Assembly: GCA_964355135.1 (NCBI GenBank)
Contig: CAYHCG010000003.1
Coordinates: 72,783 to 136,782, forward strand
From: Candidatus Woesearchaeota archaeon
GTDB taxonomy: Archaea; Nanobdellota; Nanobdellia; Pacearchaeales; GW2011-AR1
Direction: 5' to 3'
DNA length: 64,000 nucleotides
Shown: positions 1 through 64,000 of the stretch, in pieces
Position numbering within the stretch: position 1 is the stretch's first letter
Layout of the letters: the number at the start of each line of letters is the position of its first letter
The notes under the pieces: generated by a model
What the model was told of the DNA's origin: nothing
Databases searched by the model: none
The model's input: only the letters and a program-made list of their open reading frames with translations
Position numbers and translations under genes: made by a program

Positions 1-40
1 AATACTATTTTTTTATGAGAATTATTTACGTTCTCATTAT

Positions 41-150
41 TCTCTGCCCTGTTGCACGATTTCGTATAAGGCCTCTGCCTCCAGGTGTCTCTGCTGCCCT
101 ACGGACAGCAAGGGCCATACGCGTGCCTCTAGTTCGTTTTGCCATTCCAG
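41..150. ncRNA. GC-rich island; candidate structured RNA, class unassigned
   Basis: 62/110 G+C by hand count in an otherwise A/T-dominated intergenic region. No ORF >=60 aa. Nested complementary segments: GCACG(54-58)/CGTGC(122-126), CGTAT(63-67)/ATACG(117-121), GGCC(70-73)/GGCC(113-116). These enclose an 8-bp hairpin at 91-112. Confidence 0.25.
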
Positions 151-206
151 GTTATAGAGTTTAAATATTATAAGATAGTGGAGTATTTTCTAAACTTCTT
201 ATCGGA

Positions 207-674
207 TCAATATCCTTGAGGAGGAATAGTTCTCTCACCTAATATCTCAATATTTAGTTTCCTAAGTTGCTCATATATGTAATCAATTTCTTTATTCAAC
301 TTATCACCAGACATCCCTCTCTTTTTTACAATGTCTAAAATATACTTTTCAGTTTTAACAAAATCATTTTTGAATTTTGTGTTTATATCTTTCCACTTGA
401 TCTCTTTCAGTGCTTCTGCAAATTTTTGGCCATAATGGATAACTCCTCTTACCATAAGGAAAGCAATAGAAGGATATCCTAAATAACCAACCCAATACGA
501 ACCATTATCATTCGCCATGATGGCATTTTTATCAGGATCGTATCTAACTGTATAAAACTTTCCTCTGCTTGAGGAATATACTTTCGCTTCGTTCCCATCC
601 AGTTCTATTCTTCCATCAGCAATGCAACCCAAGGCCTCATGGACTTTAATTTTAGGAGGTAATTGCCATTTCAT
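207..674 (-). CDS. hypothetical protein
   Basis: 155-aa ORF with protein-like composition. No motif I can assign. Confidence 0.55.
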   Translation of the reverse strand: MKWQLPPKIKVHEALGCIADGRIELDGNEAKVYSSSRGKFYTVRYDPDKNAIMANDNGSYWVGYLGYPSIAFLMVRGVIHYGQKFAEALKEIKWKDINTKFKNDFVKTEKYILDIVKKRGMSGDKLNKEIDYIYEQLRKLNIEILGERTIPPQGY

Positions 675-756
675 CTAATTTTACTATATTTCAACTTTTT
701 ATATGTTAAGATATAAGTAGGGCAACATTTTAGTACTGCAAGATATTTCCCTTCTT

Positions 757-1347
757 ATGCACGATCAAAAACCTATTATTAGCGGAATTGGCTCAAAGAG
801 AATTATCATCCTTCTGCATGGGAGAGGAAGCAACACAGAAGATATTCTATCTTTTGCAGAACAACATCTTTCTCCTTCAAAATTCATTGCTTTGCAAGCA
901 GATAATAACCAGTGGTACCCTTATCCTTTCTTAATGCCTAAAGAAAAAAACGAGCCCTATCTTTCCGCAGCGCTGCAGGCAGTTGATCGCGTCATTAAGC
1001 AAACAAAGGCTCCTTTAAAAGATATTTTCATCCTGGGTTTTTCACAAGGAGCTTGCCTTGCTGCAGAGTATGCTGCGCAGCATCCAGATAAATATGGAGG
1101 CATTATAGTTTGTAGCGGAGGATTAATTGGAGAAAAGATTGCTCCTCCAAAAAGTTCTATGAAAGAAACTCCAATCTTTTTTGGTTGTTCACAAAATGAT
1201 CCTTTTATTCCTATTTCCAGAGTAAAAGAAAGTATCAATGCATTAAAGGCAAGTAAAGCTAAAGTAACTGAACATATCTACCCGGGGCATTCTCATACTA
1301 TTAGTGATGCTGAAATCAAACTCATTAATTTAATTTTGAAAAACTAA
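757..1347 (+). CDS. alpha/beta hydrolase, phospholipase/carboxylesterase family (MhqD-like)
   Basis: LLHGRGS region, nucleophile elbow GFSQGA, C-terminal GHSH. The ~200-aa size is typical of the family. Confidence 0.8.
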   Translation: MHDQKPIISGIGSKRIIILLHGRGSNTEDILSFAEQHLSPSKFIALQADNNQWYPYPFLMPKEKNEPYLSAALQAVDRVIKQTKAPLKDIFILGFSQGACLAAEYAAQHPDKYGGIIVCSGGLIGEKIAPPKSSMKETPIFFGCSQNDPFIPISRVKESINALKASKAKVTEHIYPGHSHTISDAEIKLINLILKN

Positions 1348-2224
1348 AAGGGGGCAATAACATTTCTATTTCTTTACGTTGGAATTCAAATGCGGGAGGC
1401 AAAACTAATTTGGAACCTAGTTTTTCTTCCGTTTCATCAACAGTAAAGCCAGGACCATCAGTCGCGATTTCAAATAATACATTTCCTGGCTCTCTAAAAT
1501 AAACTGAACGAAAATAATACCTATCAATAGATGGAGTTGGGTGAAAACCTTCTATTTTCAACTTTTCACGTAAAGAAAGCTGTGTTTCTTTATCCTTAGA
1601 TCTAAATGCAATGTGATGGGCAGTTCCTAAACCCGCAATCCCAGGATGAGTATCGGGAGCCTCTTGTAAATCAATAACAGTTTCTTTAGAAACATATCTA
1701 TGCAAATTACCTTCGCTTTTTTCTTTTGAATAACCTAAATGTTTAGTAAGCAATTCTCCAGTCTCTTCATAATCCTCTAGCATTAGCGTAGCCCCATAAA
1801 AACCACTTATAGCGTACTCTTTAGGTACCTCCTCTGCCCAATTCCCAGCCTTGCCATGCTCAACTAATTCTAATTCTAAGCCATCAGGATCGCTAAAGCC
1901 GAGAACACTCTTTCCAAAGCGCGTTTCTTTCTTCATAGCTACATGTAACTTTTTCAAGCGTTCTTCCCAAAAAGCTAGCGTTGGAACAGAAAATGCCACT
2001 TTGCTTACCATTCCAGGTCCAGGCTTGCCTTTAGGCAGATCGCTCCACTGAAAAAAAGTCAGGGCAGTTCCCGGCCTGCCAGTTTTATCGCCAAAATAAA
2101 TATGATAAGTTCCTATATCATCTTGATTAATAGTCAGTTTCACTAATCGTAATCCAAGTACTTTCGTATAGAAGAGGGCAGTTCTTTCCGCGCTAGCGCA
2201 TATCGCAGTAATGTGATGTATCAT
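1325..2224 (-). CDS. VOC-superfamily ring-cleaving dioxygenase (MhqO/YfiE-like)
   Basis: HHIT..FY..VLGL and YHIYFGD motifs; two glyoxalase-type modules in 299 aa. Converges on the esterase gene and overlaps it by 23 nt. Confidence 0.8.
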   Translation of the reverse strand: MIHHITAICASAERTALFYTKVLGLRLVKLTINQDDIGTYHIYFGDKTGRPGTALTFFQWSDLPKGKPGPGMVSKVAFSVPTLAFWEERLKKLHVAMKKETRFGKSVLGFSDPDGLELELVEHGKAGNWAEEVPKEYAISGFYGATLMLEDYEETGELLTKHLGYSKEKSEGNLHRYVSKETVIDLQEAPDTHPGIAGLGTAHHIAFRSKDKETQLSLREKLKIEGFHPTPSIDRYYFRSVYFREPGNVLFEIATDGPGFTVDETEEKLGSKLVLPPAFEFQRKEIEMLLPPFSFSKLN

Positions 2225-2306
2225 CCACCTATAAAGATCAACTTATTTAAGTAAGTTTGCAGTAGAACATCTAAATCTTTAAATTGTGCCTCTCTCTTTT
2301 TAAGTA

Positions 2307-3020
2307 ATGGATTTCAAACAAATCTTTTCCGTTAGAAAGCCTATAATTGGGATGATTCATCTCGCAGGAAATAATCCTACTGAAAGAATACAAAGAGCTC
2401 TACAAGAAATCTCCATCTACGAAGAAGAAGGAGTGGATGGCGCGATTTTTGAAGATTATGCTAGAGAAGCAACCCCTAAACATGTCTACGAAGCCCTTCA
2501 AGAAAGTAAAAAGTTGCAATCTAGAATAGCTCGGGGAGTTAATCTATTAAGAACGCCTTACTATGCATTTCAATACGCTCTTGACGCAGGAGCAAGCTTT
2601 GTTCAATTTGATAGTGTTCAAACTCCTGATTTAAAAATTGCAGAATATGAATCAGCAAGAAAAGCGCACAGAAATATAGCTGTTCTCGGAGGCATTGGAT
2701 TCAAATATACTAAACCTACAGGAAATCCTCTAGAGCAAGATTTACGAGAAGGAATGTCGCGATGTGAAGCAATCGTCACAACCGGACCAGGAACTAATAT
2801 TGAAACTCCGTTAAGAAAATTAAGAGATTATAGGGAAATCCTTGGACAATTTCCACTTCTTGTGGGGGCAGGAGTTAATATAGAAAATATAAGATCCCAA
2901 ATGGAAATCGCAGACGGAGCAATAATTGGAAGCTATTTTAAAACAAATAATGATATTGAGGAACCAGTCGACAGGCGAAAAGTAAGAGATTTGATAAGCG
3001 TTGTCAGAGAATTAAGATAG
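2307..3020 (+). CDS. BtpA/SgcQ-family TIM-barrel protein
   Basis: N-terminal KPIIGMIHL motif and a ~237-aa length resemble the BtpA family. Confidence 0.55.
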   Translation: MDFKQIFSVRKPIIGMIHLAGNNPTERIQRALQEISIYEEEGVDGAIFEDYAREATPKHVYEALQESKKLQSRIARGVNLLRTPYYAFQYALDAGASFVQFDSVQTPDLKIAEYESARKAHRNIAVLGGIGFKYTKPTGNPLEQDLREGMSRCEAIVTTGPGTNIETPLRKLRDYREILGQFPLLVGAGVNIENIRSQMEIADGAIIGSYFKTNNDIEEPVDRRKVRDLISVVRELR

Positions 3021-3047
3021 ATCTCACTTCTTTGTAATCTATAACAA

Positions 3048-3707
3048 TTATTGTTTCATTTGATTAAAATACCATTCACCAAACTTTTCTTGGCACGAAA
3101 CTTCTCCAGGATAATCTTTCCAAAAAGCATCATATTCTTCTTTACTCATTTCAGCTAAAGTACGATTGCCATGTTCTGGAATAAAAATAAGCCCTAACTT
3201 AGACCATAAATGGTCCTGCATTTTTCCCCTTGATTGTTGTGCAATAATTCCCTTAACTGAAGAAACAAATAATACGGGTTGTGTTAAAGTTCCATCAATA
3301 TACGCAAGACAATGTTTAAACTCACATTCTCTTTCTTTACCCTCAACAAGTTTTAGAATGCCTCCTATGTCAATAGTGTCTAAGGCAAAATTAACAAAAG
3401 CCTTTGGAAATCCATTTAAAGATTTAACATAAAATCCGGCATCTAAGACAACAAGAGGCTCTTTTAAGATACTATAAGCAAAAAAAGCCTTGTGTTTTGC
3501 TATAACTTCCACGTTATCATCTCTGGGTTCAGGCAAATCAATGGGCTTTTGCACAACACTAATTCCATAAGGTAATAAATGTCTGCTTAAAGAACTCACT
3601 TTGCCTTTGTTTGTAGTTACATAAGTTATTTCCATATGTCTAACTGGGTTTAGAGATTTATAATAATTTAGATTATTGGCCTTAGCAATCCCTTTTGCCT
3701 GGAACAT
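3048..3707 (-). CDS. Ham1/RdgB-type non-canonical purine NTP pyrophosphatase
   Basis: TTNKGK, LPEPRDD and VLDAGFYVKSLNGFPKAF motifs. The true start is probably the internal Met (MEITYV) at 3635. Confidence 0.7.
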   Translation of the reverse strand: MFQAKGIAKANNLNYYKSLNPVRHMEITYVTTNKGKVSSLSRHLLPYGISVVQKPIDLPEPRDDNVEVIAKHKAFFAYSILKEPLVVLDAGFYVKSLNGFPKAFVNFALDTIDIGGILKLVEGKERECEFKHCLAYIDGTLTQPVLFVSSVKGIIAQQSRGKMQDHLWSKLGLIFIPEHGNRTLAEMSKEEYDAFWKDYPGEVSCQEKFGEWYFNQMKQ

Positions 3708-3909
3708 ACCTAATAAAACTCACCAATCTTTCCGAACCATTAGGCATATGGTCATACATCGCTTCATTAAGCTTCCTTTGTCTATCCACAACTTCCTCTG
3801 GAATGCGAGTGGCCGCTTGCCCTCCAACATTATAGACAGTATGTATATACCTTCCTGCACTCATCCAAGTTTCCACCCTCACTCCTACATGCCTTCTAAA
3901 TAAGTTCAT
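3682..3909 (-). CDS. hypothetical small protein
   Basis: 75-aa ORF that looks more protein-like than the mirror + strand ORF. Compatible with the downstream gene only if that gene starts at 3635. Confidence 0.3.
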   Translation of the reverse strand: MNLFRRHVGVRVETWMSAGRYIHTVYNVGGQAATRIPEEVVDRQRKLNEAMYDHMPNGSERLVSFIRYVPGKRDC

Positions 3910-3990
3910 CTTTATCCAAATAATTATGAGTATTAAAATATTATTATAACTTAAAATAGCTTTAAAAACTAATTATCATTCTAATTAACT

Positions 3991-4836
3991 ATGAGAGTAA
4001 GATACTCCTTCTCATCAAGAAGGACAGGACAAATAGAAGGCAGGAACAATCATCGTGTGCCATTTCCTAAGATAGCCAGGCAAGTAATCAATGATTCGGA
4101 TGTTATCTTACAGGTGTTGGATGCCCGTTTTGTAGAAAAAACTAGAAATCTTGAACTTGAAAATAAAGTAAAAAAAGAAGGGAAGAAACTGATGTACGTT
4201 ATCAATAAATCAGATCTGGTAAATCCCACAGAGTTCAAGAAAAATGTCGATGTATCCGGATTAAATCCCCATATACTTTTTTCATGTAAAACCCGAGCAG
4301 GCAAAAGAAAGCTAACTAGATTTATTAAAATAGAAGCTAAAAAACTGAATCTAGATAGGAAAGCAAATGTAGGAATAATAGGTTTCCCTAACACGGGAAA
4401 GAGCTCGCTTATCAATCTTCTAGTCGGAAGAAAAGGAGCAGGCACTTCCGCTCAGGCTGGATTCACCAAAGGAATACAAAAAATCAGACTCAATAGCGAC
4501 ATCTCTATCATCGACACTCCCGGAGTAATCCCAGATGAAGAATATGATGTAAAGAATAAGGATTTCTTTCTGAAAAAACACACCCAAATTGGAGTCAGAA
4601 CATACGATAAAGTAAAAGATCCTGAATTAATTGTCCACAAACTGATGGCAGAAAACCCGCAGTTATTCGAAATATATTACCGCATTGATGCAGATGGAGA
4701 TTCAGAAATAATTTTAGAAGAAATAGGAAGAAAGAATAATTATCTCAAAAAGGGCAATGAAGTCAATATGGACCGGGCCGCCCGTCATGTTCTCAAAGAC
4801 TGGCAGGACGGTAAAATCAAGAAGCATAATAGTTAA
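3991..4836 (+). CDS. circularly permuted GTPase (YlqF/RbgA / MJ1464-like ribosome-biogenesis GTPase)
   Basis: G4 NKSD precedes G1 GFPNTGKSS and G3 DTPG, which is the permuted motif order. Confidence 0.8.
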   Translation: MRVRYSFSSRRTGQIEGRNNHRVPFPKIARQVINDSDVILQVLDARFVEKTRNLELENKVKKEGKKLMYVINKSDLVNPTEFKKNVDVSGLNPHILFSCKTRAGKRKLTRFIKIEAKKLNLDRKANVGIIGFPNTGKSSLINLLVGRKGAGTSAQAGFTKGIQKIRLNSDISIIDTPGVIPDEEYDVKNKDFFLKKHTQIGVRTYDKVKDPELIVHKLMAENPQLFEIYYRIDADGDSEIILEEIGRKNNYLKKGNEVNMDRAARHVLKDWQDGKIKKHNS

Positions 4837-4860
4837 AAAATCTGATAAATCTATAATATC

Positions 4861-5508
4861 ATGAAAGTAACTAAATTCGGCCACTGTTGTCTACTAATTG
4901 AAGAAAAAGAATTAAGAATTCTTACAGATCCTGGAAGTTATTCAACTTTACAAAACACGGTTAAAAATATTGACATAGTCCTTATAACGCATGAACATCC
5001 AGATCATTTTCATCTCCAGTCCCTCAAAAATGTAATAGCTAACGCCGATTCAAAAGGCCTTGTTATTATAACAAACAAAGCAGTAGGAAAATTATTAGAT
5101 GAAGAAGGAATAAAATATCATTTAGTCGAACACAATCAAAAAATAGAAATTAAAGGAATTCTAATAGAGGGTTACGGTGAAAAACATGCAGAAATATACA
5201 AAACCCTAACTCCGGTTATCAATACAGGTTATTTTATTGATAACAAGTTTTTCTACCCAGGAGATGCTTTCATCAATCCAAATAAGCACATCAGTATCTT
5301 GGCACTTCCCGTCGCAGGCCCTTGGATGAAACTCTCAGAAGCAATTGACTATGCTCTCGCACTTAAACCAAAAATAGCATTTCCAGTTCATGATGGAATG
5401 TTTTTACCCGGAAGAGGATCAGTAGCCCATAGAATTCCCGCTAGTATTCTTCCTCCTCACGGAATTAAATTCATAGTTCTTGAAGAAAACAAAGAAACAG
5501 AATTATAA
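4861..5508 (+). CDS. MBL-fold metallo-hydrolase
   Basis: THEHPDH motif and later His/Asp ligands in 215 aa. Confidence 0.8.
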   Translation: MKVTKFGHCCLLIEEKELRILTDPGSYSTLQNTVKNIDIVLITHEHPDHFHLQSLKNVIANADSKGLVIITNKAVGKLLDEEGIKYHLVEHNQKIEIKGILIEGYGEKHAEIYKTLTPVINTGYFIDNKFFYPGDAFINPNKHISILALPVAGPWMKLSEAIDYALALKPKIAFPVHDGMFLPGRGSVAHRIPASILPPHGIKFIVLEENKETEL

Positions 5509-5510
5509 AA

Positions 5511-6899
5511 CTACCTCACTTTTAGAGTTGAAAGAACAAGGCATTTCTTACATACATTATTTCCTGCAGAATCCTTTTTCATATATGCCGGCAAAGTAAA
5601 CTGATTGCATATAAAGCATTTTGCTAAACAATTAATACAATAATCTTTTCCGCTAGTATAATCCTTATTCATATGTAATTTACAAACCGTCTTAAGACAT
5701 TTAGTGCATTTTATTGCGCAATGCTTGCACATCTTTATCCCACAATAACTACATTCTTTTTTTGTGCAGCTTGAGCATAATATCCCCATGCATCCTCTGC
5801 AGATATCAGAACAATTCTGACAAATAACATGGCCTGAAGAGCAAAGAGTTAGCTCAGTTATCTCTCTTTTGCAACTTTCACAAGTAACCGCAGTTAAAGT
5901 ATCTTCCATAGGATTATAGATAAGCTCTACCTGTCGTGCCGAATCCTTACTTTTGAAAACTAAGGTAAAAGTAAAAACAGGGTAATAAATAATAGTCGTA
6001 TTCATGAGTTTATTATTTATATTGAGAGCGTGCTTATGAATTTCATCGTTGATAAAAAAGCTTTCTTCTTTGTTCAGTTTTTCCTTAATTTCTGGATTTT
6101 CCAGCCCTTTCATAGTTTCATGTAATTTTTCTATTTTAGCTAAAATTGTTTTTTTCTCAATTTCATTTACTTTTTCCATCTGTTTCCTTAAAGCAATTGT
6201 CTGTTCCTTATTTCTTCCCATTTGAACATCCAGCTCTTTAGTTTGATTTCTATAATGGTCCCGTATTCTCTCTATTTCTTTATCAAGTCTTTTCTTTAAT
6301 GCTTCACTAGTTTCCTGAGTTTTTTTCTGTAGTATCTTCTTCAATTCTTCTTTTGCCAGTTCATATTCCGATTTAATATCTTTTTTTGGCAATTCTTCTC
6401 TTTTTCCCTCAGTATAAGAATACTTTTCTAGTATAAAATTTATCACGCTCCCGTCTTTAACATGAATGGAGTTTATGAGCTGCTCTTTATCATTTACGTA
6501 CTGCATCTGTGTCATAAAAGTAAAGCGCAGAATTGATCTATAATCGGGTTTTTTTATTAAACTATAAAGAGTACAGTTTCTCAATTTCAAGTATCTCTCA
6601 AATTGCTCCTTATAGTCTCTTTCAAAATTCAGTCTAATTAAAGTGGTTTGTCCCCGGCTTTCCAGGTACGTTGTTATTGCTTTGAGTAATGAACTCCCTT
6701 TTGTTATTAATTCTGCATTCTCATTAGCTTCATCAAAAACTAAGCTATAAGGAGATTTCTTTCCATAATAAGTCTCAAATTCTAGAGGAACTTTTCTTAT
6801 TTCCAACGTCTTGCCATCCCAGGCAAGCTCGCACTTCAAACCATTAAAAAAAGATTCTATAAATTTCCTTAAGTCTTCTTTATTATTTACTACTTCCAT
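5511..6899 (-). CDS. coiled-coil protein with C-terminal multi-CxxC zinc-ribbon cluster; SNF2 partner
   Basis: 462 aa with a central Lys/Glu-rich coiled coil. About ten CxxC pairs lie in the last ~115 aa. Its start overlaps the SNF2 stop by 17 nt. Confidence 0.75.
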   Translation of the reverse strand: MEVVNNKEDLRKFIESFFNGLKCELAWDGKTLEIRKVPLEFETYYGKKSPYSLVFDEANENAELITKGSSLLKAITTYLESRGQTTLIRLNFERDYKEQFERYLKLRNCTLYSLIKKPDYRSILRFTFMTQMQYVNDKEQLINSIHVKDGSVINFILEKYSYTEGKREELPKKDIKSEYELAKEELKKILQKKTQETSEALKKRLDKEIERIRDHYRNQTKELDVQMGRNKEQTIALRKQMEKVNEIEKKTILAKIEKLHETMKGLENPEIKEKLNKEESFFINDEIHKHALNINNKLMNTTIIYYPVFTFTLVFKSKDSARQVELIYNPMEDTLTAVTCESCKREITELTLCSSGHVICQNCSDICRGCMGILCSSCTKKECSYCGIKMCKHCAIKCTKCLKTVCKLHMNKDYTSGKDYCINCLAKCFICNQFTLPAYMKKDSAGNNVCKKCLVLSTLKVR

Positions 6900-8682
6900 C
6901 CTTACCTCCCAATAATTCCGTTGTCTTTACCTTAGCCTGCTGGTATTTCTCTATTCCTTCCTGAATCATTGTGTGGATTTCTCTGACATCTTTTGCAAAA
7001 ACATCTAAGTTATTCTTAGAATCAATAAAGGCATCCATAAGCATCTCTTCTATTTTATGTACTCCTCCAGCACCATAACCATCCAGACCTAAATTAAACA
7101 AAATAATAGGCAATTCTCCTATAACTAGCCCTATGCAACACATCTTATTGATAATCAAGTCAACAACATGCTCTTCCATTGTCCCCCTAGTAGCAAGGCT
7201 ATAGATATTCATGTCATAACGTTGCCCTATCCTATCCAGTCTTCCTATTCTCTGCTCAACAGCCATAGGGTTCCAGGGCAAGTCGTAATTAATTAGATTA
7301 TGACAGAATTGAAAATTCAGCCCTTCTGAACCAGTTTCAGTGCTAATCATAATATTAGCCCCTTCCTTAAATTGTTTTATCCTAGCAGTTTTCTCTTCTC
7401 GATCTAAACCTCCCAAATATTCAACAATCTTTAGATCCAGTGGCTTAAGCTTCTCAACAATATAACGCAGAGTTGTAGGATGTTTAGTATAGATCAATAT
7501 CTGAGAGTTTCTGTCCTCTGCAAAAATACCTGTAATCAATTCAACTAACTTCTCTATTTTAGAATCTTTTTTCAAGAGTTTATATTTTTCAAGAATCTTC
7601 GCAGCAATTTCTTTAGTTTTGTCATGATACTTTTTATCTTCCACTATCCTAGTTAAAGACTCTATTGCTGCGCGTGAAGAACTAGTTATCTTAGGCAAGA
7701 TGGAAAAGATAATCAATCTCCCGTTAATCTCACTCCCAGTAACTGAAAAGTATTTTTTCTTCAACAGTTCACAAATATCATTGTAAATTTCAAGTTCTTC
7801 TGCAGATAAGTCAACTGCAACAATCTTTGCCAATCTTTGTTTATAATTAACCTTAGTTTCGTCTCTTCTTCTCCTAATCATTACTTCCCCTAATTTTCTT
7901 CTTAATTCCCTTGGATTAAGGGGATGTCTCTTATTTCCTCTATGGAAAAAATCTTTTTTGAATTCATTAAGAGTTCCTAAATGCCCACGTTTCAATAAAT
8001 GAAGCAAGTTATAGAGTTCAAGCAAGTCATTTTGAAAAGGAGTTGCAGTCAAAATAAGAAATCTTTTCTTCTGCATTTTATCCACAAAGAGCCATCTTTT
8101 CGTAGTTCTATCCTTTAGTTTATGAGCCTCATCAATAATAAGTAAATCCCAGGAAATCTCATGTGCCTTACTATGTCTGAATTTCTCTTTTGCTTTATCA
8201 TATACTTTAACTCTATCAATAGAAGCAATAGCAAAATCTGTACGTTCCCAGTCGCTCTCACTTTCTATAATCTTAAAATTCAGTTCAAATTTCTCTTTAA
8301 GTTCAGCTACCCACTGATCAACCAAAGAAGGAGGAGCTAAGACAAGAACTTTCTTTAGTAGTCCCCTCATGATCCCTTCCTTAAGTACAATTCCCGCAGT
8401 AATGGTCTTTCCTAGGCCAACTTCATCTGCCAAGAGCCCCGTACCGTTTAAATCTCTAAGTATCCTTAGCGCACCATCAGGCTGATGAGGCAAATCATAT
8501 TCTAAGTTTTTCAACACAGAAGAATAGGAAATAAGTTCGTTTATTTGAGTCTCTTTTGATAAATTCTCTGCTTCTACCTTTAAATTGAGCATATCTATTG
8601 ATTCAAACTGCTTTTTCTCTATTTTATCAAAAATTGCGTCATCTTCAAAAGAAAAGCTCTCATTTATTATTATATCATCCAT
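6883..8682 (-). CDS. SNF2-family ATPase/helicase, minimal core
   Basis: Motifs DEVGLGKT, DEAHKLK, LTATPFQN and QRIGRLDRIGQ. Confidence 0.9.
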   Translation of the reverse strand: MDDIIINESFSFEDDAIFDKIEKKQFESIDMLNLKVEAENLSKETQINELISYSSVLKNLEYDLPHQPDGALRILRDLNGTGLLADEVGLGKTITAGIVLKEGIMRGLLKKVLVLAPPSLVDQWVAELKEKFELNFKIIESESDWERTDFAIASIDRVKVYDKAKEKFRHSKAHEISWDLLIIDEAHKLKDRTTKRWLFVDKMQKKRFLILTATPFQNDLLELYNLLHLLKRGHLGTLNEFKKDFFHRGNKRHPLNPRELRRKLGEVMIRRRRDETKVNYKQRLAKIVAVDLSAEELEIYNDICELLKKKYFSVTGSEINGRLIIFSILPKITSSSRAAIESLTRIVEDKKYHDKTKEIAAKILEKYKLLKKDSKIEKLVELITGIFAEDRNSQILIYTKHPTTLRYIVEKLKPLDLKIVEYLGGLDREEKTARIKQFKEGANIMISTETGSEGLNFQFCHNLINYDLPWNPMAVEQRIGRLDRIGQRYDMNIYSLATRGTMEEHVVDLIINKMCCIGLVIGELPIILFNLGLDGYGAGGVHKIEEMLMDAFIDSKNNLDVFAKDVREIHTMIQEGIEKYQQAKVKTTELLGGKDGSSK

Positions 8683-8922
8683 TTTTTCACCTCTGTAGAA
8701 TTCAGTTCTTTCAGTATCTTTTAAGCTTTATTATGGGCAATTTTATAAGTAATAAATTGACCATTGGAGATTCTGGACTCAATAAATTCAATTTCCAGAA
8801 TGCCCCTTATAATAGAATTGTTATCCCAATATTTATAAAATACTAAACTTCTGTCCGATATCTTATAATGTAAATTCTTTCTAGATAATAACTTTTAAAA
8901 GCTAGACCGTATTCCTTTATTT

Positions 8923-9627
8923 ATGACTAAACAACAAGCACTTGTCCTTCATGATATCAATCAATTACCTACAGATGGCTATGTCGTGTTCCCTATTTCT
9001 ATGAGTAGAGTTCAAAATACCCAAAATGCAGAAAAATGCTATGAGTGGTTGGGATATTTTGAAAAGAAAATTAGCGTGTTTGGACTAGATGCTATCTTTT
9101 TGTACACAAATGGGCTGTATTATAATAACGACGATCCTGCGTTAGAAATTCGTAAAAGAACAAATGGACAAATGATTGCTCACAGCAATGCTATTAGAAA
9201 GTTAATTGTAAAAGGAAGAAAATATATGCCTCAGGCAGTACATTTTGTTCCATGGGATTATATTATTCTTAATTCACCAAATTTTGATGTTTATTATAAT
9301 TTATTAAAAAAACTAGACAAGGAAGATAAAGAGTTTCACAAATTAGTATTAGAAGTTCTAAAAGATAGAAAAGAAAGTGATGCAAATATTAATTTTATTC
9401 TTGAAGAGGTAGCCATATCTCATCTTATTCGTCAAAAAGAAATTGAATTTCCTAAGACTCTTGTTAAGAAAGATAACTTTAGACTAATTGCTTACCCTGG
9501 ACCTCCTTTGAAAGCAGACATATACCAATGGAAAAATAAAATATTGCCTCAAAGCAAAGACTTTCCTTTTTATGCTTCACATTACGATTTAGATAAGAAA
9601 ATTATATACAACTTTGATGAAAATTAA
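8923..9627 (+). CDS. hypothetical protein with a cyclodipeptide-synthase-like motif pattern (tentative)
   Basis: 234 aa. PIS near the N-terminus, NFILEE, and LIAYPGP occur in the order and spacing of CDPS catalytic Ser, YxxxE and YP (XYP-subfamily) motifs. Assessed by eye only. Confidence 0.45.
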   Translation: MTKQQALVLHDINQLPTDGYVVFPISMSRVQNTQNAEKCYEWLGYFEKKISVFGLDAIFLYTNGLYYNNDDPALEIRKRTNGQMIAHSNAIRKLIVKGRKYMPQAVHFVPWDYIILNSPNFDVYYNLLKKLDKEDKEFHKLVLEVLKDRKESDANINFILEEVAISHLIRQKEIEFPKTLVKKDNFRLIAYPGPPLKADIYQWKNKILPQSKDFPFYASHYDLDKKIIYNFDEN

Positions 9628-9700
9628 TTTAGTTTATTCAACTTAAGATAGAAGATATAACGTCCATTATATTTATAAAGTCCCCTTGCTTAAATTATAA

Positions 9701-9862
9701 ATGGCAGCAACACCCCCAGGCGCAAAAAAAAGAAAATTAGAATATAATGTAGATCAAGCAATATATGATGATTTCATCAAAGCCTGCAGCAAAAAAGGAT
9801 ATGCTCCACAGATAATTCTAGAACAAGCAATGAAGAAATTCACTCAAAACGGACAAATTTAA
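9701..9862 (+). CDS. small ribbon-helix-helix-like protein (53 aa, below the ORF-track cutoff)
   Basis: ATG 9701, TAA 9860-9862. LEYNVDQAIYDDFIKACSKKGYAPQIILEQAMKKF fits a strand-helix-helix pattern. Confidence 0.45.
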   Translation: MAATPPGAKKRKLEYNVDQAIYDDFIKACSKKGYAPQIILEQAMKKFTQNGQI

Positions 9863-9868
9863 GTCCTT

Positions 9869-10117
9869 ATGAAAAAATATTGGTTCAAAGCTAAAAAATA
9901 CGGCTGGGGATGGTACCCATCTTCTTGGCAAGGTTGGTCAATTCTTCTTTTATTCATTATAATGGAAGTACTTTTGTTCATAAAACTAGATTCACACTCT
10001 GTTTCAGTAAACCAAACTCTAATCAGCTTTATTCCCCTCTCAATAATTTTAGTAGTAAAATTAATTATAATCTGTTACCTCACAGGAGAAAAGCCACGCT
10101 GGCGTTGGGGTAAATAA
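9869..10117 (+). CDS. small membrane protein (2 TM)
   Basis: 82 aa with a Trp-rich N-terminus followed by two hydrophobic helices. Confidence 0.6.
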   Translation: MKKYWFKAKKYGWGWYPSSWQGWSILLLFIIMEVLLFIKLDSHSVSVNQTLISFIPLSIILVVKLIIICYLTGEKPRWRWGK

Positions 10118-10138
10118 GCTAGATAATAAAATAAGATT

Positions 10139-10777
10139 ATGGCATTAAACATCTACTTATTCCGTCATGCCCAAACTCCTTATAATGCAAACAATGATGT
10201 CTTAGTAGGGGGAAGATCAAATTTTTTAGAGTTATCTGTCCCCAAAGGAATTGAACAGGCCCAACTACTGGGAAAAAGATTAAAGGCAGAAAAGATAAAA
10301 TTCGATAGGGTATACTCCTCTCCTGCCATTAGAACAATAAAAACCGCAAACATTGTATGTGATATCATAAACTTTCCAAAGGACAAGATAGTATTAGTTG
10401 ATGACTTAATGGAATTATCACAGGGAGATTGGGAAGGATTAGATAAAGTTCAGGCCTATACTCCAGCAGTATTGTCACAAATGACAGAAAAACACTGGGA
10501 ATTCAAAGCGCCCAATGGAGAGTCACAAAAAATGGTTGAAGAGAGAATGTATCAATGGGTTGAAAAACAATTAATAACCTCAGATCAAAATATTGCTGTT
10601 TTCGGCCATGGAATTGCAATAAAATGTCTTATTAGAAAAATCATGAATTCAGATCCCAGATTAACTTATAGAATTTCCATAGATAATTGCTCCATTACTC
10701 AATTTAAGTATAATCATGCTGGTCAACATAAAGGATGGAGCTTAATTAAAGTAAACGACACAGGACATTTAGTATAA
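10139..10777 (+). CDS. histidine phosphatase family protein (phosphoglycerate-mutase-like)
   Basis: N-terminal LFRHAQT (RHG-type) motif and a later GHG. Confidence 0.85.
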   Translation: MALNIYLFRHAQTPYNANNDVLVGGRSNFLELSVPKGIEQAQLLGKRLKAEKIKFDRVYSSPAIRTIKTANIVCDIINFPKDKIVLVDDLMELSQGDWEGLDKVQAYTPAVLSQMTEKHWEFKAPNGESQKMVEERMYQWVEKQLITSDQNIAVFGHGIAIKCLIRKIMNSDPRLTYRISIDNCSITQFKYNHAGQHKGWSLIKVNDTGHLV

Positions 10778-10811
10778 TAATCAATATAAACGACTAAACA
10801 AAGAAAAGGTA

Positions 10812-11378
10812 ATGACAGTCGGAGTTGATGTAGATGATGTGGTAACTGATTTTGTTAATCCCTTGCTTGAATTCGTTAATAAAACGCGAAGCACAAGATT
10901 TTCTTACGAGCAAGTTTATTGCTACAATCTCTGGGAAGTATGGGGATGCACAAGAGATGAATCAATCGAAATTGTGAGGGATTTTTATCGCTCGCCCCAA
11001 TTCGATTCATTACCCATAATACCTGGAACAGCAGAAGCCCTAAAAACTATTGCCCAGAAACATACTCTTACATTTATCACTTCTCGCTTTGCAGAAGCTA
11101 TACCCAAAACCCCCATATGGTTTGATCGATACTGTTCTTTACCTAAACCCAGAATAATCTACTGCGGAGAGTATCAATCAGGAAGGGATGTAGCAAAAGC
11201 AGATATTTGTCTTCAAGAGGGGATTGATTGTATCATTGAAGATAACGCAAAATATGCTTTAGAATGTGCTCAAAAAGGAATAAAAACCATTTTATTTAAT
11301 CGCCCTTGGAATCAAAACATAGAACATGAAAATATTCATAGAGTAAAAAAATGGGCCGAAGCATTAGAGCTTATCTAG
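10812..11378 (+). CDS. HAD-superfamily 5'(3')-deoxyribonucleotidase-like protein
   Basis: DVDDVV (DxDxV) motif at the N-terminus; 188-aa NT5C-like size. Confidence 0.6.
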   Translation: MTVGVDVDDVVTDFVNPLLEFVNKTRSTRFSYEQVYCYNLWEVWGCTRDESIEIVRDFYRSPQFDSLPIIPGTAEALKTIAQKHTLTFITSRFAEAIPKTPIWFDRYCSLPKPRIIYCGEYQSGRDVAKADICLQEGIDCIIEDNAKYALECAQKGIKTILFNRPWNQNIEHENIHRVKKWAEALELI

Positions 11379-11411
11379 AAACGATTATTAACCTTAATTC
11401 TCTCTAAGAAT

Positions 11412-12572
11412 ATGAAAAAGAGAGTGCTAGGCGTAAAGAAAGATATTTTTCTTCTTGGCATAGTGAGCTTTCTTACAGACGTCAGCTCTGAAATGATTTT
11501 CTCTGTTTTCTCTATTTTCTTCACAGTCATCCTTGGCGCCTCAATACTCCTTTTTGCTTTAGCTGAGGGTCTTGCAGACTTCTCCGCTTCATCTCTGGAT
11601 TACATCTCAGGAGTAATCTCTGAGAAGACAGGCAAAAAGAAAATATTCACTGTCTTTGGCTATGGCTTCTCAACTGCAGCCAAATTAATTATTGCTTTCA
11701 AAAGTACAATTCCTTCAGCATTTGTATTTAGAGTAATTGAAAGATTCGGCAAGTCAATCAGAGGACCTCCAAGAGACGCATGGATCGGAGCTATAGCCGA
11801 GAAATCAAATCGCGGCTATTCATTTGCGATGCACAAATCACTAGACAGGGCAGGAGCCATTCTTGGTCCCTTAATTGCATTCTTCGTTCTTTCAAGATTG
11901 GGAGAAACACTTTCTTCATTTAAAGTATTATTCCAGATTGCGCTCATACCTGCAATACTATCTGTAGTTTTACTTTTTATAATAAAAGACAAGCCTTCAA
12001 AACCCCAAAAAATTAACCTAAGAAACGGTTATAAAAACCTAAGCAAGGAGCTAAAGCATTATATCTTTGCTTCAGCAGTTTTCTCTTTAGCTTACTTTAG
12101 TTTTAGTTTTCTTTTACTAAAAGCATATTTAGTGGGTTTTCAGATTAAAGAGGTCGCTCTTCTTTATATGATTTTCAACCTTTCTTTAGTAATCGCCTCT
12201 CCTATAATCGGAAAAGTAGGGGACAAAATAGGAAGAAAGAAGATTATAACTCTAGAATATATAATCTATTTCATAATAAGCACGGGATTCATCTTCGCTT
12301 ATTCCAAGTATCAAGTAATAATACTTTTAATGTTATTCGGAGTTTTCTATGCGATAGATGAAAGTCAAAGCAAAGCCTATATTACAGATTTGGAAAAGAA
12401 GAAGAGAGCAGTTGCAATAGGCACCTATAATTTCATCATGGGATTAATCTACCTGCCTGCCTCCTTAATAGCGGCGGCATTATGGAAAATAGATCCTAAC
12501 TATACATTTGTCTTCGCCTCGGTAATATCACTAGTAGCCCTTGTTTTATTTATGTCAAGAACCAAACGCTAA
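11412..12572 (+). CDS. MFS transporter
   Basis: About 12 hydrophobic segments with a GKVGDKIGRKK loop motif. The C-terminal codons overlap the left arm of palindromic element A. Confidence 0.85.
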   Translation: MKKRVLGVKKDIFLLGIVSFLTDVSSEMIFSVFSIFFTVILGASILLFALAEGLADFSASSLDYISGVISEKTGKKKIFTVFGYGFSTAAKLIIAFKSTIPSAFVFRVIERFGKSIRGPPRDAWIGAIAEKSNRGYSFAMHKSLDRAGAILGPLIAFFVLSRLGETLSSFKVLFQIALIPAILSVVLLFIIKDKPSKPQKINLRNGYKNLSKELKHYIFASAVFSLAYFSFSFLLLKAYLVGFQIKEVALLYMIFNLSLVIASPIIGKVGDKIGRKKIITLEYIIYFIISTGFIFAYSKYQVIILLMLFGVFYAIDESQSKAYITDLEKKKRAVAIGTYNFIMGLIYLPASLIAAALWKIDPNYTFVFASVISLVALVLFMSRTKR

Positions 12573-12620
12573 AATATTAAATTGGTTCTTGAGCATGCTC
12601 AAGAGTATAAATCTTGACAT
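12552..12620. repeat. nested palindromic MITE-like element, copy A
   Basis: ATGTCAAGA (12552-12560) ... perfect 18-bp palindrome TCTTGAGCATGCTCAAGA (12587-12604) ... TCTTGACAT (12612-12620). Confidence 0.7.
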
Positions 12621-12636
12621 ATCAAAAAGAAAAAAA

Positions 12637-13119
12637 TTAACTCTTTTTAATGCTTTCGTTGTAATTCTCTAGCTCTTCTCTTCTAATATTCAAGAATATT
12701 CCGTATCCGATCCTGTCAACAAAGGTAGCAGGAATAATCGTATCTCTTCCCGGAGTTTTAACACGTATAGATCTTATTTCATTTTTATTTCCAGCTAGTT
12801 CTATGTCAGTTACTCTCCCTATTTTTTCTCCAACTGAAGAGAAGACGTCCATGCCCCTTAGTTCAAAAGCAACTTTAATATTGAGAAAAACCGCATGGGT
12901 CGCAATTCTTTCAATATAGCTCTTGCCGATAGACAATCCTTTTTTTAAAAACCCTTTATCCACTTCTATCCCTAAAAAATCCATGGTATTGGGGTCTATA
13001 AAAACTTTCTCGGTAATTCCAATGAATTTTCCATCTCGGTCTATAACATCTTTTCCAAGTAGATCATCAGAAGTTATAGCTTCACTCAGATTTTTGCCAG
13101 AAATGCTTTTTTGGGACAT
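12637..13119 (-). CDS. PRC-barrel domain protein
   Basis: Two LLGKDV..DG..IG-type PRC-barrel modules. Confidence 0.75.
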   Translation of the reverse strand: MSQKSISGKNLSEAITSDDLLGKDVIDRDGKFIGITEKVFIDPNTMDFLGIEVDKGFLKKGLSIGKSYIERIATHAVFLNIKVAFELRGMDVFSSVGEKIGRVTDIELAGNKNEIRSIRVKTPGRDTIIPATFVDRIGYGIFLNIRREELENYNESIKKS

Positions 13120-13570
13120 TATAATTGCTCTTGAGAATAATTGAACTCCCTATGGACTTAATATAGTTAGAATCAATAGAAAATCTCTTTCTAAACATTG
13201 ATTTTACAACTAACTCTCCCATATCGTTAGTATTGTTCTTTCTAGTAATTTCCTTTATTTTCCCTATGACTTCTCCTTCATTAGTCAAGACCTTCATGCC
13301 TCTAAATAAGATAAAAGGATCTATAGTAAGAATGATTGCCTCTTCAGACAATTTTCCAAAATAACTAGAGCCAATATACAAAGGCTTGTTAAAGAGCCCT
13401 CTAGAAACGACAACACCCTCAACAACTAGTTTTGTATTTATTCTAACATTTCTTACTTTTCCAACAACAAATCCTTTAATAGAAATAACTTTCTTATTGA
13501 TTAAATGAGAAAGATTGAGAGTAGATTCAATAGGTCCTTCTTTGGTCACTATTTTGATGAAGTCTTTCAT
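13082..13570 (-). CDS. PRC-barrel domain protein (tandem paralog)
   Basis: Same two-module layout as the neighbouring gene, which it overlaps by 38 nt. Confidence 0.7.
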   Translation of the reverse strand: MKDFIKIVTKEGPIESTLNLSHLINKKVISIKGFVVGKVRNVRINTKLVVEGVVVSRGLFNKPLYIGSSYFGKLSEEAIILTIDPFILFRGMKVLTNEGEVIGKIKEITRKNNTNDMGELVVKSMFRKRFSIDSNYIKSIGSSIILKSNYNVPKKHFWQKSE

Positions 13571-13630
13571 CTATTTACTAGTAAAAATTAGTATAAAAAC
13601 ATTGACTTTTGCTTAAAAACAAACGCCTAC

Positions 13631-14872
13631 TCAAATTTTCTTCTTTGCCCAGAAAACAAGCTGATCAGGATGGTCCTGATATCTCTTCCAAAAATCTTTG
13701 CCTTTTTCCTCAATTCCTTTGGAAGAAACCCGAGCATTTCTAAAAGTTAGCTGAGAAAACTTTAATTTTTCAAAGATTTCCTTAATAGTTTGTGTCTTCC
13801 AGACAAAATTATGGAAATGAAGAACTTCAAGGCCATTTTGATAGATAGATATCCTTCTTGGTGATCCTTCTATTTTGGCATTTCCTTCAGCACTAATTTC
13901 TACCCCATATATAGAATCAGAAAATGAAGAAGCATCTGGATGATCCAACATACCAAAGAAAAGGCCTCCTGGTTTGAGTAAAGCAGAGATATGGTTTACA
14001 ACTTTTTTTAAATCATCTCTATTCATCGCATGATCAAGAAGAAAGAAACCAAGAACAATATCTGCCTTGCCTAGCAATTCTTTAGGAAGTGAATTTAGAA
14101 AATCTCCATCACAAGGATCAATAATGTGGTATATGATTCCTTGGGGGTTTTTCATTTCTTCTTCACGTGCAATCTGTATTTGTTTATGCGAAAGATCAAT
14201 ACCTACAACTTCTCTAGCTCCGTACTCTTTCGCTAAACGAGCTCGGTAGCCGCTGCCTGCATGAAGAACTACAACTTTCTTTCCCCTACCATTTTCCTTA
14301 ATAAAGTTAGATATTTCATAATCATAAACATACTTTTGTGCAAGAGTGTTTTCAACAAGACGATATTCAACTGCAATGGCATCATACTGAGTTTTATGAA
14401 TATGTAAACTATTTATCTTGCCCTCAAAATCTTTCTTTATCTGCTTCAATGCATCTTCTACCGAATCAAAGAAGTAATCACAATAAAATTTTAGCCAGGA
14501 ATGTTTCCTTCTTTCTTTGGGAACAACAGCGTATACTTTTTTATCAAATAATTCTTTTGCGATAGTCACTTCGCACGCAGTACCTATAGACAATGCAGTA
14601 AAGTCCGCTATAACAACATCAGACTGCTTAATATAATGCTTATCTTTAGCAAGAATATAGGAAGGATCATAATCTTTAGTCTCAAAGTCATCTTTTTTCT
14701 GATATCCGATAAACTGCTCAAGCAATTCAAAGCCAAAGGATTCAACCAACCTAGCAAGATCTTTCCTTTCTTTTACCAATTCCTCAAATACTTTACCCGT
14801 AAATGGCATGGAGATAAAAACACGCAATTTCCTTTCTTTTGATTGGAGCTTCTTTAAATTTCTAGAGGTCAT
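13631..14872 (-). CDS. fusion protein: nucleoside 2-deoxyribosyltransferase-like N-domain + class I SAM methyltransferase
   Basis: N-domain: VFISMPF ... DVVIADFTALSIGTACEVTIA. C-domain: VVVLHAGSGY ... VVGIDLS ... LLKPGG. Confidence 0.7.
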   Translation of the reverse strand: MTSRNLKKLQSKERKLRVFISMPFTGKVFEELVKERKDLARLVESFGFELLEQFIGYQKKDDFETKDYDPSYILAKDKHYIKQSDVVIADFTALSIGTACEVTIAKELFDKKVYAVVPKERRKHSWLKFYCDYFFDSVEDALKQIKKDFEGKINSLHIHKTQYDAIAVEYRLVENTLAQKYVYDYEISNFIKENGRGKKVVVLHAGSGYRARLAKEYGAREVVGIDLSHKQIQIAREEEMKNPQGIIYHIIDPCDGDFLNSLPKELLGKADIVLGFFLLDHAMNRDDLKKVVNHISALLKPGGLFFGMLDHPDASSFSDSIYGVEISAEGNAKIEGSPRRISIYQNGLEVLHFHNFVWKTQTIKEIFEKLKFSQLTFRNARVSSKGIEEKGKDFWKRYQDHPDQLVFWAKKKI

Positions 14873-14941
14873 ATTATAGTTTTGTAATTCCTTAAGTCCT
14901 TCCTATTTCTAAGAATAACAGATATATAAATTTGCCGCAGA

Positions 14942-15556
14942 TTAATGCGTTAAAACAAAGAAAACCATGATAGCGGCAAACTTGACCGCTACTCCTAAAA
15001 TCATAAATGAAAATAGCCTATATACATTATATCGGGTTATCCCTAAAGCAAAAGTAAGCAAGGGTGCAGGCAAAAACAGCAGATTGAAAAAGAAAACCCC
15101 CCAAGCGCCACGCTTATTTACAAATCGCCTTACTTTGTAAACTTTTTTCTTAGAAAAGAAATATAAGAGGGGCTTGCTCAATTTTTTACCCATGTAATAA
15201 TTAGCTACCTGGGCAAGAAGAAAACCAGCATTAATCATCAAGGCAGACCAAAATAACGGACTACCTTTCGTTATAGCCAACCAATAGAACAGTTCTTCAG
15301 GCAAAGGTACAAAAAAGATGCTAGAACCAAATCCGGCATAAAAAATTCCTGCAGGAGTCAATGAATTAACCTGGGCAAGGATTAATTCTTTTATAGAAGT
15401 ATAATAGGACCCACTCTTGCTAAAGCCCTCAAAAGTGCTGAAGAGAGCAATACTTAATCCTAAAATTATAACCAAACAGACAACAAATACGAGAAATACT
15501 TTTATTTTCTGGCGATTAGAATTTTCTATAATAAAGCGATCATCCCATTTTCCCAT
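14942..15556 (-). CDS. polytopic membrane protein (DedA/VTT-like, tentative)
   Basis: 204 aa with 5-6 hydrophobic helices. Confidence 0.55.
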   Translation of the reverse strand: MGKWDDRFIIENSNRQKIKVFLVFVVCLVIILGLSIALFSTFEGFSKSGSYYTSIKELILAQVNSLTPAGIFYAGFGSSIFFVPLPEELFYWLAITKGSPLFWSALMINAGFLLAQVANYYMGKKLSKPLLYFFSKKKVYKVRRFVNKRGAWGVFFFNLLFLPAPLLTFALGITRYNVYRLFSFMILGVAVKFAAIMVFFVLTH

Positions 15557-15595
15557 TATTAAATAAGAAATTATTATGTAATAAAGCTTTCCACA

Positions 15596-16987
15596 TCAAG
15601 TTTTTTCAACTCTAATGCCTTTATCTGTATCCTGGATAGAATAACCTTTTTCTTTTATTTTATCTCTTATCACATCTGCTTCTTTCCATTTCTTCTCTTT
15701 TCTCAGCCTTTCTCTCTCTTCTACAAGTTTCTTGACATCATTGCTAACTTTAACTTCTCTTTCCTCCATGTCTTTCACATCTAATCCCAGCACAGAGTCA
15801 AAGTTTTCTAAAACTTCCAATTTCTTCTTAGGGTTAAACTCTTCATCGTCTAGCATTGCCCAGACTGTCTGCATAACTAGAGGCATATTCAAGTCATCAT
15901 TGATTGCTTCTAAAAATAGTTTTTCATAGTTATCAGTCTTATCCTTTCCCTTCTTCTCACTCTCTCTAAGTTCGATTACTTTTCTTCTCATTCTTTCTAA
16001 AGCATTCTTTGCAGAATTTAAGTTATCCATAGAGAAACTTAGTTGGCTGCGATAATGCGCTAATAAGCATAAATACCTAAAGTCAAGTGCATTATGACCA
16101 AGATCTTCTAGTTCACTAATTGTATAAAGTCCTCCCTTGCTCTTGCTTATCTTTTCCCCCTTGAATGTTAAAAATGCTCCATGTATCCAATAATTTACAT
16201 ATTTCTTCCCGGTTGCACATTCGCTTTGAGCAATTTCATTTGTATGGTGTATCTGGATATGGTCCTCTCCTCCAGTATGAATATCAAAATGTTCTCCTAG
16301 GTATTTCATTGACATTGCTGAGCATTCAATATGCCAACCTGGAAAACCGACCCCCCATGGAGAATCCCATTCTTGCTGTCTCTTTACCCCATTTTCCGAA
16401 AATTTCCATAATGCGAAATCAGTTTTATTCTTCTTATCCCCAAATGCCACCCTCTTTCCTTTCTTCAACCCTTCCAGATTCAATCTTCCGAGTTTAGAGT
16501 AATCTTTAAATTTAAAACTATCAAAATATACTCCATCTGAGGTTTGATAAGTATATCCTTTCTTTTCTAGTTTTGTAATAAGGTCAATTTGTTCTTTAAT
16601 ATGTTCACTTGCCTTTGGCCATTTATCTGGTTGAAGTATGTTTAATTTAATTAAGTCTTCCTTAAATATCTTAAAATAGAAATTCGCAATATCTTTAGCA
16701 TTCTTTCCCTCTTTTAAGGCGGCTTTTTCCATCTTATCTTCACCTTCATCAGAATCAGAGGTCAAATGCCCTACATCTGTAACATTAACTATATGATTTA
16801 CTTTATACCCATTATATAACAAAGTCTTTTTCAATAAATCAGAAAAGATATATGCCCTCATATTTCCTATATGCTGGTAACTATAAACTGTCGGCCCACA
16901 CGTATACATTCCAACTTGTCCTTTCTTTAGAGGCTTAAAGGTCTCCTTCTTCCTACTTAGGGTATTGTAAAACTCTAGTCCTGCCAT
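15596..16987 (-). CDS. cysS: cysteinyl-tRNA synthetase
   Basis: CGPTVY..HIGN (HIGH region), KISKSKG (KMSKS), and WHIECS zinc-site region. Confidence 0.95.
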   Translation of the reverse strand: MAGLEFYNTLSRKKETFKPLKKGQVGMYTCGPTVYSYQHIGNMRAYIFSDLLKKTLLYNGYKVNHIVNVTDVGHLTSDSDEGEDKMEKAALKEGKNAKDIANFYFKIFKEDLIKLNILQPDKWPKASEHIKEQIDLITKLEKKGYTYQTSDGVYFDSFKFKDYSKLGRLNLEGLKKGKRVAFGDKKNKTDFALWKFSENGVKRQQEWDSPWGVGFPGWHIECSAMSMKYLGEHFDIHTGGEDHIQIHHTNEIAQSECATGKKYVNYWIHGAFLTFKGEKISKSKGGLYTISELEDLGHNALDFRYLCLLAHYRSQLSFSMDNLNSAKNALERMRRKVIELRESEKKGKDKTDNYEKLFLEAINDDLNMPLVMQTVWAMLDDEEFNPKKKLEVLENFDSVLGLDVKDMEEREVKVSNDVKKLVEERERLRKEKKWKEADVIRDKIKEKGYSIQDTDKGIRVEKT

Positions 16988-17079
16988 CTCTAAAGCAAGA
17001 AAAACAATATTTTAAGTGTTTCTAATCGTAAAAGCTCCCTTCCAGCAATGTTTAAAAGATATTTATCCTTAACGACAGT

Positions 17080-18843
17080 ATGGAAAAAGAGAAAAATCCA
17101 ATTAGTAATGTTTTCCAGACAGAATGGAAATATTTAGAAAAAAGAAAAAAACATTTTGTTCTTTATGCAGTATTGTTTACTATTGCTGGAATAGTAAGTC
17201 TAATGACTCCGTTAGTCATTGGCCTAATATTTAACAAAGTACAGCAGCAAATTACTTCTCAAGCAGAACTATTTGACCTGATTAAAATGATTTTCCTTCT
17301 TTTAGCTATAACCATCACCTTTTGGATATTTCATGGAACTGCCAGAGTCTTAGAGCAAAAAACAGGTTATTTTGTAAATAAGAATTACATTAATTCGAAA
17401 ATTGAAAAAGTCTTGGATTTACCCATAAAATGGCATAAAGATAATCACACGGGAGACACCATAGATAAAATTAATAGGGGGGCATCATCAATTAGTGATT
17501 TTTCTCGAGGCACAACGTTTGAGATATTTTATGCTCTCATAAATATAGTCGGCTCAATAATTATTATTTCTTTCTTTGATATATGGGCCGCAATCTTAGC
17601 TCTAGTTTTCTCATTCTTTACAATTTTCTTAATATATAGAATAGATTTGAAGTTAAATCGGCAATATAAAGAGATCAATATATATGGAAATAAGGTTTCA
17701 GCAACTGTATTTGATTATATTAGCAATGTTATTACCGTAATAACTTTAAGATTGAAAGACAGTGTAAAAAAAGACATAAATAAGAAATTAATTGCAAGCT
17801 ACCCTGTAGAAAAAAAGAATATTGTTTTAAATGAAATTAAATGGGGTTCTGCAAGTCTAGCAATATCTTTAATGACGGTAATAGTATTAAGCTGGAAAGC
17901 GTATTCCGATTATAATAGTTTAGGAGTTATATACATTGGAACATTGTATATTCTTTATGGATACTTAACTCAAGTGGGCGATACTTTCTATAGATTCGCT
18001 TCATTATATGGGGATATTGTAAGATTCAGTTCACGGATCAACAATTCAAGCCCAATTGATAAAGAATATGAAAAGATAGAAAAAGAAAATAAAGATAATT
18101 TACAAAAAGACTGGAATGAAATATTAATTGAAGATCTCTCTTTTACACATAACAAAGAAGGAGAGATTTTACACCTGGAAAATATAAAATTTAACTTTCA
18201 TAGAGGAAAGAGAATAGCTCTTGTTGGCGAATCAGGTTCAGGAAAAAGTACCATGCTGGCTATTTTAAGAGGACTAATGAAACCCGATTCAGGGAGAATG
18301 TATGTAAATAAAAAGTTAGTAGAAAATGGTTTTAGCAAGATTAAAAACAATATTACGTTAATCCCACAAGACCCTGAAATATTCAATAATACTATTCGAT
18401 ACAATATTACCTTAGGACTTCCGATACATAATGAAGATATTATAAAAATAATGGAAATGACAAGAATAAAAGAAGTTATTGACCAGCTTCCAAAAAAGCT
18501 TGAAACAAACGTTTTAGAAAGAGGAGTTTCATTAAGCGGAGGAGAAAAACAAAGATTAGCTTTAGCAAGAGGAATTCTAGCAGCAAAAAATAGCGACATA
18601 GTTCTAATGGACGAACCAACGAGTAGTGTAGACACTTTAAATGAAGTTAAAATCTACGAGAATATCTTTAAAGAGTTTAAAGAGAAAACCATAATTTCCT
18701 CCATTCATAAATTGCATTTACTTAAGAATTTTGATTACATCTATATATTTGATAAAGGAAGAATTGTTGCAGAAGGGGATTTATCAACAATTAAGAAAGA
18801 TCCTACGTTTGCAAGAATGTGGAAAAAGTATATGGAGAATTAG
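17080..18843 (+). CDS. ABC exporter, fused permease + ATPase (MsbA-like)
   Basis: Six-helix TMD followed by Walker A GESGSGKST, signature LSGGEKQR and Walker B LMDEPTS. Confidence 0.9.
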   Translation: MEKEKNPISNVFQTEWKYLEKRKKHFVLYAVLFTIAGIVSLMTPLVIGLIFNKVQQQITSQAELFDLIKMIFLLLAITITFWIFHGTARVLEQKTGYFVNKNYINSKIEKVLDLPIKWHKDNHTGDTIDKINRGASSISDFSRGTTFEIFYALINIVGSIIIISFFDIWAAILALVFSFFTIFLIYRIDLKLNRQYKEINIYGNKVSATVFDYISNVITVITLRLKDSVKKDINKKLIASYPVEKKNIVLNEIKWGSASLAISLMTVIVLSWKAYSDYNSLGVIYIGTLYILYGYLTQVGDTFYRFASLYGDIVRFSSRINNSSPIDKEYEKIEKENKDNLQKDWNEILIEDLSFTHNKEGEILHLENIKFNFHRGKRIALVGESGSGKSTMLAILRGLMKPDSGRMYVNKKLVENGFSKIKNNITLIPQDPEIFNNTIRYNITLGLPIHNEDIIKIMEMTRIKEVIDQLPKKLETNVLERGVSLSGGEKQRLALARGILAAKNSDIVLMDEPTSSVDTLNEVKIYENIFKEFKEKTIISSIHKLHLLKNFDYIYIFDKGRIVAEGDLSTIKKDPTFARMWKKYMEN

Positions 18844-18871
18844 TTTAGTTACTGTAGTACTAATTCTCCAG

Positions 18872-18909
18872 ACAGAGATTTTGCATAATTTAACAGCAAA
18901 ATTCTCTGT
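18872..18909. terminator. imperfect 13-bp hairpin after the ABC transporter gene
   Basis: ACAGAGATTTTGC-N11-GCAAAATTCTCTGT, 29 nt after the stop. A terminator role is inferred only. Confidence 0.3.
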
Positions 18910-18947
18910 AATTCAAAGTAATCATAATTTCTTAACAAAATTCTTTA

Positions 18948-19068
18948 TATGTCAAGATGTTTACGCATCTTGATCACCTCAAAATTATTATTTTGACGGC
19001 ACAAAAATCATTGATTTTTGTTGTGATCAAGAACTATACAACTAATCTATTTACGTAGTTCTTGACAT
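18948..19068. repeat. nested palindromic MITE-like element, expanded copy D
   Basis: Same termini: ATGTCAAGA (18948-18956) and TCTTGACAT (19060-19068). The core is replaced by TCTTGATCAC (18968-77) ... 21-bp palindrome (19001-19021) ... GTGATCAAGA (19023-32). Confidence 0.6.
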
Positions 19069-19981
19069 CTTCCATACTCTTCAGTTTGATAAATTCATTT
19101 CTCGCCTTAGCCGCTCCTTCAAAACCCCTAATGAACTTCCCACCGATATACTTTATCCTAGCTAAATCAACAATATCATATTTTTCTGCCAATTTCAAAT
19201 ACTCATTAAAAGCCTTAATATTCTTCTTGTAATCAAACTCTACTTCTTTTCCAGTTTTCAAATACAACAAAACTCTTTCAAATATCAACGGGTCCCCTAT
19301 TGCTCCCCGAGCAATCATTACCCCATCGCAACCCGTTTCCTCCATCATTCTTGCAGCATCGCTTCCAGAGAATATATCTCCATTGCCTATAACCGGAATC
19401 TTAAGACTCTGCTTAACTTTCTTTATCCATTTCCAGTCAGCAGGAATATCTCGTCCATGGGTTGCTAATCTAGCATGTACAGTGAGTGCATCTGCGCCAG
19501 CACCTTCAATCTGCTTCGCAACTTCAATAACATTATTATTATCAAACCCAAGTCTTATTTTTGCAGTAACGCTCAATCCTTCACGTTTGAGTATCTTAAT
19601 CATTCTTGCAATTTTATCAGGATTTTTTAATAAATAACTTCCAGCTTCATTGCCCGTAATTCTAATTGAAGGGCAACCACAATTAATGTCAATCAAATCG
19701 TAGTTCTTTAGTTCTGGCAGCTTCGCAAATTTAGTAAATTCAATCTCATTGTTCCCCGTAACCTGCAGCCCTACTGGCTTCTCGCCTTTACGCGTTTTCA
19801 TTAATTGCTTAGTTTTCTTATTCTCATGTAAAATTGCATCTATATACAACATTTCAGTATATGCCATTGCCGCTCCTGCCTTACGGCATATCTCCCTATA
19901 GGCCAAGTCAGTAACATCTACCATTGGCGACAATAGCAACGGATTTTTCAGTTTTATTTTTCCAATTTTGAATCCTTTCAT
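19034..19981 (-). CDS. tRNA-dihydrouridine synthase
   Basis: SPMVDVTD, DINCGCP and TVHAR motifs of the Dus FMN TIM barrel. Confidence 0.85.
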   Translation of the reverse strand: MKGFKIGKIKLKNPLLLSPMVDVTDLAYREICRKAGAAMAYTEMLYIDAILHENKKTKQLMKTRKGEKPVGLQVTGNNEIEFTKFAKLPELKNYDLIDINCGCPSIRITGNEAGSYLLKNPDKIARMIKILKREGLSVTAKIRLGFDNNNVIEVAKQIEGAGADALTVHARLATHGRDIPADWKWIKKVKQSLKIPVIGNGDIFSGSDAARMMEETGCDGVMIARGAIGDPLIFERVLLYLKTGKEVEFDYKKNIKAFNEYLKLAEKYDIVDLARIKYIGGKFIRGFEGAAKARNEFIKLKSMEDVKNYVNRLVV

Positions 19982-20031
19982 ATAAAATAACTAAAAACTA
20001 TATTTATAAATCAAGCCCTTTAACAAAAGTA

Positions 20032-20499
20032 ATGGTAGAAGTCAGAGCAATCACATCAGAAGAAAAAAGAATAGCAGGACTACTAGAAAAAATACTAAGG
20101 ACTTTTCCCCTATTAAAGGAAACGGATAAAATCCAAGTTCACTCTCACCATGGTAAATATGCAGTAGCATATCTAACAGAAGGAAATATTGATGCAGAAA
20201 CAACTCATTTTCGCCTAGAATTAAGAGAAGATATTTGCGATATGTCAAGATTTGCTAGCGATACGAATCTTGAGCATGCTCAAGAACTGAAAATTCTTGA
20301 CATTCTTGGTTTTGAAATTAAAGAAGACCAAAGAGACAAAGGATATGGAAGAGCATTATATCTAATTGTAGAAGAATTTGCTAGAGAAACAGGTTATAGG
20401 AAAGTACAAACTTCTCCATCCGGGCAGGGAGTCACTTTTTGGCCATATATGGGCCTAACACAACCCTGCGAATTTGGAGTAGAAAAGATATTATCATAA
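20032..20499 (+). CDS. GNAT-like acetyltransferase (tentative) carrying palindromic element copy B in frame
   Basis: Motif A-like RDKGYGRAL and a following helix. Nucleotides 20242-20303 are element copy B. Confidence 0.55.
   Translation: MVEVRAITSEEKRIAGLLEKILRTFPLLKETDKIQVHSHHGKYAVAYLTEGNIDAETTHFRLELREDICDMSRFASDTNLEHAQELKILDILGFEIKEDQRDKGYGRALYLIVEEFARETGYRKVQTSPSGQGVTFWPYMGLTQPCEFGVEKILS
20242..20303. repeat. nested palindromic MITE-like element, copy B (inside a CDS)
   Basis: ATGTCAAGA (20242-50), TCTTGAGCATGCTCAAGA (20268-85), TCTTGACAT (20295-303). Confidence 0.65.
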
Positions 20500-20563
20500 G
20501 TATATTTTAGTAAAGTGACAATACAACGTAAACATTTATATAGAATGTCTCTTTTACTAAAAA

Positions 20564-20905
20564 ATGGAAAAAGACATCGATAAAATCCCAAAAAATGCTG
20601 AGACAGATATTGTCATCCGCGTAGATGATTTTGGCGGTAGAAGAGGGGTAACAATTCGCGAGTTCGTTAAAAGTGAAAGATACTCTGGTTTTACAAAAGC
20701 AGGAACAAGAATACCTGCAGACAAATTTAAGATTTTCAAAGCCGCAATTAATTCAATAGATGAAAACGAATTACTAGAAGCAGTTACAGAAGAACAATCT
20801 TCTCTCCCTCAATCTTCAGAAAAATCCTCTGAGCAAAAAGGGCAAAAAGAGACGCATCCTAAGAAATCAAAAAAGATAGAGTCTATAGAAGAACAGGAAA
20901 TGTAA
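20564..20905 (+). CDS. PC4/p15-like ssDNA-binding domain protein with acidic/Ser-rich tail
   Basis: IVIRVDDFGGRRGVTIREFVKSERYSGFTKAGTRIPADKF resembles the PC4-fold pattern (..v.ef.g...diR.w...ptkkGi.l). Confidence 0.5.
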   Translation: MEKDIDKIPKNAETDIVIRVDDFGGRRGVTIREFVKSERYSGFTKAGTRIPADKFKIFKAAINSIDENELLEAVTEEQSSLPQSSEKSSEQKGQKETHPKKSKKIESIEEQEM

Positions 20906-20926
20906 ATCCTTCTTCTACAGCTTGAT

Positions 20927-21637
20927 TCACGAACCTAAAGATGCCTGGATTCCAGCTACATCTTCTTCAGTAATTTCTACTTTCTCATCCCCTACCCTAC
21001 TATCACTACTAGAGGCCTCACTTTCAACTTTATTTTCTAATCCTAATTTAGAATTCTCGTCACGAATAGGCACATCTTGGGTTATAACTTGATCCGTTTG
21101 AGCTGGCGCATATACTTCTGTATAAACTTGCGTAAGTAAATCTTTATCAACTGCAAAACGCGTTCCTACTTTGGGCTCCTTTGAAGCAAAAACAGGGTTT
21201 AATTTATTCAATTGAGTCCTAGTAAAATACCCTGAACAAGTTTTTATCGTACCTTTCTTTCCCCTAATCTGTTCTCCCGGATAAATCCTAATCTTTACAC
21301 CATCATCAGAAACTTTAGTAATTTTTAATCCGTAACCTTCTCTCTTAGTAGCCCTATAAATAGCAAGTCCTCTAGCCAAACCCGGAGAATAAGTAAATTC
21401 ATGGCCTGCTTTAAGCTGACCGTTCCTTGTTGACCCAGGACATATTCGATAAATCTCGTCTATTTGTTCGCCTCTAAAACTCATTCCTGGAACTTCATAT
21501 TTCTTATCTCTATGACTGAATCTAAAAGGAGGATCAAATTCAACTTCTGCTTTTCTCATTTTAGAGTCATAAGATGTAACTCTTAACTTGGTTTCAGCAG
21601 CTACAAATTTTATAGGTTCATCGGTGGATTCAACCAT
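20927..21637 (-). CDS. hypothetical protein
   Basis: 236-aa ORF with an acidic C-terminal tail. No assignable motif. Confidence 0.6.
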   Translation of the reverse strand: MVESTDEPIKFVAAETKLRVTSYDSKMRKAEVEFDPPFRFSHRDKKYEVPGMSFRGEQIDEIYRICPGSTRNGQLKAGHEFTYSPGLARGLAIYRATKREGYGLKITKVSDDGVKIRIYPGEQIRGKKGTIKTCSGYFTRTQLNKLNPVFASKEPKVGTRFAVDKDLLTQVYTEVYAPAQTDQVITQDVPIRDENSKLGLENKVESEASSSDSRVGDEKVEITEEDVAGIQASLGS

Positions 21638-21682
21638 GTCTAAATAAAAAAAACACCATTAATAAATATTCTGATGATAGAA

Positions 21683-22087
21683 TTAATTCACTTTTTTCAC
21701 TAATTGCCCATGCGAAACTTCGTATCTCTCCCCCACTTGAGGATCGAACTCTTCTCCACCCAGCCATCGCATGAAAGGTTGCCAAGCCATGGTTCGATAA
21801 CTCAAAGTTGTCTGTGAACCATCATCAAAATTAACGTTTCTAATAACTCTAGGATTGTACCCATGCATCATAGGAATATTGTCACTCCATTTTTCATCTA
21901 CATAACTTACAGTCTTGGTTGAATTGTCCATATTATGTAAACGGCTTGCCATTTTTGTTCTCGGAGAATCTAAAAGACCATTATGAGAAAGTAAACTATA
22001 CAAAACCAAGCCCCCAATTGCTACTTTAGCTACTTCTCCCATGGTAGGCAATTGGACAACATCTCTTATCCGAGGCAATTTAACCAT
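21683..22087 (-). CDS. hypothetical membrane-anchored protein
   Basis: 134 aa with a single N-terminal hydrophobic helix (VAKVAIGGLVLYSLL). Confidence 0.55.
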   Translation of the reverse strand: MVKLPRIRDVVQLPTMGEVAKVAIGGLVLYSLLSHNGLLDSPRTKMASRLHNMDNSTKTVSYVDEKWSDNIPMMHGYNPRVIRNVNFDDGSQTTLSYRTMAWQPFMRWLGGEEFDPQVGERYEVSHGQLVKKVN

Positions 22088-22143
22088 AAAATTCCATCTT
22101 TATTTGATTTATAAAGCTTTTTATTCTTCAAAGGCGGTTTGCC

Positions 22144-22449
22144 CTATATTTTCCAGGCTTTCTTTAATTCCTCTAGTTTCTTTTCCACTAGCTTAATTCC
22201 TTTGTCCATAATACTATAATCTATCCTCCCTAAGTTCTTCCCGCTAAAATCAAAGTTTCTTTCTTCAATTAGCTCTTCCTTCTCCATTTCAAAAAGCAAT
22301 TCCTTTAATTTAATCGTGTCTTTCATCTTAAGCCCATTTAATTCAAGAAATCCTATTATTTCCTCTAAAGTAAACCCAACTCCATCAAACGTTGATGAAT
22401 CTCCTTGCAAGAGATAGAGTATTCCTTCTTTAACAGCGGTACTTTTCAT
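22144..22449 (-). CDS. small winged-helix-like protein (tentative)
   Basis: 101 aa with the pattern ILYLL...G.TLEEI...L...LIEER...Y.I.DKG. Confidence 0.45.
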   Translation of the reverse strand: MKSTAVKEGILYLLQGDSSTFDGVGFTLEEIIGFLELNGLKMKDTIKLKELLFEMEKEELIEERNFDFSGKNLGRIDYSIMDKGIKLVEKKLEELKKAWKI

Positions 22450-22500
22450 ATTTTAAGTAAAACACCAGTTTTTTAAATACCTTTGTGATTAAGAAAGTAT

Positions 22501-24237
22501 GTGAAGAAAGCACAAATACGCCAGCCAATCGTCACAGTCGCTGGCCATGTAGATCATGGGAAAACCAGTCTATTAGATCAATTTAGAGGTAGCTCTGTCC
22601 AAAGTGGAGAAGCAGGGGGAATTACACAGAAGATCTCATTTACAAAATATCCTTTAACTCAAATAAAAAGAGCCTGCCCTTTGATTGATAAACAAGGAAT
22701 TGATCTTGAAATCCCCGGTTTTCTATTCATTGACACCCCGGGACACGCAGCCTTTACAAATTTAAGAAAACGTGGAGGAACTCTTGCAGATTTAACCATT
22801 CTTGTTGTCAACATAAAAGAAGGAATAAAACCACAAACAGCAGAAGTATTGCAAATATTAAAGGCAAATAAAACTCCTTTCTTGATTGCATTAAATAAAA
22901 TAGACACTATCTCAGGATGGAAGCCGTTTAATGGTAAAACGCTAAAAGAGTCTATCGAGTCCCAAGCAATCAACGTCAGTCAGGAATTCCAGGAAGCATT
23001 ATTGACTTTCCAAGGTTCTCTCTCAGAGCATGGTTTTGAATCAGATTTATATTATGAAATCTCAGACTTTACAAAAAGAGTAGCTCTCGTTCCCTGCTCT
23101 GCAAGAACAAAAGAAGGCATTCCCGAATTATTATTAGTTCTTTGTGGACTCTCGCAAAGATTCCTTAAAGAAAGACTAACTATCTCAGATAGTGCTAAAG
23201 GAGTCATCCTAGAGATAAAAAAAGAGAAATCCTTAGATTCAATCGAAGCAATTCTATATGATGGTACTCTCAAAGAAGGAGATGAAATTGCGATAGCAAG
23301 TTTCGATACTTTAATCACTTCAAAAATCAGGGCAATAGAAGAAATAGAATCTCTTTCTTTTAAGTATAAATCAACAAAAGAAGCAACAGCAGCTACCGGA
23401 GTCAGGCTTCAGCTCACTAATAAAGAAAATCTTCTCTCAGGAATGCCCTTTCAAAAAATAGACAATAACCTAGAAAAAATTAAGGAAAATTTCAAAAAAG
23501 AACTCTCTCATGCAATAAAAACAGATCCACAAGGGATTATCATAAAAGCAGATTCTCTAGGCAGCCTAGAAGCTCTAATCACTCTCTTAAGACAAAATCA
23601 CATTAGTATCGTAAAGGCAGGAGTCGGCCCCGTAAGCAAAACAGATATTGTTTCTGCAAAAGCAAATCTAGAAATAAACTCTTTAGATGCCGTAATCCTT
23701 GGTTTTAATGTTAAACTGGATGAAGACACTCAAGCAGACAACATCAAAATCCTCACTAGTGAAGTCATCTACAAACTCATTGAGGACTTGCAAGTATGGA
23801 GAAAACAAAAGCAAAGCGATGTGGAAAGAGAAAGATTGATGGAACTTGCAACAGTCTGCAAATTAGAAATCTTACCTCAATATATCTTCAGAAATTCCAA
23901 TCCGGCAGTCTTTGGAGTGAAAGTATTGGCGGGAAAAATCAAGAATAACCTTCCATTGATAGATCAAAATAACGAGGAAGTAGCTAGAGTAAAAGCGATT
24001 CAATCTGAGAAAAAGTCAGTAGAGGAAGCTTCAGAAGGTCAAGAGATAGCAGTCTCCCTTCCAGGAGTAGCTTTCGATAGAAAGCTCAAAGACATCAAAT
24101 TCCTATACTCCCAATTAGGCGAAAGTCAATTCAAGAAATTTAAGCAAAATAAAGATCTTCTATCCCAAACAGAAATAAGAACTTTAGAAGAAATAGCAGC
24201 CTTGAAGAGAAAAACCAAGTTAGACTGGGGCGTTTAG
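22501..24237 (+). CDS. infB: translation initiation factor aIF5B (IF-2 homolog)
   Basis: GTG start. GHVDHGKTSLLD, DTPGH and NKID GTPase motifs. 578 aa with no intein. Confidence 0.93.
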   Translation: MKKAQIRQPIVTVAGHVDHGKTSLLDQFRGSSVQSGEAGGITQKISFTKYPLTQIKRACPLIDKQGIDLEIPGFLFIDTPGHAAFTNLRKRGGTLADLTILVVNIKEGIKPQTAEVLQILKANKTPFLIALNKIDTISGWKPFNGKTLKESIESQAINVSQEFQEALLTFQGSLSEHGFESDLYYEISDFTKRVALVPCSARTKEGIPELLLVLCGLSQRFLKERLTISDSAKGVILEIKKEKSLDSIEAILYDGTLKEGDEIAIASFDTLITSKIRAIEEIESLSFKYKSTKEATAATGVRLQLTNKENLLSGMPFQKIDNNLEKIKENFKKELSHAIKTDPQGIIIKADSLGSLEALITLLRQNHISIVKAGVGPVSKTDIVSAKANLEINSLDAVILGFNVKLDEDTQADNIKILTSEVIYKLIEDLQVWRKQKQSDVERERLMELATVCKLEILPQYIFRNSNPAVFGVKVLAGKIKNNLPLIDQNNEEVARVKAIQSEKKSVEEASEGQEIAVSLPGVAFDRKLKDIKFLYSQLGESQFKKFKQNKDLLSQTEIRTLEEIAALKRKTKLDWGV

Positions 24238-24242
24238 ATTAA

Positions 24243-24602
24243 CTACAAAACCTTCATCTCTCTCAAAGCCTTATCAACAAACTCTTCAACCCGTTCTAAA
24301 TCAATGTTTTTATAACCCTTATCAATTCTTGTTTTTAATTCCGCTTTTACTCTATTAACTACCTTCTTCTTAATCTCCATAACATCAACCTCAAGTAAAT
24401 TTCTTTCAGTCGGATTTATCTTTTGCCTATATTTATTTGCAATTTTCCAGCTATTAATAATTTCATTTCTATAATATTCCTTTATCTCTACCCTATCTAT
24501 AGCTTTCTCCAAAATTTGATGAATTACAGAATTAGCCAAATTTGAGATTAACTTTGCAATATCACTATTTCTTCCCATTTTCACTCTCTCCGATATTTTC
24601 AA
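24243..24602 (-). CDS. hypothetical helical protein (cassette gene 2)
   Basis: 119 aa. Overlaps the upstream NTase gene by 38 nt. No HEPN Rx4-6H motif seen. Confidence 0.55.
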   Translation of the reverse strand: MKISERVKMGRNSDIAKLISNLANSVIHQILEKAIDRVEIKEYYRNEIINSWKIANKYRQKINPTERNLLEVDVMEIKKKVVNRVKAELKTRIDKGYKNIDLERVEEFVDKALREMKVL

Positions 24603-25377
24603 GAATCAAATTAAAGGTTTTATTGAATATTTCCCTAAAATTATCTAAAAATAACTTATTCAGCATATTATTCTTTATATCATTAATCTCGACATTAAAC
24701 GAATTCTCAATTTCTCTGTTTATTACCTCGCGGCTGAGCTTTCTTCCTTGCATAAAAAGCAATATAGAAATCATATTCATAGTAAAATAATACTTCTCCT
24801 TTCCATTTAATATCTCAAAATTATCTATCAATGTCTTGCTTTTTAGAAGATTTAAGTCCAAAAATTTATAATTTATCTCTCTTTTAACATTAAAAATTAA
24901 TCTATTCTTCGATACGCATTTGCTTAGCATTAAATTATACAAGGGGTCTGTAGATAATCCGCTAGATAGTTCTTTATTTGTTAATTGAATGATATGAATT
25001 TTTATTCCAAATAATTCGTCTAACTGTTTATTCAATAAGCTAATATTTGTCTTATCCTTATGAATAATCAAAATATCAATATCGTTAAAATTAAACCCCT
25101 TCTCTAAAAAGCTTCCTGTTATGATTATATTCTCATTCTCTATTTTATTATCTAAAATCTCCATTATTTCCTCGATTATCTTTATCTTAACTGGTTCGAT
25201 TTTTCCAGTACTATAATAAAATAACTTTAACTTTTCAGATTCGTCTTCTCTTTTTTCTATTTTATTTAAAGGATAAATAACAACATAAGTTCCACTACTA
25301 AACCCATTTCTATTTTTAGGCAGATAAATCTGATCCATTTTGCTTCCTTTGCTTATCTTTCCTATTATTTCTACCAT
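24565..25377 (-). CDS. nucleotidyltransferase-fold protein (minimal NTase) with AbrB-like N-terminus (cassette gene 1)
   Basis: GS-x10-DID motif (ITGSFLEKGFNFNDIDILIIH). The N-terminal GKISKGSKMDQIYLPKN resembles a swapped-hairpin DNA-binding motif. Confidence 0.65.
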   Translation of the reverse strand: MVEIIGKISKGSKMDQIYLPKNRNGFSSGTYVVIYPLNKIEKREDESEKLKLFYYSTGKIEPVKIKIIEEIMEILDNKIENENIIITGSFLEKGFNFNDIDILIIHKDKTNISLLNKQLDELFGIKIHIIQLTNKELSSGLSTDPLYNLMLSKCVSKNRLIFNVKREINYKFLDLNLLKSKTLIDNFEILNGKEKYYFTMNMISILLFMQGRKLSREVINREIENSFNVEINDIKNNMLNKLFLDNFREIFNKTFNLILENIGESENGKK

Positions 25378-25379
25378 AT

Positions 25380-25416
25380 TACGTAATAGTACGTAATAGT
25401 ACGTAATATTAATAAA
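25380..25416 (-). promoter_or_regulatory. three 10-bp-phased TACGTA repeats plus TATA-like box abutting the NTase start codon
   Basis: ACGTAATAGT ACGTAATAGT ACGTAATATT at 25381-25410. TACGTA cores at 25380, 25390 and 25400. ATTACGTAAT is a perfect palindrome. TTTATTAATA lies just upstream on the minus strand. Confidence 0.6.
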
Positions 25417-25462
25417 CCTTTGTATTTTTATAATTTAAGTTAAAATTGACTGGGGCGTTTAG

Positions 25463-25594
25463 TCAGTTAAATTGCTTCAACTCCCTAAGCAAAGCAAACT
25501 CGCTTCTAGGCAAATATTCCACAAAATACTTGTATCTAAAAGCCTTTTGCTGTCTAGCTCTTCTTATATAAAGAGTCTTTTCTTTTGTCTTCAT
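25463..25594 (-). CDS. small basic protein, 43 aa (below the ORF-track cutoff)
   Basis: ATG at 25594 preceded by GGAGGTGA four nt upstream; the TGA stop abuts direct repeat 2. Sequence MKTKEKTLYIRRARQQKAFRYKYF... Confidence 0.35.
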   Translation of the reverse strand: MKTKEKTLYIRRARQQKAFRYKYFVEYLPRSEFALLRELKQFN

Positions 25595-25729
25595 TTTTCA
25601 CCTCCCTCAATATTTATTTTCATAATCCATTAAATGCTTTACATATTAATTGGGTTGTTAAAGTCAAATTAAGAGTAATAGTAGAGAAAATAAATTCACA
25701 AGATTTAAATATAAAAGTCGCAGGTAAAA

Positions 25730-26800
25730 TTACCTACCTTTCTTCTTTTGTAGCCTCTCTAACGCTTCTTCTCCGAGTCTCTCTTTGCTTAAATGAAAAC
25801 TCTCCTTGAACTCCTTCCAATATTTCTTCTTATCATAATACAATAAAGTTACGAAAGTTATAGTCATTGTTATTAAAGACCCTAGACCTGCTAACGCCAT
25901 ATCCTTTATCGGGTCAAACTCATCTCCCTGGGTTCCTAGATATGCAATTCCCAGATCTCCTCCAAATATAATTGCAGTTAACCACTCAATAATCTCATAT
26001 ATTGCGCTTAGAGATAAAACAAATTCAATAGGTAAATAAAACGACCAAAATCCTTTTGTTGAGCCTATTCTATTGAATGTTTCTCTAATTGCGTAAACCA
26101 TTAAAAATCCAAAGCAAAAGTGGACTATTCTGTCATAATGATTTCTAGATAATCCATAAAAGCTTTGCAACCAAAACCCAAAAGGCACTTCTGCATAGGT
26201 ATAATGCGATCCAATAATATTCAAGGTCATAAACACAAACATCAAACTATAGGATAATCTCGAATATCTAAACCACCTATGCGTCAAATACAATAGTACC
26301 AAGAAAGTTAAATTTATTAGATTCTCAAGTATCCAATCCTCAAAATATTTTACATTAAACGCCAAAAGTACCCATATCCACAGAAACAAAATAAACAAAA
26401 GTAAATGATAGCTATCTTTATATTTCATTTTGGTAAAAGTATAACCAAAAAGTAAGGCAACTAAAAAGGAAACGATAAATATAATCCAGGGACCAATAAC
26501 CAAATTTATTACGATAGGAGAATCCCATACATAAGTGCTTCCAAAACTAATAGTTAAAGAAATAAAAGTCCAAAATCCTGCATTTAGTACCAAAAATAAG
26601 TTAGCAAATCCTTTTTTATTATAAGCAATGACCATAAGTAACAAACTCATCAAACACATAATTAACTTAGAGAAAATAGTAAGCGTCTCAAATCTTTGCC
26701 CAAGAAAAAAGAAGCAGAAAAACACAAAAACTAACATGAAAAACATCAGAAAAGGATTCATTTTTTTAGAGAGTGCCCTTTTCTCACCTTTTTTATACAT
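25730..26800 (-). CDS. polytopic membrane protein with YjdF/DUF2238-like C-terminal half
   Basis: HYTYAEVPFG ... RNHYDRIVHF motifs within about 10 TM helices. Confidence 0.65.
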   Translation of the reverse strand: MYKKGEKRALSKKMNPFLMFFMLVFVFFCFFFLGQRFETLTIFSKLIMCLMSLLLMVIAYNKKGFANLFLVLNAGFWTFISLTISFGSTYVWDSPIVINLVIGPWIIFIVSFLVALLFGYTFTKMKYKDSYHLLLFILFLWIWVLLAFNVKYFEDWILENLINLTFLVLLYLTHRWFRYSRLSYSLMFVFMTLNIIGSHYTYAEVPFGFWLQSFYGLSRNHYDRIVHFCFGFLMVYAIRETFNRIGSTKGFWSFYLPIEFVLSLSAIYEIIEWLTAIIFGGDLGIAYLGTQGDEFDPIKDMALAGLGSLITMTITFVTLLYYDKKKYWKEFKESFHLSKERLGEEALERLQKKKGR

Positions 26801-26897
26801 CTATAAACTACCAAAAAGTAATATTTAAAGTTTACTTGAATGTATAAAAAACTACCCTATCCGAAAAATATTTAAACTATAGTTATTCTATAGTCTA

Positions 26898-27146
26898 ATG
26901 GTAACAACAATTCAGCTCAACGAAGATGTAAAAAGAGAATTAGATAGAATGAAATCTAATAAAGAAACATACGAAGAAGTAATTTTAAATTTAATGAAGA
27001 TTGCTGAAAAATACAAAAGTGAACAAGAAAAGTTGCTGATTGAGGGATGTAAAGAAATGTATGATGATATGTCTAAGATAGCTAAAGAGTGGGAAGGGAC
27101 TCTAATGGATGGTTTGGACAAGAATGAAAAATGGAACGAATTATAA
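26898..27146 (+). CDS. antitoxin-like protein paired with MazF
   Basis: 82 aa. The N-terminal TIQLNEDVKRELDRMK has an antitoxin-like strand-helix pattern. Overlaps the mazF start by 16 nt. Confidence 0.6.
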   Translation: MVTTIQLNEDVKRELDRMKSNKETYEEVILNLMKIAEKYKSEQEKLLIEGCKEMYDDMSKIAKEWEGTLMDGLDKNEKWNEL

Positions 27147-27478
27147 GAGGAGAGATTGTAGTAGCAAACTTAGAACCGACCCAAGGTTCAGAACAGGGCG
27201 GGATCAGGCCCGTATTAATTATTCAAAATGATACTCTTAATAAATATGCTCCCACAACAATAATTGCTCCAATAACCTCCAAAATTTACACAAAGGAGTA
27301 TCCCACAAATGTAATAATCAAAAAAGAAGAATCTAGATTAAAATTAGATTCCACAATTCTGCTAAATCAGATAAAAGTGATTGATAAAAAGAGAATTATT
27401 AAAAAAGTTGGATCACTTGATAATTTCACAATGAACAAAGTTGACAGAGCAATTAAAATAAGTCTCAATCTCGATTAA
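27131..27478 (+). CDS. mazF: MazF/PemK-family endoribonuclease toxin
   Basis: RGEIVVANLEPTQGSEQGGIRPVLIIQND ... IIAPITS, the canonical PemK pattern. Confidence 0.88.
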   Translation: MERIIRGEIVVANLEPTQGSEQGGIRPVLIIQNDTLNKYAPTTIIAPITSKIYTKEYPTNVIIKKEESRLKLDSTILLNQIKVIDKKRIIKKVGSLDNFTMNKVDRAIKISLNLD

Positions 27479-27555
27479 AATTATGTAAAAATCAACTTAA
27501 CTCTTAAATTTAAGTCCTCAAAAAGCTTTAAAAACCTACTTTATCACATATAAAA

Positions 27556-27981
27556 ATGCCATTCAAACTAAATATAGGCGAAAAAGGAAAAAGCTGGAAA
27601 TTAGAGTTAGAAACAGAATATCTAATTGGAAAATCTGTCGGAGAAACAATCCACGGCAAGGAATTAAAACACGAATTAGAAGGATATGAATTTGAAATAT
27701 CCGGCGGTTCAGATATCTCTGGTTTTCCCTTGTCTAAAGACGCTGAAGGAATTGGATTAAAGAAAGTATTATTAACAAAGGGCTGGGGAATGAGAGATAA
27801 TACTAAGGGAATAAGAAGAAGAAAGACAGTCAGAGGAAAGACAATTTCTAGTAAAGTAGTTCAGATCAATCTCCGCGTTGTAAAGAGCGGTAAAACTACT
27901 CTAGCGCATGTCTTTCCAGATCAGAACAAAGCTCCAGAAGCTGTTAAAGTTGAAGAGAAAGCTGTTGAAGTAGCTGCTTAA
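27556..27981 (+). CDS. rps6e: 30S ribosomal protein S6e
   Basis: FKLNI ... ISGGSDISGFPL ... RRRKTVRG pattern of S6e. Confidence 0.92.
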   Translation: MPFKLNIGEKGKSWKLELETEYLIGKSVGETIHGKELKHELEGYEFEISGGSDISGFPLSKDAEGIGLKKVLLTKGWGMRDNTKGIRRRKTVRGKTISSKVVQINLRVVKSGKTTLAHVFPDQNKAPEAVKVEEKAVEVAA

Positions 27982-28018
27982 ATAAATATATCTAATTATA
28001 AAAAATCAATTAATTTTT

Positions 28019-30925
28019 TTAATTATTGCATCCGCTCAAATGCTCAATAATCGCATTTGAAAACTGCGTAATAGTTATTTGCCCATTGTAAAATTGCGGG
28101 GCATAATCATTCAGTTCCGTCTGACTAACCGTTCCATCACTATTTGCATCTGCTCCGCTTTCACAGGTTGGTTCTTCTCCTGTATCACTAAACAAATCGG
28201 TAACTTCTTGCTGCGTCAAAGTCTTACTATACACTCTCACGTCGTCCATTGTTCCATTAAAGAATAAATCATCTCCACCACCGTCCTTTCTGGCAATATA
28301 GAAAGCGTTATTAAACACAGGATTGGCATTGCCACTTCCTACCATAACTCCATTGACATAGATTTTAACATTACCATTCCCCGCAGTTAAAGTTATAAAA
28401 GACCATGCATTCAAAGGAATAGAGCCTACATCTCCAACTAAAGTGTCATCATCATACCAGTAATCAAGTTTACCATTATGCAAATAAAGCGCTCCAAAAT
28501 CAGTTCCTGCCCAAGCACTTCCTGTACTATCTGCAAATATATTATGCCATTTTCCATTAGTGGAAGTTGCAGGATTAATCCATCCGCTCACGCTAAAGCT
28601 ACTTCCTGCATTTAGCGTAGTAGCATAATCAACCCTATCATTTGTTCCATCAAAAAGATAAGCAGCATTTGTATTCCCATTTCTATCAGCTGTCAAAGCT
28701 GGACAATTTGCCCCGCAACTGCCATGCCTTACATTTGGCGAGCTATCTAAAATTCCATCACTTGTAACATCATCAAATTTATAATGCAATTCTAAAGTTT
28801 CTGGTATGGGGCATTGATCATAAACACACTGATAACTCGCACTGCATTCCACCCTATTGCACCCATCAGGATTAGAACATAAATCTATATCTCCAGTTGC
28901 AACACATGCTCCTGCTCCATTACATTGCGCATTGCTTGCGCATTCTCCTCCCGCAACTGTGCAACTCGTCCCGCTTGCAGCATTATTTGTTAAACATCCG
29001 CTTCCTGCTGCGCCTCCGGCTCCAACACATCTATCATTTGTCGTGCAAGCATTATTATCATTGCATACAGTATCATCAGCCGCATTACAAGTATCACTCG
29101 CTTCATTACAAGTAGTCGTACATGAATATGCATCTGCAATACAAGGAGCTGTTCCTGAAACACACTGTCCGGTTCCAGTATTGCACGTCTCTGCTCCATC
29201 GCAGAAATTACCGTTGCTGCATTGCGCATGAGTAGTACACGGTGCAGCTGTCCCGTATTCATATGCGCCGATATCGTAATCCGCAACCCCATCTCCCTTT
29301 CCTGCAATATCAATCGGTCTGCTATTCCCATCAAAATCTTTCATGTTTGTCAATCCCATTACATTTTGTATATTTACCCCAACATCAATTGCAGGACTAT
29401 TTTGTTGTAAGTTGAAATCTCCCAATACATCGCCACTGATATAATCTACAAATAAAGGATTAGCAACAATGCTATTTACTTCATTTCCGGCCCCCACATT
29501 GCTATACTTTGTTGGATAAAATAAATTATAGTCAGAATTGACATTTGTTATTCCAGTGTCTATATCAATGCCATGATTATCATACATAATATTATTTCTA
29601 ATTTTAATGTTGTCGACAATTCTTCCTGCTTTTTTAACGATCCTTATACAAGGATAAGTTCCCAAGTCTCCACAAGTATTAGAGTGAATTTCAATATCCC
29701 GAACATTAAAATTAATAATTGGGTTGCTCGCTCGATCCCATGAGAAATCTAAGAAAATGCCTGGAGGCTCACCAGTATATATGGCGTTATAAAGAATATT
29801 CCCATAAATTTCAATTCCACTAAAATCAGTGCCACTCGCTTCATCCCCATCACAACAAGGACTAATGTAAATTAATTGCGTATATCCGAAAATTAAATTA
29901 TTCCTAATTGTCAAATTTATATTGCCTTGAAGATGTTTTTGCGGATAGAGATCAAGCCCATCCTGATGACAGGGATCTGGAAGATTATTTGTATTAAAAG
30001 TTGGACCATGAATATAATTATTTTCAATTGTCATATTATAAGAGATACCATGCCCGACAGCATCACAATCAATTTCATCTATATGGTTGCCCCTTAAAAT
30101 AACATTGTTTCCTTTGCCTATTCTTATTGCATTATACACTCTCTTAATCTCATTATTCTCTAAAATAACTTTTTTCAAAGTTCCACTAGCTCTAATTCCT
30201 GCAGATTGCGAATTTTGTGCATTTCCTCCGCGCCGCCCATCATGAATATAGTTATTGACAATTTCAATTCCTTCTGCGGTATTATCATCATTAGATTGTA
30301 AATAAACAATATGTTCCAACGCATTTCGAATATCAAATCCCTCAATTCTAATGTATTTTCTCTGATATAAATTAACCGCATAATCCAAACTTTGTCCATC
30401 AATAATAATCTGACAATCTGTCTTGGATTGCTTTGCCTGCGCACTCGAATCTCCCTGACATCCCTCTCCAGGATAAGCCTTAAAAGTAATTTTCTGACTT
30501 GGAGTTCCAGAGTTTACCGGAGCCAAACTCTCGGTATATATCCCTGATCTTGCACAGACAATATCGCCAGCAACTGCAACATTCGCTGCACCAGTTAAAG
30601 TCTTATATGCTCTTTCTGTTCCTCCAGTACAAGAACGTGTTGCTTCGTTATAGGTAGTGCATGTACTAGGAACAATATTCTTATCAACAAAAATAGTGCA
30701 GCCAGTAGGTGAAGATAATGCTACTTGTCCCTCTTGCTGCTCTCCTCCAAATCCAAAGAAATCCTTAAAATTATTCCAAATACCATCTCCTGCAATTCCT
30801 CTAAAAGCTAAATCATCTCCATCATAAACACTCAAACCATTAATGCTGGCTCTAAAGACCCCTAAAACAAGTATTGCAGCTAACAAAACTATTAAAGAAA
30901 CTAATAAAATACCTCTCCTCTTCAT
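28019..30925 (-). CDS. secreted right-handed beta-helix protein with Cys-rich repeats, LamG/concanavalin-like domain and EF-hand/dockerin-like tail
   Basis: Signal-anchor MKRRGILLVSLIVLL. PbH1-type turns NNYIHD, NNEIKR, GNHIDE, NNYIHG, RNNLIFG. Cys-rich block followed by a Laminin_G_3-like block (LHYKFDD ... DDVRVY). Canonical loop DANSDGTVSQTE near the C-terminus. Confidence 0.85.
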   Translation of the reverse strand: MKRRGILLVSLIVLLAAILVLGVFRASINGLSVYDGDDLAFRGIAGDGIWNNFKDFFGFGGEQQEGQVALSSPTGCTIFVDKNIVPSTCTTYNEATRSCTGGTERAYKTLTGAANVAVAGDIVCARSGIYTESLAPVNSGTPSQKITFKAYPGEGCQGDSSAQAKQSKTDCQIIIDGQSLDYAVNLYQRKYIRIEGFDIRNALEHIVYLQSNDDNTAEGIEIVNNYIHDGRRGGNAQNSQSAGIRASGTLKKVILENNEIKRVYNAIRIGKGNNVILRGNHIDEIDCDAVGHGISYNMTIENNYIHGPTFNTNNLPDPCHQDGLDLYPQKHLQGNINLTIRNNLIFGYTQLIYISPCCDGDEASGTDFSGIEIYGNILYNAIYTGEPPGIFLDFSWDRASNPIINFNVRDIEIHSNTCGDLGTYPCIRIVKKAGRIVDNIKIRNNIMYDNHGIDIDTGITNVNSDYNLFYPTKYSNVGAGNEVNSIVANPLFVDYISGDVLGDFNLQQNSPAIDVGVNIQNVMGLTNMKDFDGNSRPIDIAGKGDGVADYDIGAYEYGTAAPCTTHAQCSNGNFCDGAETCNTGTGQCVSGTAPCIADAYSCTTTCNEASDTCNAADDTVCNDNNACTTNDRCVGAGGAAGSGCLTNNAASGTSCTVAGGECASNAQCNGAGACVATGDIDLCSNPDGCNRVECSASYQCVYDQCPIPETLELHYKFDDVTSDGILDSSPNVRHGSCGANCPALTADRNGNTNAAYLFDGTNDRVDYATTLNAGSSFSVSGWINPATSTNGKWHNIFADSTGSAWAGTDFGALYLHNGKLDYWYDDDTLVGDVGSIPLNAWSFITLTAGNGNVKIYVNGVMVGSGNANPVFNNAFYIARKDGGGDDLFFNGTMDDVRVYSKTLTQQEVTDLFSDTGEEPTCESGADANSDGTVSQTELNDYAPQFYNGQITITQFSNAIIEHLSGCNN

Positions 30926-30953
30926 ATGTCCTTATATCTTTATGAGTTTAAAA
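30926..30953 (-). promoter_or_regulatory. TATA box + 20-nt spacer, leaderless-type promoter of 28019-30925
   Basis: Minus strand reads AAGATTTTAAAC-N20-ATG. The same layout recurs upstream of most island genes. Confidence 0.5.
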
Positions 30954-31040
30954 TCTTATTGTTTCAAAAGAATTATTGTTAAGATATACAAAGTTGCCAA
31001 CCATCCAAACCCTTATAAAACCCATTTTCTCTTTCTTTAT

Positions 31041-31097
31041 ATGTCAAGAATTAATTGAATTCTTGAGCATGCTCAGAAATCGGAGATTTATGACAAT
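31041..31097. repeat. nested palindromic MITE-like element, copy C, overlapping the aIF2-gamma promoter and start
   Basis: TTCTTTATATGTCAAGA left end, core TCTTGAGCATGCTCAGAA (one deletion), degenerate right arm TTATGACAAT that covers the ATG. Confidence 0.55.
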
Positions 31098-32310
31098 GGC
31101 AGAGAAAAGTAAACAACAAACAGTTTCAGCAGATGAATTAGAAACTATTAATATAGGTATCTTTGGACACATAGATCATGGTAAGACTTCGCTACTTGAA
31201 AAAATAAGCGGAAAATGGACAGATACTCACTCAGAAGAAATTAAAAGAGGAATAACCATAAAACTAGGATATGCAGATACAATCATCTGTAAAGACAAAG
31301 ATGAATATAATATCTCCGGCAAGGGAACCCCAGTAAGACACGTATCTTTTATTGATTCTCCAGGACATGAGATGTTAATGGCCACAACTTTATCTGGAGC
31401 AGCTTTAATAGATGCTGCAATTCTAGTTATTGCTGCAAATGAAGGCATAAAGCCTCAAACTCAAGAACATTTAATGGTCTTACTTGCAAAAAAAGTAGAA
31501 AAAATTATAGTTGTTCAAAATAAAATAGATTTAGTTAATATTGAAGTAGCAAAAAAGAATTATTCTGAAATAAAAAGATTCCTTGGAGAAAAATACGCAA
31601 GCTCTAAAATAATTCCAGTTTCAGCCCAACAAAATGTTAATATTTCGCAAATCTTAAGAGCAATCTGTGAAATATCCATTCCCAAAAGAAACCCTGCAGA
31701 TATCCCAGTATTTACAGTAGCAAGAAGTTTTGATATCAACAAACCAGGTACATCTCCAAAAGAATTACATGGGGCAGTGTTAGGAGGAACATTAATACAA
31801 GGAAAATTAAAGGTCGGAGATATGATTGAAATAAAACCTGGAAGAAGCACTAAAGAAGAAAACGAAAAGAAATATCATTCAATCAATACAAAAATAATCT
31901 CCCTTTTCAAAGGCTCAAATAAAACTGCAGAATTAACTCCTGGAGGCAGCATGTCAATAGAAACAGATCTTGATATGGCATTAGCTAAATCCGATGCTTT
32001 AGCAGGCAATCTAGTCTCCCATATCGGAAAATTACCGCAGTCTTCAAATATTATAAAAATGAAATATCACTTATTTCCTAGAGTTTTTGGAATATCAAGT
32101 GAAACAAAAGTAGAAGAAGTAAAAAAAGGAGAAGTTATAATGCTTTCAATAAACACTTCTGTAACTGGCGGAACGGTAACTACAATAAATAAAGATGAAT
32201 TGCAGATCTCTCTTAAAATCCCAGCAATTTTCTTCAAAAGTGAAAACGTTGGCTTGGGTAGAAATATCCTAGGTCACTGGCGTTTGATTGGTTATGGTGA
32301 GGTAATATAA
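31090..32310 (+). CDS. eif2g: translation initiation factor aIF2 gamma subunit
   Basis: GHIDHGKTS, DSPGH and NKID motifs; a KRGITIKLGYAD segment. Start set at MTMAEK, preceded by GGAG. The 38 upstream ORF-track codons overlap the repeat/promoter. Confidence 0.93.
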   Translation: MTMAEKSKQQTVSADELETINIGIFGHIDHGKTSLLEKISGKWTDTHSEEIKRGITIKLGYADTIICKDKDEYNISGKGTPVRHVSFIDSPGHEMLMATTLSGAALIDAAILVIAANEGIKPQTQEHLMVLLAKKVEKIIVVQNKIDLVNIEVAKKNYSEIKRFLGEKYASSKIIPVSAQQNVNISQILRAICEISIPKRNPADIPVFTVARSFDINKPGTSPKELHGAVLGGTLIQGKLKVGDMIEIKPGRSTKEENEKKYHSINTKIISLFKGSNKTAELTPGGSMSIETDLDMALAKSDALAGNLVSHIGKLPQSSNIIKMKYHLFPRVFGISSETKVEEVKKGEVIMLSINTSVTGGTVTTINKDELQISLKIPAIFFKSENVGLGRNILGHWRLIGYGEVI

Positions 32311-32479
32311 CTCACTACTTTAATCTTGTAAATAAGAGCTATGTTGCCGAAGAGAAGTAATATAATTCACAATTATATAAATTAATAAAGAATTATCTTG
32401 CTGAGCAGAACTTATTTAACTCACCAAAAATTTTAAATTAGTACTTAATTACTGAACAGAAGTAATCTAAGGAAAACTT

Positions 32480-34387
32480 TTACTCTTTAAATTTATGAGT
32501 CATTTTCTTTATTTCTACTTTATTTTTATGTGACTTAGATTTGCCAATTATTAAAATAACAATGACAACAACTACGACTAATGCAAATATCAATAAGAAG
32601 ACTACGACAGTTGTCTTGGAGAAAGTTTTTCCACCTATGACTAAAGATCCATTGCTTAAGTCTTCCTCTCCTACTTCTCCGCAAATTTGCTCTAAAGCAG
32701 GCATGCTCGAAGTAGTTCCGCAATTATTTGCATCTGTACAAGACTTTGATTGCGTTCCGTTTATACACTCGCCAAATTCTGTGCAATTCCAAGATTCAAT
32801 GCAAAGAGCACCTCCCTCAACATCTAGTTCTGAGACATCTAGTTCTGAAGTGTCCTCTCTGCTTGTACATCCACCATCACTTGGATGATCTACTTTTCCA
32901 TCACCATCATTATCACTTCCATCTCTACATTGAGGTGTAACAGAGCTGCCGCCGCCACCGCCTCCTCCGCCGCCACCACCGCCAGGATTATTAGGAATTG
33001 TCTGTCCCTCTACAACTTCATATGTTGAAAATCCAGAAATATTTAGGCTATAATTTCCTCCATTATAACTTACAAAAACACAGGATGTGCAATCCACCCC
33101 ATCCTTTAACACTTTAGGCTGATTAAATCCAATATTATAAAATGTCAGTTTGGATGCAACATTCAATCTTCCGATTCCATCGCCGTTTATGTCAACTCCT
33201 ATTTTTTTGCTATCAAAAGTAATAAATCTATTCAAATCTAATCTTGAGAAATCTATGCTTGGATAGAATTGAATCTTACCATTATTAATATTTTCAATTA
33301 CTACATTGCTTACATTACTTATATTAATCACTAATGAAAAATTAGTGGTGGCTCCATTAAATCCAGAAGAAGCTGGAAGTAAAAAACATCCTGTAGCATT
33401 AAATATGCATTGATTGCATCTCAATAGACCTCCGGCAGGATATCCCTGGACTATACAGCTAGAACTACCTAAGTCAGTTCCATCGCATTGCTCGCTACCC
33501 TCTCTAAAATTGTTATTATTGCAACTTGGTATTTGACACTGATCTAAAACATCATTACACGTCTGTCCAGATGGACAAGGATCTGGCTGATCTAAACAAC
33601 CTAATGTTGCACTGCAAATTTCTGATCCATCACAATATAATCCATTTGTACATAAAGAATTATTTACAATGTGAAATATAGAATCAGTTGGTTCATTGCA
33701 AGAATCGATTGTACATGCAACGCCATCTGTTAGAGAAGGTGCGGTTCCAGGCCTGCATCCTAAAGTAAGGCTGCAAAATTCTACTCCGTTACAAAATGCT
33801 CCATCATTGCAAGCGGCATCACTGGCAACATGACTGCAACTATCGGTTGCTTCGTTACACGAATCAGTCGTACAGGAAACCGAATCAGCGCAATTTACAC
33901 TAGTTCCCGCCTGACATGCATTATTAACACATCTTTCTGTTCCGTCACAATATAATCCGTTGTTGCAATCAGCATCACCGCTGCAAGAAACAACAGATAC
34001 CGTAGTGATTCCAGCGACTGTTCTCAAAACATTACTCCCCATACTGTAATTGCCCCTAAATTGATAAGGCCCAATAGAATTAGGTGCTTTTACAGTATAA
34101 GTATATGTCCTATCCGCAGGATTAGTATAATTAACAAAAATAATTCTCAAGGAATTAGCAGTTAAATTGACAGTCCCTCCTCCAAAGCTGACAAAACTCC
34201 ATCCCGTAGGAATAAATTCCTCTATCGCGTAAAAATTGTCAGTTGAATTAACATCCACGATCATATTTACATTCAAGTTACTATTCCTCATAACATTGCT
34301 GCTGGAAAAGCTCCTACTAACAGTCCCGCCGCTAACAAAAGAAGCTGCGATAACTATTAACAAGAAAAAAATACCCCCTCTTTTCAT
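32480..34387 (-). CDS. type-I membrane-anchored Cys-rich surface protein
   Basis: Signal peptide, then a DUF11-like beta-sandwich (EEFIPTGWSFVS). Then slime-mold-type Cys repeats, a Gly12 linker, a DNDGDG metal-binding motif and a W-x-C module. A C-terminal TM helix precedes a Lys-rich tail. Confidence 0.85.
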   Translation of the reverse strand: MKRGGIFFLLIVIAASFVSGGTVSRSFSSSNVMRNSNLNVNMIVDVNSTDNFYAIEEFIPTGWSFVSFGGGTVNLTANSLRIIFVNYTNPADRTYTYTVKAPNSIGPYQFRGNYSMGSNVLRTVAGITTVSVVSCSGDADCNNGLYCDGTERCVNNACQAGTSVNCADSVSCTTDSCNEATDSCSHVASDAACNDGAFCNGVEFCSLTLGCRPGTAPSLTDGVACTIDSCNEPTDSIFHIVNNSLCTNGLYCDGSEICSATLGCLDQPDPCPSGQTCNDVLDQCQIPSCNNNNFREGSEQCDGTDLGSSSCIVQGYPAGGLLRCNQCIFNATGCFLLPASSGFNGATTNFSLVINISNVSNVVIENINNGKIQFYPSIDFSRLDLNRFITFDSKKIGVDINGDGIGRLNVASKLTFYNIGFNQPKVLKDGVDCTSCVFVSYNGGNYSLNISGFSTYEVVEGQTIPNNPGGGGGGGGGGGGSSVTPQCRDGSDNDGDGKVDHPSDGGCTSREDTSELDVSELDVEGGALCIESWNCTEFGECINGTQSKSCTDANNCGTTSSMPALEQICGEVGEEDLSNGSLVIGGKTFSKTTVVVFLLIFALVVVVVIVILIIGKSKSHKNKVEIKKMTHKFKE

Positions 34388-34568
34388 ATCTTATTATCTT
34401 AATTATCCTTTAAATACTCTATGGGCACTGTCTTCTTTATACAACAAAATTATATTTTCAAGAAGACATATAATAAAGTCTAAATACCCCCATAACTAAC
34501 CATATATGTATTAACTACTCAGTAGTTAAAATAGTAACATTTAAATACTCTTTTTGACTCTATAAAGT

Positions 34569-35987
34569 ATGAAAAAAAGAACATTAGCCTTAGTAATAAT
34601 GACTCTTTTAGTCGTTAGTATCCTTCCTTTGAGTACAGCAAGAGACAATCCTAGAATTTCAAACGATAAAAATATCCGTAGTACAAGAGATACTCAAAAA
34701 ATACAAGGAACATTACAAGTCGACATTTATGATGATTTTGACAACCATAAATCCTGGACAGAATATAGTATAACAGACACTGCAGGAAACACCTATAAAA
34801 TAGATTCTAAAAATGTCAATTTTGAAGCTGGAGACACTATTAGTGTTGAAGGCTCAGTTTCCTCAGGAGAAATAACTGCATCTAAAATTTCCCTAATAAA
34901 CTCTAGCAATCAAAGATCAATTTCTACAGGACAAAGAAATGTTGCTTTAATTTTAGTCAACTCTATAGACAATCCAATTCAGCCAATATCAACAAGAGAA
35001 GCTTGGAACAAAGTATTCAGCCCCAGCACAAAATACTCGTTAAATTCATATATGTATGAAACATCAGAAGGAAAGTTAAAAATAAATGGAAAAGTTTTTG
35101 GCTGGTACACTGTAAATTTAAGTGAAAGTGATTTATGTAATGGTGCTTGGCAAAAAGGGTATAAAGCTGCAGATAATGATATTGATTACAGACAATTTGA
35201 TACACTCATTGTAGCTTTTCCAAGAACAAACTGCCCTTGGGGAGGATTAGCACAACCAGCTCCAAGTAGGACAAACACTTCAGAAGGCTGGATTTACCTT
35301 TATCGAGCAAGTATTAATGGAATGGATATGTTAGATAATGGAGCCGTATCACATGAATTCGGACACATACTACAATTAAGACATGCAAATGATTTAGAAT
35401 GTGATACTACAACTCTAGGAAAACCATGTTCTACAATTGAATATGGAGATCAATTTGACATTATGGGTCTAGCATCAAGTCCTTATAATGGCCACTTTAA
35501 TTCAATAAATATGGAAAAACTTAATTGGCTAAATAATGATAATATTGCAGTAACGTCTAATTCTCAAAGCATTAAAATTTATCCAATTGAAATCCCTAGT
35601 AAAAAAGTCAAGTTTGTCAAGGTACCTATTAACTCCAATTACTCATACTATCTTGAATTTCGAAGACCGATTGGGTACGATATTGATGGTTACAATTTTG
35701 GGATGAATATATACAATAAAGATATTTATGACGGAGTTATGATAAGAATGAATAAAGTTATATCGCCAAACTCTTTTGGGCAGAATAGCGCAGCAAACTC
35801 TCAGTTATTGGATATGACTCCCAAAAGCAACCCTGCCAGTTCTCCAGAATATTGGGTTCAATTACACGATTCATTAGATGTAGTTTTAAGAGAAGGAAAC
35901 ACATTTACTGATCAAGTAAATGGAATTCAAATAACGACTATTGATGTAACAGAGGAATATGTTGAAGTTTCTATAACTAAAATCTAG
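34569..35987 (+). CDS. secreted M11 (gametolysin)-like metalloprotease, minimal paralog
   Basis: Signal peptide. HEFGHILQLRH (HExxHxxxxxH with Gln in place of Gly). YYLEFRRPIGYD block shared with four paralogs. Confidence 0.8.
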   Translation: MKKRTLALVIMTLLVVSILPLSTARDNPRISNDKNIRSTRDTQKIQGTLQVDIYDDFDNHKSWTEYSITDTAGNTYKIDSKNVNFEAGDTISVEGSVSSGEITASKISLINSSNQRSISTGQRNVALILVNSIDNPIQPISTREAWNKVFSPSTKYSLNSYMYETSEGKLKINGKVFGWYTVNLSESDLCNGAWQKGYKAADNDIDYRQFDTLIVAFPRTNCPWGGLAQPAPSRTNTSEGWIYLYRASINGMDMLDNGAVSHEFGHILQLRHANDLECDTTTLGKPCSTIEYGDQFDIMGLASSPYNGHFNSINMEKLNWLNNDNIAVTSNSQSIKIYPIEIPSKKVKFVKVPINSNYSYYLEFRRPIGYDIDGYNFGMNIYNKDIYDGVMIRMNKVISPNSFGQNSAANSQLLDMTPKSNPASSPEYWVQLHDSLDVVLREGNTFTDQVNGIQITTIDVTEEYVEVSITKI

Positions 35988-35998
35988 TTTTAGAGAAG

Positions 35999-36020
35999 TT
36001 TGAAAAACTACCGTTTTTCA
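35999..36020 (+). terminator. perfect 9-bp hairpin after the protease gene
   Basis: TTGAAAAAC-TACC-GTTTTTCAA, 12 nt after the stop. Function inferred. Confidence 0.35.
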
Positions 36021-36130
36021 ACAACTAAGACTATTATGCAAACTTAAAGGTTTTTATCGTGGATGTAGTTTATACGTTTTTTGCGAAATTCAAAAACATG
36101 CATTAAAATTTGGATTTTGCAAAGTTCTCT

Positions 36131-39100
36131 TTAAGCAGTCATATCATGCAAATTATTAATATCTACAGAAAGATGTAAAGGCCCTTTTGGTCCAAATCCA
36201 GGCCCTCCACCCCCTCCAGGTTGTTCAAAACAATAAAGACCATTTTTATCATTACAATTATTTACACCAATATTAGACCAAGTAGATACAATCTTGTCCC
36301 TATTACCTACTTCGCCATTAACTCCGCTTGAAACAGAAGTCCAATTATTGCAATGATACAATCTAGCAACTCCTAAATAATTTGTTCCTGTCCATACTTG
36401 TCTAATTACCGAGATATTATCTCCAAATTCATTGACATTTATTGGATTATTAAGTGTTCCATCTGTCAAATCATCCCAGTTATCAGCAACAATTACACCA
36501 TCAAGTCTTCTGTATGTTTTTGTAGAATGGTAAATTGTAGAATTAGCCCAAACAGTCGGAGTACTCACCCATGCCCTCCATGCGCCTCCTAATCCCCTAT
36601 CAAATGCAGCTTGTTGGCATTTATTATCTGCTCCTTGCAATCCTCCTAAATCCCCATTCCAAGTCTGATTCGTAACAAACACCCGATAATAAGGTTCCAT
36701 CATACAAAGTTGATTGCATCCATCTCCATTTATGGTATTGCCATCTTCACACTGCTCATTTGGTTGACTTACTATTCCATCCCCACAATATGATGCTTGC
36801 CCATTAATTGCATTACATGTGCTATTGCAAACTGTGCATGAGGTTTGTCCATACATGCAACTTTCAGTTAGATTGTTTCCATCATCACACTGCTCTCCTT
36901 CTTCTAAAATATCGTCTCCACACTTAGGCAAATTCAATGTATCACTTTGCATCATTGCACCATTTGTCGTTGTAATAAAATTATAGCTATTGCCCTCCAT
37001 TCCAGCAGTATTCCAATTTGCACTAGCAACCCCATTATCAAACACGGCACTTAAAGGTGTATCTAAAACTTCTCCTCCGTAAATATCAAAAATATCAAAA
37101 ACCGCATTTCCATTACAATCTGGACATTCTACTTCTAAATTAATGTTTGTTGAAGCAGAATTGCTATTTCTCCAGTTAGCTGCCACACAAGCAATCTTAC
37201 TTCCCCCGTTTAGACTTCGGCATATTTTTCCTACAGCGCATTCACTATATATCTTATCAAGGCAATTATCTCCATCGTTTGCCTCCCCGCAGTCCCATGA
37301 AAAGAAATTACCCATACAACCAGCACTTCTTCCTCCTCCATGACTATTGCTACATTCGTCTTCGCAAGCTGTGGGGGCACGTTCACATTTTCCATTTGTA
37401 CAAACTTTCCCAGATGGACAAACTAATTGCATAGAATCGTATAACCCATTATTAACAAAAAGTTCTTTAATAATAATGTTGCTTACACAACTATCAACAA
37501 AATAGTTTCTTTGACTGCTTGGTCCAAGTTCAACAACACCCTTCTTAAGTAAAGAAGAATCGCTAATTGTTGGAGGATTAATAGTATGGTCAGAATCTTG
37601 CATATCACCATTACATACTGCCCTATATAAGCAACTTGAAGGCCGATTACTATTTGTAAAGAAAGTTGTGCATGTTGCAGAAGTTTCCTGCCAGTCATTT
37701 TCTAAACCAGTATTCATGCAATTGGATTGAACTTTATCACATGCCATCTTCTGATTGTTGCAAGCAATCTGTCCGCTTGAATATATGATAGCTGGCGGAA
37801 TTCCGCTAGGTTCAGTTATAGAAGCACAATGTGTATCGCAATCAACAGATACTTCTACTTTTGCACTAGTTTCACTAATGCTTATTGTTTTAATAATTAC
37901 TTCGTTGTCATAATCATGAAAAACTAACCCAACTTTAAGTGCCGAATCTAATGTAGATGAATATGGAGTAGTATCGATTAACATACTATCAGATGTTATG
38001 TGATTTTCATCATTATAACGGGTCTCATCTGTTCGAATAAAGACCCCATCAAAATAATCCTCCTCTTCATTACTTTCTATAGTATCATAATCTAATGATC
38101 TGCGATATTCAACATAATAATTGACGTCTCCCGCAGGTATTTTTAAGGTTTTATAACCGCTACCCGTTAATTCCAAAGCTTTTATAGTATAAGTTCCATA
38201 TATAGCTTCTTTAACATTATTTGGCTCTAACCATTTTATTTCTTCTTTGTGGAGTCCACTATAATGATGGAAATGTCTTAAATATTGATTAACATCTCCA
38301 ACTCTTCCACCCATGACATCCCAATGATCTCCATATTCGTCATAAACTTCAAATGTATTCATTCCCGCATGAGATAATCCTAAATTGTGCCCAAATTCAT
38401 GGACTACAACACTAAAAGTATAATCGTCCATTCCATTAATCAGCGTGCTGGAATAACTATGCATCCCATCAGGCGTGTTTTGATAATATTTTCCTACACT
38501 CCCTGCTCCTCCCGGACCATTACAAATACTCGAAGGCAAGAAGACAATAATTCTATCATAATTTAAAAAGTTAACATCATCGTCTGCAATACTATACAAA
38601 TGACTATTAAAATAATAATCACAGACATCATCACTCACATAATATCCAAATACATCGCCACTTAACCAGGCTTTTCCATAAGAGACTTTTCTTACCCAGG
38701 CAGCAGCGGAATCGCTTAATCCATCTCCATCCGCGTCATAATTTTCATTAAAAAATAAATTTCTTACGTCCGTTACACTCACTTGGTTGCCATCATCATC
38801 ATCATGATTGTTTCCGTTATCCATAAGTAAAACTGCGACTCTCTGTTCCCCCAAACTATGATCAACATCGTCTGAGTCTGCAACACTTCCAAGTATTTCT
38901 AAAGAATCAACATCGATTACTTGTTCTCCCGTTGCAGTATTTCCTAATGTTCCACTGATCTGGATATCCATTCCTGAAATCTCAATGTCCTGTCCTTGCC
39001 CAAGATTTAATCTATATATTTCTTCATAACTTTGATTTGTTTCATTATGAACGATTATATAATATCTGTACTCTGAAGTGCCCTGAATAAAATTATCAAA

Positions 39101-39232
39101 ATGAATTACCGCGCTGTTTCCCCGCAAAGTTATCTCTTCTCCGGAAACGAGATAAGAAGAAAAGAACACAAAGGCAAAAACAAATATAAAGAATTTTATA
39201 ATATTTCTCGTTCTTTGTATGTTTTTATTCAT
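36131..39232 (-). CDS. secreted M11-like metzincin fused to Cys-rich modules and a C-terminal DUF1554/C-type-lectin-like domain
   Basis: HEFGHNLGLSH. Myxococcus-type repeat CGDGIVSQPNEQCEDGNTINGDGC. RVFVT..WNGDLGG..GADNKC ... LYCFEQ block at 36221-36691. Confidence 0.85.
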   Translation of the reverse strand: MNKNIQRTRNIIKFFIFVFAFVFFSSYLVSGEEITLRGNSAVIHFDNFIQGTSEYRYYIIVHNETNQSYEEIYRLNLGQGQDIEISGMDIQISGTLGNTATGEQVIDVDSLEILGSVADSDDVDHSLGEQRVAVLLMDNGNNHDDDDGNQVSVTDVRNLFFNENYDADGDGLSDSAAAWVRKVSYGKAWLSGDVFGYYVSDDVCDYYFNSHLYSIADDDVNFLNYDRIIVFLPSSICNGPGGAGSVGKYYQNTPDGMHSYSSTLINGMDDYTFSVVVHEFGHNLGLSHAGMNTFEVYDEYGDHWDVMGGRVGDVNQYLRHFHHYSGLHKEEIKWLEPNNVKEAIYGTYTIKALELTGSGYKTLKIPAGDVNYYVEYRRSLDYDTIESNEEEDYFDGVFIRTDETRYNDENHITSDSMLIDTTPYSSTLDSALKVGLVFHDYDNEVIIKTISISETSAKVEVSVDCDTHCASITEPSGIPPAIIYSSGQIACNNQKMACDKVQSNCMNTGLENDWQETSATCTTFFTNSNRPSSCLYRAVCNGDMQDSDHTINPPTISDSSLLKKGVVELGPSSQRNYFVDSCVSNIIIKELFVNNGLYDSMQLVCPSGKVCTNGKCERAPTACEDECSNSHGGGRSAGCMGNFFSWDCGEANDGDNCLDKIYSECAVGKICRSLNGGSKIACVAANWRNSNSASTNINLEVECPDCNGNAVFDIFDIYGGEVLDTPLSAVFDNGVASANWNTAGMEGNSYNFITTTNGAMMQSDTLNLPKCGDDILEEGEQCDDGNNLTESCMYGQTSCTVCNSTCNAINGQASYCGDGIVSQPNEQCEDGNTINGDGCNQLCMMEPYYRVFVTNQTWNGDLGGLQGADNKCQQAAFDRGLGGAWRAWVSTPTVWANSTIYHSTKTYRRLDGVIVADNWDDLTDGTLNNPINVNEFGDNISVIRQVWTGTNYLGVARLYHCNNWTSVSSGVNGEVGNRDKIVSTWSNIGVNNCNDKNGLYCFEQPGGGGGPGFGPKGPLHLSVDINNLHDMTA

Positions 39233-39285
39233 GTTTACTTTTTTAAGGAAAATAAATTCCCAAAGTCTTTTTCTTATTTATTTGA

Positions 39286-39639
39286 CTAATCTACACATTC
39301 TTCACTAACAGTTCCGTTATCTATACGATCATGACAACCATAAGGTATTCTGAATTCAGAACACTCACCACTAAGGCTACCTTCCTCAATAGGAGAACAA
39401 TAGCCTACACAATCTTCTCTAGAGTCATCACATGGTATTCCATAGTCGCTTGTTCTAAGATTACAGCCATATTCAGAACTTCTACCCCATTGAGCCCACT
39501 CGCCGTTATAAAAGTTACATACTGCTTCACTCCCTATATTGCCACCATCTCCAGAATAGTTTCTAAAATTACCACAACCAACGACACTAGAAGCTAACAA
39601 ACTCGTCAAGACAGCACCTCTCCTTAAGGAGTTTCTCAT
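39286..39639 (-). CDS. small Cys-rich lipoprotein
   Basis: Lipobox-like LLASSVVGC; eight further Cys in the ~96-aa mature part. Confidence 0.6.
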   Translation of the reverse strand: MRNSLRRGAVLTSLLASSVVGCGNFRNYSGDGGNIGSEAVCNFYNGEWAQWGRSSEYGCNLRTSDYGIPCDDSREDCVGYCSPIEEGSLSGECSEFRIPYGCHDRIDNGTVSEECVD

Positions 39640-39678
39640 AAAAAAAGGATGCCTAATTGTATTTATATACTTTTCGAT

Positions 39679-41670
39679 CTACTGAATCATCTGCTGATTC
39701 TTAATAACATCAGCAGCATCTTTATTATGCGCTAAATATCCTTCTGCATAATAAGTACTTGATCCACTAACATCTAAGTTATACACTTCAACACTTCCCT
39801 TTACTTCTTTAATAGACAATATGACTTGCTGTCCAGTTTCAGTCTTCAAGCTATCTCCTACTTTAGCGGTCCCAATCTCCGCCCATTTACCATTAACCAT
39901 CATCGGATGATTTGGAGTGACCTTTAATTTTCCATTTATCAATAAATAAGAGTCTGCCACACGACTATATAATTCTGTTACCTTGTTGCTTTCCATACTA
40001 TTACTCGCTTCGTTATAACTTACGACAACATCTCCTTCTTTAATATCTTTGATCATCACTTTTCCATTCGTTGTAGTAATCATCGTATCAGGTAAGAAGC
40101 ACGTTCCGCTAACTGGAGGATTCTTTACACAAGCACCCCACTGACAAGTTGAACTACATATTTTAGTTCCAGCTGCTCCCCCGCCAGCATTACAATTTGT
40201 TTTCTTTCCAATTGGTTCACAACCCTCTCCAACTTCTAAAATTCCATTTCCACATACAGGAGGAGGTTGCTGGAAGCAATATAGATGATTTGGAGTCGTA
40301 CAAGCAGCAATACCACCATGATTAGTCCAATTAAAATTAACTCCAGCAACTAAACCGTTAGAACCATAAACCGATGATAAGCTTGAAAGCCAATTTCCAC
40401 AATCACTACTAAAACCACCACCAAAATTAAAATGATTTCCACTTGCATCTGTCCCTGTCCAAGCTAGATTATTATTATCTAAGAGCCCTCCATATTGAGT
40501 CATATTTATTGAATTATCTAAAGATCCATCAATCAAATCATTCCAATTATCAGCGACTATTTTATTGCCACCATTAGCACTAGTACCTACAGTTCTATAT
40601 GGAACTGTAGAATGATATAATCTGGAATTTGGAGAATTACCTAAATTATCACTTATCCAAGCTCTCCAAGTTCCTCCTAAACCAGCTGCATTCGCACCCA
40701 TTTGACATTTCGCATCAGCACCTGCAACTCCTCCAAGATTCCCATTATATACTTCACTTGTTACAAAAACTAAATATCTAGGTTCATTTGCACAACTTGA
40801 ATCGCATCCGTCTCCTGAAACCAAGTTGTTATCATCACATTGTTCTGTACCCTCAGTCACACCATTTCCACAAATCTGAGTAAGAGGACAATCCTGAATA
40901 CAAGTTTGAGAGTTTTCTCCACCTCCTTGATTTGAACAAATTCCATCACCACAACTTACAGCTTGACAATTATTACTACATACGTCTAAATCTTCTTCAT
41001 TCCCATCATCACATACTTCTCCAGGACTAACACAACTATCTCCGCAAATATTATTCTGAACAATTACTGAAGTTGGAACTATATCAGAAGTCACTGCATC
41101 TCCCATGGTATAAACTCCGCTAAATGAATTAGAACCAATTAACGCAGAAGCTGTTGGTTTAACACTATAAGAATATTGGGCAGAAGGTATTGTTGTCGGT
41201 GGAACTGCCTGGCTATATTTAACAATTTTCATTTTTCCAGGCGTTTGAGTATTAACATCCGCTCCAGTACTAACGACACTCCAACCCGCAGGTAAACTAT
41301 CCTCAACGACATAAAACATATATTGATTACCAGTATTAACACTAAAATCAACATTAATAGGACAATCAACCCCAACAGAACTTGCACTTAAAGTCCTTGT
41401 AACCATATCGATAGGAGATAAATCAGGTGAAGAAACACAACTACCTAATTTAAAAATTCTATTCAAAATACTTTCACTTCCAACAAACATACAACCGTTC
41501 ATCTTCTCGCATTCTTTCTGCGAACACCATGCTCCATCGCTACATTGCTGACTACAAAAATCTTCTTGAGCACTAGCATTAGAAGAAATAGTAATTAAAA
41601 TTGCAAAAAATAAAGTTACAAAAATGTAAAACTTACCCCTTCCCTCTTTTTTCATTGTTCTATTTATCAT
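39679..41670 (-). CDS. secreted Cys-rich DUF11-like + DUF1554-like protein ending in a Hint autoprocessing domain
   Basis: Signal peptide, EDSLPAGWSVVS sandwich, and DUF1554-like block at 40270-40779. C-terminal CFLPDT ... TPNHP ... VYNL ... AHN. The start may be the internal MKKEG. Confidence 0.85.
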   Translation of the reverse strand: MINRTMKKEGRGKFYIFVTLFFAILITISSNASAQEDFCSQQCSDGAWCSQKECEKMNGCMFVGSESILNRIFKLGSCVSSPDLSPIDMVTRTLSASSVGVDCPINVDFSVNTGNQYMFYVVEDSLPAGWSVVSTGADVNTQTPGKMKIVKYSQAVPPTTIPSAQYSYSVKPTASALIGSNSFSGVYTMGDAVTSDIVPTSVIVQNNICGDSCVSPGEVCDDGNEEDLDVCSNNCQAVSCGDGICSNQGGGENSQTCIQDCPLTQICGNGVTEGTEQCDDNNLVSGDGCDSSCANEPRYLVFVTSEVYNGNLGGVAGADAKCQMGANAAGLGGTWRAWISDNLGNSPNSRLYHSTVPYRTVGTSANGGNKIVADNWNDLIDGSLDNSINMTQYGGLLDNNNLAWTGTDASGNHFNFGGGFSSDCGNWLSSLSSVYGSNGLVAGVNFNWTNHGGIAACTTPNHLYCFQQPPPVCGNGILEVGEGCEPIGKKTNCNAGGGAAGTKICSSTCQWGACVKNPPVSGTCFLPDTMITTTNGKVMIKDIKEGDVVVSYNEASNSMESNKVTELYSRVADSYLLINGKLKVTPNHPMMVNGKWAEIGTAKVGDSLKTETGQQVILSIKEVKGSVEVYNLDVSGSSTYYAEGYLAHNKDAADVIKNQQMIQ
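39724..40101 (-). other. Hint (intein/BIL/hedgehog-type) domain, 126 aa
   Basis: Block A: C524-F-L-P-D-T. Block B: T-P-N-H-P. Blocks F/G: VEVYNLDV...YYAEGYLAHN. Followed by K and only 13 more residues. Confidence 0.8.
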
Positions 41671-41689
41671 TATAGGTATTTAAATATTT

Positions 41690-43330
41690 TCATGGACACG
41701 TTGGATTCTGCAAATCAATCAAGTAGGTTTTAATTGATCCAGAAATTTGAGTAATTTCAGTATAATCTATATAATATTTTCCAATATAATTTTCTAATTC
41801 AGCTTGACTAACGCAACCATTGCAAATATTTCCAGATAATAATCCGTCTGCCCCATTATTGCAATTAGTCGCCCCAATAATAACTTCTACGCCGCTAGAA
41901 TTAAAATTCCTAACTGTGAATATCTCTTGACCTATAAAATCTACAAATGGTTTATCGGGTCTTACGACTACGTCAAATTCGTCATTCAAAGGAGTATTGT
42001 CTAATAACTGTGTATCTGATTTAAACCCTCCAGATCCGTACAGTTCATTAATATGCAAAAATACTCCTCCATAAACTTCTAGTCCGTATAACTCGGGTAA
42101 ATAAAAATCATAACCTGTTGGTCTTCTATATTCTAAGTAATAGGAATATGGCCCGTCGTATGCGATTTTAATTGCCTTTGTTCCTCCAGAAATTTCTAAA
42201 GGAGTTATAAAATAAATTCCCCCTGTTGGATTGTTAATAATTTGGTTTGGATTTAACCAGCCAAGTTTTTCTTTATGAATTGCACTAAAATGACCTTTAG
42301 GCGTTGAATTACCCATAACATCAAATTGGTCTCCATAATTAATTGTATCACAACCATTAAAAGGTAAATATATATGGTCCCCCAAACAATCAAGATAATC
42401 CGCATGGTCTAACTTATAATTATGCCCAAGTTCATGAGCTATTGTAAAATCCCATCCATTTGGACCATCAAGATTCACAGTCCCAAATTTTGTAATTCCA
42501 TCAGCAGTAGAACGAGAAAATTCTCCCAAGTCGCTAATCGCCGCCCATGCTGGACAAATATCCCTTCCCCATGCAATAATTAGATTATCTACTTCTAGCC
42601 AATTGATATTATTGTTTATTGTAGGATCATTAATAATAAAATCTCGTAATGGATTTATTGAAGAACCAATACTACAAACAATATCTGAATTAAAAGGAAA
42701 GGTAATATATTCTGGGTAAATACTGTAATTTAACGACATCTGGTTATATGAATTCTCCTTATAATAGCTATTTATATCATTCATCAAAATTTCAGCATCT
42801 TCTTCACTTAAAAAATCAGTTTGATCATCTAAAAATTTCACCCTAAAGAATGTAACATTTTTCACCCCTACAACTGGAACAGGAACAACAAACTGTTGAC
42901 TATTTCCAATTAAACTAAAATCCTTAACATCTACCTCATTTTCTCCATTAACAGAATTTTCTTTTAATATTCCACTAACACTTATTTGCATTCCAGAAAC
43001 TAAATTCATATTTTCAGGCACCGAATTTAATCTATAACTGCCCTCTTGTGTTCTTATTGAATAAAGATATTCAACGAAACCTTTTTGAATATCCTCCCTA
43101 ATAACTACCTCAAGTTCTCCCTCAAAATTCTCAATATTTTCCAAGTTTTCACCTTCAACATTTTCATTTCTTCCATCTAATTTCTCAATAATATCTTCTC
43201 CATAAATAATCCTTTCATTTCTATAAAATCCTAAAATAATATTAAAAAACATTAAACTAATTAAAATTAAAACAATCACCCTTCTTTTCATCCAATAATC
43301 AATCTTCATCCATTTAAAATTCTTTCTCAA
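41690..43330 (-). CDS. secreted M11-like metalloprotease with EF-hand/dockerin-like tail
   Basis: HELGHNYKLDH, YYLEYRRPTGYD, and the tail VSQAELENYIGKYY. The likely true start is MKRRVIV at 43291, which fits TATA-N20-ATG. Confidence 0.8.
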   Translation of the reverse strand: MRKNFKWMKIDYWMKRRVIVLILISLMFFNIILGFYRNERIIYGEDIIEKLDGRNENVEGENLENIENFEGELEVVIREDIQKGFVEYLYSIRTQEGSYRLNSVPENMNLVSGMQISVSGILKENSVNGENEVDVKDFSLIGNSQQFVVPVPVVGVKNVTFFRVKFLDDQTDFLSEEDAEILMNDINSYYKENSYNQMSLNYSIYPEYITFPFNSDIVCSIGSSINPLRDFIINDPTINNNINWLEVDNLIIAWGRDICPAWAAISDLGEFSRSTADGITKFGTVNLDGPNGWDFTIAHELGHNYKLDHADYLDCLGDHIYLPFNGCDTINYGDQFDVMGNSTPKGHFSAIHKEKLGWLNPNQIINNPTGGIYFITPLEISGGTKAIKIAYDGPYSYYLEYRRPTGYDFYLPELYGLEVYGGVFLHINELYGSGGFKSDTQLLDNTPLNDEFDVVVRPDKPFVDFIGQEIFTVRNFNSSGVEVIIGATNCNNGADGLLSGNICNGCVSQAELENYIGKYYIDYTEITQISGSIKTYLIDLQNPTCP

Positions 43331-43334
43331 TCAC
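43284..43334 (-). promoter_or_regulatory. 51-nt segment identical to 51052-51102: BRE/TATA + leaderless start of the protease gene
   Basis: Exact 51/51 identity, checked base by base. Contains GAGAAAGAATTTTAAAT-N20-ATG on the minus strand. Confidence 0.6.
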
Positions 43335-43400
43335 GTATTTATGTGTTATCCGATTATTATTTTCTTGCTAAGCTTCATAAATCTAAGCAGATACTTTAGA

Positions 43401-44687
43401 TCACTGCAAAAGCCATTTCCATAAAGGCACAAACTTAATTCCATTTTCCGTCTTCTCAATATTTTTTGTCAAAATTATCATTTCTTTTGTTTTTATATAA
43501 AAGGACTTAAATTTTATTAAAGCATTAATTTCTCTTTCATCGATATCATCACTATAAGTAACATTTAAAGCAGTTAAAGAGCTGTCAGAATTTTTTATAA
43601 CAAAATCTACTTCCTCCTGTTTTTCACTTTTCCAATAATAAACATCTTTTTCTTCCCTTCTCAACTTTAAAAAAACCAGATTTTCAGCTAATTTTCCTTC
43701 ATCTTTTGAGAACTTGAAAGAGACAGAATTTCTAAGTCCATTGTCAATACAATAAATTTTTGATGCCGAAGTTTTCTGTTCTTTTAAAGAATATGAAAAG
43801 TGATCCAATGTAAAAAATAAGTATGCCTCTTTAAAATAAGAAATATAATTCTTTATTGAATCATAAGATATACCTAAAGAATTTCTTAGATTTCTTAATG
43901 ATGTTAAAGAAGTAAAATTGGTAATTAAATATAACGCAAGATCTCTAGTTTTCTGGCTGTTTAAATTGTTTCTATCTATTATATCTTTATATAAAATGTC
44001 ATCAAAATACTGTTTCAATAACTTAGATTTATATGTTTCTTCTTTAAAGAATATCTCTGGAAATCCTCCAATTTCAAGATAATTTTTAAAATTTTTAATT
44101 ATCTTTCTCTTCGTTTCTTCTAGTACAATCCCTTTAGAATGTTTTTCTTTATCAATTTCAATATCTCCAAATACAAGATACTCTTCAAAATTTAAAGGAA
44201 ACACTTCAAAAGTTAAGTTTCTCCCCGTAAGAAGAGTTGAATACTCCTTTCTAAGTAAATAAGAACATGAACCTGAAAGAATAAATTTTTCATCGCTTCT
44301 TTGGTCGTATTTTTTTCTTACCCATGATTCCCAATCTTCTTTTTTATGTATCTCATCAAGAAATACATATGCTTTTTTATCTGAATTTATATTTTCCCTA
44401 TAACTATCATAAATACTCTCTAGAGAGTCTTGACTTAGTTTTTTATCATCAAAATTAATAAATAATATTTGTTTTGGTTCTATTTCATCCTCTAAAAGTT
44501 TTTTAATCATTTGGTACATGAGCGTACTTTTCCCACTTCTCCTTACTCCTAAAATTATGGTTATTTCCCTAATGTTTATAGAATTGATTAAAGAATCATA
44601 AGCCGGCCTATGTTTTCCCGTTAATTTGTCAACTAATTCTTTCTTTATCCACCAAGGGTTCCATTCATTAAGTTTTTCTATTTCCAT
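43401..44687 (-). CDS. AAA+ ATPase of the AAA_14 + DUF4143 (COG1373) type
   Basis: NPWW N-terminus, Walker A GVRRSGKST, Walker B VFLDEI. C-terminal E-VDFVI nuclease-like motif. Confidence 0.88.
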   Translation of the reverse strand: MEIEKLNEWNPWWIKKELVDKLTGKHRPAYDSLINSINIREITIILGVRRSGKSTLMYQMIKKLLEDEIEPKQILFINFDDKKLSQDSLESIYDSYRENINSDKKAYVFLDEIHKKEDWESWVRKKYDQRSDEKFILSGSCSYLLRKEYSTLLTGRNLTFEVFPLNFEEYLVFGDIEIDKEKHSKGIVLEETKRKIIKNFKNYLEIGGFPEIFFKEETYKSKLLKQYFDDILYKDIIDRNNLNSQKTRDLALYLITNFTSLTSLRNLRNSLGISYDSIKNYISYFKEAYLFFTLDHFSYSLKEQKTSASKIYCIDNGLRNSVSFKFSKDEGKLAENLVFLKLRREEKDVYYWKSEKQEEVDFVIKNSDSSLTALNVTYSDDIDEREINALIKFKSFYIKTKEMIILTKNIEKTENGIKFVPLWKWLLQ

Positions 44688-44750
44688 GTTACAATACAGT
44701 GTAACATATAGTATATAAATGTTACGTTTAAACGTAACAAAAAAGTAACC
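44688..44750 (-). promoter_or_regulatory. TATA box bracketed by GTTAC/GTAAC palindromes upstream of the ATPase gene
   Basis: GTTACAATACAGTGTAAC (44688-44705), ATATAGTATATAAAT, perfect 18-bp palindrome GTTACGTTTAAACGTAAC (44721-44738), and a further GTAAC at 44745. Confidence 0.5.
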
Positions 44751-44760
44751 ATAAACTTAA

Positions 44761-46281
44761 TCAGCATCCGTCTAAATAATCCATAATATCATTAGACAAT
44801 TGACCAATATCCCTTGCCCCAGTATAATATTGAGAAATATAACCATTTAATGTATCTTGATTTATACATTGTGTACATGAATCAGTTTGTTCATTGCACG
44901 TCAGTCCGGCACTGCAAGGATCTGCGCTATCTTGGCATCCCAATGTTGTGTTACATATCTCATTTCCGTTGCAAAAATTATTGTCTGAACAATCTGCATC
45001 GTTTGTGCATGCTTCGCAATTTATTTTAAAAATAGAAGCAGAACCCGCATCAGGACCATTAATGTTGTCATCCCAATATGCTCCGCCTATAACTTGGTCA
45101 TCAGAAACACCTACTGAAAAACCGAAATATTCATTTGTTGCACCATTAGGAGCCAATAATTTAGCTTCTTGATTCCATTCTAAACCATTTTCACGAAAAA
45201 CATATACTGAACCTGATTGGCTACCTTGATCATTATCTTTATATGCACCGATTGCAACCAAATTATTTGAAATTGCAACAGATGAACCAAAATAATCGTT
45301 TATAAATCCATCCGAAGGCCAAAGTTCAGATTCTTGAACCCAACGTTCACCCTCAATTCGCTCAGGATGATACCGATAGACATAAGCTGAGCCGAAGCCC
45401 AATCCTCCACTGTTATCTTGATAAGCGCCAACTATAGCTTTATTTTCAAAAATAGCTACTGAATAACCAAAAAGATCATTAGCCATGCCTTCGATGGCCA
45501 ATAACTTCTGTTCTTGAACCCAGTTATATCCATCAAAATGAAAAACATAAGCAGAGCCAGCAGCGTTACCCAGATCATCATCAGCATAAGCTCCTATCAA
45601 AATATTATCGCTATCTATACTTACAGAGTATCCGAAGTTGTCTCCCCCAGCTGCATCTTCAGCCACTAAATTTTGCTCTAAAACCCAAGATGTACCATTA
45701 AACCTATACACATAAGTCGAGCCAGCTTTGTAAAGAGCTGGAGAAGGAGAATACTGATGAGCCCCTATAATAATAACGCTACCAGATATGTCGATAGAAC
45801 TTATCTTTCCATTACTACCTACACTGTACCTGGCCTCCAAAATTTGTTGTTCATTCCAACTCGTACCATTCCAATTAAAGATATAAACTGCCCCAGCTTG
45901 GCCATTGATATAATGATTCGGTGCACGAACTACGGCTGTATTGCCCTCAATTGCTACAGACGTACCAAAGGCGTCATAGGCTCCTTGATCTGAACCAAAA
46001 AGCTTCTGTTCTTGAATCCAATTCGAACCACCCCTACGAAATATATATGCCGAACCAGATTGTACTCCTTTATCACCATCCAATCTAGCCCCAACGATTG
46101 CTACATCACCTGAAATAGCCACTGAGTAGCCGAAAAAATCCGAAGCCGCACCATGCGAAGCCACAAGTTCAATCCCATCACTCACAGAGCAAGTGCTTTG
46201 AGCAATCGCAACTTCACTACTTAAAATAAATGTCGCAAATAATATTATAAAAACTAAAATCATCCCCTCTCTTTTCATCAT
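44761..46281 (-). CDS. secreted FG-GAP (integrin-alpha-like) beta-propeller protein with Cys-rich module and tail
   Basis: About eight repeats of FG.SVAI.G...IVGA..D.....GSAY[VI]F. C-terminal Cys repeat and LNGYISQYYTG tail. Confidence 0.85.
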   Translation of the reverse strand: MMKREGMILVFIILFATFILSSEVAIAQSTCSVSDGIELVASHGAASDFFGYSVAISGDVAIVGARLDGDKGVQSGSAYIFRRGGSNWIQEQKLFGSDQGAYDAFGTSVAIEGNTAVVRAPNHYINGQAGAVYIFNWNGTSWNEQQILEARYSVGSNGKISSIDISGSVIIIGAHQYSPSPALYKAGSTYVYRFNGTSWVLEQNLVAEDAAGGDNFGYSVSIDSDNILIGAYADDDLGNAAGSAYVFHFDGYNWVQEQKLLAIEGMANDLFGYSVAIFENKAIVGAYQDNSGGLGFGSAYVYRYHPERIEGERWVQESELWPSDGFINDYFGSSVAISNNLVAIGAYKDNDQGSQSGSVYVFRENGLEWNQEAKLLAPNGATNEYFGFSVGVSDDQVIGGAYWDDNINGPDAGSASIFKINCEACTNDADCSDNNFCNGNEICNTTLGCQDSADPCSAGLTCNEQTDSCTQCINQDTLNGYISQYYTGARDIGQLSNDIMDYLDGC

Positions 46282-46346
46282 ATTATTTATTCACACTCAT
46301 TTATATATTTTCAATATTTATATTTCTATTCATTTTGAACTAAATT

Positions 46347-49300
46347 CTACAAATAAACATCTAATGCGTTTGATAAATCGTTAATATTAACATTCCCCGC
46401 ATAATATCCATTAATATAATTAGTAATTTCATTGCTTTCTATGACGCCATTACAATCTCCATAAGGAGCGGTATCTGCGCCGGTATTACAACTAATTACT
46501 TGACACTGATCAATTGCCTCATTACAAGTTTGCGTTGAGGGATTGCAAGGTAGTATTCCAGAAACACATTTATCTACATCCGTCACATTAGTAGGATCAC
46601 AAATCTCCGTTCCGTCACAGAATAATCCATTGGAGCATAAAGCATTGTTAGAGGTGTGATCAATGCGATCAAGAGCTTCATCGCAACTATCTACAGTACA
46701 AGCAATATTATCATTTATATTTGGAGCGGTTCCTGCCTGACATCTCTGATTCGCATTGCAAGTTTCTACACCATTGCAATAATTATTATCGTTGCAATTA
46801 ATATCATCATTACATGTCAATCCAAATTCTACAACTGGATTTTTATCTGAATTCATTGTAACAAAGCAATGAATCCCATTAACAATGTTACACCCGCTCC
46901 ATGAAGTAAATGTAAATCCTGGATTAGAATCAATGGTTGCAGTTAAATCTACTGTTCCTGAAGCATAACTCGCAGAACAAGTCGGCCCACAATTAATTCC
47001 TGCAGGATTTGAAGTAACAGTCCCTCCTAATATCCCAGTTTTATTTACTGTCAAAATAAATCCAGATGAAGGAAGAACAGTTAAGGTAAATGAAGTCGTT
47101 CTAGTTATTCCTCCTGCAGTTCCATTAACATAAATAGTATGAATGCCTAAAGGTGTTGATGCCCCTGCGCTAATTGTCATTATAGTACTGCAAACAGTAT
47201 TTGGAATACAGTTAGTTGGGTTAAAACTTGCAGTTACTCCGCTAGGCAAATTGTATGCCAAAAATGAAACAGTTTGTGTCGTTCCAGAAACTAAATTAGC
47301 AGTTATCGTCGTTGAATTTGAATTCCCTCTTGCAACGCTTCTAGATCCAGAATTAGTAAGAGAAAAGTCAATAGGAGAGAAGCTGTTAAAAGTTGCAATA
47401 GGATTTCTATTACCATTCATATTCGCTGTACATACATTACCATTCACACTATCGCATCCGCTCCAAGAACCAAGTACATATCCGCTAGCGGCATTAGCTG
47501 TTAATGTTACAGGAGTATTTGCATTGTATGCTTCAGTGCAGTCGTTTAGAGTGCCGCTTCCACATGATATTCCTGTTCCGGTTATATTTCCCTGTCCAAT
47601 TACAGAAGTAGTTAGAGTAAATTGCTGAATAAACGTAGCAGTAGGATTAGCTGATGAACTTACTATACAATTTCCCGTTCCACTACATCCATTACTCCAT
47701 CCTGCAAACATATACCCACTTGCAGACATCGCTGTCAAGTTTACAGTAGTTCCTTGATTAAATGTTGCAGTGCAAGTAGCTCCACAATTGAGTTGACTTG
47801 CCTGATCAGGATTGCTTGTTGATGTAACTGTTCCCTGCCCAATTTTATTCACACTTACAGTATAACTTGAACTTGGATTAACAGTCATAGTAAAAATTCC
47901 TGATTTGGGAGCAACTCCTGAGCCAGAACTAGTGTCAATGTGGTTTACTGTATGAATTCCTGTTTGTGCAGAAGCCATGGCAGAATAAGTAAATGTTACT
48001 GTGCATGTTGTTGGTGTTGGCGTACATGTTTTATTATTACCACCGATCAAACTAACCCCACTAGGCAAGCTTCCAATATTTACACTAACTGGTAGGTCTA
48101 ATATGCTAAACGTCTCCGATATAGTCACTGTTTGCGATGTAGTACTACCTTGAGTTAAAGATATGGGAGGGGCACTTACGAAATAATCCATAAATATTGG
48201 TAAGTCAAATACAGCTACGACACTCCTGTTAGAATCCATATTCATAATACAAAGAGTGTCTGGAAAACCAATCTCATCGCACCCAAAGTAAACGTATTTG
48301 CTTCCTGCACTTGCATTAGCAGTTAATCTCGCCTGGGATCCAAAAGGATAACTGGCATTACATATATCTCCACAATTAATACTGATAGGGTTGCTCTTAA
48401 CTGTTCCTGTTCCACTGCCTATTTTGTTTACAGTTAATGTGTGGTAGCCAGATAAGAGTTGGCATGAATTTGTTGTTTCATCACAAGTATACCTAGAGGG
48501 ATTGCAGGAATCAGTATTATCCATGCAACCTTGAGCTGCAGTGCATATTTCACTGCCATCACAATATAATCCATTATCACATAAGCTATTTTGAGCAACA
48601 TGAGAACAGGACCCTGCATTGCAAATATCCTGAGTACAGCTAAATCCATCATTGCAATCAGCATTTTGCGTGCATTGTACCACATTACCGGCGGTAAATT
48701 TAACTTCTAAAGCAGGCCTAATTTCTCCATTCGCTGGATCAGTCAACGAACTCCATAATGAGATTCTAAGATCAGTATAAGGTTCATCAGGCATTGTATA
48801 AACATCATATCCTGCCCTCATACCTAAAGTGCTGTATCCTGTTTTATTTATATAATTAAGACCGATTGGATTAAATGTAAAAGTAATTTTATCCCCTGCC
48901 AATTCACTTATATCAACCCTATTTGCAAGTTCTACTGGGTTATCGACAGAACTGAATTTACTAAAATCGTCCGCCTGTAAAATGGGAGGATTTGTAATAT
49001 TAACAGGCACTAAAGTTATAAAATCATATGAAGCTGGATTAGTATTGAGAATAACCCCTGCTTTAGTAAGATTCAACTTAACAGATTGTATTAAAGCATT
49101 GTCAGGTATTGATGAAGTATCAAAAGAAATAGAAATTCTCTTTAAACCTTTTACTCCAGTAACGTTATACACATTGAACAGGTAGAGAGTATCGTACGGA
49201 GCCCCTACAACTCCGGTTTGTGCATTTCTTAAAGTATCCCAATTCGGTGCACTGTTTTGTGATTTAAATATTTCCGCTGCACCCGGGTAAGCTTCAACCT

Positions 49301-51098
49301 TTAAAGTGCATGTTCCATCTGGATTAATTGTATTTCCCTCTCCACATATAGGATCGACGCAAGATGAAGTATCAAATCTGCATGAAGAGTCGCAAGATAA
49401 AATTCCTCCCTGCCTATATCCAAGGCCATGACAACTCTCTCCACTAAAATTGATTCCATCACACTCCTCCCCACTGTCTAACTGGTTATTTCCACAAAGA
49501 AAATCACCCACTTCAATTTCTGCATAATCCTCAGTTAAATTTAATAGTCTTATACTTATATCATGATAAGGATCAAAAAAAGTTTCTCCGACCCTTAAGG
49601 CAACATCTGCCCTATAGTATCCTCCATCCCCTCCAACAGGACGCATATCGATAATATTTGTCATAGTATTTGAGTAATAATGATCATTACGAATTAATAC
49701 TCCGTCATAAACATCTAGTCCAATACCTGAAATAATAGCATCGTAACCAATTGATCTGCGATATTCTACATAATAATTATTGTCATAATAAATACTTCCA
49801 GTACCGGGGATAGGTATTTTCAGTGACTTTACCCCATTAGTATTTGTCTCAAGCGGTTCAATACGGTGTATCCCTTGGCTTGTTTGCAAAATTTGCGAAT
49901 ATTCAAGCCAACCCATATTTACTTTGTTGAACGCACTATAATGTCCTTTAGAGCTCCCCATAGTATCAAAAACATCTCCATAACCTCCCCCCAAACAGCC
50001 ATCATCATTTCTGATAACATCATCAAAGCAGTTTAGATATCCCGCATGTAAAAGTCCAAAATTGTGACCTAATTCGTGAGACCCAGCCCCATTTTCTATA
50101 AAATGCGGACCATTCAACATCATAGTACTCCATTCGGTTCCATTAAATAGTGCGGCTCCACTCATGTTTCTGAACGTATGCTTGCCTAAAGAAGCACCTC
50201 CAGCCATATTACAAGAAGAGTCCAGAGGAGTAATTATAATAATTCTGTCATATTGCATAATATCAACATGCTCTTGTACTAAAGTAAGATTCCAACCATA
50301 ACAAACACTGGTTATAGAATCTGTATACCATCCAAATACGTCTCCGCTAAGCCAAGTTTTCCCGCCAGAAACTTCCTGCACCCAGCTATTGAGAGAATCA
50401 GGCATTCCAGTCAACCCATCATTCTCATTATAATAACTTTCATTAAACATTCTGTCCCATACTTCTTCTCTTGTCATCGGTTCTATAAGGTTATCATATC
50501 TATTTATTAATACGACAACCACTTTCTGCTCCCCTAAATTATCTGCCTGCGTACCCGCAACTCCTCCCTCATTTATAACTTCAAATAATTGAACATCAAT
50601 TGTTTCATCTCCAGAAGCAACATTGCTAAAAGTTCCAGTAACTTCAATAGTTACTCCAGAAATTATATTGGGTTCTTGTCCTTGCGCAAAATTTAATTTG
50701 TATTGAGCTCCTTGCTCTGTCATTAAATGATATTCAAAATAAGAGTTTTCAGGATTATCAAAATCATCAAAAACCTTAACTAAAGAAGTGCCAGATAAGG
50801 TAACAGTTTCTCCAGGGTTGAAGAAGATATTTTCTGAACTATCAACTTTATCATCATTACTAAAACCAAAAAAATCTTTTACATCCTCCCAAAAACTATT
50901 TTCAGTTACTCCATTCAACTTTGTACTCTCTTCTCTCCCTTCATAGACACTAAAACCATTTACACTAAATTTAAAGATACCTAAAATAATAATTATTCCA
51001 ATTAATAATATCAAGGATACATAAAAAATATTTCTTTTCTTCCCCACCCCCCTTTTCATCCAATAATCAATCTTCATCCATTTAAAATTCTTTCTCAA
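46347..51098 (-). CDS. giant secreted M11-like metzincin with DNRLRE-like sandwich, InlB-B-repeat-like modules, Cys-rich repeats and tail
   Basis: HELGHNFGLLH; repeats such as TLTVNKIGSGTGTVKSNPISINCG; tail VIESNEITNYINGYYAGN. The likely true start is MKRGVGKK at 51059. Confidence 0.85.
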   Translation of the reverse strand: MRKNFKWMKIDYWMKRGVGKKRNIFYVSLILLIGIIIILGIFKFSVNGFSVYEGREESTKLNGVTENSFWEDVKDFFGFSNDDKVDSSENIFFNPGETVTLSGTSLVKVFDDFDNPENSYFEYHLMTEQGAQYKLNFAQGQEPNIISGVTIEVTGTFSNVASGDETIDVQLFEVINEGGVAGTQADNLGEQKVVVVLINRYDNLIEPMTREEVWDRMFNESYYNENDGLTGMPDSLNSWVQEVSGGKTWLSGDVFGWYTDSITSVCYGWNLTLVQEHVDIMQYDRIIIITPLDSSCNMAGGASLGKHTFRNMSGAALFNGTEWSTMMLNGPHFIENGAGSHELGHNFGLLHAGYLNCFDDVIRNDDGCLGGGYGDVFDTMGSSKGHYSAFNKVNMGWLEYSQILQTSQGIHRIEPLETNTNGVKSLKIPIPGTGSIYYDNNYYVEYRRSIGYDAIISGIGLDVYDGVLIRNDHYYSNTMTNIIDMRPVGGDGGYYRADVALRVGETFFDPYHDISIRLLNLTEDYAEIEVGDFLCGNNQLDSGEECDGINFSGESCHGLGYRQGGILSCDSSCRFDTSSCVDPICGEGNTINPDGTCTLKVEAYPGAAEIFKSQNSAPNWDTLRNAQTGVVGAPYDTLYLFNVYNVTGVKGLKRISISFDTSSIPDNALIQSVKLNLTKAGVILNTNPASYDFITLVPVNITNPPILQADDFSKFSSVDNPVELANRVDISELAGDKITFTFNPIGLNYINKTGYSTLGMRAGYDVYTMPDEPYTDLRISLWSSLTDPANGEIRPALEVKFTAGNVVQCTQNADCNDGFSCTQDICNAGSCSHVAQNSLCDNGLYCDGSEICTAAQGCMDNTDSCNPSRYTCDETTNSCQLLSGYHTLTVNKIGSGTGTVKSNPISINCGDICNASYPFGSQARLTANASAGSKYVYFGCDEIGFPDTLCIMNMDSNRSVVAVFDLPIFMDYFVSAPPISLTQGSTTSQTVTISETFSILDLPVSVNIGSLPSGVSLIGGNNKTCTPTPTTCTVTFTYSAMASAQTGIHTVNHIDTSSGSGVAPKSGIFTMTVNPSSSYTVSVNKIGQGTVTSTSNPDQASQLNCGATCTATFNQGTTVNLTAMSASGYMFAGWSNGCSGTGNCIVSSSANPTATFIQQFTLTTSVIGQGNITGTGISCGSGTLNDCTEAYNANTPVTLTANAASGYVLGSWSGCDSVNGNVCTANMNGNRNPIATFNSFSPIDFSLTNSGSRSVARGNSNSTTITANLVSGTTQTVSFLAYNLPSGVTASFNPTNCIPNTVCSTIMTISAGASTPLGIHTIYVNGTAGGITRTTSFTLTVLPSSGFILTVNKTGILGGTVTSNPAGINCGPTCSASYASGTVDLTATIDSNPGFTFTSWSGCNIVNGIHCFVTMNSDKNPVVEFGLTCNDDINCNDNNYCNGVETCNANQRCQAGTAPNINDNIACTVDSCDEALDRIDHTSNNALCSNGLFCDGTEICDPTNVTDVDKCVSGILPCNPSTQTCNEAIDQCQVISCNTGADTAPYGDCNGVIESNEITNYINGYYAGNVNINDLSNALDVYL

Positions 51099-51102
51099 TC
51101 AC
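51052..51102 (-). promoter_or_regulatory. 51-nt segment identical to 43284-43334, directly after the ATPase stop
   Basis: Same sequence. The ATPase stop codon (51099-51101) lies inside the identical block. Confidence 0.6.
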
Positions 51103-52382
51103 TGCAGAAGCCATTTCCAGACTGGAATTAGTTTTATTTTCTTCCCTTCAATATCTATACTTTCTTCTTCATCCAGAGTTATTATAATTCCTTCTTTAAG
51201 TTTAAATTTGTTTAATGCTTCAAATAATCCATTTACTTCCCGTTGTTTATTATCCATTGTAATTTTTTCACTCACTTGAATTGCCTCAACTATCTTTTCT
51301 TTTTCCAAAATTAGAAAATCACATTCATGATTATCCCTGTTATAAAATACCTTTTTACCTTTTCTCCTAAGTTCTAAAAAAACAATATTTTCAAGCAGTT
51401 TACCTCTATCTTCTGAAAATTTAAAACTTATTGCATTTAACATTCCATTATCTATAAAATATACTTTTTTTATCGAACCAAGCTGTTTTCCTAAGGAATA
51501 TTCATATTTTAAGTTCTGAAAGAAAAGATAGGCATCTTCAAAATAAGAGATATATTCAATAATTGTATTCTTGCTTGTATTCATACCCATAGATTTCAAT
51601 TTATTAGCAAGATTATTATAAGAAATATCTTTTGAAACAGATTCCATTAATAAATTTGCTAGTATTCTTATTTTCTTTACATCTTCTATTTTGTGCCTTT
51701 CAACAAGATCTTTAAAAATCATAGATTCATAATAGTTTTGCAAAATTTCTTCACTATTTACTTTCTGGAAAATTAAAGCAGGATACCCTCCATCTTTAAT
51801 ATAAGCATTAAATAACTTCTTAATTTCTATCCTATCATTACTATGTGGTAAAGTTCTAATATCATATTTTATCTTTTTCCAGCTGACAATTTCCTTAAAG
51901 CTTAATGGAAAGATTTCTTTATTGAGAACTCGTCCCCGTAATGTTGTTGATATTTCCTTGCTAAGTAATTTCGAACTTGAACCAGTAAGAACAAATTTAA
52001 TTTTCTTGTTTACATCATGAAGTTTTCTAACCCAAGAATCCCAATTTTTTACATTTTGTATTTCATCAAGAAATAAATATATCTTCTGATTTTTATTTAT
52101 ATCGTAAAGTTCAAAATAAGCCTGGAGAAGTTTTTCTAAATCGTCTGAATCTGCTCCAATAAGTTTATTATCTTCAAAGTTTATATATAAAATGTTCTCC
52201 CTTCCAACATTATTTTTAATTAGATCTTGCATAATTTGAAAACATACAAATGTCTTTCCTGCTCTTCTAGGTCCAGATATTGTAGTTATAAAATCTCCAT
52301 CTAAACTTATGTCATGGCTCCTGCTAAAAAGCTGGGGAATTTCAAATTCTTTCCAATTAGTTATTATTTCTTTATGATTCAT
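51099..52382 (-). CDS. AAA+ ATPase of the AAA_14 + DUF4143 (COG1373) type, paralog
   Basis: Walker A GPRRAGKT, Walker B LFLDEI, E-CDFLI motif. Same C-terminal VWKWLLQ as the 43401 paralog. Confidence 0.88.
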   Translation of the reverse strand: MNHKEIITNWKEFEIPQLFSRSHDISLDGDFITTISGPRRAGKTFVCFQIMQDLIKNNVGRENILYINFEDNKLIGADSDDLEKLLQAYFELYDINKNQKIYLFLDEIQNVKNWDSWVRKLHDVNKKIKFVLTGSSSKLLSKEISTTLRGRVLNKEIFPLSFKEIVSWKKIKYDIRTLPHSNDRIEIKKLFNAYIKDGGYPALIFQKVNSEEILQNYYESMIFKDLVERHKIEDVKKIRILANLLMESVSKDISYNNLANKLKSMGMNTSKNTIIEYISYFEDAYLFFQNLKYEYSLGKQLGSIKKVYFIDNGMLNAISFKFSEDRGKLLENIVFLELRRKGKKVFYNRDNHECDFLILEKEKIVEAIQVSEKITMDNKQREVNGLFEALNKFKLKEGIIITLDEEESIDIEGKKIKLIPVWKWLLQ

Positions 52383-52463
52383 ATTTTGTATTGAACAAAT
52401 TTGATATTATTTGTATTTTATATGATACATTTAACTATTTAAATCTTTCTAAACACTCTAAGC

Positions 52464-55400
52464 CTACAAATAGACCCCTAAAGCATTCGACAAATCGTTA
52501 ATATTAACATTCCCCGCATAATATCCATTGATATAATTAGTAATTTCATTACTCTCAATCACACCATCGCAATCTCCATAAGGAGCGGTATCTGCGCCGG
52601 TATTACAAACAACATTTTCACAAATATCGGTCTGCTCGTCACACGTCAGTCCGGCACTGCAAGGATCTGCGCTATCTTGGCATCCTTGCGTAGTACTGCA
52701 ACTTTCACTTCCGTCACAGAATAATCCATTGGAGCATAAAGCATTGTTAGATGTATGATTAATTCTGTCATTTGCTTCATCGCAACTATCTACAGTACAA
52801 GCAATATTATCATTTATATTTGGAGCGGTTCCTAACTGGCAATGCCCATTTCCAAGATTGCATGTTTCTGCACCATCACAATATAAATTATTACTACATT
52901 CACTATCTTGACCGCACTCTTTTGTATATTCCCAAACTGGATTCTTGTCTGAATTCATTGAAGTTATAGAACAAAGAGTTGGATTTGAAGCACTGCACCC
53001 GCTCCATGACATAATCGAGAATCCAGGAACAGAATCAGGGTACGCATTTAAAACAACTGGCGTGTTAGGAGCAAAACCTCTTGAACATGTGGAACCACAA
53101 TTTATTCCCCCCGTAGTTGAATTCACCATTCCAGTATAAATCCCCGTCTTATTTACCGTCAAAACATAACCTTGAGTAATGTTTAATGCAAATGTTGTTG
53201 TTTTTGTGACTAATCCACTTGTCCCATTTACATAAATAGTATAAGTTCCAGATACAGAAGGTACACTAGTAGACAAAGTCAAATTAGTTGAACAAACAGT
53301 ATTAGGCGTGCAACTAGCAGGAGTAAAATTCGCACTCACACCAGCAGGCAAACCATAAGCTAAAAACGAAACACTCTGCGGAGTACCAGTAATGAGCGTT
53401 GCATTGATAAGCGTAGTATTTGAATTTCCTCGTATAACTTTTCGTGTTCCTAAATTTGATAAACCAAAATTAAATGAATTATCTATAAAATTAGCAGTTA
53501 ATAAAGTTGGATTATTTGTCCTATTTACAGTGCACAAGTTTCCATTTTCAACAGGACAACCCGTCCAAGAAACAAAGCTACTTCCAGACATAGCTGTTGC
53601 ATTTAATAAAACTGTTTGAAATGTTTCAAAGGAATATGTACATACCCCAGGACAATTTATTCCTGTTGGGGTTGAATTTATTATTCCATTTCCCGTTCCT
53701 GCTTTCGCAACATTTACTGTATAAATCGAAATAGAATTTGAAAATGTTGCACTAACTGATTTCGAGGCATCCATTGTCACAACACAACTTCCTGTTCCGC
53801 TGCATCCCCCGCCCCATTCAACAAATGTCCACCCTTCTAAAGGTGTTGCAGTTAATGCAATTAAAGTACCTGTATTGACTGTTTCGCTACAATCCCCAGT
53901 TGATCCAGTTAAACAACTAATTCCGTTTCCAGTTATATTTCCAGATCCGATAACTGATGTTGTCAAAGTAAACTGTTGAATATTAAAGGTAGCATTTACA
54001 GTTTTAGCAGAATTCATAGTCACATTGCATAAAATATTTCCAGGCCCATAAACACTATTGCATCCAACCCAACCAGCAAATGTATTTCCAGGAGAGGCAG
54101 TTGCATTAAGAGTAACATTTGCATTTACTTTAAATGAAACATTTTGATTTAAACAAATAGCACCACATCCAATCTGATTTACCTGACTTGGAATACTTGT
54201 TGAATTTACAGTTCCAGTCCCAGTTCCTTTTTTGTTCAATGTCAAATTATAATTCAATTGATTTACAGTTAAGGTAAATGAGGTAGTATTAGTTAATCCT
54301 CCACTAGTACCGTTTACATAAATTGTATAAGTTCCAACAGGAGTAGAAGCACTAGTTGTCAAATTTAATATTGTTGAACATGTTGGATTACAGCTTGTAG
54401 GAATAAATGAAGCCGTTGTTCCAGGAGGCAACCCATAAGCCAAGAAAGACACAGCTTGTGTCGCACCAGAAATAAGCGTTGCATTTATTATATTTGTTAC
54501 GTTTGACCCCTGAATAACAGTTCTAGATCCATTATTAGATAGATTAAAATTAAATGAAGATAAAGTAAATGTAACATTAACTGTCTTCCAATCATTCATA
54601 GTCACATTGCATAAATTATTTCCTAGTCCATAAACAACACCACATCCAGTCCAGCTAGTAGAATATCCGCTAGAAGGATTTGCTATTAAAGTTACAACTG
54701 AATTAAAATTATAATCGAAATAATCTTCTTGACAAGTCAGACCGCAATTTATTCCGCTAGGATTACTTGTAACTGTTCCACTAGAAGCAGCACTTTTTTT
54801 ATACAACTCCAATGTTGGTTTTTCAAAAGACACATACACTGTACGATTCACATATAAAGTAACATTACATCTATTCCATGTAGAAGGATTATGATCTTGA
54901 TATAAATTATCACAACCTAAATAATAAGCTACATAATAATTTACTGGAGAAGTAAATAATAAACTCACATTTGTTCCATTATTAAAAATTCTAGTTTGAT
55001 AATCACAATTACTGCCACAATTAAACTGATTCCCATTATCTGGAACACTTGTTGAAGTAACCGTTCCATTAACTACTCCTTCCTGCCATAATTTTATCTG
55101 GAATTGCCTTACTGCGGATGTTGTAGAGAAATTCGCAATTACATTCTTATCTGAAGTCATTGTTACATTGCATAAGCTATTTCCTGGTCCAAATACAGAA
55201 TTGCATCCGGTCCAATTTACAAATGTACTTCCAAAGTCAGGATAAGCAGTTAAAGTCACATTTGTATTTGGGAGATATGTGTAGTTGCAAATTGTAGGGC
55301 AGCTGATAATCGTATCACTACTGAATACATATCCGTCCCCAGCGCCGATTCTGTTTACAGTTAAATTGTATCTAGGAATAGGTGCGAAAGTAGCATTTAC

Positions 55401-58400
55401 ATTCTTATTTGAAGTCATACTTACATTGCAATATATATTCTCAGGACCATAAACAACATTGCATCCTTGCCATCCAGTGAAGGTATTATCAGCATCAGCA
55501 AATGCTATCAATGCCACATTTGTATTTGGGAGATATGTGTAGTTGCATGTTGTACCGCAATAAATCAAGAAATCATCGCTATAAATAAGTCCGCCCCCAG
55601 TTTTGTTTACAGTTAAATTGTATCTAGGAATAGGTGCGAAAGTAGCATTTACATTCTTATTTGAAGTCATACTTACATTGCAATAAATATTTCCTGGTCC
55701 AAATACAGAGTTGCATCCAACCCAACCAGCAAATGTACTTTCAGTGAAAGCAGTGGCATTTAAAGTTACATTGGTATTTTGAAGATAGGTATAATTACAA
55801 TTTAATCCGCAATTGATAGTAAAGTCTTCACTTGTAACAAATCCCGTTCCGCTGCCAATTTTATTTACAGTTAAATTGTATCTAGGAATAGGCATGATAA
55901 AATTAGCCGTAGTTATTGTATGGTAAGTCATATTTATGCTACAAACATTTCCATAATAGAAATCACAATAACTCCAACCAGCAAATTCATGCCCGGCATA
56001 AGGCACAGCAGTTAAATTTACTATAGAACTATGATTAAATGTAAAGTTTTGTGATATGCAACTAGGCCCACAATTAATTCCTATCGGATTACTTGTGATA
56101 GTCCCGTTTCCATTTCCCTCTTTTGTAACATTTAAATCTGGTTTTTCAAATACAACTATAAGATTATTATCTTGATCCATAGTCATATTACATATGTTAT
56201 TTACCGAATCAAATGAATAACAATTTCCAGAATATCCAAAATACACTCCGCTTCCAGAATTAAATTTAATTGTTATATTTGCATTTCTATCAAATGTATA
56301 ATTTTGATTTTTGCAATTCGTCCCGCAAATCAAATTTCCAGGGTTAACTATTGTAATTCCGGTTCCGGTTCCATCTTTAATTAAAGTTAAATTAAAAGTA
56401 GCAGGATAGTTAAAAGTTGCATTTACATTCTTATTTGAAATCATAGTTACATTGCAGAATACATTGCCAAGCCCATAAACAACATTGCATCCTTGCCAAC
56501 TAGTAAATGTACTTCCTGCATCAGGATAAGCAGTCAAAGTAATATTTGTAAAATGATTAAATGTATTATTACAAGTTAGCCCGCAATTAATCAAAAAATC
56601 ATCGCTAACTATAAATCCTGTTCCACTTCCTGTTTTATTTACTGTTAAATTAAATTTAGGAACCAATAAATTAAAGTTAGCAATCACAAAACTAGGAACG
56701 AGAATATTAACTTGACATACTCCAATACCAGAACAAACTCCTTCCCATCCGCTAAACTCATATCCTACAGAAGGAAAAGCAGTTAAATTTATAGTAGTAC
56801 TTACATTAAAATTAAGATCTTGTGACAGACAACTCACATCGCAATTAAAGTTGGTTTGGTTTGGGCTGCTTGTCGAGTTTACAATTCCTAAACCATTACC
56901 TGACTTAGTCAGATAAAGTGTAGGCCTGTCAAAATAAGCAACCACAGATCTAGCAGAACTCATAGTCACATTGCATATAAGATTATACCCCATGTAATAA
57001 AATGAATCGCAATTATCCACTATATTCAAAGGAAAACCGCTTCCAGAAAAGAAAGTCAAACTAACATTAGCATTTCTGTTGAAAGTCGCATTTTGGTTTA
57101 GACATCCGATCCCACAATTTATTCCAGCAGGAACGCTTACCGCCGTTCCTGTTCCTGTTCCTGCCTTAGTTAAAGTCAAATTATAGAAAGGTGGAGGAAG
57201 ATTAAAATTTGCAACGACCATAGTATTAGAGTTTATTACAAGATTGCACACTCCAACCCCTGAGCAAGCTCCCGACCAACCCGTAAAGTCGTACCCTGGA
57301 CTAGGCACTGCAGTTAAACTAACTTGTGCTCCTTCACTAAAAGTAGCATTCTGAGATAAGCAACCTGTCATACAACTTATTCCTGCAGGAATGCTAGTAA
57401 CATTTCCCGTGCCAGTTCCAGCTTTATTCACGGTTAAATTATAGGGTCCGCCATTACCAGGAGGACTTCCACTTACACAATTACTAGTATCGATAAGGCA
57501 CCCATAACAGTTCAAGAATCCACTTGAATATGAGGGATTATAACTTTTGCAAGAAGCAGATTCTCCCATTCCAAAATTATATTCGTCGCACTGTTCTTCA
57601 TCTTCTAAATATCCATTACCACAATATCCCAATCTTATCGGAGATACCAAATAAAATCTTGATCTATTAGGATTTGTAGGAGGGACTAAAGTTATAAATT
57701 CAAACCTAGCTTCACCTATTAATCTTTGACTTAATCCACCAATAATCAACCCATATTTAGTTGCCCCTGTTGTATTTTTTACACTAAAATTGCCTGCCCT
57801 TTCTACATAAGTTATTCCCTCAAAAGAATAATTAGTAATATTAATTAAAGTAATATTGTAACCATTTCTAATTATGGATTTAGAGATATTCAATTCTACA
57901 AGATTTGTAAAATTCTCGCAATAATTATTACAGTCCGCTCCACCGTCACATTGTTCAGTTCCTTCCTTTATTCCGTTTCCGCAAAGGACATCAAAATTAA
58001 AATTGGGTGAAACAGTTAAATTAAAGTAAGTTTTTCTGCTCTCTCCACCCATAGTTCCGGTTACATTTATTTTATAAACTCCAGTCGAAGCTGATGTCAA
58101 TGAACTTATATTCATCCTTGTAATACATGTAGGGTTGCAACTTGTTGGAGAGAATGTTGCACTTACTCCGCTAGGAAGGCCACTTACAGAAAAAGCAACA
58201 GGAAATACAGAACCATCCCAATAAATTGCAGTGATGTTATTTATTACAGAAGACCCCTTATAGACTGTTTTATCTCCATTATTTGTAAGTGAAAAATTCT
58301 GCTCTCTTACTGGCTGGCAATTGCTAAAATCGAGATTGCAAACTGAATTACAGTTTAAATTTCCATCGATATAACTTGGGTGATAATTTAAACATGTTTG

Positions 58401-59171
58401 AATAATATCATAGCCCTTTGAGTCATAACCTAATCCATAATCTTTAATATCACATTGTTCGCCCGTTTCTAATAAAGCATTTCCACAATAATTCAATCTA
58501 ATTGGTGCAGCAATCTTTAATTTTGCAGAAACAGGGGAGCCTCCAGAATAACTAAATTCACTATCAATTCTTACCAAGTTAGTGATATATTGACTACGAG
58601 CCATGCCTAAGGCATTATAGATTCTTGATTTATTTATTCCAGCAGGATTTTTAACGCTTATATTAATTGCAGATATAAAACTAATTGTAGGAAATCCTTC
58701 AATTTTTATTGTGTATCCATTTAAAACAGCTGATTGTCCAGGAGTTAATTCTCTATAAACAGAATTCTCACAATAATTATTGCATCCGCTGCTAATATTA
58801 TTATTTTGAACACTGCCAAGATCACATTGCTCCCCTAGACCAGAGTCTAAGACCCCATTTCCGCAGGAGTCAGTTTGTGGACTCAACCAAACATCTTCAG
58901 AGACTTCATCTTCGCTAGACGTTTGAGGATCACCATCCCCCTTAGAATCAGAACCTACAATAAAATTTTTAATCTCATCAACAACATCACTAAAAACAGA
59001 ATTTCCCGTAATTGCATTTGCGCTCTGTGCATCAGAATTAGAGATTAAATAATCAGCATTTCTGTTTTTTGATAAAGTAAAAAAACCAAACGAAAAAGCA
59101 AACAATAAAACAAGAAGAGATAGTGTCGCAGCCAAAGCTAGCCTTTTATTCTTTCCCGCCCTCTTTTTCAT
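52464..59171 (-). CDS. giant (2235 aa) surface protein: duplicated Cys-bounded N-modules, about 20 or more InlB-B-repeat-like modules, Ig-like modules, Cys-rich repeats and tail
   Basis: Signal anchor. Recurrent unit YNLTVNK.G.GTG.V.S.P.GI.CG..C...F......V.LTA.P..G..F.GW.G.C.....C.V.M. Tail identical in type to 46347. Confidence 0.88.
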   Translation of the reverse strand: MKKRAGKNKRLALAATLSLLVLLFAFSFGFFTLSKNRNADYLISNSDAQSANAITGNSVFSDVVDEIKNFIVGSDSKGDGDPQTSSEDEVSEDVWLSPQTDSCGNGVLDSGLGEQCDLGSVQNNNISSGCNNYCENSVYRELTPGQSAVLNGYTIKIEGFPTISFISAINISVKNPAGINKSRIYNALGMARSQYITNLVRIDSEFSYSGGSPVSAKLKIAAPIRLNYCGNALLETGEQCDIKDYGLGYDSKGYDIIQTCLNYHPSYIDGNLNCNSVCNLDFSNCQPVREQNFSLTNNGDKTVYKGSSVINNITAIYWDGSVFPVAFSVSGLPSGVSATFSPTSCNPTCITRMNISSLTSASTGVYKINVTGTMGGESRKTYFNLTVSPNFNFDVLCGNGIKEGTEQCDGGADCNNYCENFTNLVELNISKSIIRNGYNITLINITNYSFEGITYVERAGNFSVKNTTGATKYGLIIGGLSQRLIGEARFEFITLVPPTNPNRSRFYLVSPIRLGYCGNGYLEDEEQCDEYNFGMGESASCKSYNPSYSSGFLNCYGCLIDTSNCVSGSPPGNGGPYNLTVNKAGTGTGNVTSIPAGISCMTGCLSQNATFSEGAQVSLTAVPSPGYDFTGWSGACSGVGVCNLVINSNTMVVANFNLPPPFYNLTLTKAGTGTGTAVSVPAGINCGIGCLNQNATFNRNANVSLTFFSGSGFPLNIVDNCDSFYYMGYNLICNVTMSSARSVVAYFDRPTLYLTKSGNGLGIVNSTSSPNQTNFNCDVSCLSQDLNFNVSTTINLTAFPSVGYEFSGWEGVCSGIGVCQVNILVPSFVIANFNLLVPKFNLTVNKTGSGTGFIVSDDFLINCGLTCNNTFNHFTNITLTAYPDAGSTFTSWQGCNVVYGLGNVFCNVTMISNKNVNATFNYPATFNLTLIKDGTGTGITIVNPGNLICGTNCKNQNYTFDRNANITIKFNSGSGVYFGYSGNCYSFDSVNNICNMTMDQDNNLIVVFEKPDLNVTKEGNGNGTITSNPIGINCGPSCISQNFTFNHSSIVNLTAVPYAGHEFAGWSYCDFYYGNVCSINMTYHTITTANFIMPIPRYNLTVNKIGSGTGFVTSEDFTINCGLNCNYTYLQNTNVTLNATAFTESTFAGWVGCNSVFGPGNIYCNVSMTSNKNVNATFAPIPRYNLTVNKTGGGLIYSDDFLIYCGTTCNYTYLPNTNVALIAFADADNTFTGWQGCNVVYGPENIYCNVSMTSNKNVNATFAPIPRYNLTVNRIGAGDGYVFSSDTIISCPTICNYTYLPNTNVTLTAYPDFGSTFVNWTGCNSVFGPGNSLCNVTMTSDKNVIANFSTTSAVRQFQIKLWQEGVVNGTVTSTSVPDNGNQFNCGSNCDYQTRIFNNGTNVSLLFTSPVNYYVAYYLGCDNLYQDHNPSTWNRCNVTLYVNRTVYVSFEKPTLELYKKSAASSGTVTSNPSGINCGLTCQEDYFDYNFNSVVTLIANPSSGYSTSWTGCGVVYGLGNNLCNVTMNDWKTVNVTFTLSSFNFNLSNNGSRTVIQGSNVTNIINATLISGATQAVSFLAYGLPPGTTASFIPTSCNPTCSTILNLTTSASTPVGTYTIYVNGTSGGLTNTTSFTLTVNQLNYNLTLNKKGTGTGTVNSTSIPSQVNQIGCGAICLNQNVSFKVNANVTLNATASPGNTFAGWVGCNSVYGPGNILCNVTMNSAKTVNATFNIQQFTLTTSVIGSGNITGNGISCLTGSTGDCSETVNTGTLIALTATPLEGWTFVEWGGGCSGTGSCVVTMDASKSVSATFSNSISIYTVNVAKAGTGNGIINSTPTGINCPGVCTYSFETFQTVLLNATAMSGSSFVSWTGCPVENGNLCTVNRTNNPTLLTANFIDNSFNFGLSNLGTRKVIRGNSNTTLINATLITGTPQSVSFLAYGLPAGVSANFTPASCTPNTVCSTNLTLSTSVPSVSGTYTIYVNGTSGLVTKTTTFALNITQGYVLTVNKTGIYTGMVNSTTGGINCGSTCSRGFAPNTPVVLNAYPDSVPGFSIMSWSGCSASNPTLCSITSMNSDKNPVWEYTKECGQDSECSNNLYCDGAETCNLGNGHCQLGTAPNINDNIACTVDSCDEANDRINHTSNNALCSNGLFCDGSESCSTTQGCQDSADPCSAGLTCDEQTDICENVVCNTGADTAPYGDCDGVIESNEITNYINGYYAGNVNINDLSNALGVYL
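55354..55950 (-). repeat. near-identical tandem repeat units (252 and 258 bp) inside the giant gene
   Basis: ACAGTTAAATTGTATCTAGGAATAGG starts at 55357, 55609 and 55867. Copies 1 and 2 share a run of ~80 identical nt. Confidence 0.8.
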
Positions 59172-59221
59172 CTCTGGTAGAGATTTTTCTCATTTAAAAT
59201 CTTTTTGCTCTGGATTAAATA

Positions 59222-61654
59222 TTAATTAAGATTATTTTTGGGAAGATTTTCAATATAGGCCCGCAAATCTTCATCCTCAACCCATCTTAATACGGCTTTA
59301 TGAGAGACAGAAATTCCGCGATCGCGTTGTAAGATTTGAGAAGTCCCAAACCCAGTACCCTTGTCTTTGTATACTTCAAATACTGCTGCAATTTGTTCAG
59401 TTGAACTTTTTACCCCGCGATATCTCCCCTCAGGTATTCCAAGCCCGTTATATATCGTCTCAGCCGGACTAGGATCTTTTTGTAATTGCAATCTCCCCAT
59501 TACTCTAGTAAAAATTCTTTTAATTTGAGGATTTTCTTTTAGAACCAAACCCAATATTGCTCTATTTCTAATAGTATAGGGGGCAAGTTTAGTTCGAAGA
59601 TCTTCCAGATGATCATTAACAGTCTGCGTATCTTGAGTTGTAACTCCATATTTCCTCCACACATCTGTAGAGCTAAGGGCTCTGGAAGAACCATTATTTT
59701 TATTATGATTTTCAACGTAGTGAGGAACAAAATATAAAAGGTGTTCTGGTAAATCTGCACGAGTGGTAATTTTTCCTTCCTTGCGTCTTGCATTAACTAT
59801 TTTTCTTAATTCGCTCAAACGTGCTGAAGGTGAAGCTTCAGGCGTACTTTCATATTCTAATCCTAAAGCTTCATAAACTTTATCTCTTTCTAACTCGGAT
59901 TGTCTAATAACTCTCTGTAATCTTTCATACAATTTTTTATCCGCTTTCTGAAGTTGGGTAGGAGCGTTAATTCCTTTTAATTTTGTAAATTTACTAACGG
60001 CATGCACAACTGATTCTCCATCGAAACTTCTTCCTTCTCTTCTTATAGAATAACCGTTTCCTTCTAAAACAGAATCTTCATCCGGCGAAGAGTCAACTAC
60101 ATTATCAATACCTAAAGAACGTTCCCCGAACCGGGCATTTTTTGCTTTTAACTGCTCAAAAATTCTTTCCAGTTTAGCTTTCTGTATTCTAAGTCTACTA
60201 ACTTCCTCAAAATCTACATCCGCTAGTTCATAGATCTCTTTTATGCCTCCTTCAAAATGCCTGATAAGTCTAAAGCCAAATTGATCGTTAATATCTTGAA
60301 CAGTAGGATAATGTGATGCTTTAATTTCTTCTCTTACATATTCAACTACTTCTTGCCGAAGTTTTCTTTTATCTTCCTCAGAAGTAATTCTAAAAGCGGG
60401 CACAAATGGAGCAGCTTCAATAGGCTCGAAACTTATCTCGGATTTTGAATCATAAATATTAAAAAATGCCTCTCTTACTTTTTTTACGGCATTAAGTTGA
60501 ATTTTTCTTACTGTCTCCATTGTTACACCAATCTCTTCACCAATATCTTCCAAAATTCTAGTTTTTCCAGCAAATCCAAACCTCTCTTTTATAATTTTCA
60601 TCTCTCTTTCATCCAGACCTGCAAGATTATATCTAATTACATCTCTAACAAGTTCTGATTGTGATGTTTCCTTCAAAGCCCGCTTATATTCTTCATATGC
60701 TCTAGCTTCTCCAAAAGAATGCGTACGCGGATCATAAGATTCTCCAGCTTCATGTCTATCTTCCTTCATACCATATCTCAAAATCGCTTTTTCCAAACCC
60801 TTGCAGATATAAGTTGACAATCTTGTTCCAAAGTTAGGATCGAACCTCATAATACAATCGCGGATAGTTTTGGCTGTCTCTATTTCCCGCCAGTCTACTC
60901 CTCTCTTTTCTCCCATATACTTTCCTAAATTAAAAGTAATTTGCGTCAAAAAGTCCATCATTGCTGTAACCCTAAGATAAGACGTCGCCATTTCACTAAC
61001 CTTGCCCATATTATTTTCTTTATCTTCTGACTGCAGTATTTCCCCCGCAACTCTAGACATTTCTCTGCGATGATGGTTAAAAGACTTTAGAAAATAAGTT
61101 TCTTCTTCGTCAGACATTTCGTGCTGAAAACGGCTTTTCCCCTTATGCAAAACTCTCTCTCTTTCAAAAGCGCTTAATTCCTCTAGATCAGACCTAGTAT
61201 AAGTCTTGTCTTCATAAAAAATAGTCCTTCTCTCTCTCAGTACGCTCTCCAAACCTCTCTCGTCCAAAGGAATAAAACCATTGTCAAAATCAGGGCTTTC
61301 AAAAACATGGGGATATTCAATTAATAAAGCATAAGCTAAATTTTTAGGTATTTTTGTTTCTCCTGTAAAGCCAAGATATCGTTCTGCTATTTCCCTTAAA
61401 CGAGTGCTCCTTTTAATAGACTCTTGGTCAAAATTTCCGTCAAAAACCCTTTCTAGAGTACTTAAGCTATGCACTAAAGAAGCGCTTGCTTCCCTACTCA
61501 CTCCATCAGTTAGATCTTTGGGATAAAAAAGTAGTCTGCCTCTATGTGAATCAACTGCTTCTACTTCTGCCCTATACCAACCGTTTTCTATAGCTTTCAT
61601 TGTTCTTAAAAAGTCTAAAATTTGAGCATATCTGTATACTGTTTTAACAGTCAT
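59222..61654 (-). CDS. 810-aa protein with bacterial sigma-70 region 2 and region 4 motifs plus long N- and C-terminal extensions
   Basis: Region 2-like: IRDCIMRFDPNFGTRLSTYICKGLEKAILRY. Region 4-like: LDEREMKIIKERFGFAGKTRILEDIGEEIGVTMETVRKIQLNAVKKVRE. Additional C-terminal HTH-like GTSQILQRDRGISVSHKAVLRWV. Confidence 0.8.
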   Translation of the reverse strand: MTVKTVYRYAQILDFLRTMKAIENGWYRAEVEAVDSHRGRLLFYPKDLTDGVSREASASLVHSLSTLERVFDGNFDQESIKRSTRLREIAERYLGFTGETKIPKNLAYALLIEYPHVFESPDFDNGFIPLDERGLESVLRERRTIFYEDKTYTRSDLEELSAFERERVLHKGKSRFQHEMSDEEETYFLKSFNHHRREMSRVAGEILQSEDKENNMGKVSEMATSYLRVTAMMDFLTQITFNLGKYMGEKRGVDWREIETAKTIRDCIMRFDPNFGTRLSTYICKGLEKAILRYGMKEDRHEAGESYDPRTHSFGEARAYEEYKRALKETSQSELVRDVIRYNLAGLDEREMKIIKERFGFAGKTRILEDIGEEIGVTMETVRKIQLNAVKKVREAFFNIYDSKSEISFEPIEAAPFVPAFRITSEEDKRKLRQEVVEYVREEIKASHYPTVQDINDQFGFRLIRHFEGGIKEIYELADVDFEEVSRLRIQKAKLERIFEQLKAKNARFGERSLGIDNVVDSSPDEDSVLEGNGYSIRREGRSFDGESVVHAVSKFTKLKGINAPTQLQKADKKLYERLQRVIRQSELERDKVYEALGLEYESTPEASPSARLSELRKIVNARRKEGKITTRADLPEHLLYFVPHYVENHNKNNGSSRALSSTDVWRKYGVTTQDTQTVNDHLEDLRTKLAPYTIRNRAILGLVLKENPQIKRIFTRVMGRLQLQKDPSPAETIYNGLGIPEGRYRGVKSSTEQIAAVFEVYKDKGTGFGTSQILQRDRGISVSHKAVLRWVEDEDLRAYIENLPKNNLN

Positions 61655-61663
61655 TGAAATTTC

Positions 61664-61677
61664 AAATTTTTAATAGA
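61664..61677. promoter_or_regulatory. perfect 14-bp palindrome upstream of the sigma-like gene
   Basis: TAGACTTAAGTCTA, 10-23 nt upstream of the ATG (61654) and adjacent to TATTAAAAAT. Confidence 0.4.
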
Positions 61678-61804
61678 CTTAAGTCTAAAAATGCCTAAAT
61701 TTTGAACGTTTTTAAGGCTTATTATGATCGCTTATAATCATTAAATTACCTTAATTTCTTCGTTTTTAAGACTAAGTTAAACGAACTTTAAGAAGAAAAT
61801 ACTC

Positions 61805-64000
61805 TCAAGGGCAATTATTGATATATTGCATTAAAGTGTTTGAAAAAACCGCAATGTCGGTTTGCCCTTCGTAATACTGTTGAGTTAATGTAAAAAGATC
61901 CACTCCTCCGACATCTTCGCATGTCGCAATAGTATAATTCACAATTAGCATAGGTTTATTTTCATTAGAGTTGCCTGAATAAAATCCAGGTTCAAATTTC
62001 GTTGGCTGCCCGTTATTAGGAGTACTTGCAAATAAGTCATATCCTGTTCTTAATCCAAACGTACTAAATCCATTTCCGTTTATATTGTTTAATCCGTTTT
62101 GATTTAGTGAAAAGATCACTTTATCACTTCCATCATCCCAACGCTCGCTAAAATCGTACCCTTCACTTAATTCTGCCGGAGTATTAAGAGAACTGAATTG
62201 ATCAAAATCCCCAGAACTCAAAGTTGGAGGATTTGCTAAACTAACCGGTACCAGAGTAATAAAGTCATTTGAATCTGGATGAGTATTAGCGTCTCTTGAA
62301 GATCTCTTCTTTAAATGTAATTCCGCAGAATCTAATGTCGCACCATCCGGAATTGAGATAGTATTAAAGGAAATCGCAGTTCTAGTTATCAAGTATGGAT
62401 AAACATTATTGCTATAAAGGGAAAGAAAATAATGACCTTTTGTAATATCATTAAGAGCGCCTTGACTGCTTCCTCTAACTCCGCTCCAAGATCCTCCGCT
62501 TGCAACAATAGATCCATCGCTCGCGTCTGCGTCAAATATTGCAGTACATGAATTTTCTCCATTAAACCTATGTCCTTGTCCACAAATAAAATCACTGCAT
62601 TGAGAAATATCGAAATAGCAACTATTGCAGTTTAAAGATCCTGATCTATATCCAATACTCTGACAAGTTTGTCCATTAAAGTTATTGCCGTCACATTCTT
62701 CGCCAATATTAATATTATTATTTCCACAATGGGGCATTCCAATTTTCACTTCAGCATATTCATCATTAATATTGATTAATGTGATAAAAACGTCATTTGC
62801 TGGGTCATTAATTAATAATTCGCTTCCCCCATCATAAAATGTCTCACCAACTTTTAACACACTATCCAAATTGTCCTGCCCAACAAAGCCAGTAAGCGGA
62901 TGAGTGTCTATGAGTTGAGTGTCGCCAGTATTAGAATAAACATCAGTATGAATAAAAACCCCACCGTACAAATCGTCCTCATAATAATCTATGATCTCTT
63001 GGTCAAATCCAATTGGTCTCCTATACTCAACATAATAATTATCATTGGTGCCAGGAATCGGAATCTGTAGTGACTTTATTCCACCAGTTGCTTCAAGAGG
63101 TTCAATGTGATGCGTGCCTTGACTTGCCTGCAATATATTGGATTCATCAAGCCAGCCCGCAACTCTTTTATGATGTGCATTGTAATGCCCCCTCAAGGTA
63201 GGCCACCCCATAACGTCAAAAGTAGTCATAGAAATTAAAGAATTGCAAGTATTTCCCGAAGAGAAGTTCCCGCAATCCCAATAATTTGCATGCCAAAGTC
63301 CAAAGTTATGGCCCAACTCATGTTCGATGCTACCGTCATCTATTCTATCAACTCCGTTTATTTTAATGATGGATAAAGAAATTATTCCATCAGGGGTTTG
63401 AACATTTGGTACCAAGCCTAGACTCCCGCTCGATCCACAATTAGGGTTGGACGGAAAGACAAAAATCAGCCGCTGATACTGTGTAAAATCAACTTCAAGG
63501 TTAGCCAAACTTAACGCTTCATTAAAAGCTGGACTATCACGATCAGCAACACCACACAATTGTAATAATGAAACCTCCAGAGTATACCATCCGTGCACAC
63601 TCCCATTCAGCCAAGTCTGACCATAAGAGACTTCTCTTACCCAACTATTTACTGCAGTTTCATTGCTTTCGTTGAAAATGCGATTCCAAACTTCTTCTTT
63701 AGACATAGGCTGAATTGGATTTTCTATGCTATTAACGAGAATTACTAAAACTTTCTGCTCTCCTAAATTGTCTTGTACAGAAGCAACATTGCCTTGCTCA
63801 AGAATTACTAATTCGTCAACAATAATTTCGCCCTCTCCAGAGATAGTATTTCCCAACACCCCATTTACTTCTATAGACCTTCCAGAAATTAAATTAGACT
63901 CCTCAAATAAATTTAACCTATACCTCGCCCCTTCAGGAGTTATCAAAAAATAAACATTTTCGCTCGTTCCATCAGTATTATGGTAATGGAAGACTTCACT
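61805..64000 (-). CDS. secreted M11-like metzincin with DNRLRE-like sandwich and tail; 5' end beyond the window
   Basis: HELGHNFGLWH, NYYVEYRRPIGFD, tail LTQQYYEGQTDIAVFSNTLMQYINNCP. The frame stays open to position 64000, so the TTG at 63946 is not the real start. Confidence 0.8.
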   Translation of the reverse strand, partial: SEVFHYHNTDGTSENVYFLITPEGARYRLNLFEESNLISGRSIEVNGVLGNTISGEGEIIVDELVILEQGNVASVQDNLGEQKVLVILVNSIENPIQPMSKEEVWNRIFNESNETAVNSWVREVSYGQTWLNGSVHGWYTLEVSLLQLCGVADRDSPAFNEALSLANLEVDFTQYQRLIFVFPSNPNCGSSGSLGLVPNVQTPDGIISLSIIKINGVDRIDDGSIEHELGHNFGLWHANYWDCGNFSSGNTCNSLISMTTFDVMGWPTLRGHYNAHHKRVAGWLDESNILQASQGTHHIEPLEATGGIKSLQIPIPGTNDNYYVEYRRPIGFDQEIIDYYEDDLYGGVFIHTDVYSNTGDTQLIDTHPLTGFVGQDNLDSVLKVGETFYDGGSELLINDPANDVFITLININDEYAEVKIGMPHCGNNNINIGEECDGNNFNGQTCQSIGYRSGSLNCNSCYFDISQCSDFICGQGHRFNGENSCTAIFDADASDGSIVASGGSWSGVRGSSQGALNDITKGHYFLSLYSNNVYPYLITRTAISFNTISIPDGATLDSAELHLKKRSSRDANTHPDSNDFITLVPVSLANPPTLSSGDFDQFSSLNTPAELSEGYDFSERWDDGSDKVIFSLNQNGLNNINGNGFSTFGLRTGYDLFASTPNNGQPTKFEPGFYSGNSNENKPMLIVNYTIATCEDVGGVDLFTLTQQYYEGQTDIAVFSNTLMQYINNCP

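Follow-up and report, generated by a model that had tools for sequence, protein, structure and literature searches.

A probable surface-protein island of metzincins and adhesin-like proteins beside aIF2-gamma in a Woesearchaeota-type DPANN archaeon

Large extracellular proteins have been described in Woesearchaeota and Pacearchaeota (PMC8204110), and Nanohaloarchaeota have SPEARE proteins, in which protease, adhesion and nuclease modules occur together (PMC6642349). Large DPANN proteins of this lytic or protease and adhesion type have been proposed to mediate host contact (PMC8204110, PMC6642349). Archaeal surface-protein islands have been published as well, such as island 1 of Haloquadratum walsbyi (PMC4535781). 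The statement in the preliminary description of our locus that no comparable system is described is therefore not supported. Two further families are relevant here: sigma-70-like genes are reported to be prevalent in Woesearchaeota (PMC8204110), and PDC-S01, a single-gene candidate defence family, is very common in Archaea, with DPANN enriched for such single-gene candidates (PMC12988326).

The window, a stretch of 64,000 nucleotides, belongs to a small-genome Woesearchaeota-type DPANN archaeon, and the chromosomal backbone at the locus is the conserved archaeal aIF5B-S6e-aIF2-gamma. A secreted-protein island of at least 37 kb adjoins the core translation gene aIF2-gamma. Of the 13 genes between 32.5 kb and the window end, one is on the plus strand and 12 are on the minus strand, which corrects an earlier count of 11 minus-strand genes. 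The ORFs and their sizes agreed with the earlier ones, and annotation by Pfam, NCBIfam and PADLOC profiles bore out nearly every item of the gene inventory: five metzincin paralogues, an FG-GAP propeller, an InlB-B-repeat protein of 2235 aa, a Cys-rich protein with a membrane anchor, a Hint-terminated protein and a lipoprotein, together with two ATPases (AAA_14/DUF4143) and a sigma-70-like protein of 810 aa, these three predicted to be cytoplasmic. An N-terminal charged and hydrophobic signal is predicted in all 11 putative exported proteins, one of which also has a C-terminal TM helix (635 aa) and another a lipobox (117 aa); the same inspection found no N-terminal export signal in the ATPases or the sigma-like protein. 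The exported residues sum to 9,489 aa, or 44.5% of the window, in agreement with the estimate of about 9,500 aa and 45%. The clustering of the genes is not due to chance, because they are tandem paralogues. We consider it likely that the locus represents a flexible island of surface-protein ('surfaceome') genes, specific to this lineage, which has picked up passenger genes, and not a multi-part machine.

Metzincins and other exported proteins

The five metzincins are encoded as follows:
34569 to 35987, plus strand: minimal metzincin of 472 aa, the island's only plus-strand gene
36131 to 39232, minus strand: metzincin of 1033 aa with a Cys-rich middle, DUF4215/myxo_disulf repeats and DUF1554 (endostatin/C-lectin-like)
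41690 to 43291, minus strand: metzincin, about 533 aa (546-aa ORF), with the C-terminal cassette at its end
46347 to 51059, minus strand: metzincin of about 1570 aa (1583-aa ORF), annotated by Pfam/NCBIfam, paralogue comparison and cassette HMM
61805 to 64000, minus strand: metzincin of 781 aa, with its C-terminal 731 aa in the window (Peptidase_M11, 24.8 bits)

Alignments confirm the claimed paralogy, with HExxHxxxxxH and an invariant Met-Gly turn in all five proteins and pairwise identities of 25-42% over about 450 aa; the Gly of the metzincin HExxHxxGxxH motif is replaced in two paralogues. The original 'M11-like' label holds in part. Profile matches were found for FG-GAP_2, Beta_helix, Laminin_G_3, DUF1554, AAA_14/DUF4143 and Sigma70_r4, but Peptidase_M11 reached the Pfam cut-off in only two of the five metzincins, and the nearest solved fold is the M6 peptidase InhA2. 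The 472-aa metzincin consists of a signal peptide, an N-terminal beta domain, a catalytic domain and a C-terminal beta domain, and has HEFGHILQLRH and the Met-turn. The best PDB match of its AF2 model (pLDDT 78.8, pTM 0.80) is the InhA2 zymogen 4yu6 (E 2e-9, TMq 0.53). On such InhA/M6-like cores the N-terminal beta domain is probably a latency or pro-domain. The 1583-aa ORF has, in this order, an N-cassette, the catalytic core, a DNRLRE-like middle domain, Cys repeats, an InlB-B-repeat/Ig-like array (Flg_new_2), further Cys repeats and the C-terminal cassette. Over its C-terminal ~500 aa it matches the 2235-aa protein at 52% identity, and patches of the DNA reach 82-87%. The 781-aa metzincin has the catalytic core, a DNRLRE-like domain and the C-terminal cassette; its full gene is present in L001, where more cassette-bearing genes lie past the window end. 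For the likeness to DNRLRE noted earlier, the only scores are below threshold (E 0.006 and 0.017).

The other exported proteins are:
28019 to 30925, minus strand: 968-aa protein with beta-helix, Cys-rich repeats and LamG (Beta_helix, Laminin_G_3, choice_anch_Q)
32480 to 34387, minus strand: 635-aa type-I membrane protein (hydrophobic segments 4-24 and 587-620)
39286 to 39639, minus strand: 117-aa Cys-rich putative lipoprotein (lipobox VVG|C; 7.7% Cys)
39679 to 41670 (likely start 41655), minus strand: 663-aa Hint-terminated protein (PT-HINT, 55.3 bits)
44761 to 46281, minus strand: 506-aa FG-GAP beta-propeller (FG-GAP_2, six repeats, E 1.7e-100)
52464 to 59171, minus strand: 2235-aa repeat protein (Flg_new_2, the InlB B-repeat, 8 repeats, E 2.7e-65)

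The beta-helix gene stands apart from the rest of the island, as an insertion between S6e and aIF2-gamma; its product has an N-terminal hydrophobic segment and both terminal cassettes (cassette HMM match 920-968). The 635-aa protein (6.0% Cys) runs from a signal peptide and N-terminal domain through Cys-rich repeats, which resemble those of five other island proteins, to a poly-Gly linker and the TM helix. No Pfam or NCBIfam family was found for it or for the putative lipoprotein. The 663-aa protein has the N-terminal domain of the 635-aa protein, followed by DUF4215 (myxo_disulf_rpt), DUF1554 and a C-terminal Hint/BIL-like domain, in which Cys1, TPNH and the terminal HN are visible with only 14 residues beyond; with these catalytic motifs intact the domain is probably self-cleaving. 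The propeller protein also carries a Cys-rich repeat and the C-terminal cassette (464-509). In the 2235-aa protein, a signal/anchor and Cys-rich modules precede InlB-B-type repeats (at least 8 detected) and Ig-like modules, Cys repeats and the C-terminal cassette; it has the repeat families D1-D4 and 94 N-glycosylation sequons. The Cys repeats that had been called 'slime-mold-type' matched no family.

Sequence comparison shows mosaic domain sharing and common N- and C-terminal cassettes among the island proteins, as the preliminary description had proposed. The C-terminal cassette of ~45 aa was found by its HMM in nine copies, only on island proteins, and has no relatives in sequence databases or the PDB. 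It is Cys-bracketed with an EF-hand-like loop, canonical (DxNxDGxVxxxE) in one copy, and probably tethers the proteins to a common cell-surface partner. Their signal peptides suggest that the products are exported via the Sec pathway; they would be disulfide-rich and in part probably heavily N-glycosylated. Attachment might be achieved by the FG-GAP propeller, beta-helix and LamG, InlB-B/Ig arrays and DUF1554, while the metzincins would cleave proteins on a partner cell or in its vicinity, or process the archaeon's own secretome. Host attachment and degradation is a reasonable inference for the role of the island.

InhA-type (M6) peptidases are also modulators of the secretome of the cell that makes them. 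This role, to which the 4yu6 entry title and knowledge of the M6 family point, raises the question whether the metzincins break down protein from the environment or mature the envelope of the cell itself, with the repeat proteins as envelope or S-layer-like glycoproteins. The 94 sequons, as in archaeal envelope glycoproteins, would fit, as would the lack of a known host and the finding of single metzincin relatives in free-living bacteria. We regard such scavenging or self-maintenance as unlikely: adhesion-type modules predominate, small-genome DPANN archaea are generally symbiont-like (PMC8204110), and paralogue expansion with very fast divergence (37% identity vs about 80% for neighbours) fits an arms-race interface better.

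ATPases, sigma-like gene and promoters

The non-exported products and the repeated junction are:
43401 to 44687, minus strand: 428-aa cytoplasmic AAA_14 + DUF4143 ATPase (Pfam; PADLOC PDLC04787, E 3e-107, full length)
51099 to 52382, minus strand: 427-aa AAA_14 + DUF4143 ATPase (PADLOC E 1.3e-115, full length)
43277 to 43334, minus strand: ATPase-to-metzincin junction copy 1, a 58-nt repeat with BRE/TATA and the first metzincin signal-peptide codons
51045 to 51122, minus strand: junction copy 2, contiguous
59222 to 61654, minus strand: 810-aa cytoplasmic sigma-70-like protein (Sigma70_r4)

These genes had been read as the island's own cytoplasmic components, in which case the ATPases would power or regulate export or assembly of an integrated attachment-and-degradation apparatus and the sigma-like protein would be its dedicated transcription factor. 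The tight clustering on one strand and the joining of protease, adhesion and nuclease modules in SPEARE proteins (PMC6642349) speak for this, as does the position of each ATPase gene directly upstream of a metzincin gene. In copy 1 of the junction, the 58-nt repeat follows a 67-nt insert and, before it, the final 21 nt of the ATPase gene (43401-43421), which are conserved. The two copies of ~80 nt are identical at 56/58 and 20/21 nt (~97%), compared with about 57% in the flanking 200 nt, which hints at some coupling. However, the ATPases, 39% identical to each other, are both full-length PDC-S01 proteins (ATPase + PD-(D/E)xK), and no membrane or secretion features were found in them.

A further point for one apparatus is that the sigma-like gene lies within the island as a unique long paralogue. 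Its product has the DPANN sigma-like module at residues ~18-405, followed by helical, wHTH-like repeats at ~415-810; Foldseek with the AF2 model finds sigma factors (probability 1.0). We found 1333 relatives, and the closest ones lie after the ribosomal genes L18e-L13-S9, not among surface genes. Also in favour of one apparatus, a loosely similar neighbourhood exists on another DPANN contig (L094), with two AAA_14 genes, a sigma-like gene, a large protease and a 1588-aa FG-GAP/DUF4215 protein within 17 kb. By contrast, no ATPase or sigma-like gene accompanies the metzincins in L005, L096 or L097, or lies near the metzincin family in 80 metagenome loci, which are mostly short, distant and probably bacterial and thus a weak test within DPANN.

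Each gene would be transcribed from its own ordinary leaderless promoter, which also argues against one apparatus. A TATA-like hexamer at -20 to -36 precedes 10 of the 12 testable island genes (at -27 from the ATG at 43291 for the 546-aa ORF), largely as had been described for every gene. It also precedes 12 of the 28 genes outside the island, aIF5B and S6e among them, and is therefore the genome's normal leaderless promoter; no island-specific motif was found beyond this generic TATA. Taken together, an integrated apparatus seems quite improbable. In the surfaceome-island reading, the ATPase genes would be two independent PDC-S01-type candidate defence genes and, like the sigma-like gene, passengers of a variable region.

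Relatives of the locus and assembly integrity

The locus was compared at aIF2-gamma in two relatives. In L006 (Ca. Woesearchaeota; aIF2-gamma 66% identical) the ordinary genes NUDIX-UvrD-Rpb7 follow aIF2-gamma. The closer L002 (80%) keeps only one metzincin there, P0003, the positional counterpart of the 472-aa protein; the two are 37% identical, vs 69-85% for proteins flanking the locus. Three assemblies of this relative break 140-290 bp after the metzincin. Tandem duplication and domain shuffling, together with local gene conversion, probably built up the island beside aIF5B-S6e-aIF2-gamma.

Variation between relatives and assembly breaks could also mean that the contig is chimeric or that the region is an integrated virus or other mobile element. 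This reading is already largely refuted and we give it hardly any weight. GC and skew are continuous between island and flanks; no integrase, capsid, terminase, tRNA or GC shift was found in the region, and PHROGs matches are limited to generic sigma and Hint. The right end is also present in an independent Logan assembly, NCBI/ENA copies agree, and a related MAG likewise has a metzincin gene next to aIF2-gamma. The contiguous, paralogue-rich secretome island of a DPANN-type archaeon, combining protease and adhesion domains, is thus upheld.

Comparison with known systems

The island metzincins have HExxHxxGxxH and the Met-turn in common with InhA (MEROPS M6; PDB 4yu6) and gametolysin (M11), but they are about 11% identical to InhA2, differ in flanking domains and score 31-40 bits against TIGR03296 (cut-off 110.8). 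Residues 18-405 of the sigma-like protein align over the full length of the DPANN family fam00359 (~360 aa; PMC8204110), with the private N-terminal domain, sigma region 4 and sigma-like fold in common. It differs in a ~400-aa C-terminal extension of helical (wHTH-like) repeats, in identity (only about 32% to the fam00359 member of a close relative) and in its site, which is a surface-gene island and not the position after L18e-L13-S9; it is a divergent paralogue of this family. The ATPases have the AAA_14 + DUF4143 (PD-(D/E)xK) architecture of PDC-S01, as single genes with full-length HMM matches (PADLOC; PMC12988326), but a location just upstream of metzincin genes is an undescribed feature of this family, for which an anti-virus role is a candidate. 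As with dockerin modules or T9SS C-terminal domains (the latter in L096), a short homologous module forms the end of many exported proteins encoded close together. This resemblance is by analogy only, since the cassette has no Dockerin or other family match and no cohesin-like partner or sorting machinery was found.

The Woesearchaeota and Pacearchaeota giants (PMC8204110) and SPEARE (PMC6642349) reflect a heavy investment of DPANN lineages in very large exported proteins that join lytic or protease domains to adhesion domains, laminin-G included. The island shares this pattern, but murein transglycosylase, serine protease and restriction-enzyme domains are absent, and the functions are divided among about 11 separate genes rather than combined in a single giant polypeptide. 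Island 1 of H. walsbyi, one of the flexible 'metagenomic' or cell-wall-associated islands (PMC4535781), likewise holds cell-surface (glyco)protein genes at a fixed chromosomal position, differs between close relatives and diversifies by recombination. Our locus differs in its metzincin/adhesin paralogues, private C-terminal cassette and DPANN genome, and its strain-level variability is inferred from two relatives and the assembly breaks. The island is best read as a lineage-specific case of the already known variable surface-protein island and not as a new machine.

Gene content, export signals and modular make-up of the island

The preliminary description of this DNA, made from the sequence alone, reported an island of secreted metzincins and adhesins with two embedded ATPases and a sigma-like factor, and as an observation it is confirmed. 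The gene map and protein sizes agree with our ORF analysis, except that 12 and not 11 of the 13 genes lie on the minus strand. Nearly all of the domains called by eye were recovered by profile searches.

Domains found by profile searches
28019-30925: protein with Beta_helix and Laminin_G_3
44761-46281: protein with six FG-GAP_2 copies (E 1.7e-100)
1583-aa and 2235-aa proteins: Flg_new_2/InlB-B repeats
1033-aa and 663-aa proteins: DUF4215/myxo_disulf_rpt and DUF1554
663-aa protein: PT-HINT domain at the C-terminus
Two proteins: AAA_14 and DUF4143
810-aa protein: Sigma70_r4

The DNRLRE domain gave sub-threshold matches only, and the Cys repeats described as slime-mold-type could not be assigned to any family; the main Cys repeat of the island proteins had no family match in the profile searches.

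All 11 presumed exported proteins carry an export signal, a charged and hydrophobic N-terminus which is found in neither the ATPases nor the sigma-like protein. The presumed exported residues sum to 9,489, or 44.5% of the window, very near the first estimate of about 9,500 aa and roughly 45%. The 635-aa protein has a transmembrane helix at its C-terminus and the 117-aa protein a lipobox. A class III (pilin-type) reading of the signal peptides was rejected, as most of the N-termini end in ordinary AxA-like sites. Export of the island proteins is probably by the Sec route, and they are probably decorated with disulfides and N-glycans. A TATA box about 20 nucleotides before the ATG had also been described as a feature of the island. 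The same pattern precedes aIF5B, S6e and other core genes. All that can be read from it is that each gene of the island is transcribed on its own and without a leader.

The 2235-aa repeat protein (52464-59171, minus strand) is unusual in composition. It has 94 N-x-S/T sequons, or 4.2 per 100 aa, a density mostly 3-10 times that of the other proteins. Charged amino acids make up only 10% of its residues, and it is a candidate for a heavily glycosylated envelope or fibre protein.

An all-against-all comparison finds modules shared as a mosaic among the island proteins.

Modules shared between island proteins
Metzincin core
Middle DNRLRE-like domain: 1583-aa and 781-aa proteins
Cys-rich repeats: six proteins
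InlB-B/Ig arrays: 1583-aa and 2235-aa proteins
DUF4215 and DUF1554: 1033-aa and 663-aa proteins
N-terminal domain: 635-aa and 663-aa proteins
N-terminal cassette: 968-aa and 1583-aa proteins
C-terminal cassette of about 45 aa

Patches of DNA that are 82-97% identical lie within otherwise diverged paralogues and point to recombination or gene conversion in the recent past. The repeats found in the window are paralogous coding segments. We also considered whether the C-lectin-like domains are diversified by a retroelement, but there is no reverse transcriptase among the annotated ORFs and no template repeat. An HMM of the C-terminal cassette has nine matches, all of them island proteins, and no other match in the window or in 88 comparison loci. 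Searching a collection of 5.8 billion proteins and the PDB with the cassette returned nothing significant, although it is too short for a true absence to be read from this. Anchoring in the manner of cohesin and dockerin is not supported: the searches gave no Dockerin match at E<=10, no relative in the PDB and no cohesin, and an EF-hand loop is seen below threshold in just one of the nine cassettes. The cassette may serve to tether the proteins that carry it.

Position of the island and its variation between relatives

Housekeeping genes of archaeal type, including aIF5B, S6e, aIF2-gamma and CysRS, occupy the left half of the window, and the GC content is even along the whole window. The window proteins come from a 149.5-kb contig which is present in NCBI, ENA and Logan. 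An independent Logan contig (L001, 1-3139 beyond the window end) completes the 781-aa metzincin and also encodes a membrane protein of 93 aa, a protein of 435 aa that matches no family, a CAP-domain protein and a further gene fragment. The latter two both terminate in the C-terminal cassette. As cassette-bearing genes thus continue on this contig, the island is at least 37 kb long. We reject the reading of the island as a provirus or as an assembly chimera, as the window has no integrase, no viral hallmark gene in PHROGs and no shift in composition, and the tRNA and Rfam scans were empty.

Two relatives allow the site to be compared. Judged by aIF2-gamma, the named genome closest to the window is L006, a Candidatus Woesearchaeota MAG (66% identity), which was reached by a genome-contig search with aIF2-gamma; a search of the same collection with the metzincin profile returned nothing. 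In this MAG aIF2-gamma is followed by NUDIX, a UvrD-type helicase, Rpb7 and PAP2, and no surface genes are found there. A closer relative from Hainich groundwater (L002, GCA_964358765.1) has aIF5B, DUF2238, S6e and aIF2-gamma in common with the window at 69-85% identity. Here aIF2-gamma is followed by a metzincin, P0003, which shares just 37% identity with the 472-aa protein. Three independent assemblies of this relative (L002, L003 and L004) all stop 140-290 bp past that metzincin, which is consistent with strain heterogeneity or with repeats further on. Neither relative has the beta-helix gene that in the window separates S6e from aIF2-gamma.

The island is therefore a variable insertion at a fixed site. 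With only two relatives compared, the site is constant, the content differs between them and surface genes dominate, and we regard it as a flexible surface-protein island, or DPANN extracellular arsenal, of an already known kind. Its surface genes turn over much faster than the core genome, with 37% identity for the former and about 80% for the latter. Such fast turnover fits an interface under pressure from a host or virus. Such an interface has been described for archaeal cell-wall islands (PMC4535781) and proposed for giant surface proteins of DPANN archaea (PMC6642349, PMC8204110).

Two smaller observations concern the housekeeping half. A MazF/PemK toxin gene lies directly upstream of S6e in the window (27131-27478, plus strand), while in the Hainich relative (L002 4427-5937) S6e is directly flanked by VapB and PIN upstream and by another PIN gene downstream; the S6e site is one of toxin-antitoxin turnover between the two. 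Three copies of the short tandem repeat ATTACGTACT are found at about 25378-25420, directly upstream of a nucleotidyltransferase gene (24565-25377, minus strand).

Metzincins and the Hint protein

The five metzincins are 25-42% identical over about 450 residues and have the HExxHxxxxxH motif with an invariant Met-Gly turn. The H, E, H and third H of the zinc motif are invariant in all 12 aligned sequences (alignment A3), and so is M299-G300 of the turn (D-x-M-G) in alignments A2 and A3. The Gly of the zinc motif is found in three of the five window paralogues; the 472-aa protein has Q in its place and the 546-aa protein has K. The extended zinc motif and the downstream Met-turn together place these proteins in the metzincin clan.

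Their assignment as M11-like stands only in part. Two of the five paralogues pass the PF05548 cut-off of 21 bits, one at 26.3 bits over an alignment of only 46 residues and the other at 24.8 bits. A third stays at 14.1 bits, and neither the 472-aa nor the 1583-aa protein is matched at all. The M6 model TIGR03296 gives 31-40 bits against its NCBIfam cut-off of 110.8. The AlphaFold model of the 472-aa protein (pLDDT 78.8, pTM 0.80) has as its best structure match the Bacillus anthracis InhA2 zymogen 4yu6 (E 2e-9, TMq 0.53), with the catalytic domains of ADAM and fragilysin far behind. Because the likeness to 4yu6 is real and the TIGR03296 scores stay below threshold, we describe the metzincins as InhA-like in fold and not as members of M6 by sequence. 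The family is common in metagenomes at 23-33% identity, where its relatives are mostly single and lie in unrelated contexts, for example in a T9SS cargo cluster of Bacteroidota. The InhA-like zymogens probably proteolyse surface proteins, either those of a partner cell or those of the cell that makes them.

The 663-aa protein ends in a Hint/BIL-like domain (39679-40100, minus strand; PT-HINT 55.3 bits) with Cys1, TPNH (TxxH) and the terminal HN intact and a Lys at +1. The Lys at +1, the mere 14 residues beyond the terminal HN, and the failure to find any toxin or immunity family, and so any toxin cargo or immunity gene, speak against a polymorphic toxin. From its sequence, the domain is predicted to cleave itself rather than to splice or to deliver a toxin.

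ATPases, sigma-like protein and the reading of the island

Both ATPases match the PADLOC model PDC-S01 over their full length (E 3.3e-107 for residues 24-428 and E 1.3e-115 for residues 27-427) and have its AAA_14/DUF4143 architecture. PDC-S01 is a single-gene defence candidate with an ATPase and a PD-(D/E)xK domain, the fourth commonest system of its kind in prokaryotes. Archaeal genomes carry about 10,000 copies of it, and DPANN archaea are enriched in single-gene defence candidates (PMC12988326). DUF4143 is itself PD-(D/E)xK (PMC3424549).

Both ATPase genes are directly followed by a metzincin gene. The junction, which runs from the final 21 nt of the ATPase gene through the BRE/TATA into the first signal-peptide codons, is about 97% identical between the two pairs (20/21 and 56/58), against about 57% in the flanking 200 nt and 39% and 29% for the flanking proteins. 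The first junction (43277-43421) differs from the second (51045-51122) by a 67-nt insert bounded by GTGA. Gene conversion may account for this conservation, or a cis element that has been kept. In 80 metzincin loci from metagenomes, neither an AAA_14 homologue nor a sigma-like gene was found. A loosely similar neighbourhood is seen in a DPANN contig (L094 1-15636, GCA_016188825.1), where about 17 kb hold two AAA_14 genes and a sigma-like gene together with the genes of a 1588-aa FG-GAP/DUF4215/CARDB protein and of an S8 protease of 1039 aa. In view of this neighbourhood, the placement of the ATPases and the near-identical junctions, we keep a small probability of functional coupling.

A word-based search for homologues of the sigma-like protein returned nothing but the query, while an exhaustive HMMER search gave 1,333 relatives. 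The best full-length ones are 350-390 aa long, have Sigma70_r4 and in some cases region 2, and can be aligned with residues 18-405, a stretch that takes in an N-terminal domain specific to the family. Region 4 is present (PF04545, 40 bits against a cut-off of 24.1; PDB sigma region 4 matches). Region 2 (PF04542) has no match in the 810-aa protein, and scores 19.5-26 bits, near or just over the 24-bit cut-off, in the relatives P0012-14 and P0019. TIGR02937 aligns residues 267-396 with 35.1 bits against a cut-off of 42.9. Foldseek aligns about 290-450 columns of the model to sigma factors with probability 1.0 and low TM, and judged by this model the protein is sigma-like in fold. The organism is archaeal, and no bacterial RNA polymerase genes are found in the window. 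Sigma-70 genes in Woesearchaeota have been reported before, with a mechanism called unclear (PMC8204110).

In three assemblies a sigma-like relative directly follows L18e-L13-S9 (L089 4445-5560, L092 4090-5181, L094 8001-9170). These DPANN proteins of about 360 aa have a private N-terminal domain (HSxSVLExVFxGNF, PQNLAY, PDFNNGFxP) absent from bacterial sigma factors; this and their conserved ribosomal slot suggest a core rather than accessory role in these archaea. The 810-aa protein is only about 32% identical to the copy in the close relative, against about 80% for the housekeeping proteins of that organism, and is thus a divergent paralogue. It has a unique extension of about 400 aa of helical repeats, which resemble those of proteins that weakly match LexA-type wHTH and Mrr-like nucleases.

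Of the original interpretation, the secretome island stands and host contact is plausible, but a novel composite system is not supported. The island alone reveals no new molecular machine, and the ATPase and sigma-like families are already catalogued in archaea. An attached life on other cells is the generally assumed habit of DPANN archaea. To our knowledge, neither hosts nor contact molecules are known for Woesearchaeota. The island offers a well-delimited list of candidates for such contact: InhA-like metzincins, FG-GAP, beta-helix/LamG and InlB-B-repeat adhesins, the putatively self-cleaving Hint protein and the C-terminal tag. Adhesion would be through the propeller, beta-helix/LamG, Ig-like and C-lectin-like modules. 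These candidates can be traced in metatranscriptomes, in proteomes or with antibodies.

Two leads remain, the C-terminal cassette and the sigma-like paralogue. We think it unlikely, but worth pursuing, that the cassette, which is bracketed by Cys and has an EF-hand-like loop, is a hitherto undescribed archaeal surface-anchoring or sorting tag of at least nine co-located cargo proteins, functionally coupled to the sigma-like paralogue, the upstream PDC-S01-like ATPases or both. If so, the island would be a DPANN-specific host-interaction module divided over many genes, and an analogue of SPEARE.

Follow-up and report, generated by a model that had tools for sequence, protein, structure and literature searches.

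The gene at 39679-41670 (minus strand) of the window, i.e., of the whole 64,000-nucleotide stretch of DNA that was analysed, encodes a secreted archaeal protein ending in a complete Hint (Hedgehog/intein) domain, which is best classified, on its sequence and predicted structure, as a member of the type A bacterial intein-like (BIL) or PT-HINT branch. The domain belongs to a C-terminal cassette that recurs on different secreted cargos and is followed by no toxin. We infer, with somewhat better than even confidence, that this type A BIL cassette makes a thioester at Thr523-Cys524 and removes itself from the protein, mainly by cleavage and possibly by ligation.

Gene layout and export

The ORF encodes 663 aa, its end coordinate taking in the TAG stop codon according to the ORF list and the translation, and the same gene was called on six Hainich groundwater metagenome contigs. 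The layout of the gene is as follows.

39679-41670, minus strand: whole gene, modular secreted protein of 663 aa, with the TAG stop codon at 39679-39681 (ORF translation)
41569-41670, minus strand: signal peptide, residues 1-34, with n-region KKEGRGK, h-region 14-32 and the predicted cleavage site A-S-A/Q35, the slash marking the bond (sole hydrophobic 19-mer)
41056-41568, minus strand: N-terminal Cys-rich and beta-rich module, residues 35-205 (common to the Woesearchaeota ortholog)
40774-41055, minus strand: DUF4215/myxo_disulf_rpt Cys-rich acidic repeats, residues ~206-299 (PF13948, E=4.5e-07; TIGR02232, E=4e-12)
40276-40755, minus strand: DUF1554/endostatin-like (LenA/B-like, lectin-like) domain, residues ~306-465 (PF07588, sub-threshold)
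40102-40263, minus strand: Cys-rich pre-Hint linker, residues 470-523, CGNGILEVGEGCEPIGKKTNC...CQWGAC-VKNPPVSGT, ending at the putative scissile residue Thr523
39724-40101, minus strand: Hint domain, residues 524-649, best classified as type A BIL/PT-HINT, mini form without endonuclease (PF07591, 2LWY, AF2, Foldseek)

Residues 14-32 form the only hydrophobic segment of the protein and are followed by the A-S-A/Q site, which was placed by the -3/-1 rule. The Woesearchaeota ortholog in locus L005 presents a matching signal-peptide layout, with V-K-A/Q. BLASTP against the Woesearchaeota ortholog P0009 yielded an alignment over residues 2-195, and the N-terminal module gave a weak bMG10-like Pfam hint. 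The lectin-like domain scored 26.7 bits with PF07588, narrowly below the gathering score of 27.5, with further weak matches to PF06482 and NF047482. Thirty cysteines lie upstream of the Hint domain and one, Cys524, inside it. These results agree with the sequence-only reading, which had described a secreted protein with a Cys-rich, lectin-like ectodomain. At 0.357, the GC content of the Hint segment hardly departs from that of the remainder of the gene (0.370), and there is thus no compositional sign of recent transfer.

The archaeal origin that had been proposed is likewise borne out by the genes for aIF2-gamma (30976-32310) and aIF5B (22501-24237) inside the window, and by the closest genome match to the gene, a Candidatus Woesearchaeota MAG. 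The host, a DPANN archaeon, comes from Hainich groundwater, and the gene has an ortholog in Woesearchaeota. Neither tRNA genes nor Rfam families were found in the window. In the best overall explanation, this DPANN (Woesearchaeota-like) archaeon probably exports the gene product by the Sec route, as a modular, disulfide-rich protein that is secreted or stays on the surface.

Identity of the C-terminal domain

Nucleotides 39724-40101 are exactly the codons from Cys524 to Asn649 (126 codons), and the ORF, the Hint coordinates and all motifs quoted in the sequence-only reading were recovered on translation. Its claim of a full C-terminal Hint domain is matched by Pfam family PT-HINT (PF07591) on residues 530-649, at E=1.1e-14 and with 55.3 bits, where the gathering score is 27.7. 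A single-sequence search of the PDB found 2LWY ("bacterial intein-like domain") at E=1.6e-10. When a profile of 48 sequences was used, the best match was again 2LWY, the C. thermocellum BIL, at E=4.9e-28, far beyond chance, followed by the BUBL BIL2 at E=4.6e-24, true inteins at 7.5e-16 or weaker, and Hedgehog 1AT0 at about 3e-4 to 5e-4.

The AF2 model that was used, built from an alignment of 48 diverse domains, reached a pLDDT of 92.9 (46 with a 7-sequence alignment) and presents the horseshoe-like all-beta fold of the Hint superfamily. The top Foldseek match was 6Y75 (BIL2), with a TM of 0.82 and E=2.6e-12, and the superposition on 2LWY gave a TM of 0.81/0.87 and an rmsd of 1.7 Å. There were 64 PDB matches at E<=1e-3, and all 50 of those listed are Hint-fold structures (BIL, intein, Hedgehog or Vint).

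The superfamily's first-residue nucleophile and block B Thr-x-x-His are present as Cys524, Thr585 and His588. So are the marks of the type A BIL/PT-HINT branch: a profile score above threshold, a C-terminal His-Asn (PMC4031507), and a +1 residue that is not Cys, Ser or Thr. Type A BILs reside in variable regions of secreted proteins (PMC5874633), and here too the domain is found behind a signal peptide and on unrelated cargos rather than in conserved housekeeping proteins. The host is not bacterial, as the family's original name would have it, which is a matter of naming convention and not of mechanism. A six-frame scan found no second Hint domain in the window.

The sequence and the model point to the type A BIL/PT-HINT branch as the best classification, and not to a true intein, a B-type BIL or a Hedgehog Hog domain. 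For type B BILs (Hint_2, PF13403), the score of 26.6 bits falls below the cut-off of 28.4 and covers profile positions 1-35 only, and the intein-like His-Asn is present. The Vint family (PF14623) scored 27.8 bits against a cut-off of 27, yet over profile positions 2-73 of 166 only; the protein has no vWA domain, and 8R2C, the Vint structure, is matched less well (TM 0.60).

A genuine mini-intein, mobile and inserted into a host protein, would account for blocks A, B, F and G and for the significant structural matches to mini-inteins, but it is refuted by the membership tests, and we give it practically no weight. The scores stay below the cut-offs for PF14890 (Intein_splicing; 25.5 against 35.8), TIGR01445 (18.1 against 24.5) and TIGR01443 (15.2 against 15.6); the +1 residue is Lys rather than Cys, Ser or Thr; the C-extein would consist of 14 non-conserved residues; and the domain, which has no endonuclease, is not inserted at a conserved site of a housekeeping protein, in contrast with the intein-bearing Woesearchaeota ribonucleotide reductase of locus L006.

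The sequence-only reading had also placed the domain under a logic common to Hedgehog and BIL proteins. The BIL half of this stands (5e-28), whereas the likeness to Hedgehog, in terms of family, is weak. If the reaction were Hedgehog-like, a lipid or glycan hydroxyl would resolve the thioester, and the ectodomain would become esterified to a membrane or cell-wall component. The C-terminal position, the secreted N-terminal binding domain and the small-residue/Cys-Phe junction are consistent with such a transfer, and 1AT0 is a significant yet distant structural match (TM 0.69). Nevertheless, PF01079 is not matched, the His-Asn that a Hog-type reaction does not need is kept and conserved, the tail of only 14 non-conserved residues leaves no sterol- or adduct-recognition region, and in the profile search the sequence similarity to BIL exceeds that to Hog by about 24 orders of magnitude. 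Hence, we consider this transfer quite improbable.

Catalytic residues and C-terminal flank

The motifs of the domain are SGT-C524-FLPDT, T585-P-N-H588-P, V627-EVYNLDV, YYAEGYLA-H648-N649 and K650. Their key positions are as follows.

40099-40101, minus strand: Cys524, block A nucleophile, the sole Cys of the Hint domain (column conservation)
39907-39918, minus strand: block B Thr585-Pro-Asn-His588 (Thr 95% and His 96% conserved)
39757-39759, minus strand: Ser638 at block F position 13, or F:13 (column statistics and alignment)
39724-39729, minus strand: block G His648-Asn649 (His 96% and Asn 97% overall; 98% and 95% in terminal domains)
39682-39723, minus strand: C-flank, with Lys650 (+1) and the non-conserved 13-residue tail DAADVIKNQQMIQ (alignment of relatives)

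Of 311 aligned domains, 98% have Cys in the block A column, as do 100% of the 40 terminal ones. Among the terminal domains (at most 30 residues after the domain; n=44), Cys1, Thr, His, and the His and Asn of His-Asn are conserved in 100, 91, 95, 98 and 95%, respectively. The sequence-only reading hinged on the catalytic Cys, His and Asn being conserved among homologs, as they are. In four terminal-Hint genes, the dN/dS of the Hint domain ranges from 0.09 to 0.30. These values indicate that the domain, as far as its sequence tells, is catalytically intact and under purifying selection.

Position F:13 is occupied by His in 62% of relatives and in all six of the closest ones, and by Ser638 here. 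Given that this His aids Asn cyclisation in many inteins and is dispensable in some (PMC4031507), C-terminal cleavage in the window copy may proceed slowly or have been lost.

As had been noted, the residue after His-Asn is Lys, with 13 more residues beyond it. In the 267 domains aligned at this column, the +1 residue is Lys in 77%, Ala in 7% and Arg in 4%, and the proportion of Lys is 76-77% whether the domains are terminal or otherwise. The tails of the relatives are short and Gly/Pro-rich, with no sequence likeness to one another. The further claim that Lys at +1 makes splicing impossible is too strong: type A BILs have no +1 nucleophile and yet can splice, through attack on the thioester by the amine that Asn cyclisation frees, with cleavage as the dominant outcome (PMC4031507, PMC7664689). 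BIL2 of Tetrahymena, the closest structural match, ligates its N-flank to the epsilon-amine of Lys in an isopeptide bond (PMC8616854). Nor is the +1 Lys a chance feature, conserved as it is in most domains.

Stop codon and downstream region

That no toxin follows the domain, as the sequence-only reading stated, was confirmed. Given that TAG terminates 11 of the 41 long ORFs in the window, and that relatives on long contigs stop 9-19 residues past His-Asn, the TAG after the 14-residue flank is a real stop. The next ORF (39286-39639, 117 aa) shares the reading frame of the gene, with one TAG and 13 sense codons between them. It is Cys-rich, has an ATG, a TATA-like element and a signal/lipobox-like N-terminus of its own, and matches no Pfam family, and no homolog of it follows the ortholog or the paralogs. 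On these grounds, both read-through of the stop and fusion to a downstream domain were rejected. Of the two elements expected of a polymorphic toxin, neither the toxin domain directly after HINT nor the immunity gene immediately downstream is present, the latter place being taken by this signal-bearing ORF.

The domain could still be a vestige, i.e., a pre-toxin HINT that lost its toxin by a stop codon or a deletion and is now functionless, with the 117-aa ORF, in one variant, as the former tip. The best Pfam family, which is "Pretoxin HINT", and the same-frame position of the ORF would fit this. However, the tails of all closest relatives are just as short, and their cargos differ; terminal copies keep their catalytic residues, with dN/dS well below 1; the stop is an ordinary one and the ORF has start signals of its own; and no conserved immunity-like gene was found. 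The vestige is already largely refuted, and we deem it very improbable.

Relatives and recurrence of the cassette

A word-index search with the Hint region returned a single homolog (P0001), for which no contig was located; relatives were therefore taken from an exhaustive HMMER search, which yielded 11,816 representative proteins at E<=1e-3. Among the 150 best of these, 44 end 0-28 residues past His-Asn, a count in which some short tails of metagenomic relatives may be truncated gene calls. The six closest relatives are 51-71% identical over the aligned Hint region, and all six domains are terminal, with real stops, on long contigs.

The cargos of terminal Hint domains vary, including the lectin-like protein of the window, M6- or M64-like metalloproteases and a subtilase. 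In P0017, the pre-Hint linker is nearly identical, and BLASTP shows the other sequence to differ save for the Cys-rich DUF4215-type repeats. Judging from these alignments, the Cys-rich linker travels together with the Hint domain, and linker, Hint domain, Lys and short tail constitute a portable C-terminal cassette that is shuffled onto different secreted cargos in the lineage. Some relatives carry tandem arrays of the same Hint domain, with His-Asn-Lys-Gly-Gly-Cys-Phe at the junctions. The N-flank consensus of the family is Gly-Gly/Cys-Phe, and the window protein has Gly-Thr before Cys524.

The scan of the genome collection gave three loci, of which only L005 is relevant. Locus L006 was set aside as a true multi-intein ribonucleotide reductase of Woesearchaeota, and L007 as a Butyrivibrio leader-peptide/Hint-like protein. 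The paralog-bearing contig L008 was considered as a repeat of the window neighbourhood, since it likewise carries genes of 472 aa and ~550 aa, and was rejected, these genes showing no BLASTP similarity to those of the window. Nothing specific on DPANN or CPR organisms with Hint or intein-like domains was found in the searchable part of the literature.

Proposed processing and fate of the thioester

After export and folding, Thr585 and His588 would promote an N-to-S acyl shift at Thr523-Cys524, yielding the thioester, and cyclisation at His648-Asn649 would cut the Asn649-Lys650 bond. The net outcome would be that the Hint module removes itself from a mature ectodomain of ~490 residues. As in characterised type A BILs, mostly cleavage would be expected, the thioester being resolved by hydrolysis or thiolysis, whether or not the 14-mer is released. 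In a minor or alternative route, aminolysis, the alpha or epsilon amine of Lys650 would attack the thioester, and the tail would be re-ligated to Thr523. The occurrence of processing, the bonds cut and the acceptor of the thioester are thus all predictions of the scheme. Self-removal gives no clear selective reason for carrying the domain, and leaves the strong conservation of the +1 Lys and the tandem Hint arrays of relatives unexplained.

A conjugation device would make more of that Lys. The thioester would be captured in trans by a Lys of the envelope, of the S-layer or of a host cell, or by an amino-lipid head group, so that the ectodomain would be covalently anchored without a sortase-like enzyme, and the +1 Lys would serve as default acceptor or as a general base positioning the amine. 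By analogy, this is suggested by the top structural match, BIL2 (TM 0.82), which makes isopeptides between a Lys epsilon-amine and a C-terminus on several substrates and without ATP (PMC8616854). It is also consistent with the presence of the +1 Lys whatever the context of the domain, with the Gly-Gly/Cys-Phe consensus, which resembles ubiquitin-like/BIL junctions, with a mature protein that has no membrane anchor once the signal peptide is removed, and with adhesin-like or hydrolytic cargos in a presumed episymbiont. On the other hand, no conserved partner gene was found around the ortholog and paralogs, and Gly-Thr rather than Gly-Gly precedes Cys524 in the window protein. We regard such capture as unlikely. 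Slightly less likely still, and argued by analogy, is its general form, in which "Cys-Phe...His-Asn-Lys + short tail" would be a widespread enzyme-free conjugation module of ultra-small archaea and bacteria that passes a thioester to a lysine or lipid amine, the conserved +1 Lys serving as acceptor or as an aid to catalysis. If so, adhesins and proteases would be covalently fixed to the cell's own envelope or to the host cell; the module would be a prokaryotic, extracellular counterpart of the ubiquitin-like conjugation of BIL2 and a functional analogue of sortase/archaeosortase anchoring; and the tandem arrays of relatives would be multi-thioester cross-linkers.

Significance

Inteins, toxin release and the lipidation of Hedgehog all rely on the chemistry of Hint domains. 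The BIL type has been on record since 2003. The locus places a type A BIL module in DPANN archaea, where it forms a portable cassette at the C-terminus of secreted cargos, lectin-like proteins and proteases, and the share of terminal domains among the best relatives (44 of 150, out of 11,816 homologs) indicates that the cassette is common in metagenomes. Given that there is nothing downstream to release, the chemistry must act on the cargo, be it through maturation, release or covalent attachment. With its conserved catalytic set and conserved +1 Lys, the cassette allows the purpose of BIL thioesters to be tested directly on a construct that is small and well defined. Were the thioester to be transferred instead of hydrolysed, episymbiotic microbes would have a new mechanism for surface anchoring or adhesion, and the cassette would be a compact natural ligation tag; were there self-cleavage only, the domain would be an ordinary new family member.

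Comparison with known systems

In comparison with the C. thermocellum type A BIL (2LWY), its best sequence match among solved structures, the window domain has Cys1, TxxH and C-terminal His-Asn in common; both are mini-domains without a +1 nucleophile, and both are situated in variable regions of secreted proteins (PMC5874633). The two differ in that the host is a DPANN archaeon and not a bacterium, and the domain is terminal, with a non-conserved flank of 14 residues. The window domain further differs in Lys at +1 and Asn at F:4, both of them features of its family at large, and in the Ser that this copy has at F:13.

The BUBL BIL2 of Tetrahymena thermophila (6Y75/6TMM) is the top structural and second-best sequence match, shares the small-residue/Cys-Phe N-junction, and has a lysine amine as its documented thioester acceptor (PMC8616854). 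However, BIL2 is eukaryotic, cytoplasmic and flanked by ubiquitin-like domains, whereas the N-flank here is an extracellular ectodomain of ~490 aa and the C-flank a short peptide; no ubiquitin-like fold was detected in the window protein.

The bacterial pre-toxin HINT domains (PF07591; MafB, Rhs/TpsA-type toxins) belong to the same Pfam family and also occur in secreted multidomain proteins, their presumed role in polymorphic toxins being autoproteolytic processing (PMC3482391). Theirs lie just before a C-terminal toxin, with an immunity gene next to it, while the window domain is followed by 14 residues and by no conserved immunity-like gene.

As in Hedgehog Hog (1AT0), the Hint fold is C-terminal on a secreted protein and starts at an X/Cys-Phe junction, where a thioester that releases or modifies the N-terminal domain is predicted here. 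Hog has a sterol-recognition region and no terminal His-Asn, and the window domain presents the reverse. The class 1 mini-inteins (Ssp/Npu DnaB, gp41-1) share the fold, with a TM of ~0.71-0.73, and blocks A, B, F and G. The window domain departs from them in lacking a +1 nucleophile, in having Asn rather than Asp at F:4, in scoring below the intein model cut-offs, and in not being placed in a conserved host protein.

Gene and protein layout

Translation of the minus strand gives a protein of 663 aa with the Hint domain at its C-terminal end.

39679-41670, minus strand: the Hint gene, stop codon TAG
39724-40101, minus strand: the Hint domain, exactly 126 codons, Cys524 to Asn649
39757-39759, minus strand: Ser638, block F:13 of the domain

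The domain limits are those proposed in a sequence-only reading, and all motifs it quoted were found: SGT/C524-FLPDT, T585-PN-H588-P, VEVYNLDV and YYAEGYLA-H648-N649, with K650 and then 13 residues behind them. Residues 14-32, the single hydrophobic segment, are followed by A-S-A/Q35 and form a predicted signal peptide, and hydrophobicity over the whole 663 aa gave no C-terminal membrane segment, which agrees with the proposal that the protein is secreted. The signal peptide is followed by a Cys-rich/beta-rich module common to the ortholog (BLASTP), DUF4215/myxo-disulfide repeats and a DUF1554/endostatin-like (lectin-like) domain (both Pfam/NCBIfam matches), a Cys-rich linker and the Hint domain. 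The DUF1554/endostatin-like domain is paralogous to the C-terminus of a neighbouring 1033-aa metalloprotease. The ectodomain has 30 Cys, versus exactly one, the nucleophile Cys524, in the Hint domain.

Classification of the Hint domain

The Pfam model PT-HINT (PF07591) covers residues 530-649 with E=1.1e-14, and at 55.3 bits (gathering score 27.7) the Hint identification is far beyond chance. The family is a known one, and public precomputed data already give the domain its Pfam label. Vint, Hint_2 and Intein_splicing gave only partial N-terminal Pfam matches at or below cut-offs, intein N- and C-terminal NCBIfam models scored below cut-off, and the Hedgehog Hint model (PF01079) had no match in the protein. 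When a 48-sequence profile was searched against all PDB sequences, the best match was 2LWY, the C. thermocellum BIL (bacterial intein-like) domain (4.9e-28), followed by Tetrahymena BUBL BIL2 (4.6e-24) and 8W20, a large "intein C-terminal splicing domain-containing protein" (8.5e-20); true inteins reached 7.5e-16 or weaker, and Hedgehog 3e-4. The AF2 model of the domain has a pLDDT of 92.9 with 48 sequences (46 with seven). Foldseek aligned it in the PDB to BIL2 (TM 0.82) and 2LWY (TM 0.81/0.87, rmsd 1.7 A), with mini-inteins at TM ~0.71-0.73 and Hedgehog at TM 0.69.

A retained C-terminal His-Asn without a +1 nucleophile characterises type A BILs (PMC4031507), and BILs are found in variable regions of secreted proteins (PMC5874633). 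Given that the domain fits this published description in His-Asn, absent +1 nucleophile and secreted variable region, it is a type A BIL; this is the outcome of the profile search and BIL-A/BIL-B/Hog classification proposed earlier. Intein, type B BIL, Hog and Vint identities were rejected on the published BIL criteria and the Pfam/NCBIfam, PDB-profile and Foldseek results.

Relatives and conservation

An exhaustive HMMER search returned 11,816 representative proteins at E<=1e-3 (2,299 at E<=1e-10), and the conservation and architecture figures refer to the best 150 of the 11,816. Loss of the catalytic Cys, His and Asn in homologs, named earlier as grounds for refutation, was looked for, and the residues are conserved instead: of ~300 aligned domains, 98% have Cys1, 95% the block-B Thr, 96% the block-B His, 96% the penultimate His and 97% the terminal Asn. 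Lys occupies the +1 position in 77%, and block F:4, usually Asp in inteins, is Asn in 88%. At most 30 residues follow the last Hint in 44 of the 150 (24 single-Hint, 20 multi-Hint), and in these terminal domains the catalytic residues are conserved to the same degree (Cys 100%, His 95%, His-Asn 98/95%, Lys +1 76%). All six of the nearest relatives in the best 150, which share 51-71% identity across the aligned part of the Hint, have it in the terminal position, with tails of 6-18 residues of unrelated sequence after the Lys.

The cargos, that is, the secreted parts N-terminal of the Hint, vary: the ortholog has a different middle region, and others are M6-like or M64-like metalloproteases or, among more distant relatives, a subtilase. 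Four terminal-Hint genes compared over the Hint region give dN/dS of 0.09-0.30 (Nei-Gojobori, synonymous sites partly saturated). BLASTP aligns the protein with its relative P0017 only over the last ~180 residues (Cys-rich linker and Hint) and in generic Cys-rich DUF4215-type repeats; hence linker and Hint move together as a cassette.

In many relatives (P0006, P0011, P0013, P0056, P0083 and others), 2-10 Hint domains stand head to tail with nothing but His-Asn-Lys-Gly-Gly(-Gly)-Cys-Phe between neighbours. Mutual excision of the copies, were every one of them active, would leave hardly any sequence between them. P0006 and ~20 similar representatives (P0011, P0024, P0033, P0037, P0045, P0048 and others) share the order signal peptide, 3-5 tandem Hints, Gly-rich stretch, transmembrane segment and ~400 aa at the C-terminus that match a Tim44-like domain twice (PF04280; E=1.3e-25 for P0006). 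A Butyrivibrio MAG locus (L007) presents a putative RiPP-like context: in a 231-aa ORF (5710-6405, plus strand), a Nif11-like leader-type N-terminus, with VVSGG/C at its end, precedes a divergent Hint-like domain, and the adjacent, convergent ORF (6398-7801, minus strand) resembles a radical SAM/SPASM enzyme by motif only.

Proposed processing

In Hint domains, an N-to-S acyl shift yields a thioester, and cyclisation of the C-terminal Asn leads to cleavage. Here Thr585 and His588 would drive the shift at Thr523-Cys524, and His648-Asn649 could cyclise, with cleavage before Lys650. Self-removal of the Hint domain, mainly via cleavage, is held with moderate confidence. Cleavage products dominate in type A BILs, although splicing still occurs (PMC4031507; PMC7664689). 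The earlier statement that splicing is impossible was too strong, because type A BILs need no +1 nucleophile for it: Asn cyclisation releases an amine, which then attacks the thioester (PMC4031507; PMC7664689).

In an ATP-free reaction, BIL2 ligates its own N-flank to the epsilon-amine of lysines in several substrates (PMC8616854). Given this precedent and the Lys conserved at +1 in PT-HINT/BIL relatives, an amine-capture route is conceivable, and by analogy capture of the thioester in cis or in trans may be regarded as a real possibility; as the account of this domain, amine conjugation is unlikely. The sequence-only reading had appealed to hedgehog and bacterial intein-like logic together: the BIL part holds, given the 2LWY match, and the Hedgehog part is weak in family terms, as the PDB search and PF01079 show. 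Hedgehog-like ester transfer is quite improbable.

For the favoured self-removal, block F:13 is relevant: it is Ser638 here and His in 62% of relatives (best 150 of 11,816) and in all six closest. This His aids Asn cyclisation in many inteins, not all (PMC4031507). Judging from the Ser, Asn cyclisation and C-terminal cleavage may therefore be weakened in this copy specifically; thioester formation should be unaffected.

Downstream ORF

39286-39639, minus strand: 117-aa ORF, 39 nt downstream of the Hint gene

This ORF lies in the same frame, with one TAG and 13 sense codons between, as might be expected of a vestigial toxin once fused to the Hint. However, TAG is an ordinary stop (it closes 11 of the window's 41 long ORFs), and the ORF has its own ATG, a TATA-like aaagtatataaat ~30 nt upstream and a signal/lipobox-like N-terminus (LLASSVVGC). 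It is also missing downstream of the ortholog and of the paralogs P0017 and P0020, and the former fusion was rejected on these grounds. With 10 Cys and no Pfam match, its product appears to be a small, secreted Cys-rich protein in its own right. The earlier observation that no toxin domain follows is borne out, and a vestigial toxin and an intein are each highly improbable.

Organism and neighbourhood

22501-24237: aIF5B
30976-32310: aIF2-gamma
28019-63946: dense island of large-secreted-protein genes
43401-44687 and 51099-52382: AAA_14/DUF4143 ATPase genes interspersed in the island
59222-61654, minus strand: 810-aa ORF with a Sigma-70 region 4 match (PF04545, E=2.7e-10, residues 344-395), nothing else recognisable

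Since aIF2-gamma and aIF5B are both encoded, the window (GC ~35%) is archaeal, as had been claimed. The sole close match in 185,579 species-representative genomes is the ortholog, in a Candidatus Woesearchaeota MAG (L005; Hint domain 77% identity), and six contigs of Hainich groundwater metagenomes (well H52, 0.1 um filter fraction) encode an identical protein. The Hint gene sits in a same-strand run of genes for large secreted proteins, which in the island include four M6/gametolysin-like metalloproteases, an FG-GAP protein, giant InlB-B-repeat proteins (1583 aa and 2235 aa) and a beta-helix and laminin-G protein.

A single contig (L008, the same contig as L010) of the same Hainich sample carries two further terminal-Hint genes, separated by 3.4 kb.

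L008 8001-10571, plus strand: P0017, 856 aa
L008 14050-15981, minus strand: P0020, 643 aa, M64-like metalloprotease motif

No conserved small downstream gene was found in either neighbourhood. Given the nearly equal coverage of this contig and the window's (6.1x vs 6.2x), P0017 and P0020 are probably paralogs from the same population, which probably carries at least three terminal-Hint cassettes.

Comparison with known systems

The searchable literature yielded no description of such a Hint domain in DPANN archaea, nor of a terminal, toxin-less architecture with Lys at +1. In polymorphic toxin systems, HINT directly precedes the toxin domain (PMC3482391), whereas this protein has no such feature. 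A Woesearchaeota MAG (L006; 5215-10707, plus strand) offers a contrast in an 1830-aa ribonucleotide reductase-like gene with three apparent canonical inteins, which have Cys/Ser at +1 and, in two of the three, an endonuclease-sized insert. The closest structural relative is Tetrahymena BIL2, whose thioester acceptor is a lysine epsilon-amine.

Follow-up and report, generated by a model that had tools for sequence, protein, structure and literature searches.

Two sets of three genes, each comprising an "adhesin", an ATPase and a protease in this order, follow one another in a variable island of a DPANN archaeon from Hainich groundwater, and the junction between ATPase and protease contains the same 51 nt in both sets. 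Do the repeated gene order and the identical junction mark a functional ATPase-protease module? The original prediction held that they do, i.e., that the three-gene module was duplicated in tandem and that retention of the ATPase in both copies reflects a link to the secreted proteins. Here, we consider this question for the whole 64-kb stretch of DNA analysed (the window); features of the 43-kb and 51-kb sets are listed in Table 1.

Table 1. Positions of the junction features and genes of the two sets in the window
Feature	Position	Strand	Description
Block copy 1	43284-43334	-	51 nt: GTGA, purine-rich BRE-like stretch, TATA box, spacer, ATGAAAAG
TATA box, copy 1	43312-43319	-	TTTTAAAT, followed by 20-nt spacer and ATGAAAAG
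ATG, copy 1	43289-43291	-	start of protease 41690-43291
Block copy 2	51052-51102	-	51 nt, same sequence as copy 1
TATA box, copy 2	51080-51087	-	
ATG, copy 2	51057-51059	-	start of protease 46347-51059
66-nt insert	43335-43400	-	between ATPase-43 stop and block copy 1; GTGA duplicated at both sides
Protease, 43-kb set	41690-43291	-	secreted M11/M6-like metalloprotease paralog, 533 aa, HELGH motif
Protease, 51-kb set	46347-51059	-	secreted M11/M6-like metalloprotease paralog, 1570 aa, Flg_new_2 repeats, shared C-terminal module
"Adhesin", 43-kb set	44761-46281	-	FG-GAP repeat surface protein
"Adhesin", 51-kb set	52464-59171	-	giant Flg_new_2 repeat surface protein
ATPase-43	43401-44687	-	AAA_14 + DUF4143; full-length PADLOC PDC-S01 match
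ATPase-51	51099-52382	-	AAA_14 + DUF4143; PDC-S01 match
ATPase-43 promoter	44688-44738	-	TATA box between two GTTAC-N8-GTAAC palindromes (44688-44705 and 44721-44738)
ATPase-51 promoter	52383-52451	-	BRE/TATA, then TGTAT-N8-ATACA and ACAAAT-N8-ATTTGT

The identical block at the two junctions

On the minus strand, the block reads GTGA followed by TTGAGAAAGAATTTTAAATGGATGAAGATTGATTATTGGATGAAAAG, and direct comparison of the two window copies gives 51 of 51 identical positions with zero mismatches. The ATPase-to-protease regions of the 43-kb and 51-kb sets are 57% identical overall; the longest identical run in them is the 51 nt (P about 4e-11), the second longest is 13 nt, and the 51-nt match was reproduced in none of 100 shuffles. 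In a self-BLAST of the whole window, the block was the sole repeat with ≥92% identity. The identical tract is sharply bounded and lies within diverged sequence, with pre-existing similarity on both flanks. In copy 2, the GTGA takes in the stop codon of ATPase-51, and the last 20 nt of the two ATPase genes, including the stops (43401-43420 vs 51099-51118), match at 19 positions. In copy 1, the flanking GTGA (TCAC on the plus strand) brackets the 66-nt insert. The identical block, the matching ATPase tails and the TCAC-bounded insert had all been predicted and were confirmed by direct comparison; the order of the genes and the AAA_14 + DUF4143 domains likewise agree with the original description.

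The 66-nt insert has no second copy in any sequence searched, which argues against a repeat and against a small mobile element; it has no significant fold, and the closest relative (L045) lacks it at the orthologous junction. It probably entered the 43-kb copy later, as a local insertion. A structured RNA was also ruled out, because the block, the insert and both joined show no advantage in folding over shuffled sequences (z 0.2-0.8) and an Rfam search of the window gave no match.

The block reads as a cassette of core promoter and start codon, composed of a BRE/TATA, a 20-nt spacer and ATGAAAAG, and in this respect the prediction that it joins a core promoter to the 5' end of the protease gene was borne out. 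The motif TTTAWAW starts 27-30 nt ahead of an in-frame ATG in 16 of the 45 ORFs and 27-33 nt ahead in 17; the distances peak sharply at 29 nt. In the block, it starts 27 nt before the ATG, a spacing that would place this ATG where the leaderless genes of the genome start. With archaeal leaderless BRE/TATA promoters, the block shares a purine-rich stretch and TTTAAAT 27-29 nt before the ATG, as do many genes of the window. Conservation in archaeal core promoters is normally limited to BRE and TATA, whereas here the spacer is also identical between block copies. The block also contains an internal direct repeat, TGGATGAA, with a spacing of 20 nt.

Relationships and neighbourhoods of the genes in the two sets

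Comparison of the genes themselves argues against a tandem duplication of three genes. The two "adhesins", with FG-GAP and Flg_new_2 repeats, respectively, align over their last ~95 aa only, a module common across the island; a dockerin-like reading of this tail found no Pfam support. The C-terminal 500 aa of the giant surface protein match the end of the protease of the 51-kb set at 52% identity. The two proteases share ~28% identity and are the most distant pair among the five M11-like paralogs in the window. The protease of the 51-kb set has its nearest window paralog at 61805-63946 (42%) and no ortholog closer than 44% in the database, in which its best match is the third paralog of the same genome; the protease of the 43-kb set has an ortholog in L045 (57.6% identity). 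The two ATPases are 39% identical and fall into separate subfamilies, each with relatives in other DPANN archaea at 65-81%; for ATPase-51, identity to the relatives in 30 other genomes is 57-77%. Because their mutual identity is low while far closer relatives exist elsewhere, the ATPases are ancient paralogs. The predicted homology of the paired genes therefore holds for the ATPases and the proteases, which do align as paralogs, but for the adhesins it is confined to the C-terminal module, and the supposedly duplicated genes are not each other's closest relatives. That the block was not left behind by a recent duplication of whole genes, as also predicted, was upheld.

Both block-linked proteases have a HELGH zinc site, and neither has a Pfam protease match. 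Their scores against TIGR03296 are weak (32-36 bits, with a cut-off of 110.8), and they are below the curated threshold of every model; paralogs and distant homologs of the two proteins match PF05548. In the HELGH motif, the weak TIGR03296 scores and these PF05548-matching relatives, they resemble gametolysin-like (M11) and M6-like zinc metalloproteases, from which they differ by additional fused modules (Cys-rich, Flg_new_2 and tail).

The ATPases belong to a different context. In addition to having AAA_14 and DUF4143 domains, both match PDLC04787 (PDC-S01) over nearly the whole profile, with E values of about 1e-107 to 3e-107 and 1e-115. PDC-S01 (COG1373) has 9,986 instances in 7,747 archaeal genomes (PMC12988326), and DUF4143 has been placed in the PD-(D/E)XK nuclease superfamily (PMC3424549). 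The two ATPases resemble this single-gene putative phage-defence candidate of PADLOC in their two-domain architecture, patchy distribution and many copies; the family description, unlike the island, has no neighbouring proteases, and the defence role is only putative. Each ATPase gene has its own conserved promoter. At least one of the GTTAC-N8-GTAAC palindromes, the second of which abuts the ATG of ATPase-43, is present in 34 of 47 ATPase-43-related loci from many metagenomes, most of these having both. No such palindrome lies near the protease genes, and their restriction to the ATPase promoter rules out a shared ATPase-protease regulon based on them. The ATPase-51 promoter is kept in relatives from unrelated contexts, and similarity ends just upstream of the BRE.

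A conserved neighbourhood of ATPase and protease was sought by tblastn of the island proteins against ~100 loci, and proteases were found in one close relative only. None of the 30 GTDB loci with ATPase-51 relatives, nor any of the P0012 loci, shows the adjacency, and among the loci with ATPase-43 relatives it is confined to those of the one close relative; the neighbours in ~95 loci are unrelated. The functional link between ATPase and protease is argued against by these surveys, by the separate conserved ATPase promoters, by the match to a stand-alone candidate defence family and by a third copy of the block near a protease without an ATPase (see below). An ancestral adhesin-ATPase-protease module, duplicated in tandem with its junction kept for cooperation between ATPase and secreted proteins, would account for the repeated gene order, for the homology of the ATPase pair and of the protease pair, and for the retention of ATPase-43 followed by a protease, with the same compact junction, in one relative. 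Nevertheless, the adhesins are without homology beyond the shared tail, each ATPase is far closer to relatives in other lineages than to its neighbour, no protease paralogs of the window are further apart than these two, the adjacency is missing from ~95 other loci and every gene has its own promoter. We consider this model very unlikely and already largely refuted. Instead, the ATPases are probably PDC-S01-type stand-alone genes (AAA_14 plus a PD-(D/E)XK-like DUF4143), each under an operator-promoter of its own, and unrelated to the event that most likely made the block copies identical.

Promoter identity among the protease paralogs

The third, near-identical copy of the block, with one extra A, is found in L054, where it precedes the M11-like protease paralog P0241. 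L054 apparently belongs to the same genome, on the same contig as the window, as judged from the sample and from the longest contig of P0241 and of ATPase-43, which has the same length for both (149,536 nt). Its block begins 7 nt past an unrelated stop codon, and the upstream neighbour is a 57-aa ORF without similarity to the ATPases, ruling out a degraded ATPase gene at this position. Because this copy precedes a protease in the absence of an upstream ATPase, the block belongs to the protease genes rather than to a junction specific to the module. The 3' flanks of ~30 ATPase-51 and ~30 ATPase-43 relatives contain neither the block nor any common downstream motif. The block is carried by at least three protease genes, the two of the window and P0241, and the coding sequences of these paralogs are 28-44% identical. 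In all three copies, identity stops exactly at the promoter and start-codon edges. Shared boundaries of this kind would also be expected if a protein-binding site were under strong selection.

In the 39 nt preceding the ATG, the window pair is identical at 39 positions and L054 at 37, as compared to 26 for the orthologous promoter of L045 (67%) and 18-20 for other paralog and island promoters of the same geometry. The L045 promoter differs at 13 of the 39 positions and does not have the TGGATGAA repeat. Paralogs within the genome are, thus, more alike than orthologs between genomes in this comparison with one relative, the orthologous junction coming from one organism only (L045-47 and L056-57); the junction of the 51-kb type has no relative in the databases searched. 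This excess of within-genome identity over the ortholog points to concerted evolution. Given coding sequences that are 28-44% identical and a nearest orthologous promoter at 67%, the copies were most likely made identical inside the genome, and the pattern of identity suggests that short-tract gene conversion most likely keeps them so. We judge it probable that this account is correct as a whole, i.e., that the block is a promoter cassette of the protease family, identical through such conversion, next to unrelated ATPase genes.

A conversion tract of this type would have its left anchor in the conserved BRE/TATA and its right anchor in the ATGAAAAG(R)GG start that is common to the signal peptides of the island. 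For the window pair, the tract seems to run on into the ATPase tails (CAGTGA), in which the family-wide WKWLL motif may supply further homology. WKWLL is kept across the ATPase family, while the tail beyond it varies, and both window copies end in Q-stop. Further short patches of 82-90% identity are present where island genes share C-terminal modules.

Alternative explanations and implications

Identity of the block could also result from selection without conversion if the whole 47 nt were the site of a genome-specific regulator co-controlling the protease paralogs, with every base under purifying selection. The HTH (sigma-70 region 4-like) protein encoded in the island (59222-61654) is one example of a candidate regulator, and such a site would fit the internal direct repeat and the fact that identity ends exactly with the promoter in each of the three copies. 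However, the orthologous L045 promoter has diverged and lacks this repeat, island promoters of the same geometry match poorly, and without copying, three paralogs that diverged long ago would hardly have reached the same state at every variable position. We, therefore, regard selection without conversion as unlikely. The copies could, moreover, be artefacts of a chimeric join at a short repeat, given that the assemblies are metagenomic and that the k-mer unitig L003 ends within the block; however, a break at this place is expected of a true repeat, both junctions come out alike when the replicate samples R2 and R3 are assembled independently, longer contigs carry the two ATPase proteins as well and spanning reads are longer than the 51-nt repeat, making an artefact hardly credible.

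Alternatively, the ATPase genes might be mobile cassettes whose insertion site is the left edge of the protease promoter, with the two window copies and L045 representing filled sites and L054 an empty one. Close ATPase relatives occur in unrelated contexts, many homologs lie on 1.4-1.6-kb contigs carrying that gene alone, the ATPase paralogs cluster, and the membership of DUF4143 in a nuclease superfamily (PMC3424549) would suit mobility, as would the position of the block, which abuts the ATPase stop in the 51-kb copy and in L045 and follows an unrelated stop in L054. Yet ~60 loci of both subfamilies have no common 3'-flank motif, there are no terminal repeats or target duplication around the ATPase gene, no recombinase is present, and upstream similarity stops at the BRE, as predicted for a plain promoter. 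The contact between the ATPase stop and the promoter of the next gene in the 51-kb copy and L045 probably reflects tight packing of the variable island. Insertion of mobile cassettes is, in our view, highly improbable.

The proposed homogenisation of the protease promoters by gene conversion has parallels in bacteria. In the vsp/vlp genes of Mycoplasma and the opa/pil genes of Neisseria, 5' promoter and signal-peptide regions undergo gene conversion in multigene families of surface proteins. The island resembles these systems in its near-identical short 5' region, conserved 3' modules, diverged central coding parts and dispersed paralogs, and in an identity that is higher within the genome than between orthologs. 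It differs in that the promoter is leaderless, of the archaeal BRE/TATA type, and known in three copies from a DPANN genome; invertible elements, homopolymer tracts, silent cassettes and further switching devices were not seen. One could speculate that the 5' promoter-start cassette and the 3' Cys-rich/tail module act as recombination anchors for shuffling the variable middles of surface protease and adhesin genes, for which the PDC-S01 nuclease-ATPases could even supply DNA breaks; we consider this improbable. To our knowledge, a cassette-type surface variation system has not yet been described in archaea.

Altogether, what suggested a functional ATPase-protease module is probably a promoter cassette common to protease paralogs that happen to adjoin stand-alone candidate defence genes. 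The locus most likely represents one clean case in which a whole archaeal core promoter has undergone concerted evolution, here in a reduced DPANN genome, and bears on how DPANN episymbionts vary and co-express surface proteins. PDC-S01 is one of the commonest candidate defence genes, and the conserved palindromic operators give a handle on the regulation of this family, which is possibly the more useful by-product.

The identical block and the gene pairs beside it

The two copies of the 51-nt block (GTGA-TTGAGAAAGAATTTTAAATGGATGAAGATTGATTATTGGATGAAAAG on the minus strand; 43284-43334, the 43-kb copy, and 51052-51102) agree without a single mismatch, a match reached in 0 of 100 shuffles. The same arrangement was found again in separate assemblies of replicate samples, and a k-mer unitig terminates within the block, the behavior expected for a genuine repeat. 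Outside the block, the two ATPase-to-protease regions are 57% identical and their second-longest identical run is 13 nt; against this background, a run of 51 nt has P ~4e-11. Self-comparison of the whole window gave no other repeats at ≥92% identity. At their 3' ends, the two ATPase genes agree at 19 of the final 20 nt (stop codons counted), and in the 43-kb copy 66 nt (43335-43400) separate the ATPase stop from the block, with GTGA (TCAC on the plus strand) at both ends. Thus, the sequence observations of the original prediction are confirmed.

Its reading of them as a duplicated functional module of adhesin, ATPase and protease does not stand. The "adhesins" differ in type, one being an FG-GAP protein and the other a Flg_new_2 giant; they are alignable over their last ~95 aa only, and the Cys-rich/tail module at their C-termini is also present in other proteins of the surrounding island. 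The ATPases starting at 43401 (ATPase-43) and 51099 (ATPase-51) share 39% identity. Relatives of ATPase-43 reach 65 to 81% and those of ATPase-51, from 30 other genomes, 57 to 77%; the two are old paralogs from separate subfamilies. Among the five M11-like protease paralogs in the window, protease 46347 is nearest to 61805 (42%) and most distant from 41690 (~28%), its supposed duplicate. One tandem duplication as the source of the gene pairs was rejected, as none of the three pairs behaves accordingly.

Promoter anatomy and identity of the block copies

The contigs originate from Hainich groundwater (well H52, 0.1-µm fraction). The window encodes an archaeal aIF5B/aIF-2 scoring above the equivalog threshold, and relatives of the ATPases carry Woese-, Pace- and Nanoarchaeota labels. 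The host is a DPANN archaeon, and a BRE/TATA reading of its promoters is therefore appropriate. The block consists of a purine-rich stretch, the TATA box TTTTAAAT, 20 nt and the start-codon sequence ATGAAAAG, a geometry repeated at other island genes. TTTAWAW starts 27 to 30 nt 5' of an in-frame ATG in 16 of 45 window ORFs (17 at 27 to 33 nt); the distribution peaks sharply at 29, also when all window ATGs are counted. Given this spacing, the block appears to comprise an entire leaderless core promoter and the initial signal-peptide codons (M-K-R), in line with the prediction that it carries a BRE/TATA and the protease 5' end.

A further paralog, P0241 (826 aa, 44% identity), was identified with the N-terminal portion of protease 46347 as query; the longest contigs for P0241 and for ATPase-43 are 149,536 nt each. 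At the P0241 locus (L054, same well), the block recurs at 2456-2503 with one extra A, immediately 5' of P0241's ATGAAAAG, and its upstream neighbors, a 57-aa ORF and a LUD-domain gene, have no similarity to the ATPases. This assigns the block to the protease genes and not to the ATPase-protease junction.

Of the ATPase-43 relatives, the closest (81% identity; L045-47 and L056-57, Hainich well H43) precedes an ortholog of protease 41690 (57.6% identity), with a compact junction of stop codon, 39 nt and ATG between them. Over the 39 nt before the ATG, the block matches the other window copy at 39/39 positions, the third copy at 37/39, this ortholog at 26/39 and other island promoters at 18 to 20/39. 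By these counts, the promoter appears to drift between genomes yet to be uniform inside this one, which is the signature of concerted evolution. We read the block as a promoter-start cassette common to protease paralogs, probably homogenized by gene conversion. In all three copies, identity begins a few bases 5' of the BRE and ends after ATGAAAAG, boundaries that would fit short tracts with the BRE/TATA as left anchor and the common ATGAAAAG as right anchor. The main alternative, that strict selection on a regulator site keeps the copies identical, seems unlikely to us; the two are not mutually exclusive.

Under gene conversion, the family-wide WKWLL motif, beyond which the ATPase tail is otherwise variable, could provide the homology for a tract reaching the GTGA and CAG codon that the two window copies also share. 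The 66-nt insert, which has no second copy and no structure and is missing from the ortholog's junction, most plausibly entered later, accompanied by a 4-nt duplication. The C-terminal Cys-rich/tail modules of island genes, for which the shared tail has no Pfam match, contain patches of 82 to 90% nucleotide identity in proteins otherwise far apart; these are likely further conversion tracts, suggesting that exchange of this sort is common in the island. Separately, an IS91-family (Y2) transposase gene lies at the end of the relative's protease island (L045 8085-9221), in line with a variable region.

Other features of the window

The palindromic element has three copies against a chance expectation of 0.04 and no Rfam match. 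The 810-aa protein weakly matches the defence-associated sigma factor MzaA. The HINT protein is followed by a 117-aa ORF without family matches, and the pair (39286-41670, minus strand) could represent a polymorphic-toxin locus that has been truncated or split.

Coordinates of patches, promoters and further features
Feature	Position	Strand	Description
C-terminal patch pair	46347-46742 vs 52464-52841		82-90% identical
C-terminal patch pair	44881-44940 vs 52626-52685		82-90% identical
ATPase-43 promoter	window 44688-44738; L045 1910-1959		two GTTAC-N8-GTAAC palindromes around TATA box ATTTATATA, second abuts ATG
ATPase-51 promoter	window 52383-52451; L004, L014-L024 upstream of ATPase		BRE/TATA, TGTAT-N8-ATACA, ACAAAT-N8-ATTTGT
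~50-nt element ATATGTCAAGAnTT...TCTTGAGCATGCTCAAGAA	12587-12604, 20268-20285, 31061-31078		around perfect 18-nt palindrome, three copies
810-aa protein	59222-61654	-	bacterial-type sigma-70 region 4 helix-turn-helix, residues ~313-397
Secreted protein with pretoxin HINT domain	39679-41670	-	ends ~14 residues past HINT, toxin domain absent

The ATPases as defence candidates

Both ATPases are full-length matches to PADLOC candidate PDC-S01, a single-gene putative defence candidate in which an ATPase is fused to a PD-(D/E)XK-superfamily domain; it ranks fourth among the commonest prokaryotic defence systems and is abundant in archaea, while still an unvalidated candidate (PMC12988326). DUF4143 has been placed in the PD-(D/E)XK superfamily, with function unknown (PMC3424549). 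The proposed functional link between ATPase and secreted genes found no support: within 4-6 kb, ATPase relatives in ~95 loci have no island-type protease, their neighbors are unrelated housekeeping or hypothetical genes and their 3' flanks have nothing in common, and the third block copy lacks an ATPase. For the pairing with a protease that is conserved in one near relative, the simplest explanation is synteny inherited within a compact genome.

Many PDC-S01 homologs occur alone on 1.4-1.6 kb contigs, and two or three paralogs adjoin in several loci (among L017, L021, L028, L034, L036 and L042), which hints at many copies or strain-variable flanks. Immediately 3' of the stop codon, four relatives of ATPase-51 (L015, L019, L021, L030), found in different genomes, have an inverted repeat, (A)GAAAGTATATC-N-GATATACTTTGTGTAAAC, that is not in the window copies; in L051 and L089, the DNA right after the stop resembles, as judged by eye, an opposite-strand tRNA gene end.

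Of 47 loci of ATPase-43 relatives (among L056-L113), 34 have at least one GTTAC-N8-GTAAC palindrome, most of them two. This promoter is kept in many metagenomes though the upstream DNA is unrelated, a pattern that suggests tight, possibly auto-, repression. The ATPase-51 subfamily conserves a different promoter of its own, and there upstream similarity stops exactly at the BRE. Homogenization of a cassette is a known kind of phenomenon, of which the block would be a neat archaeal example; the conserved, putative operators of PDC-S01 are the more promising lead.
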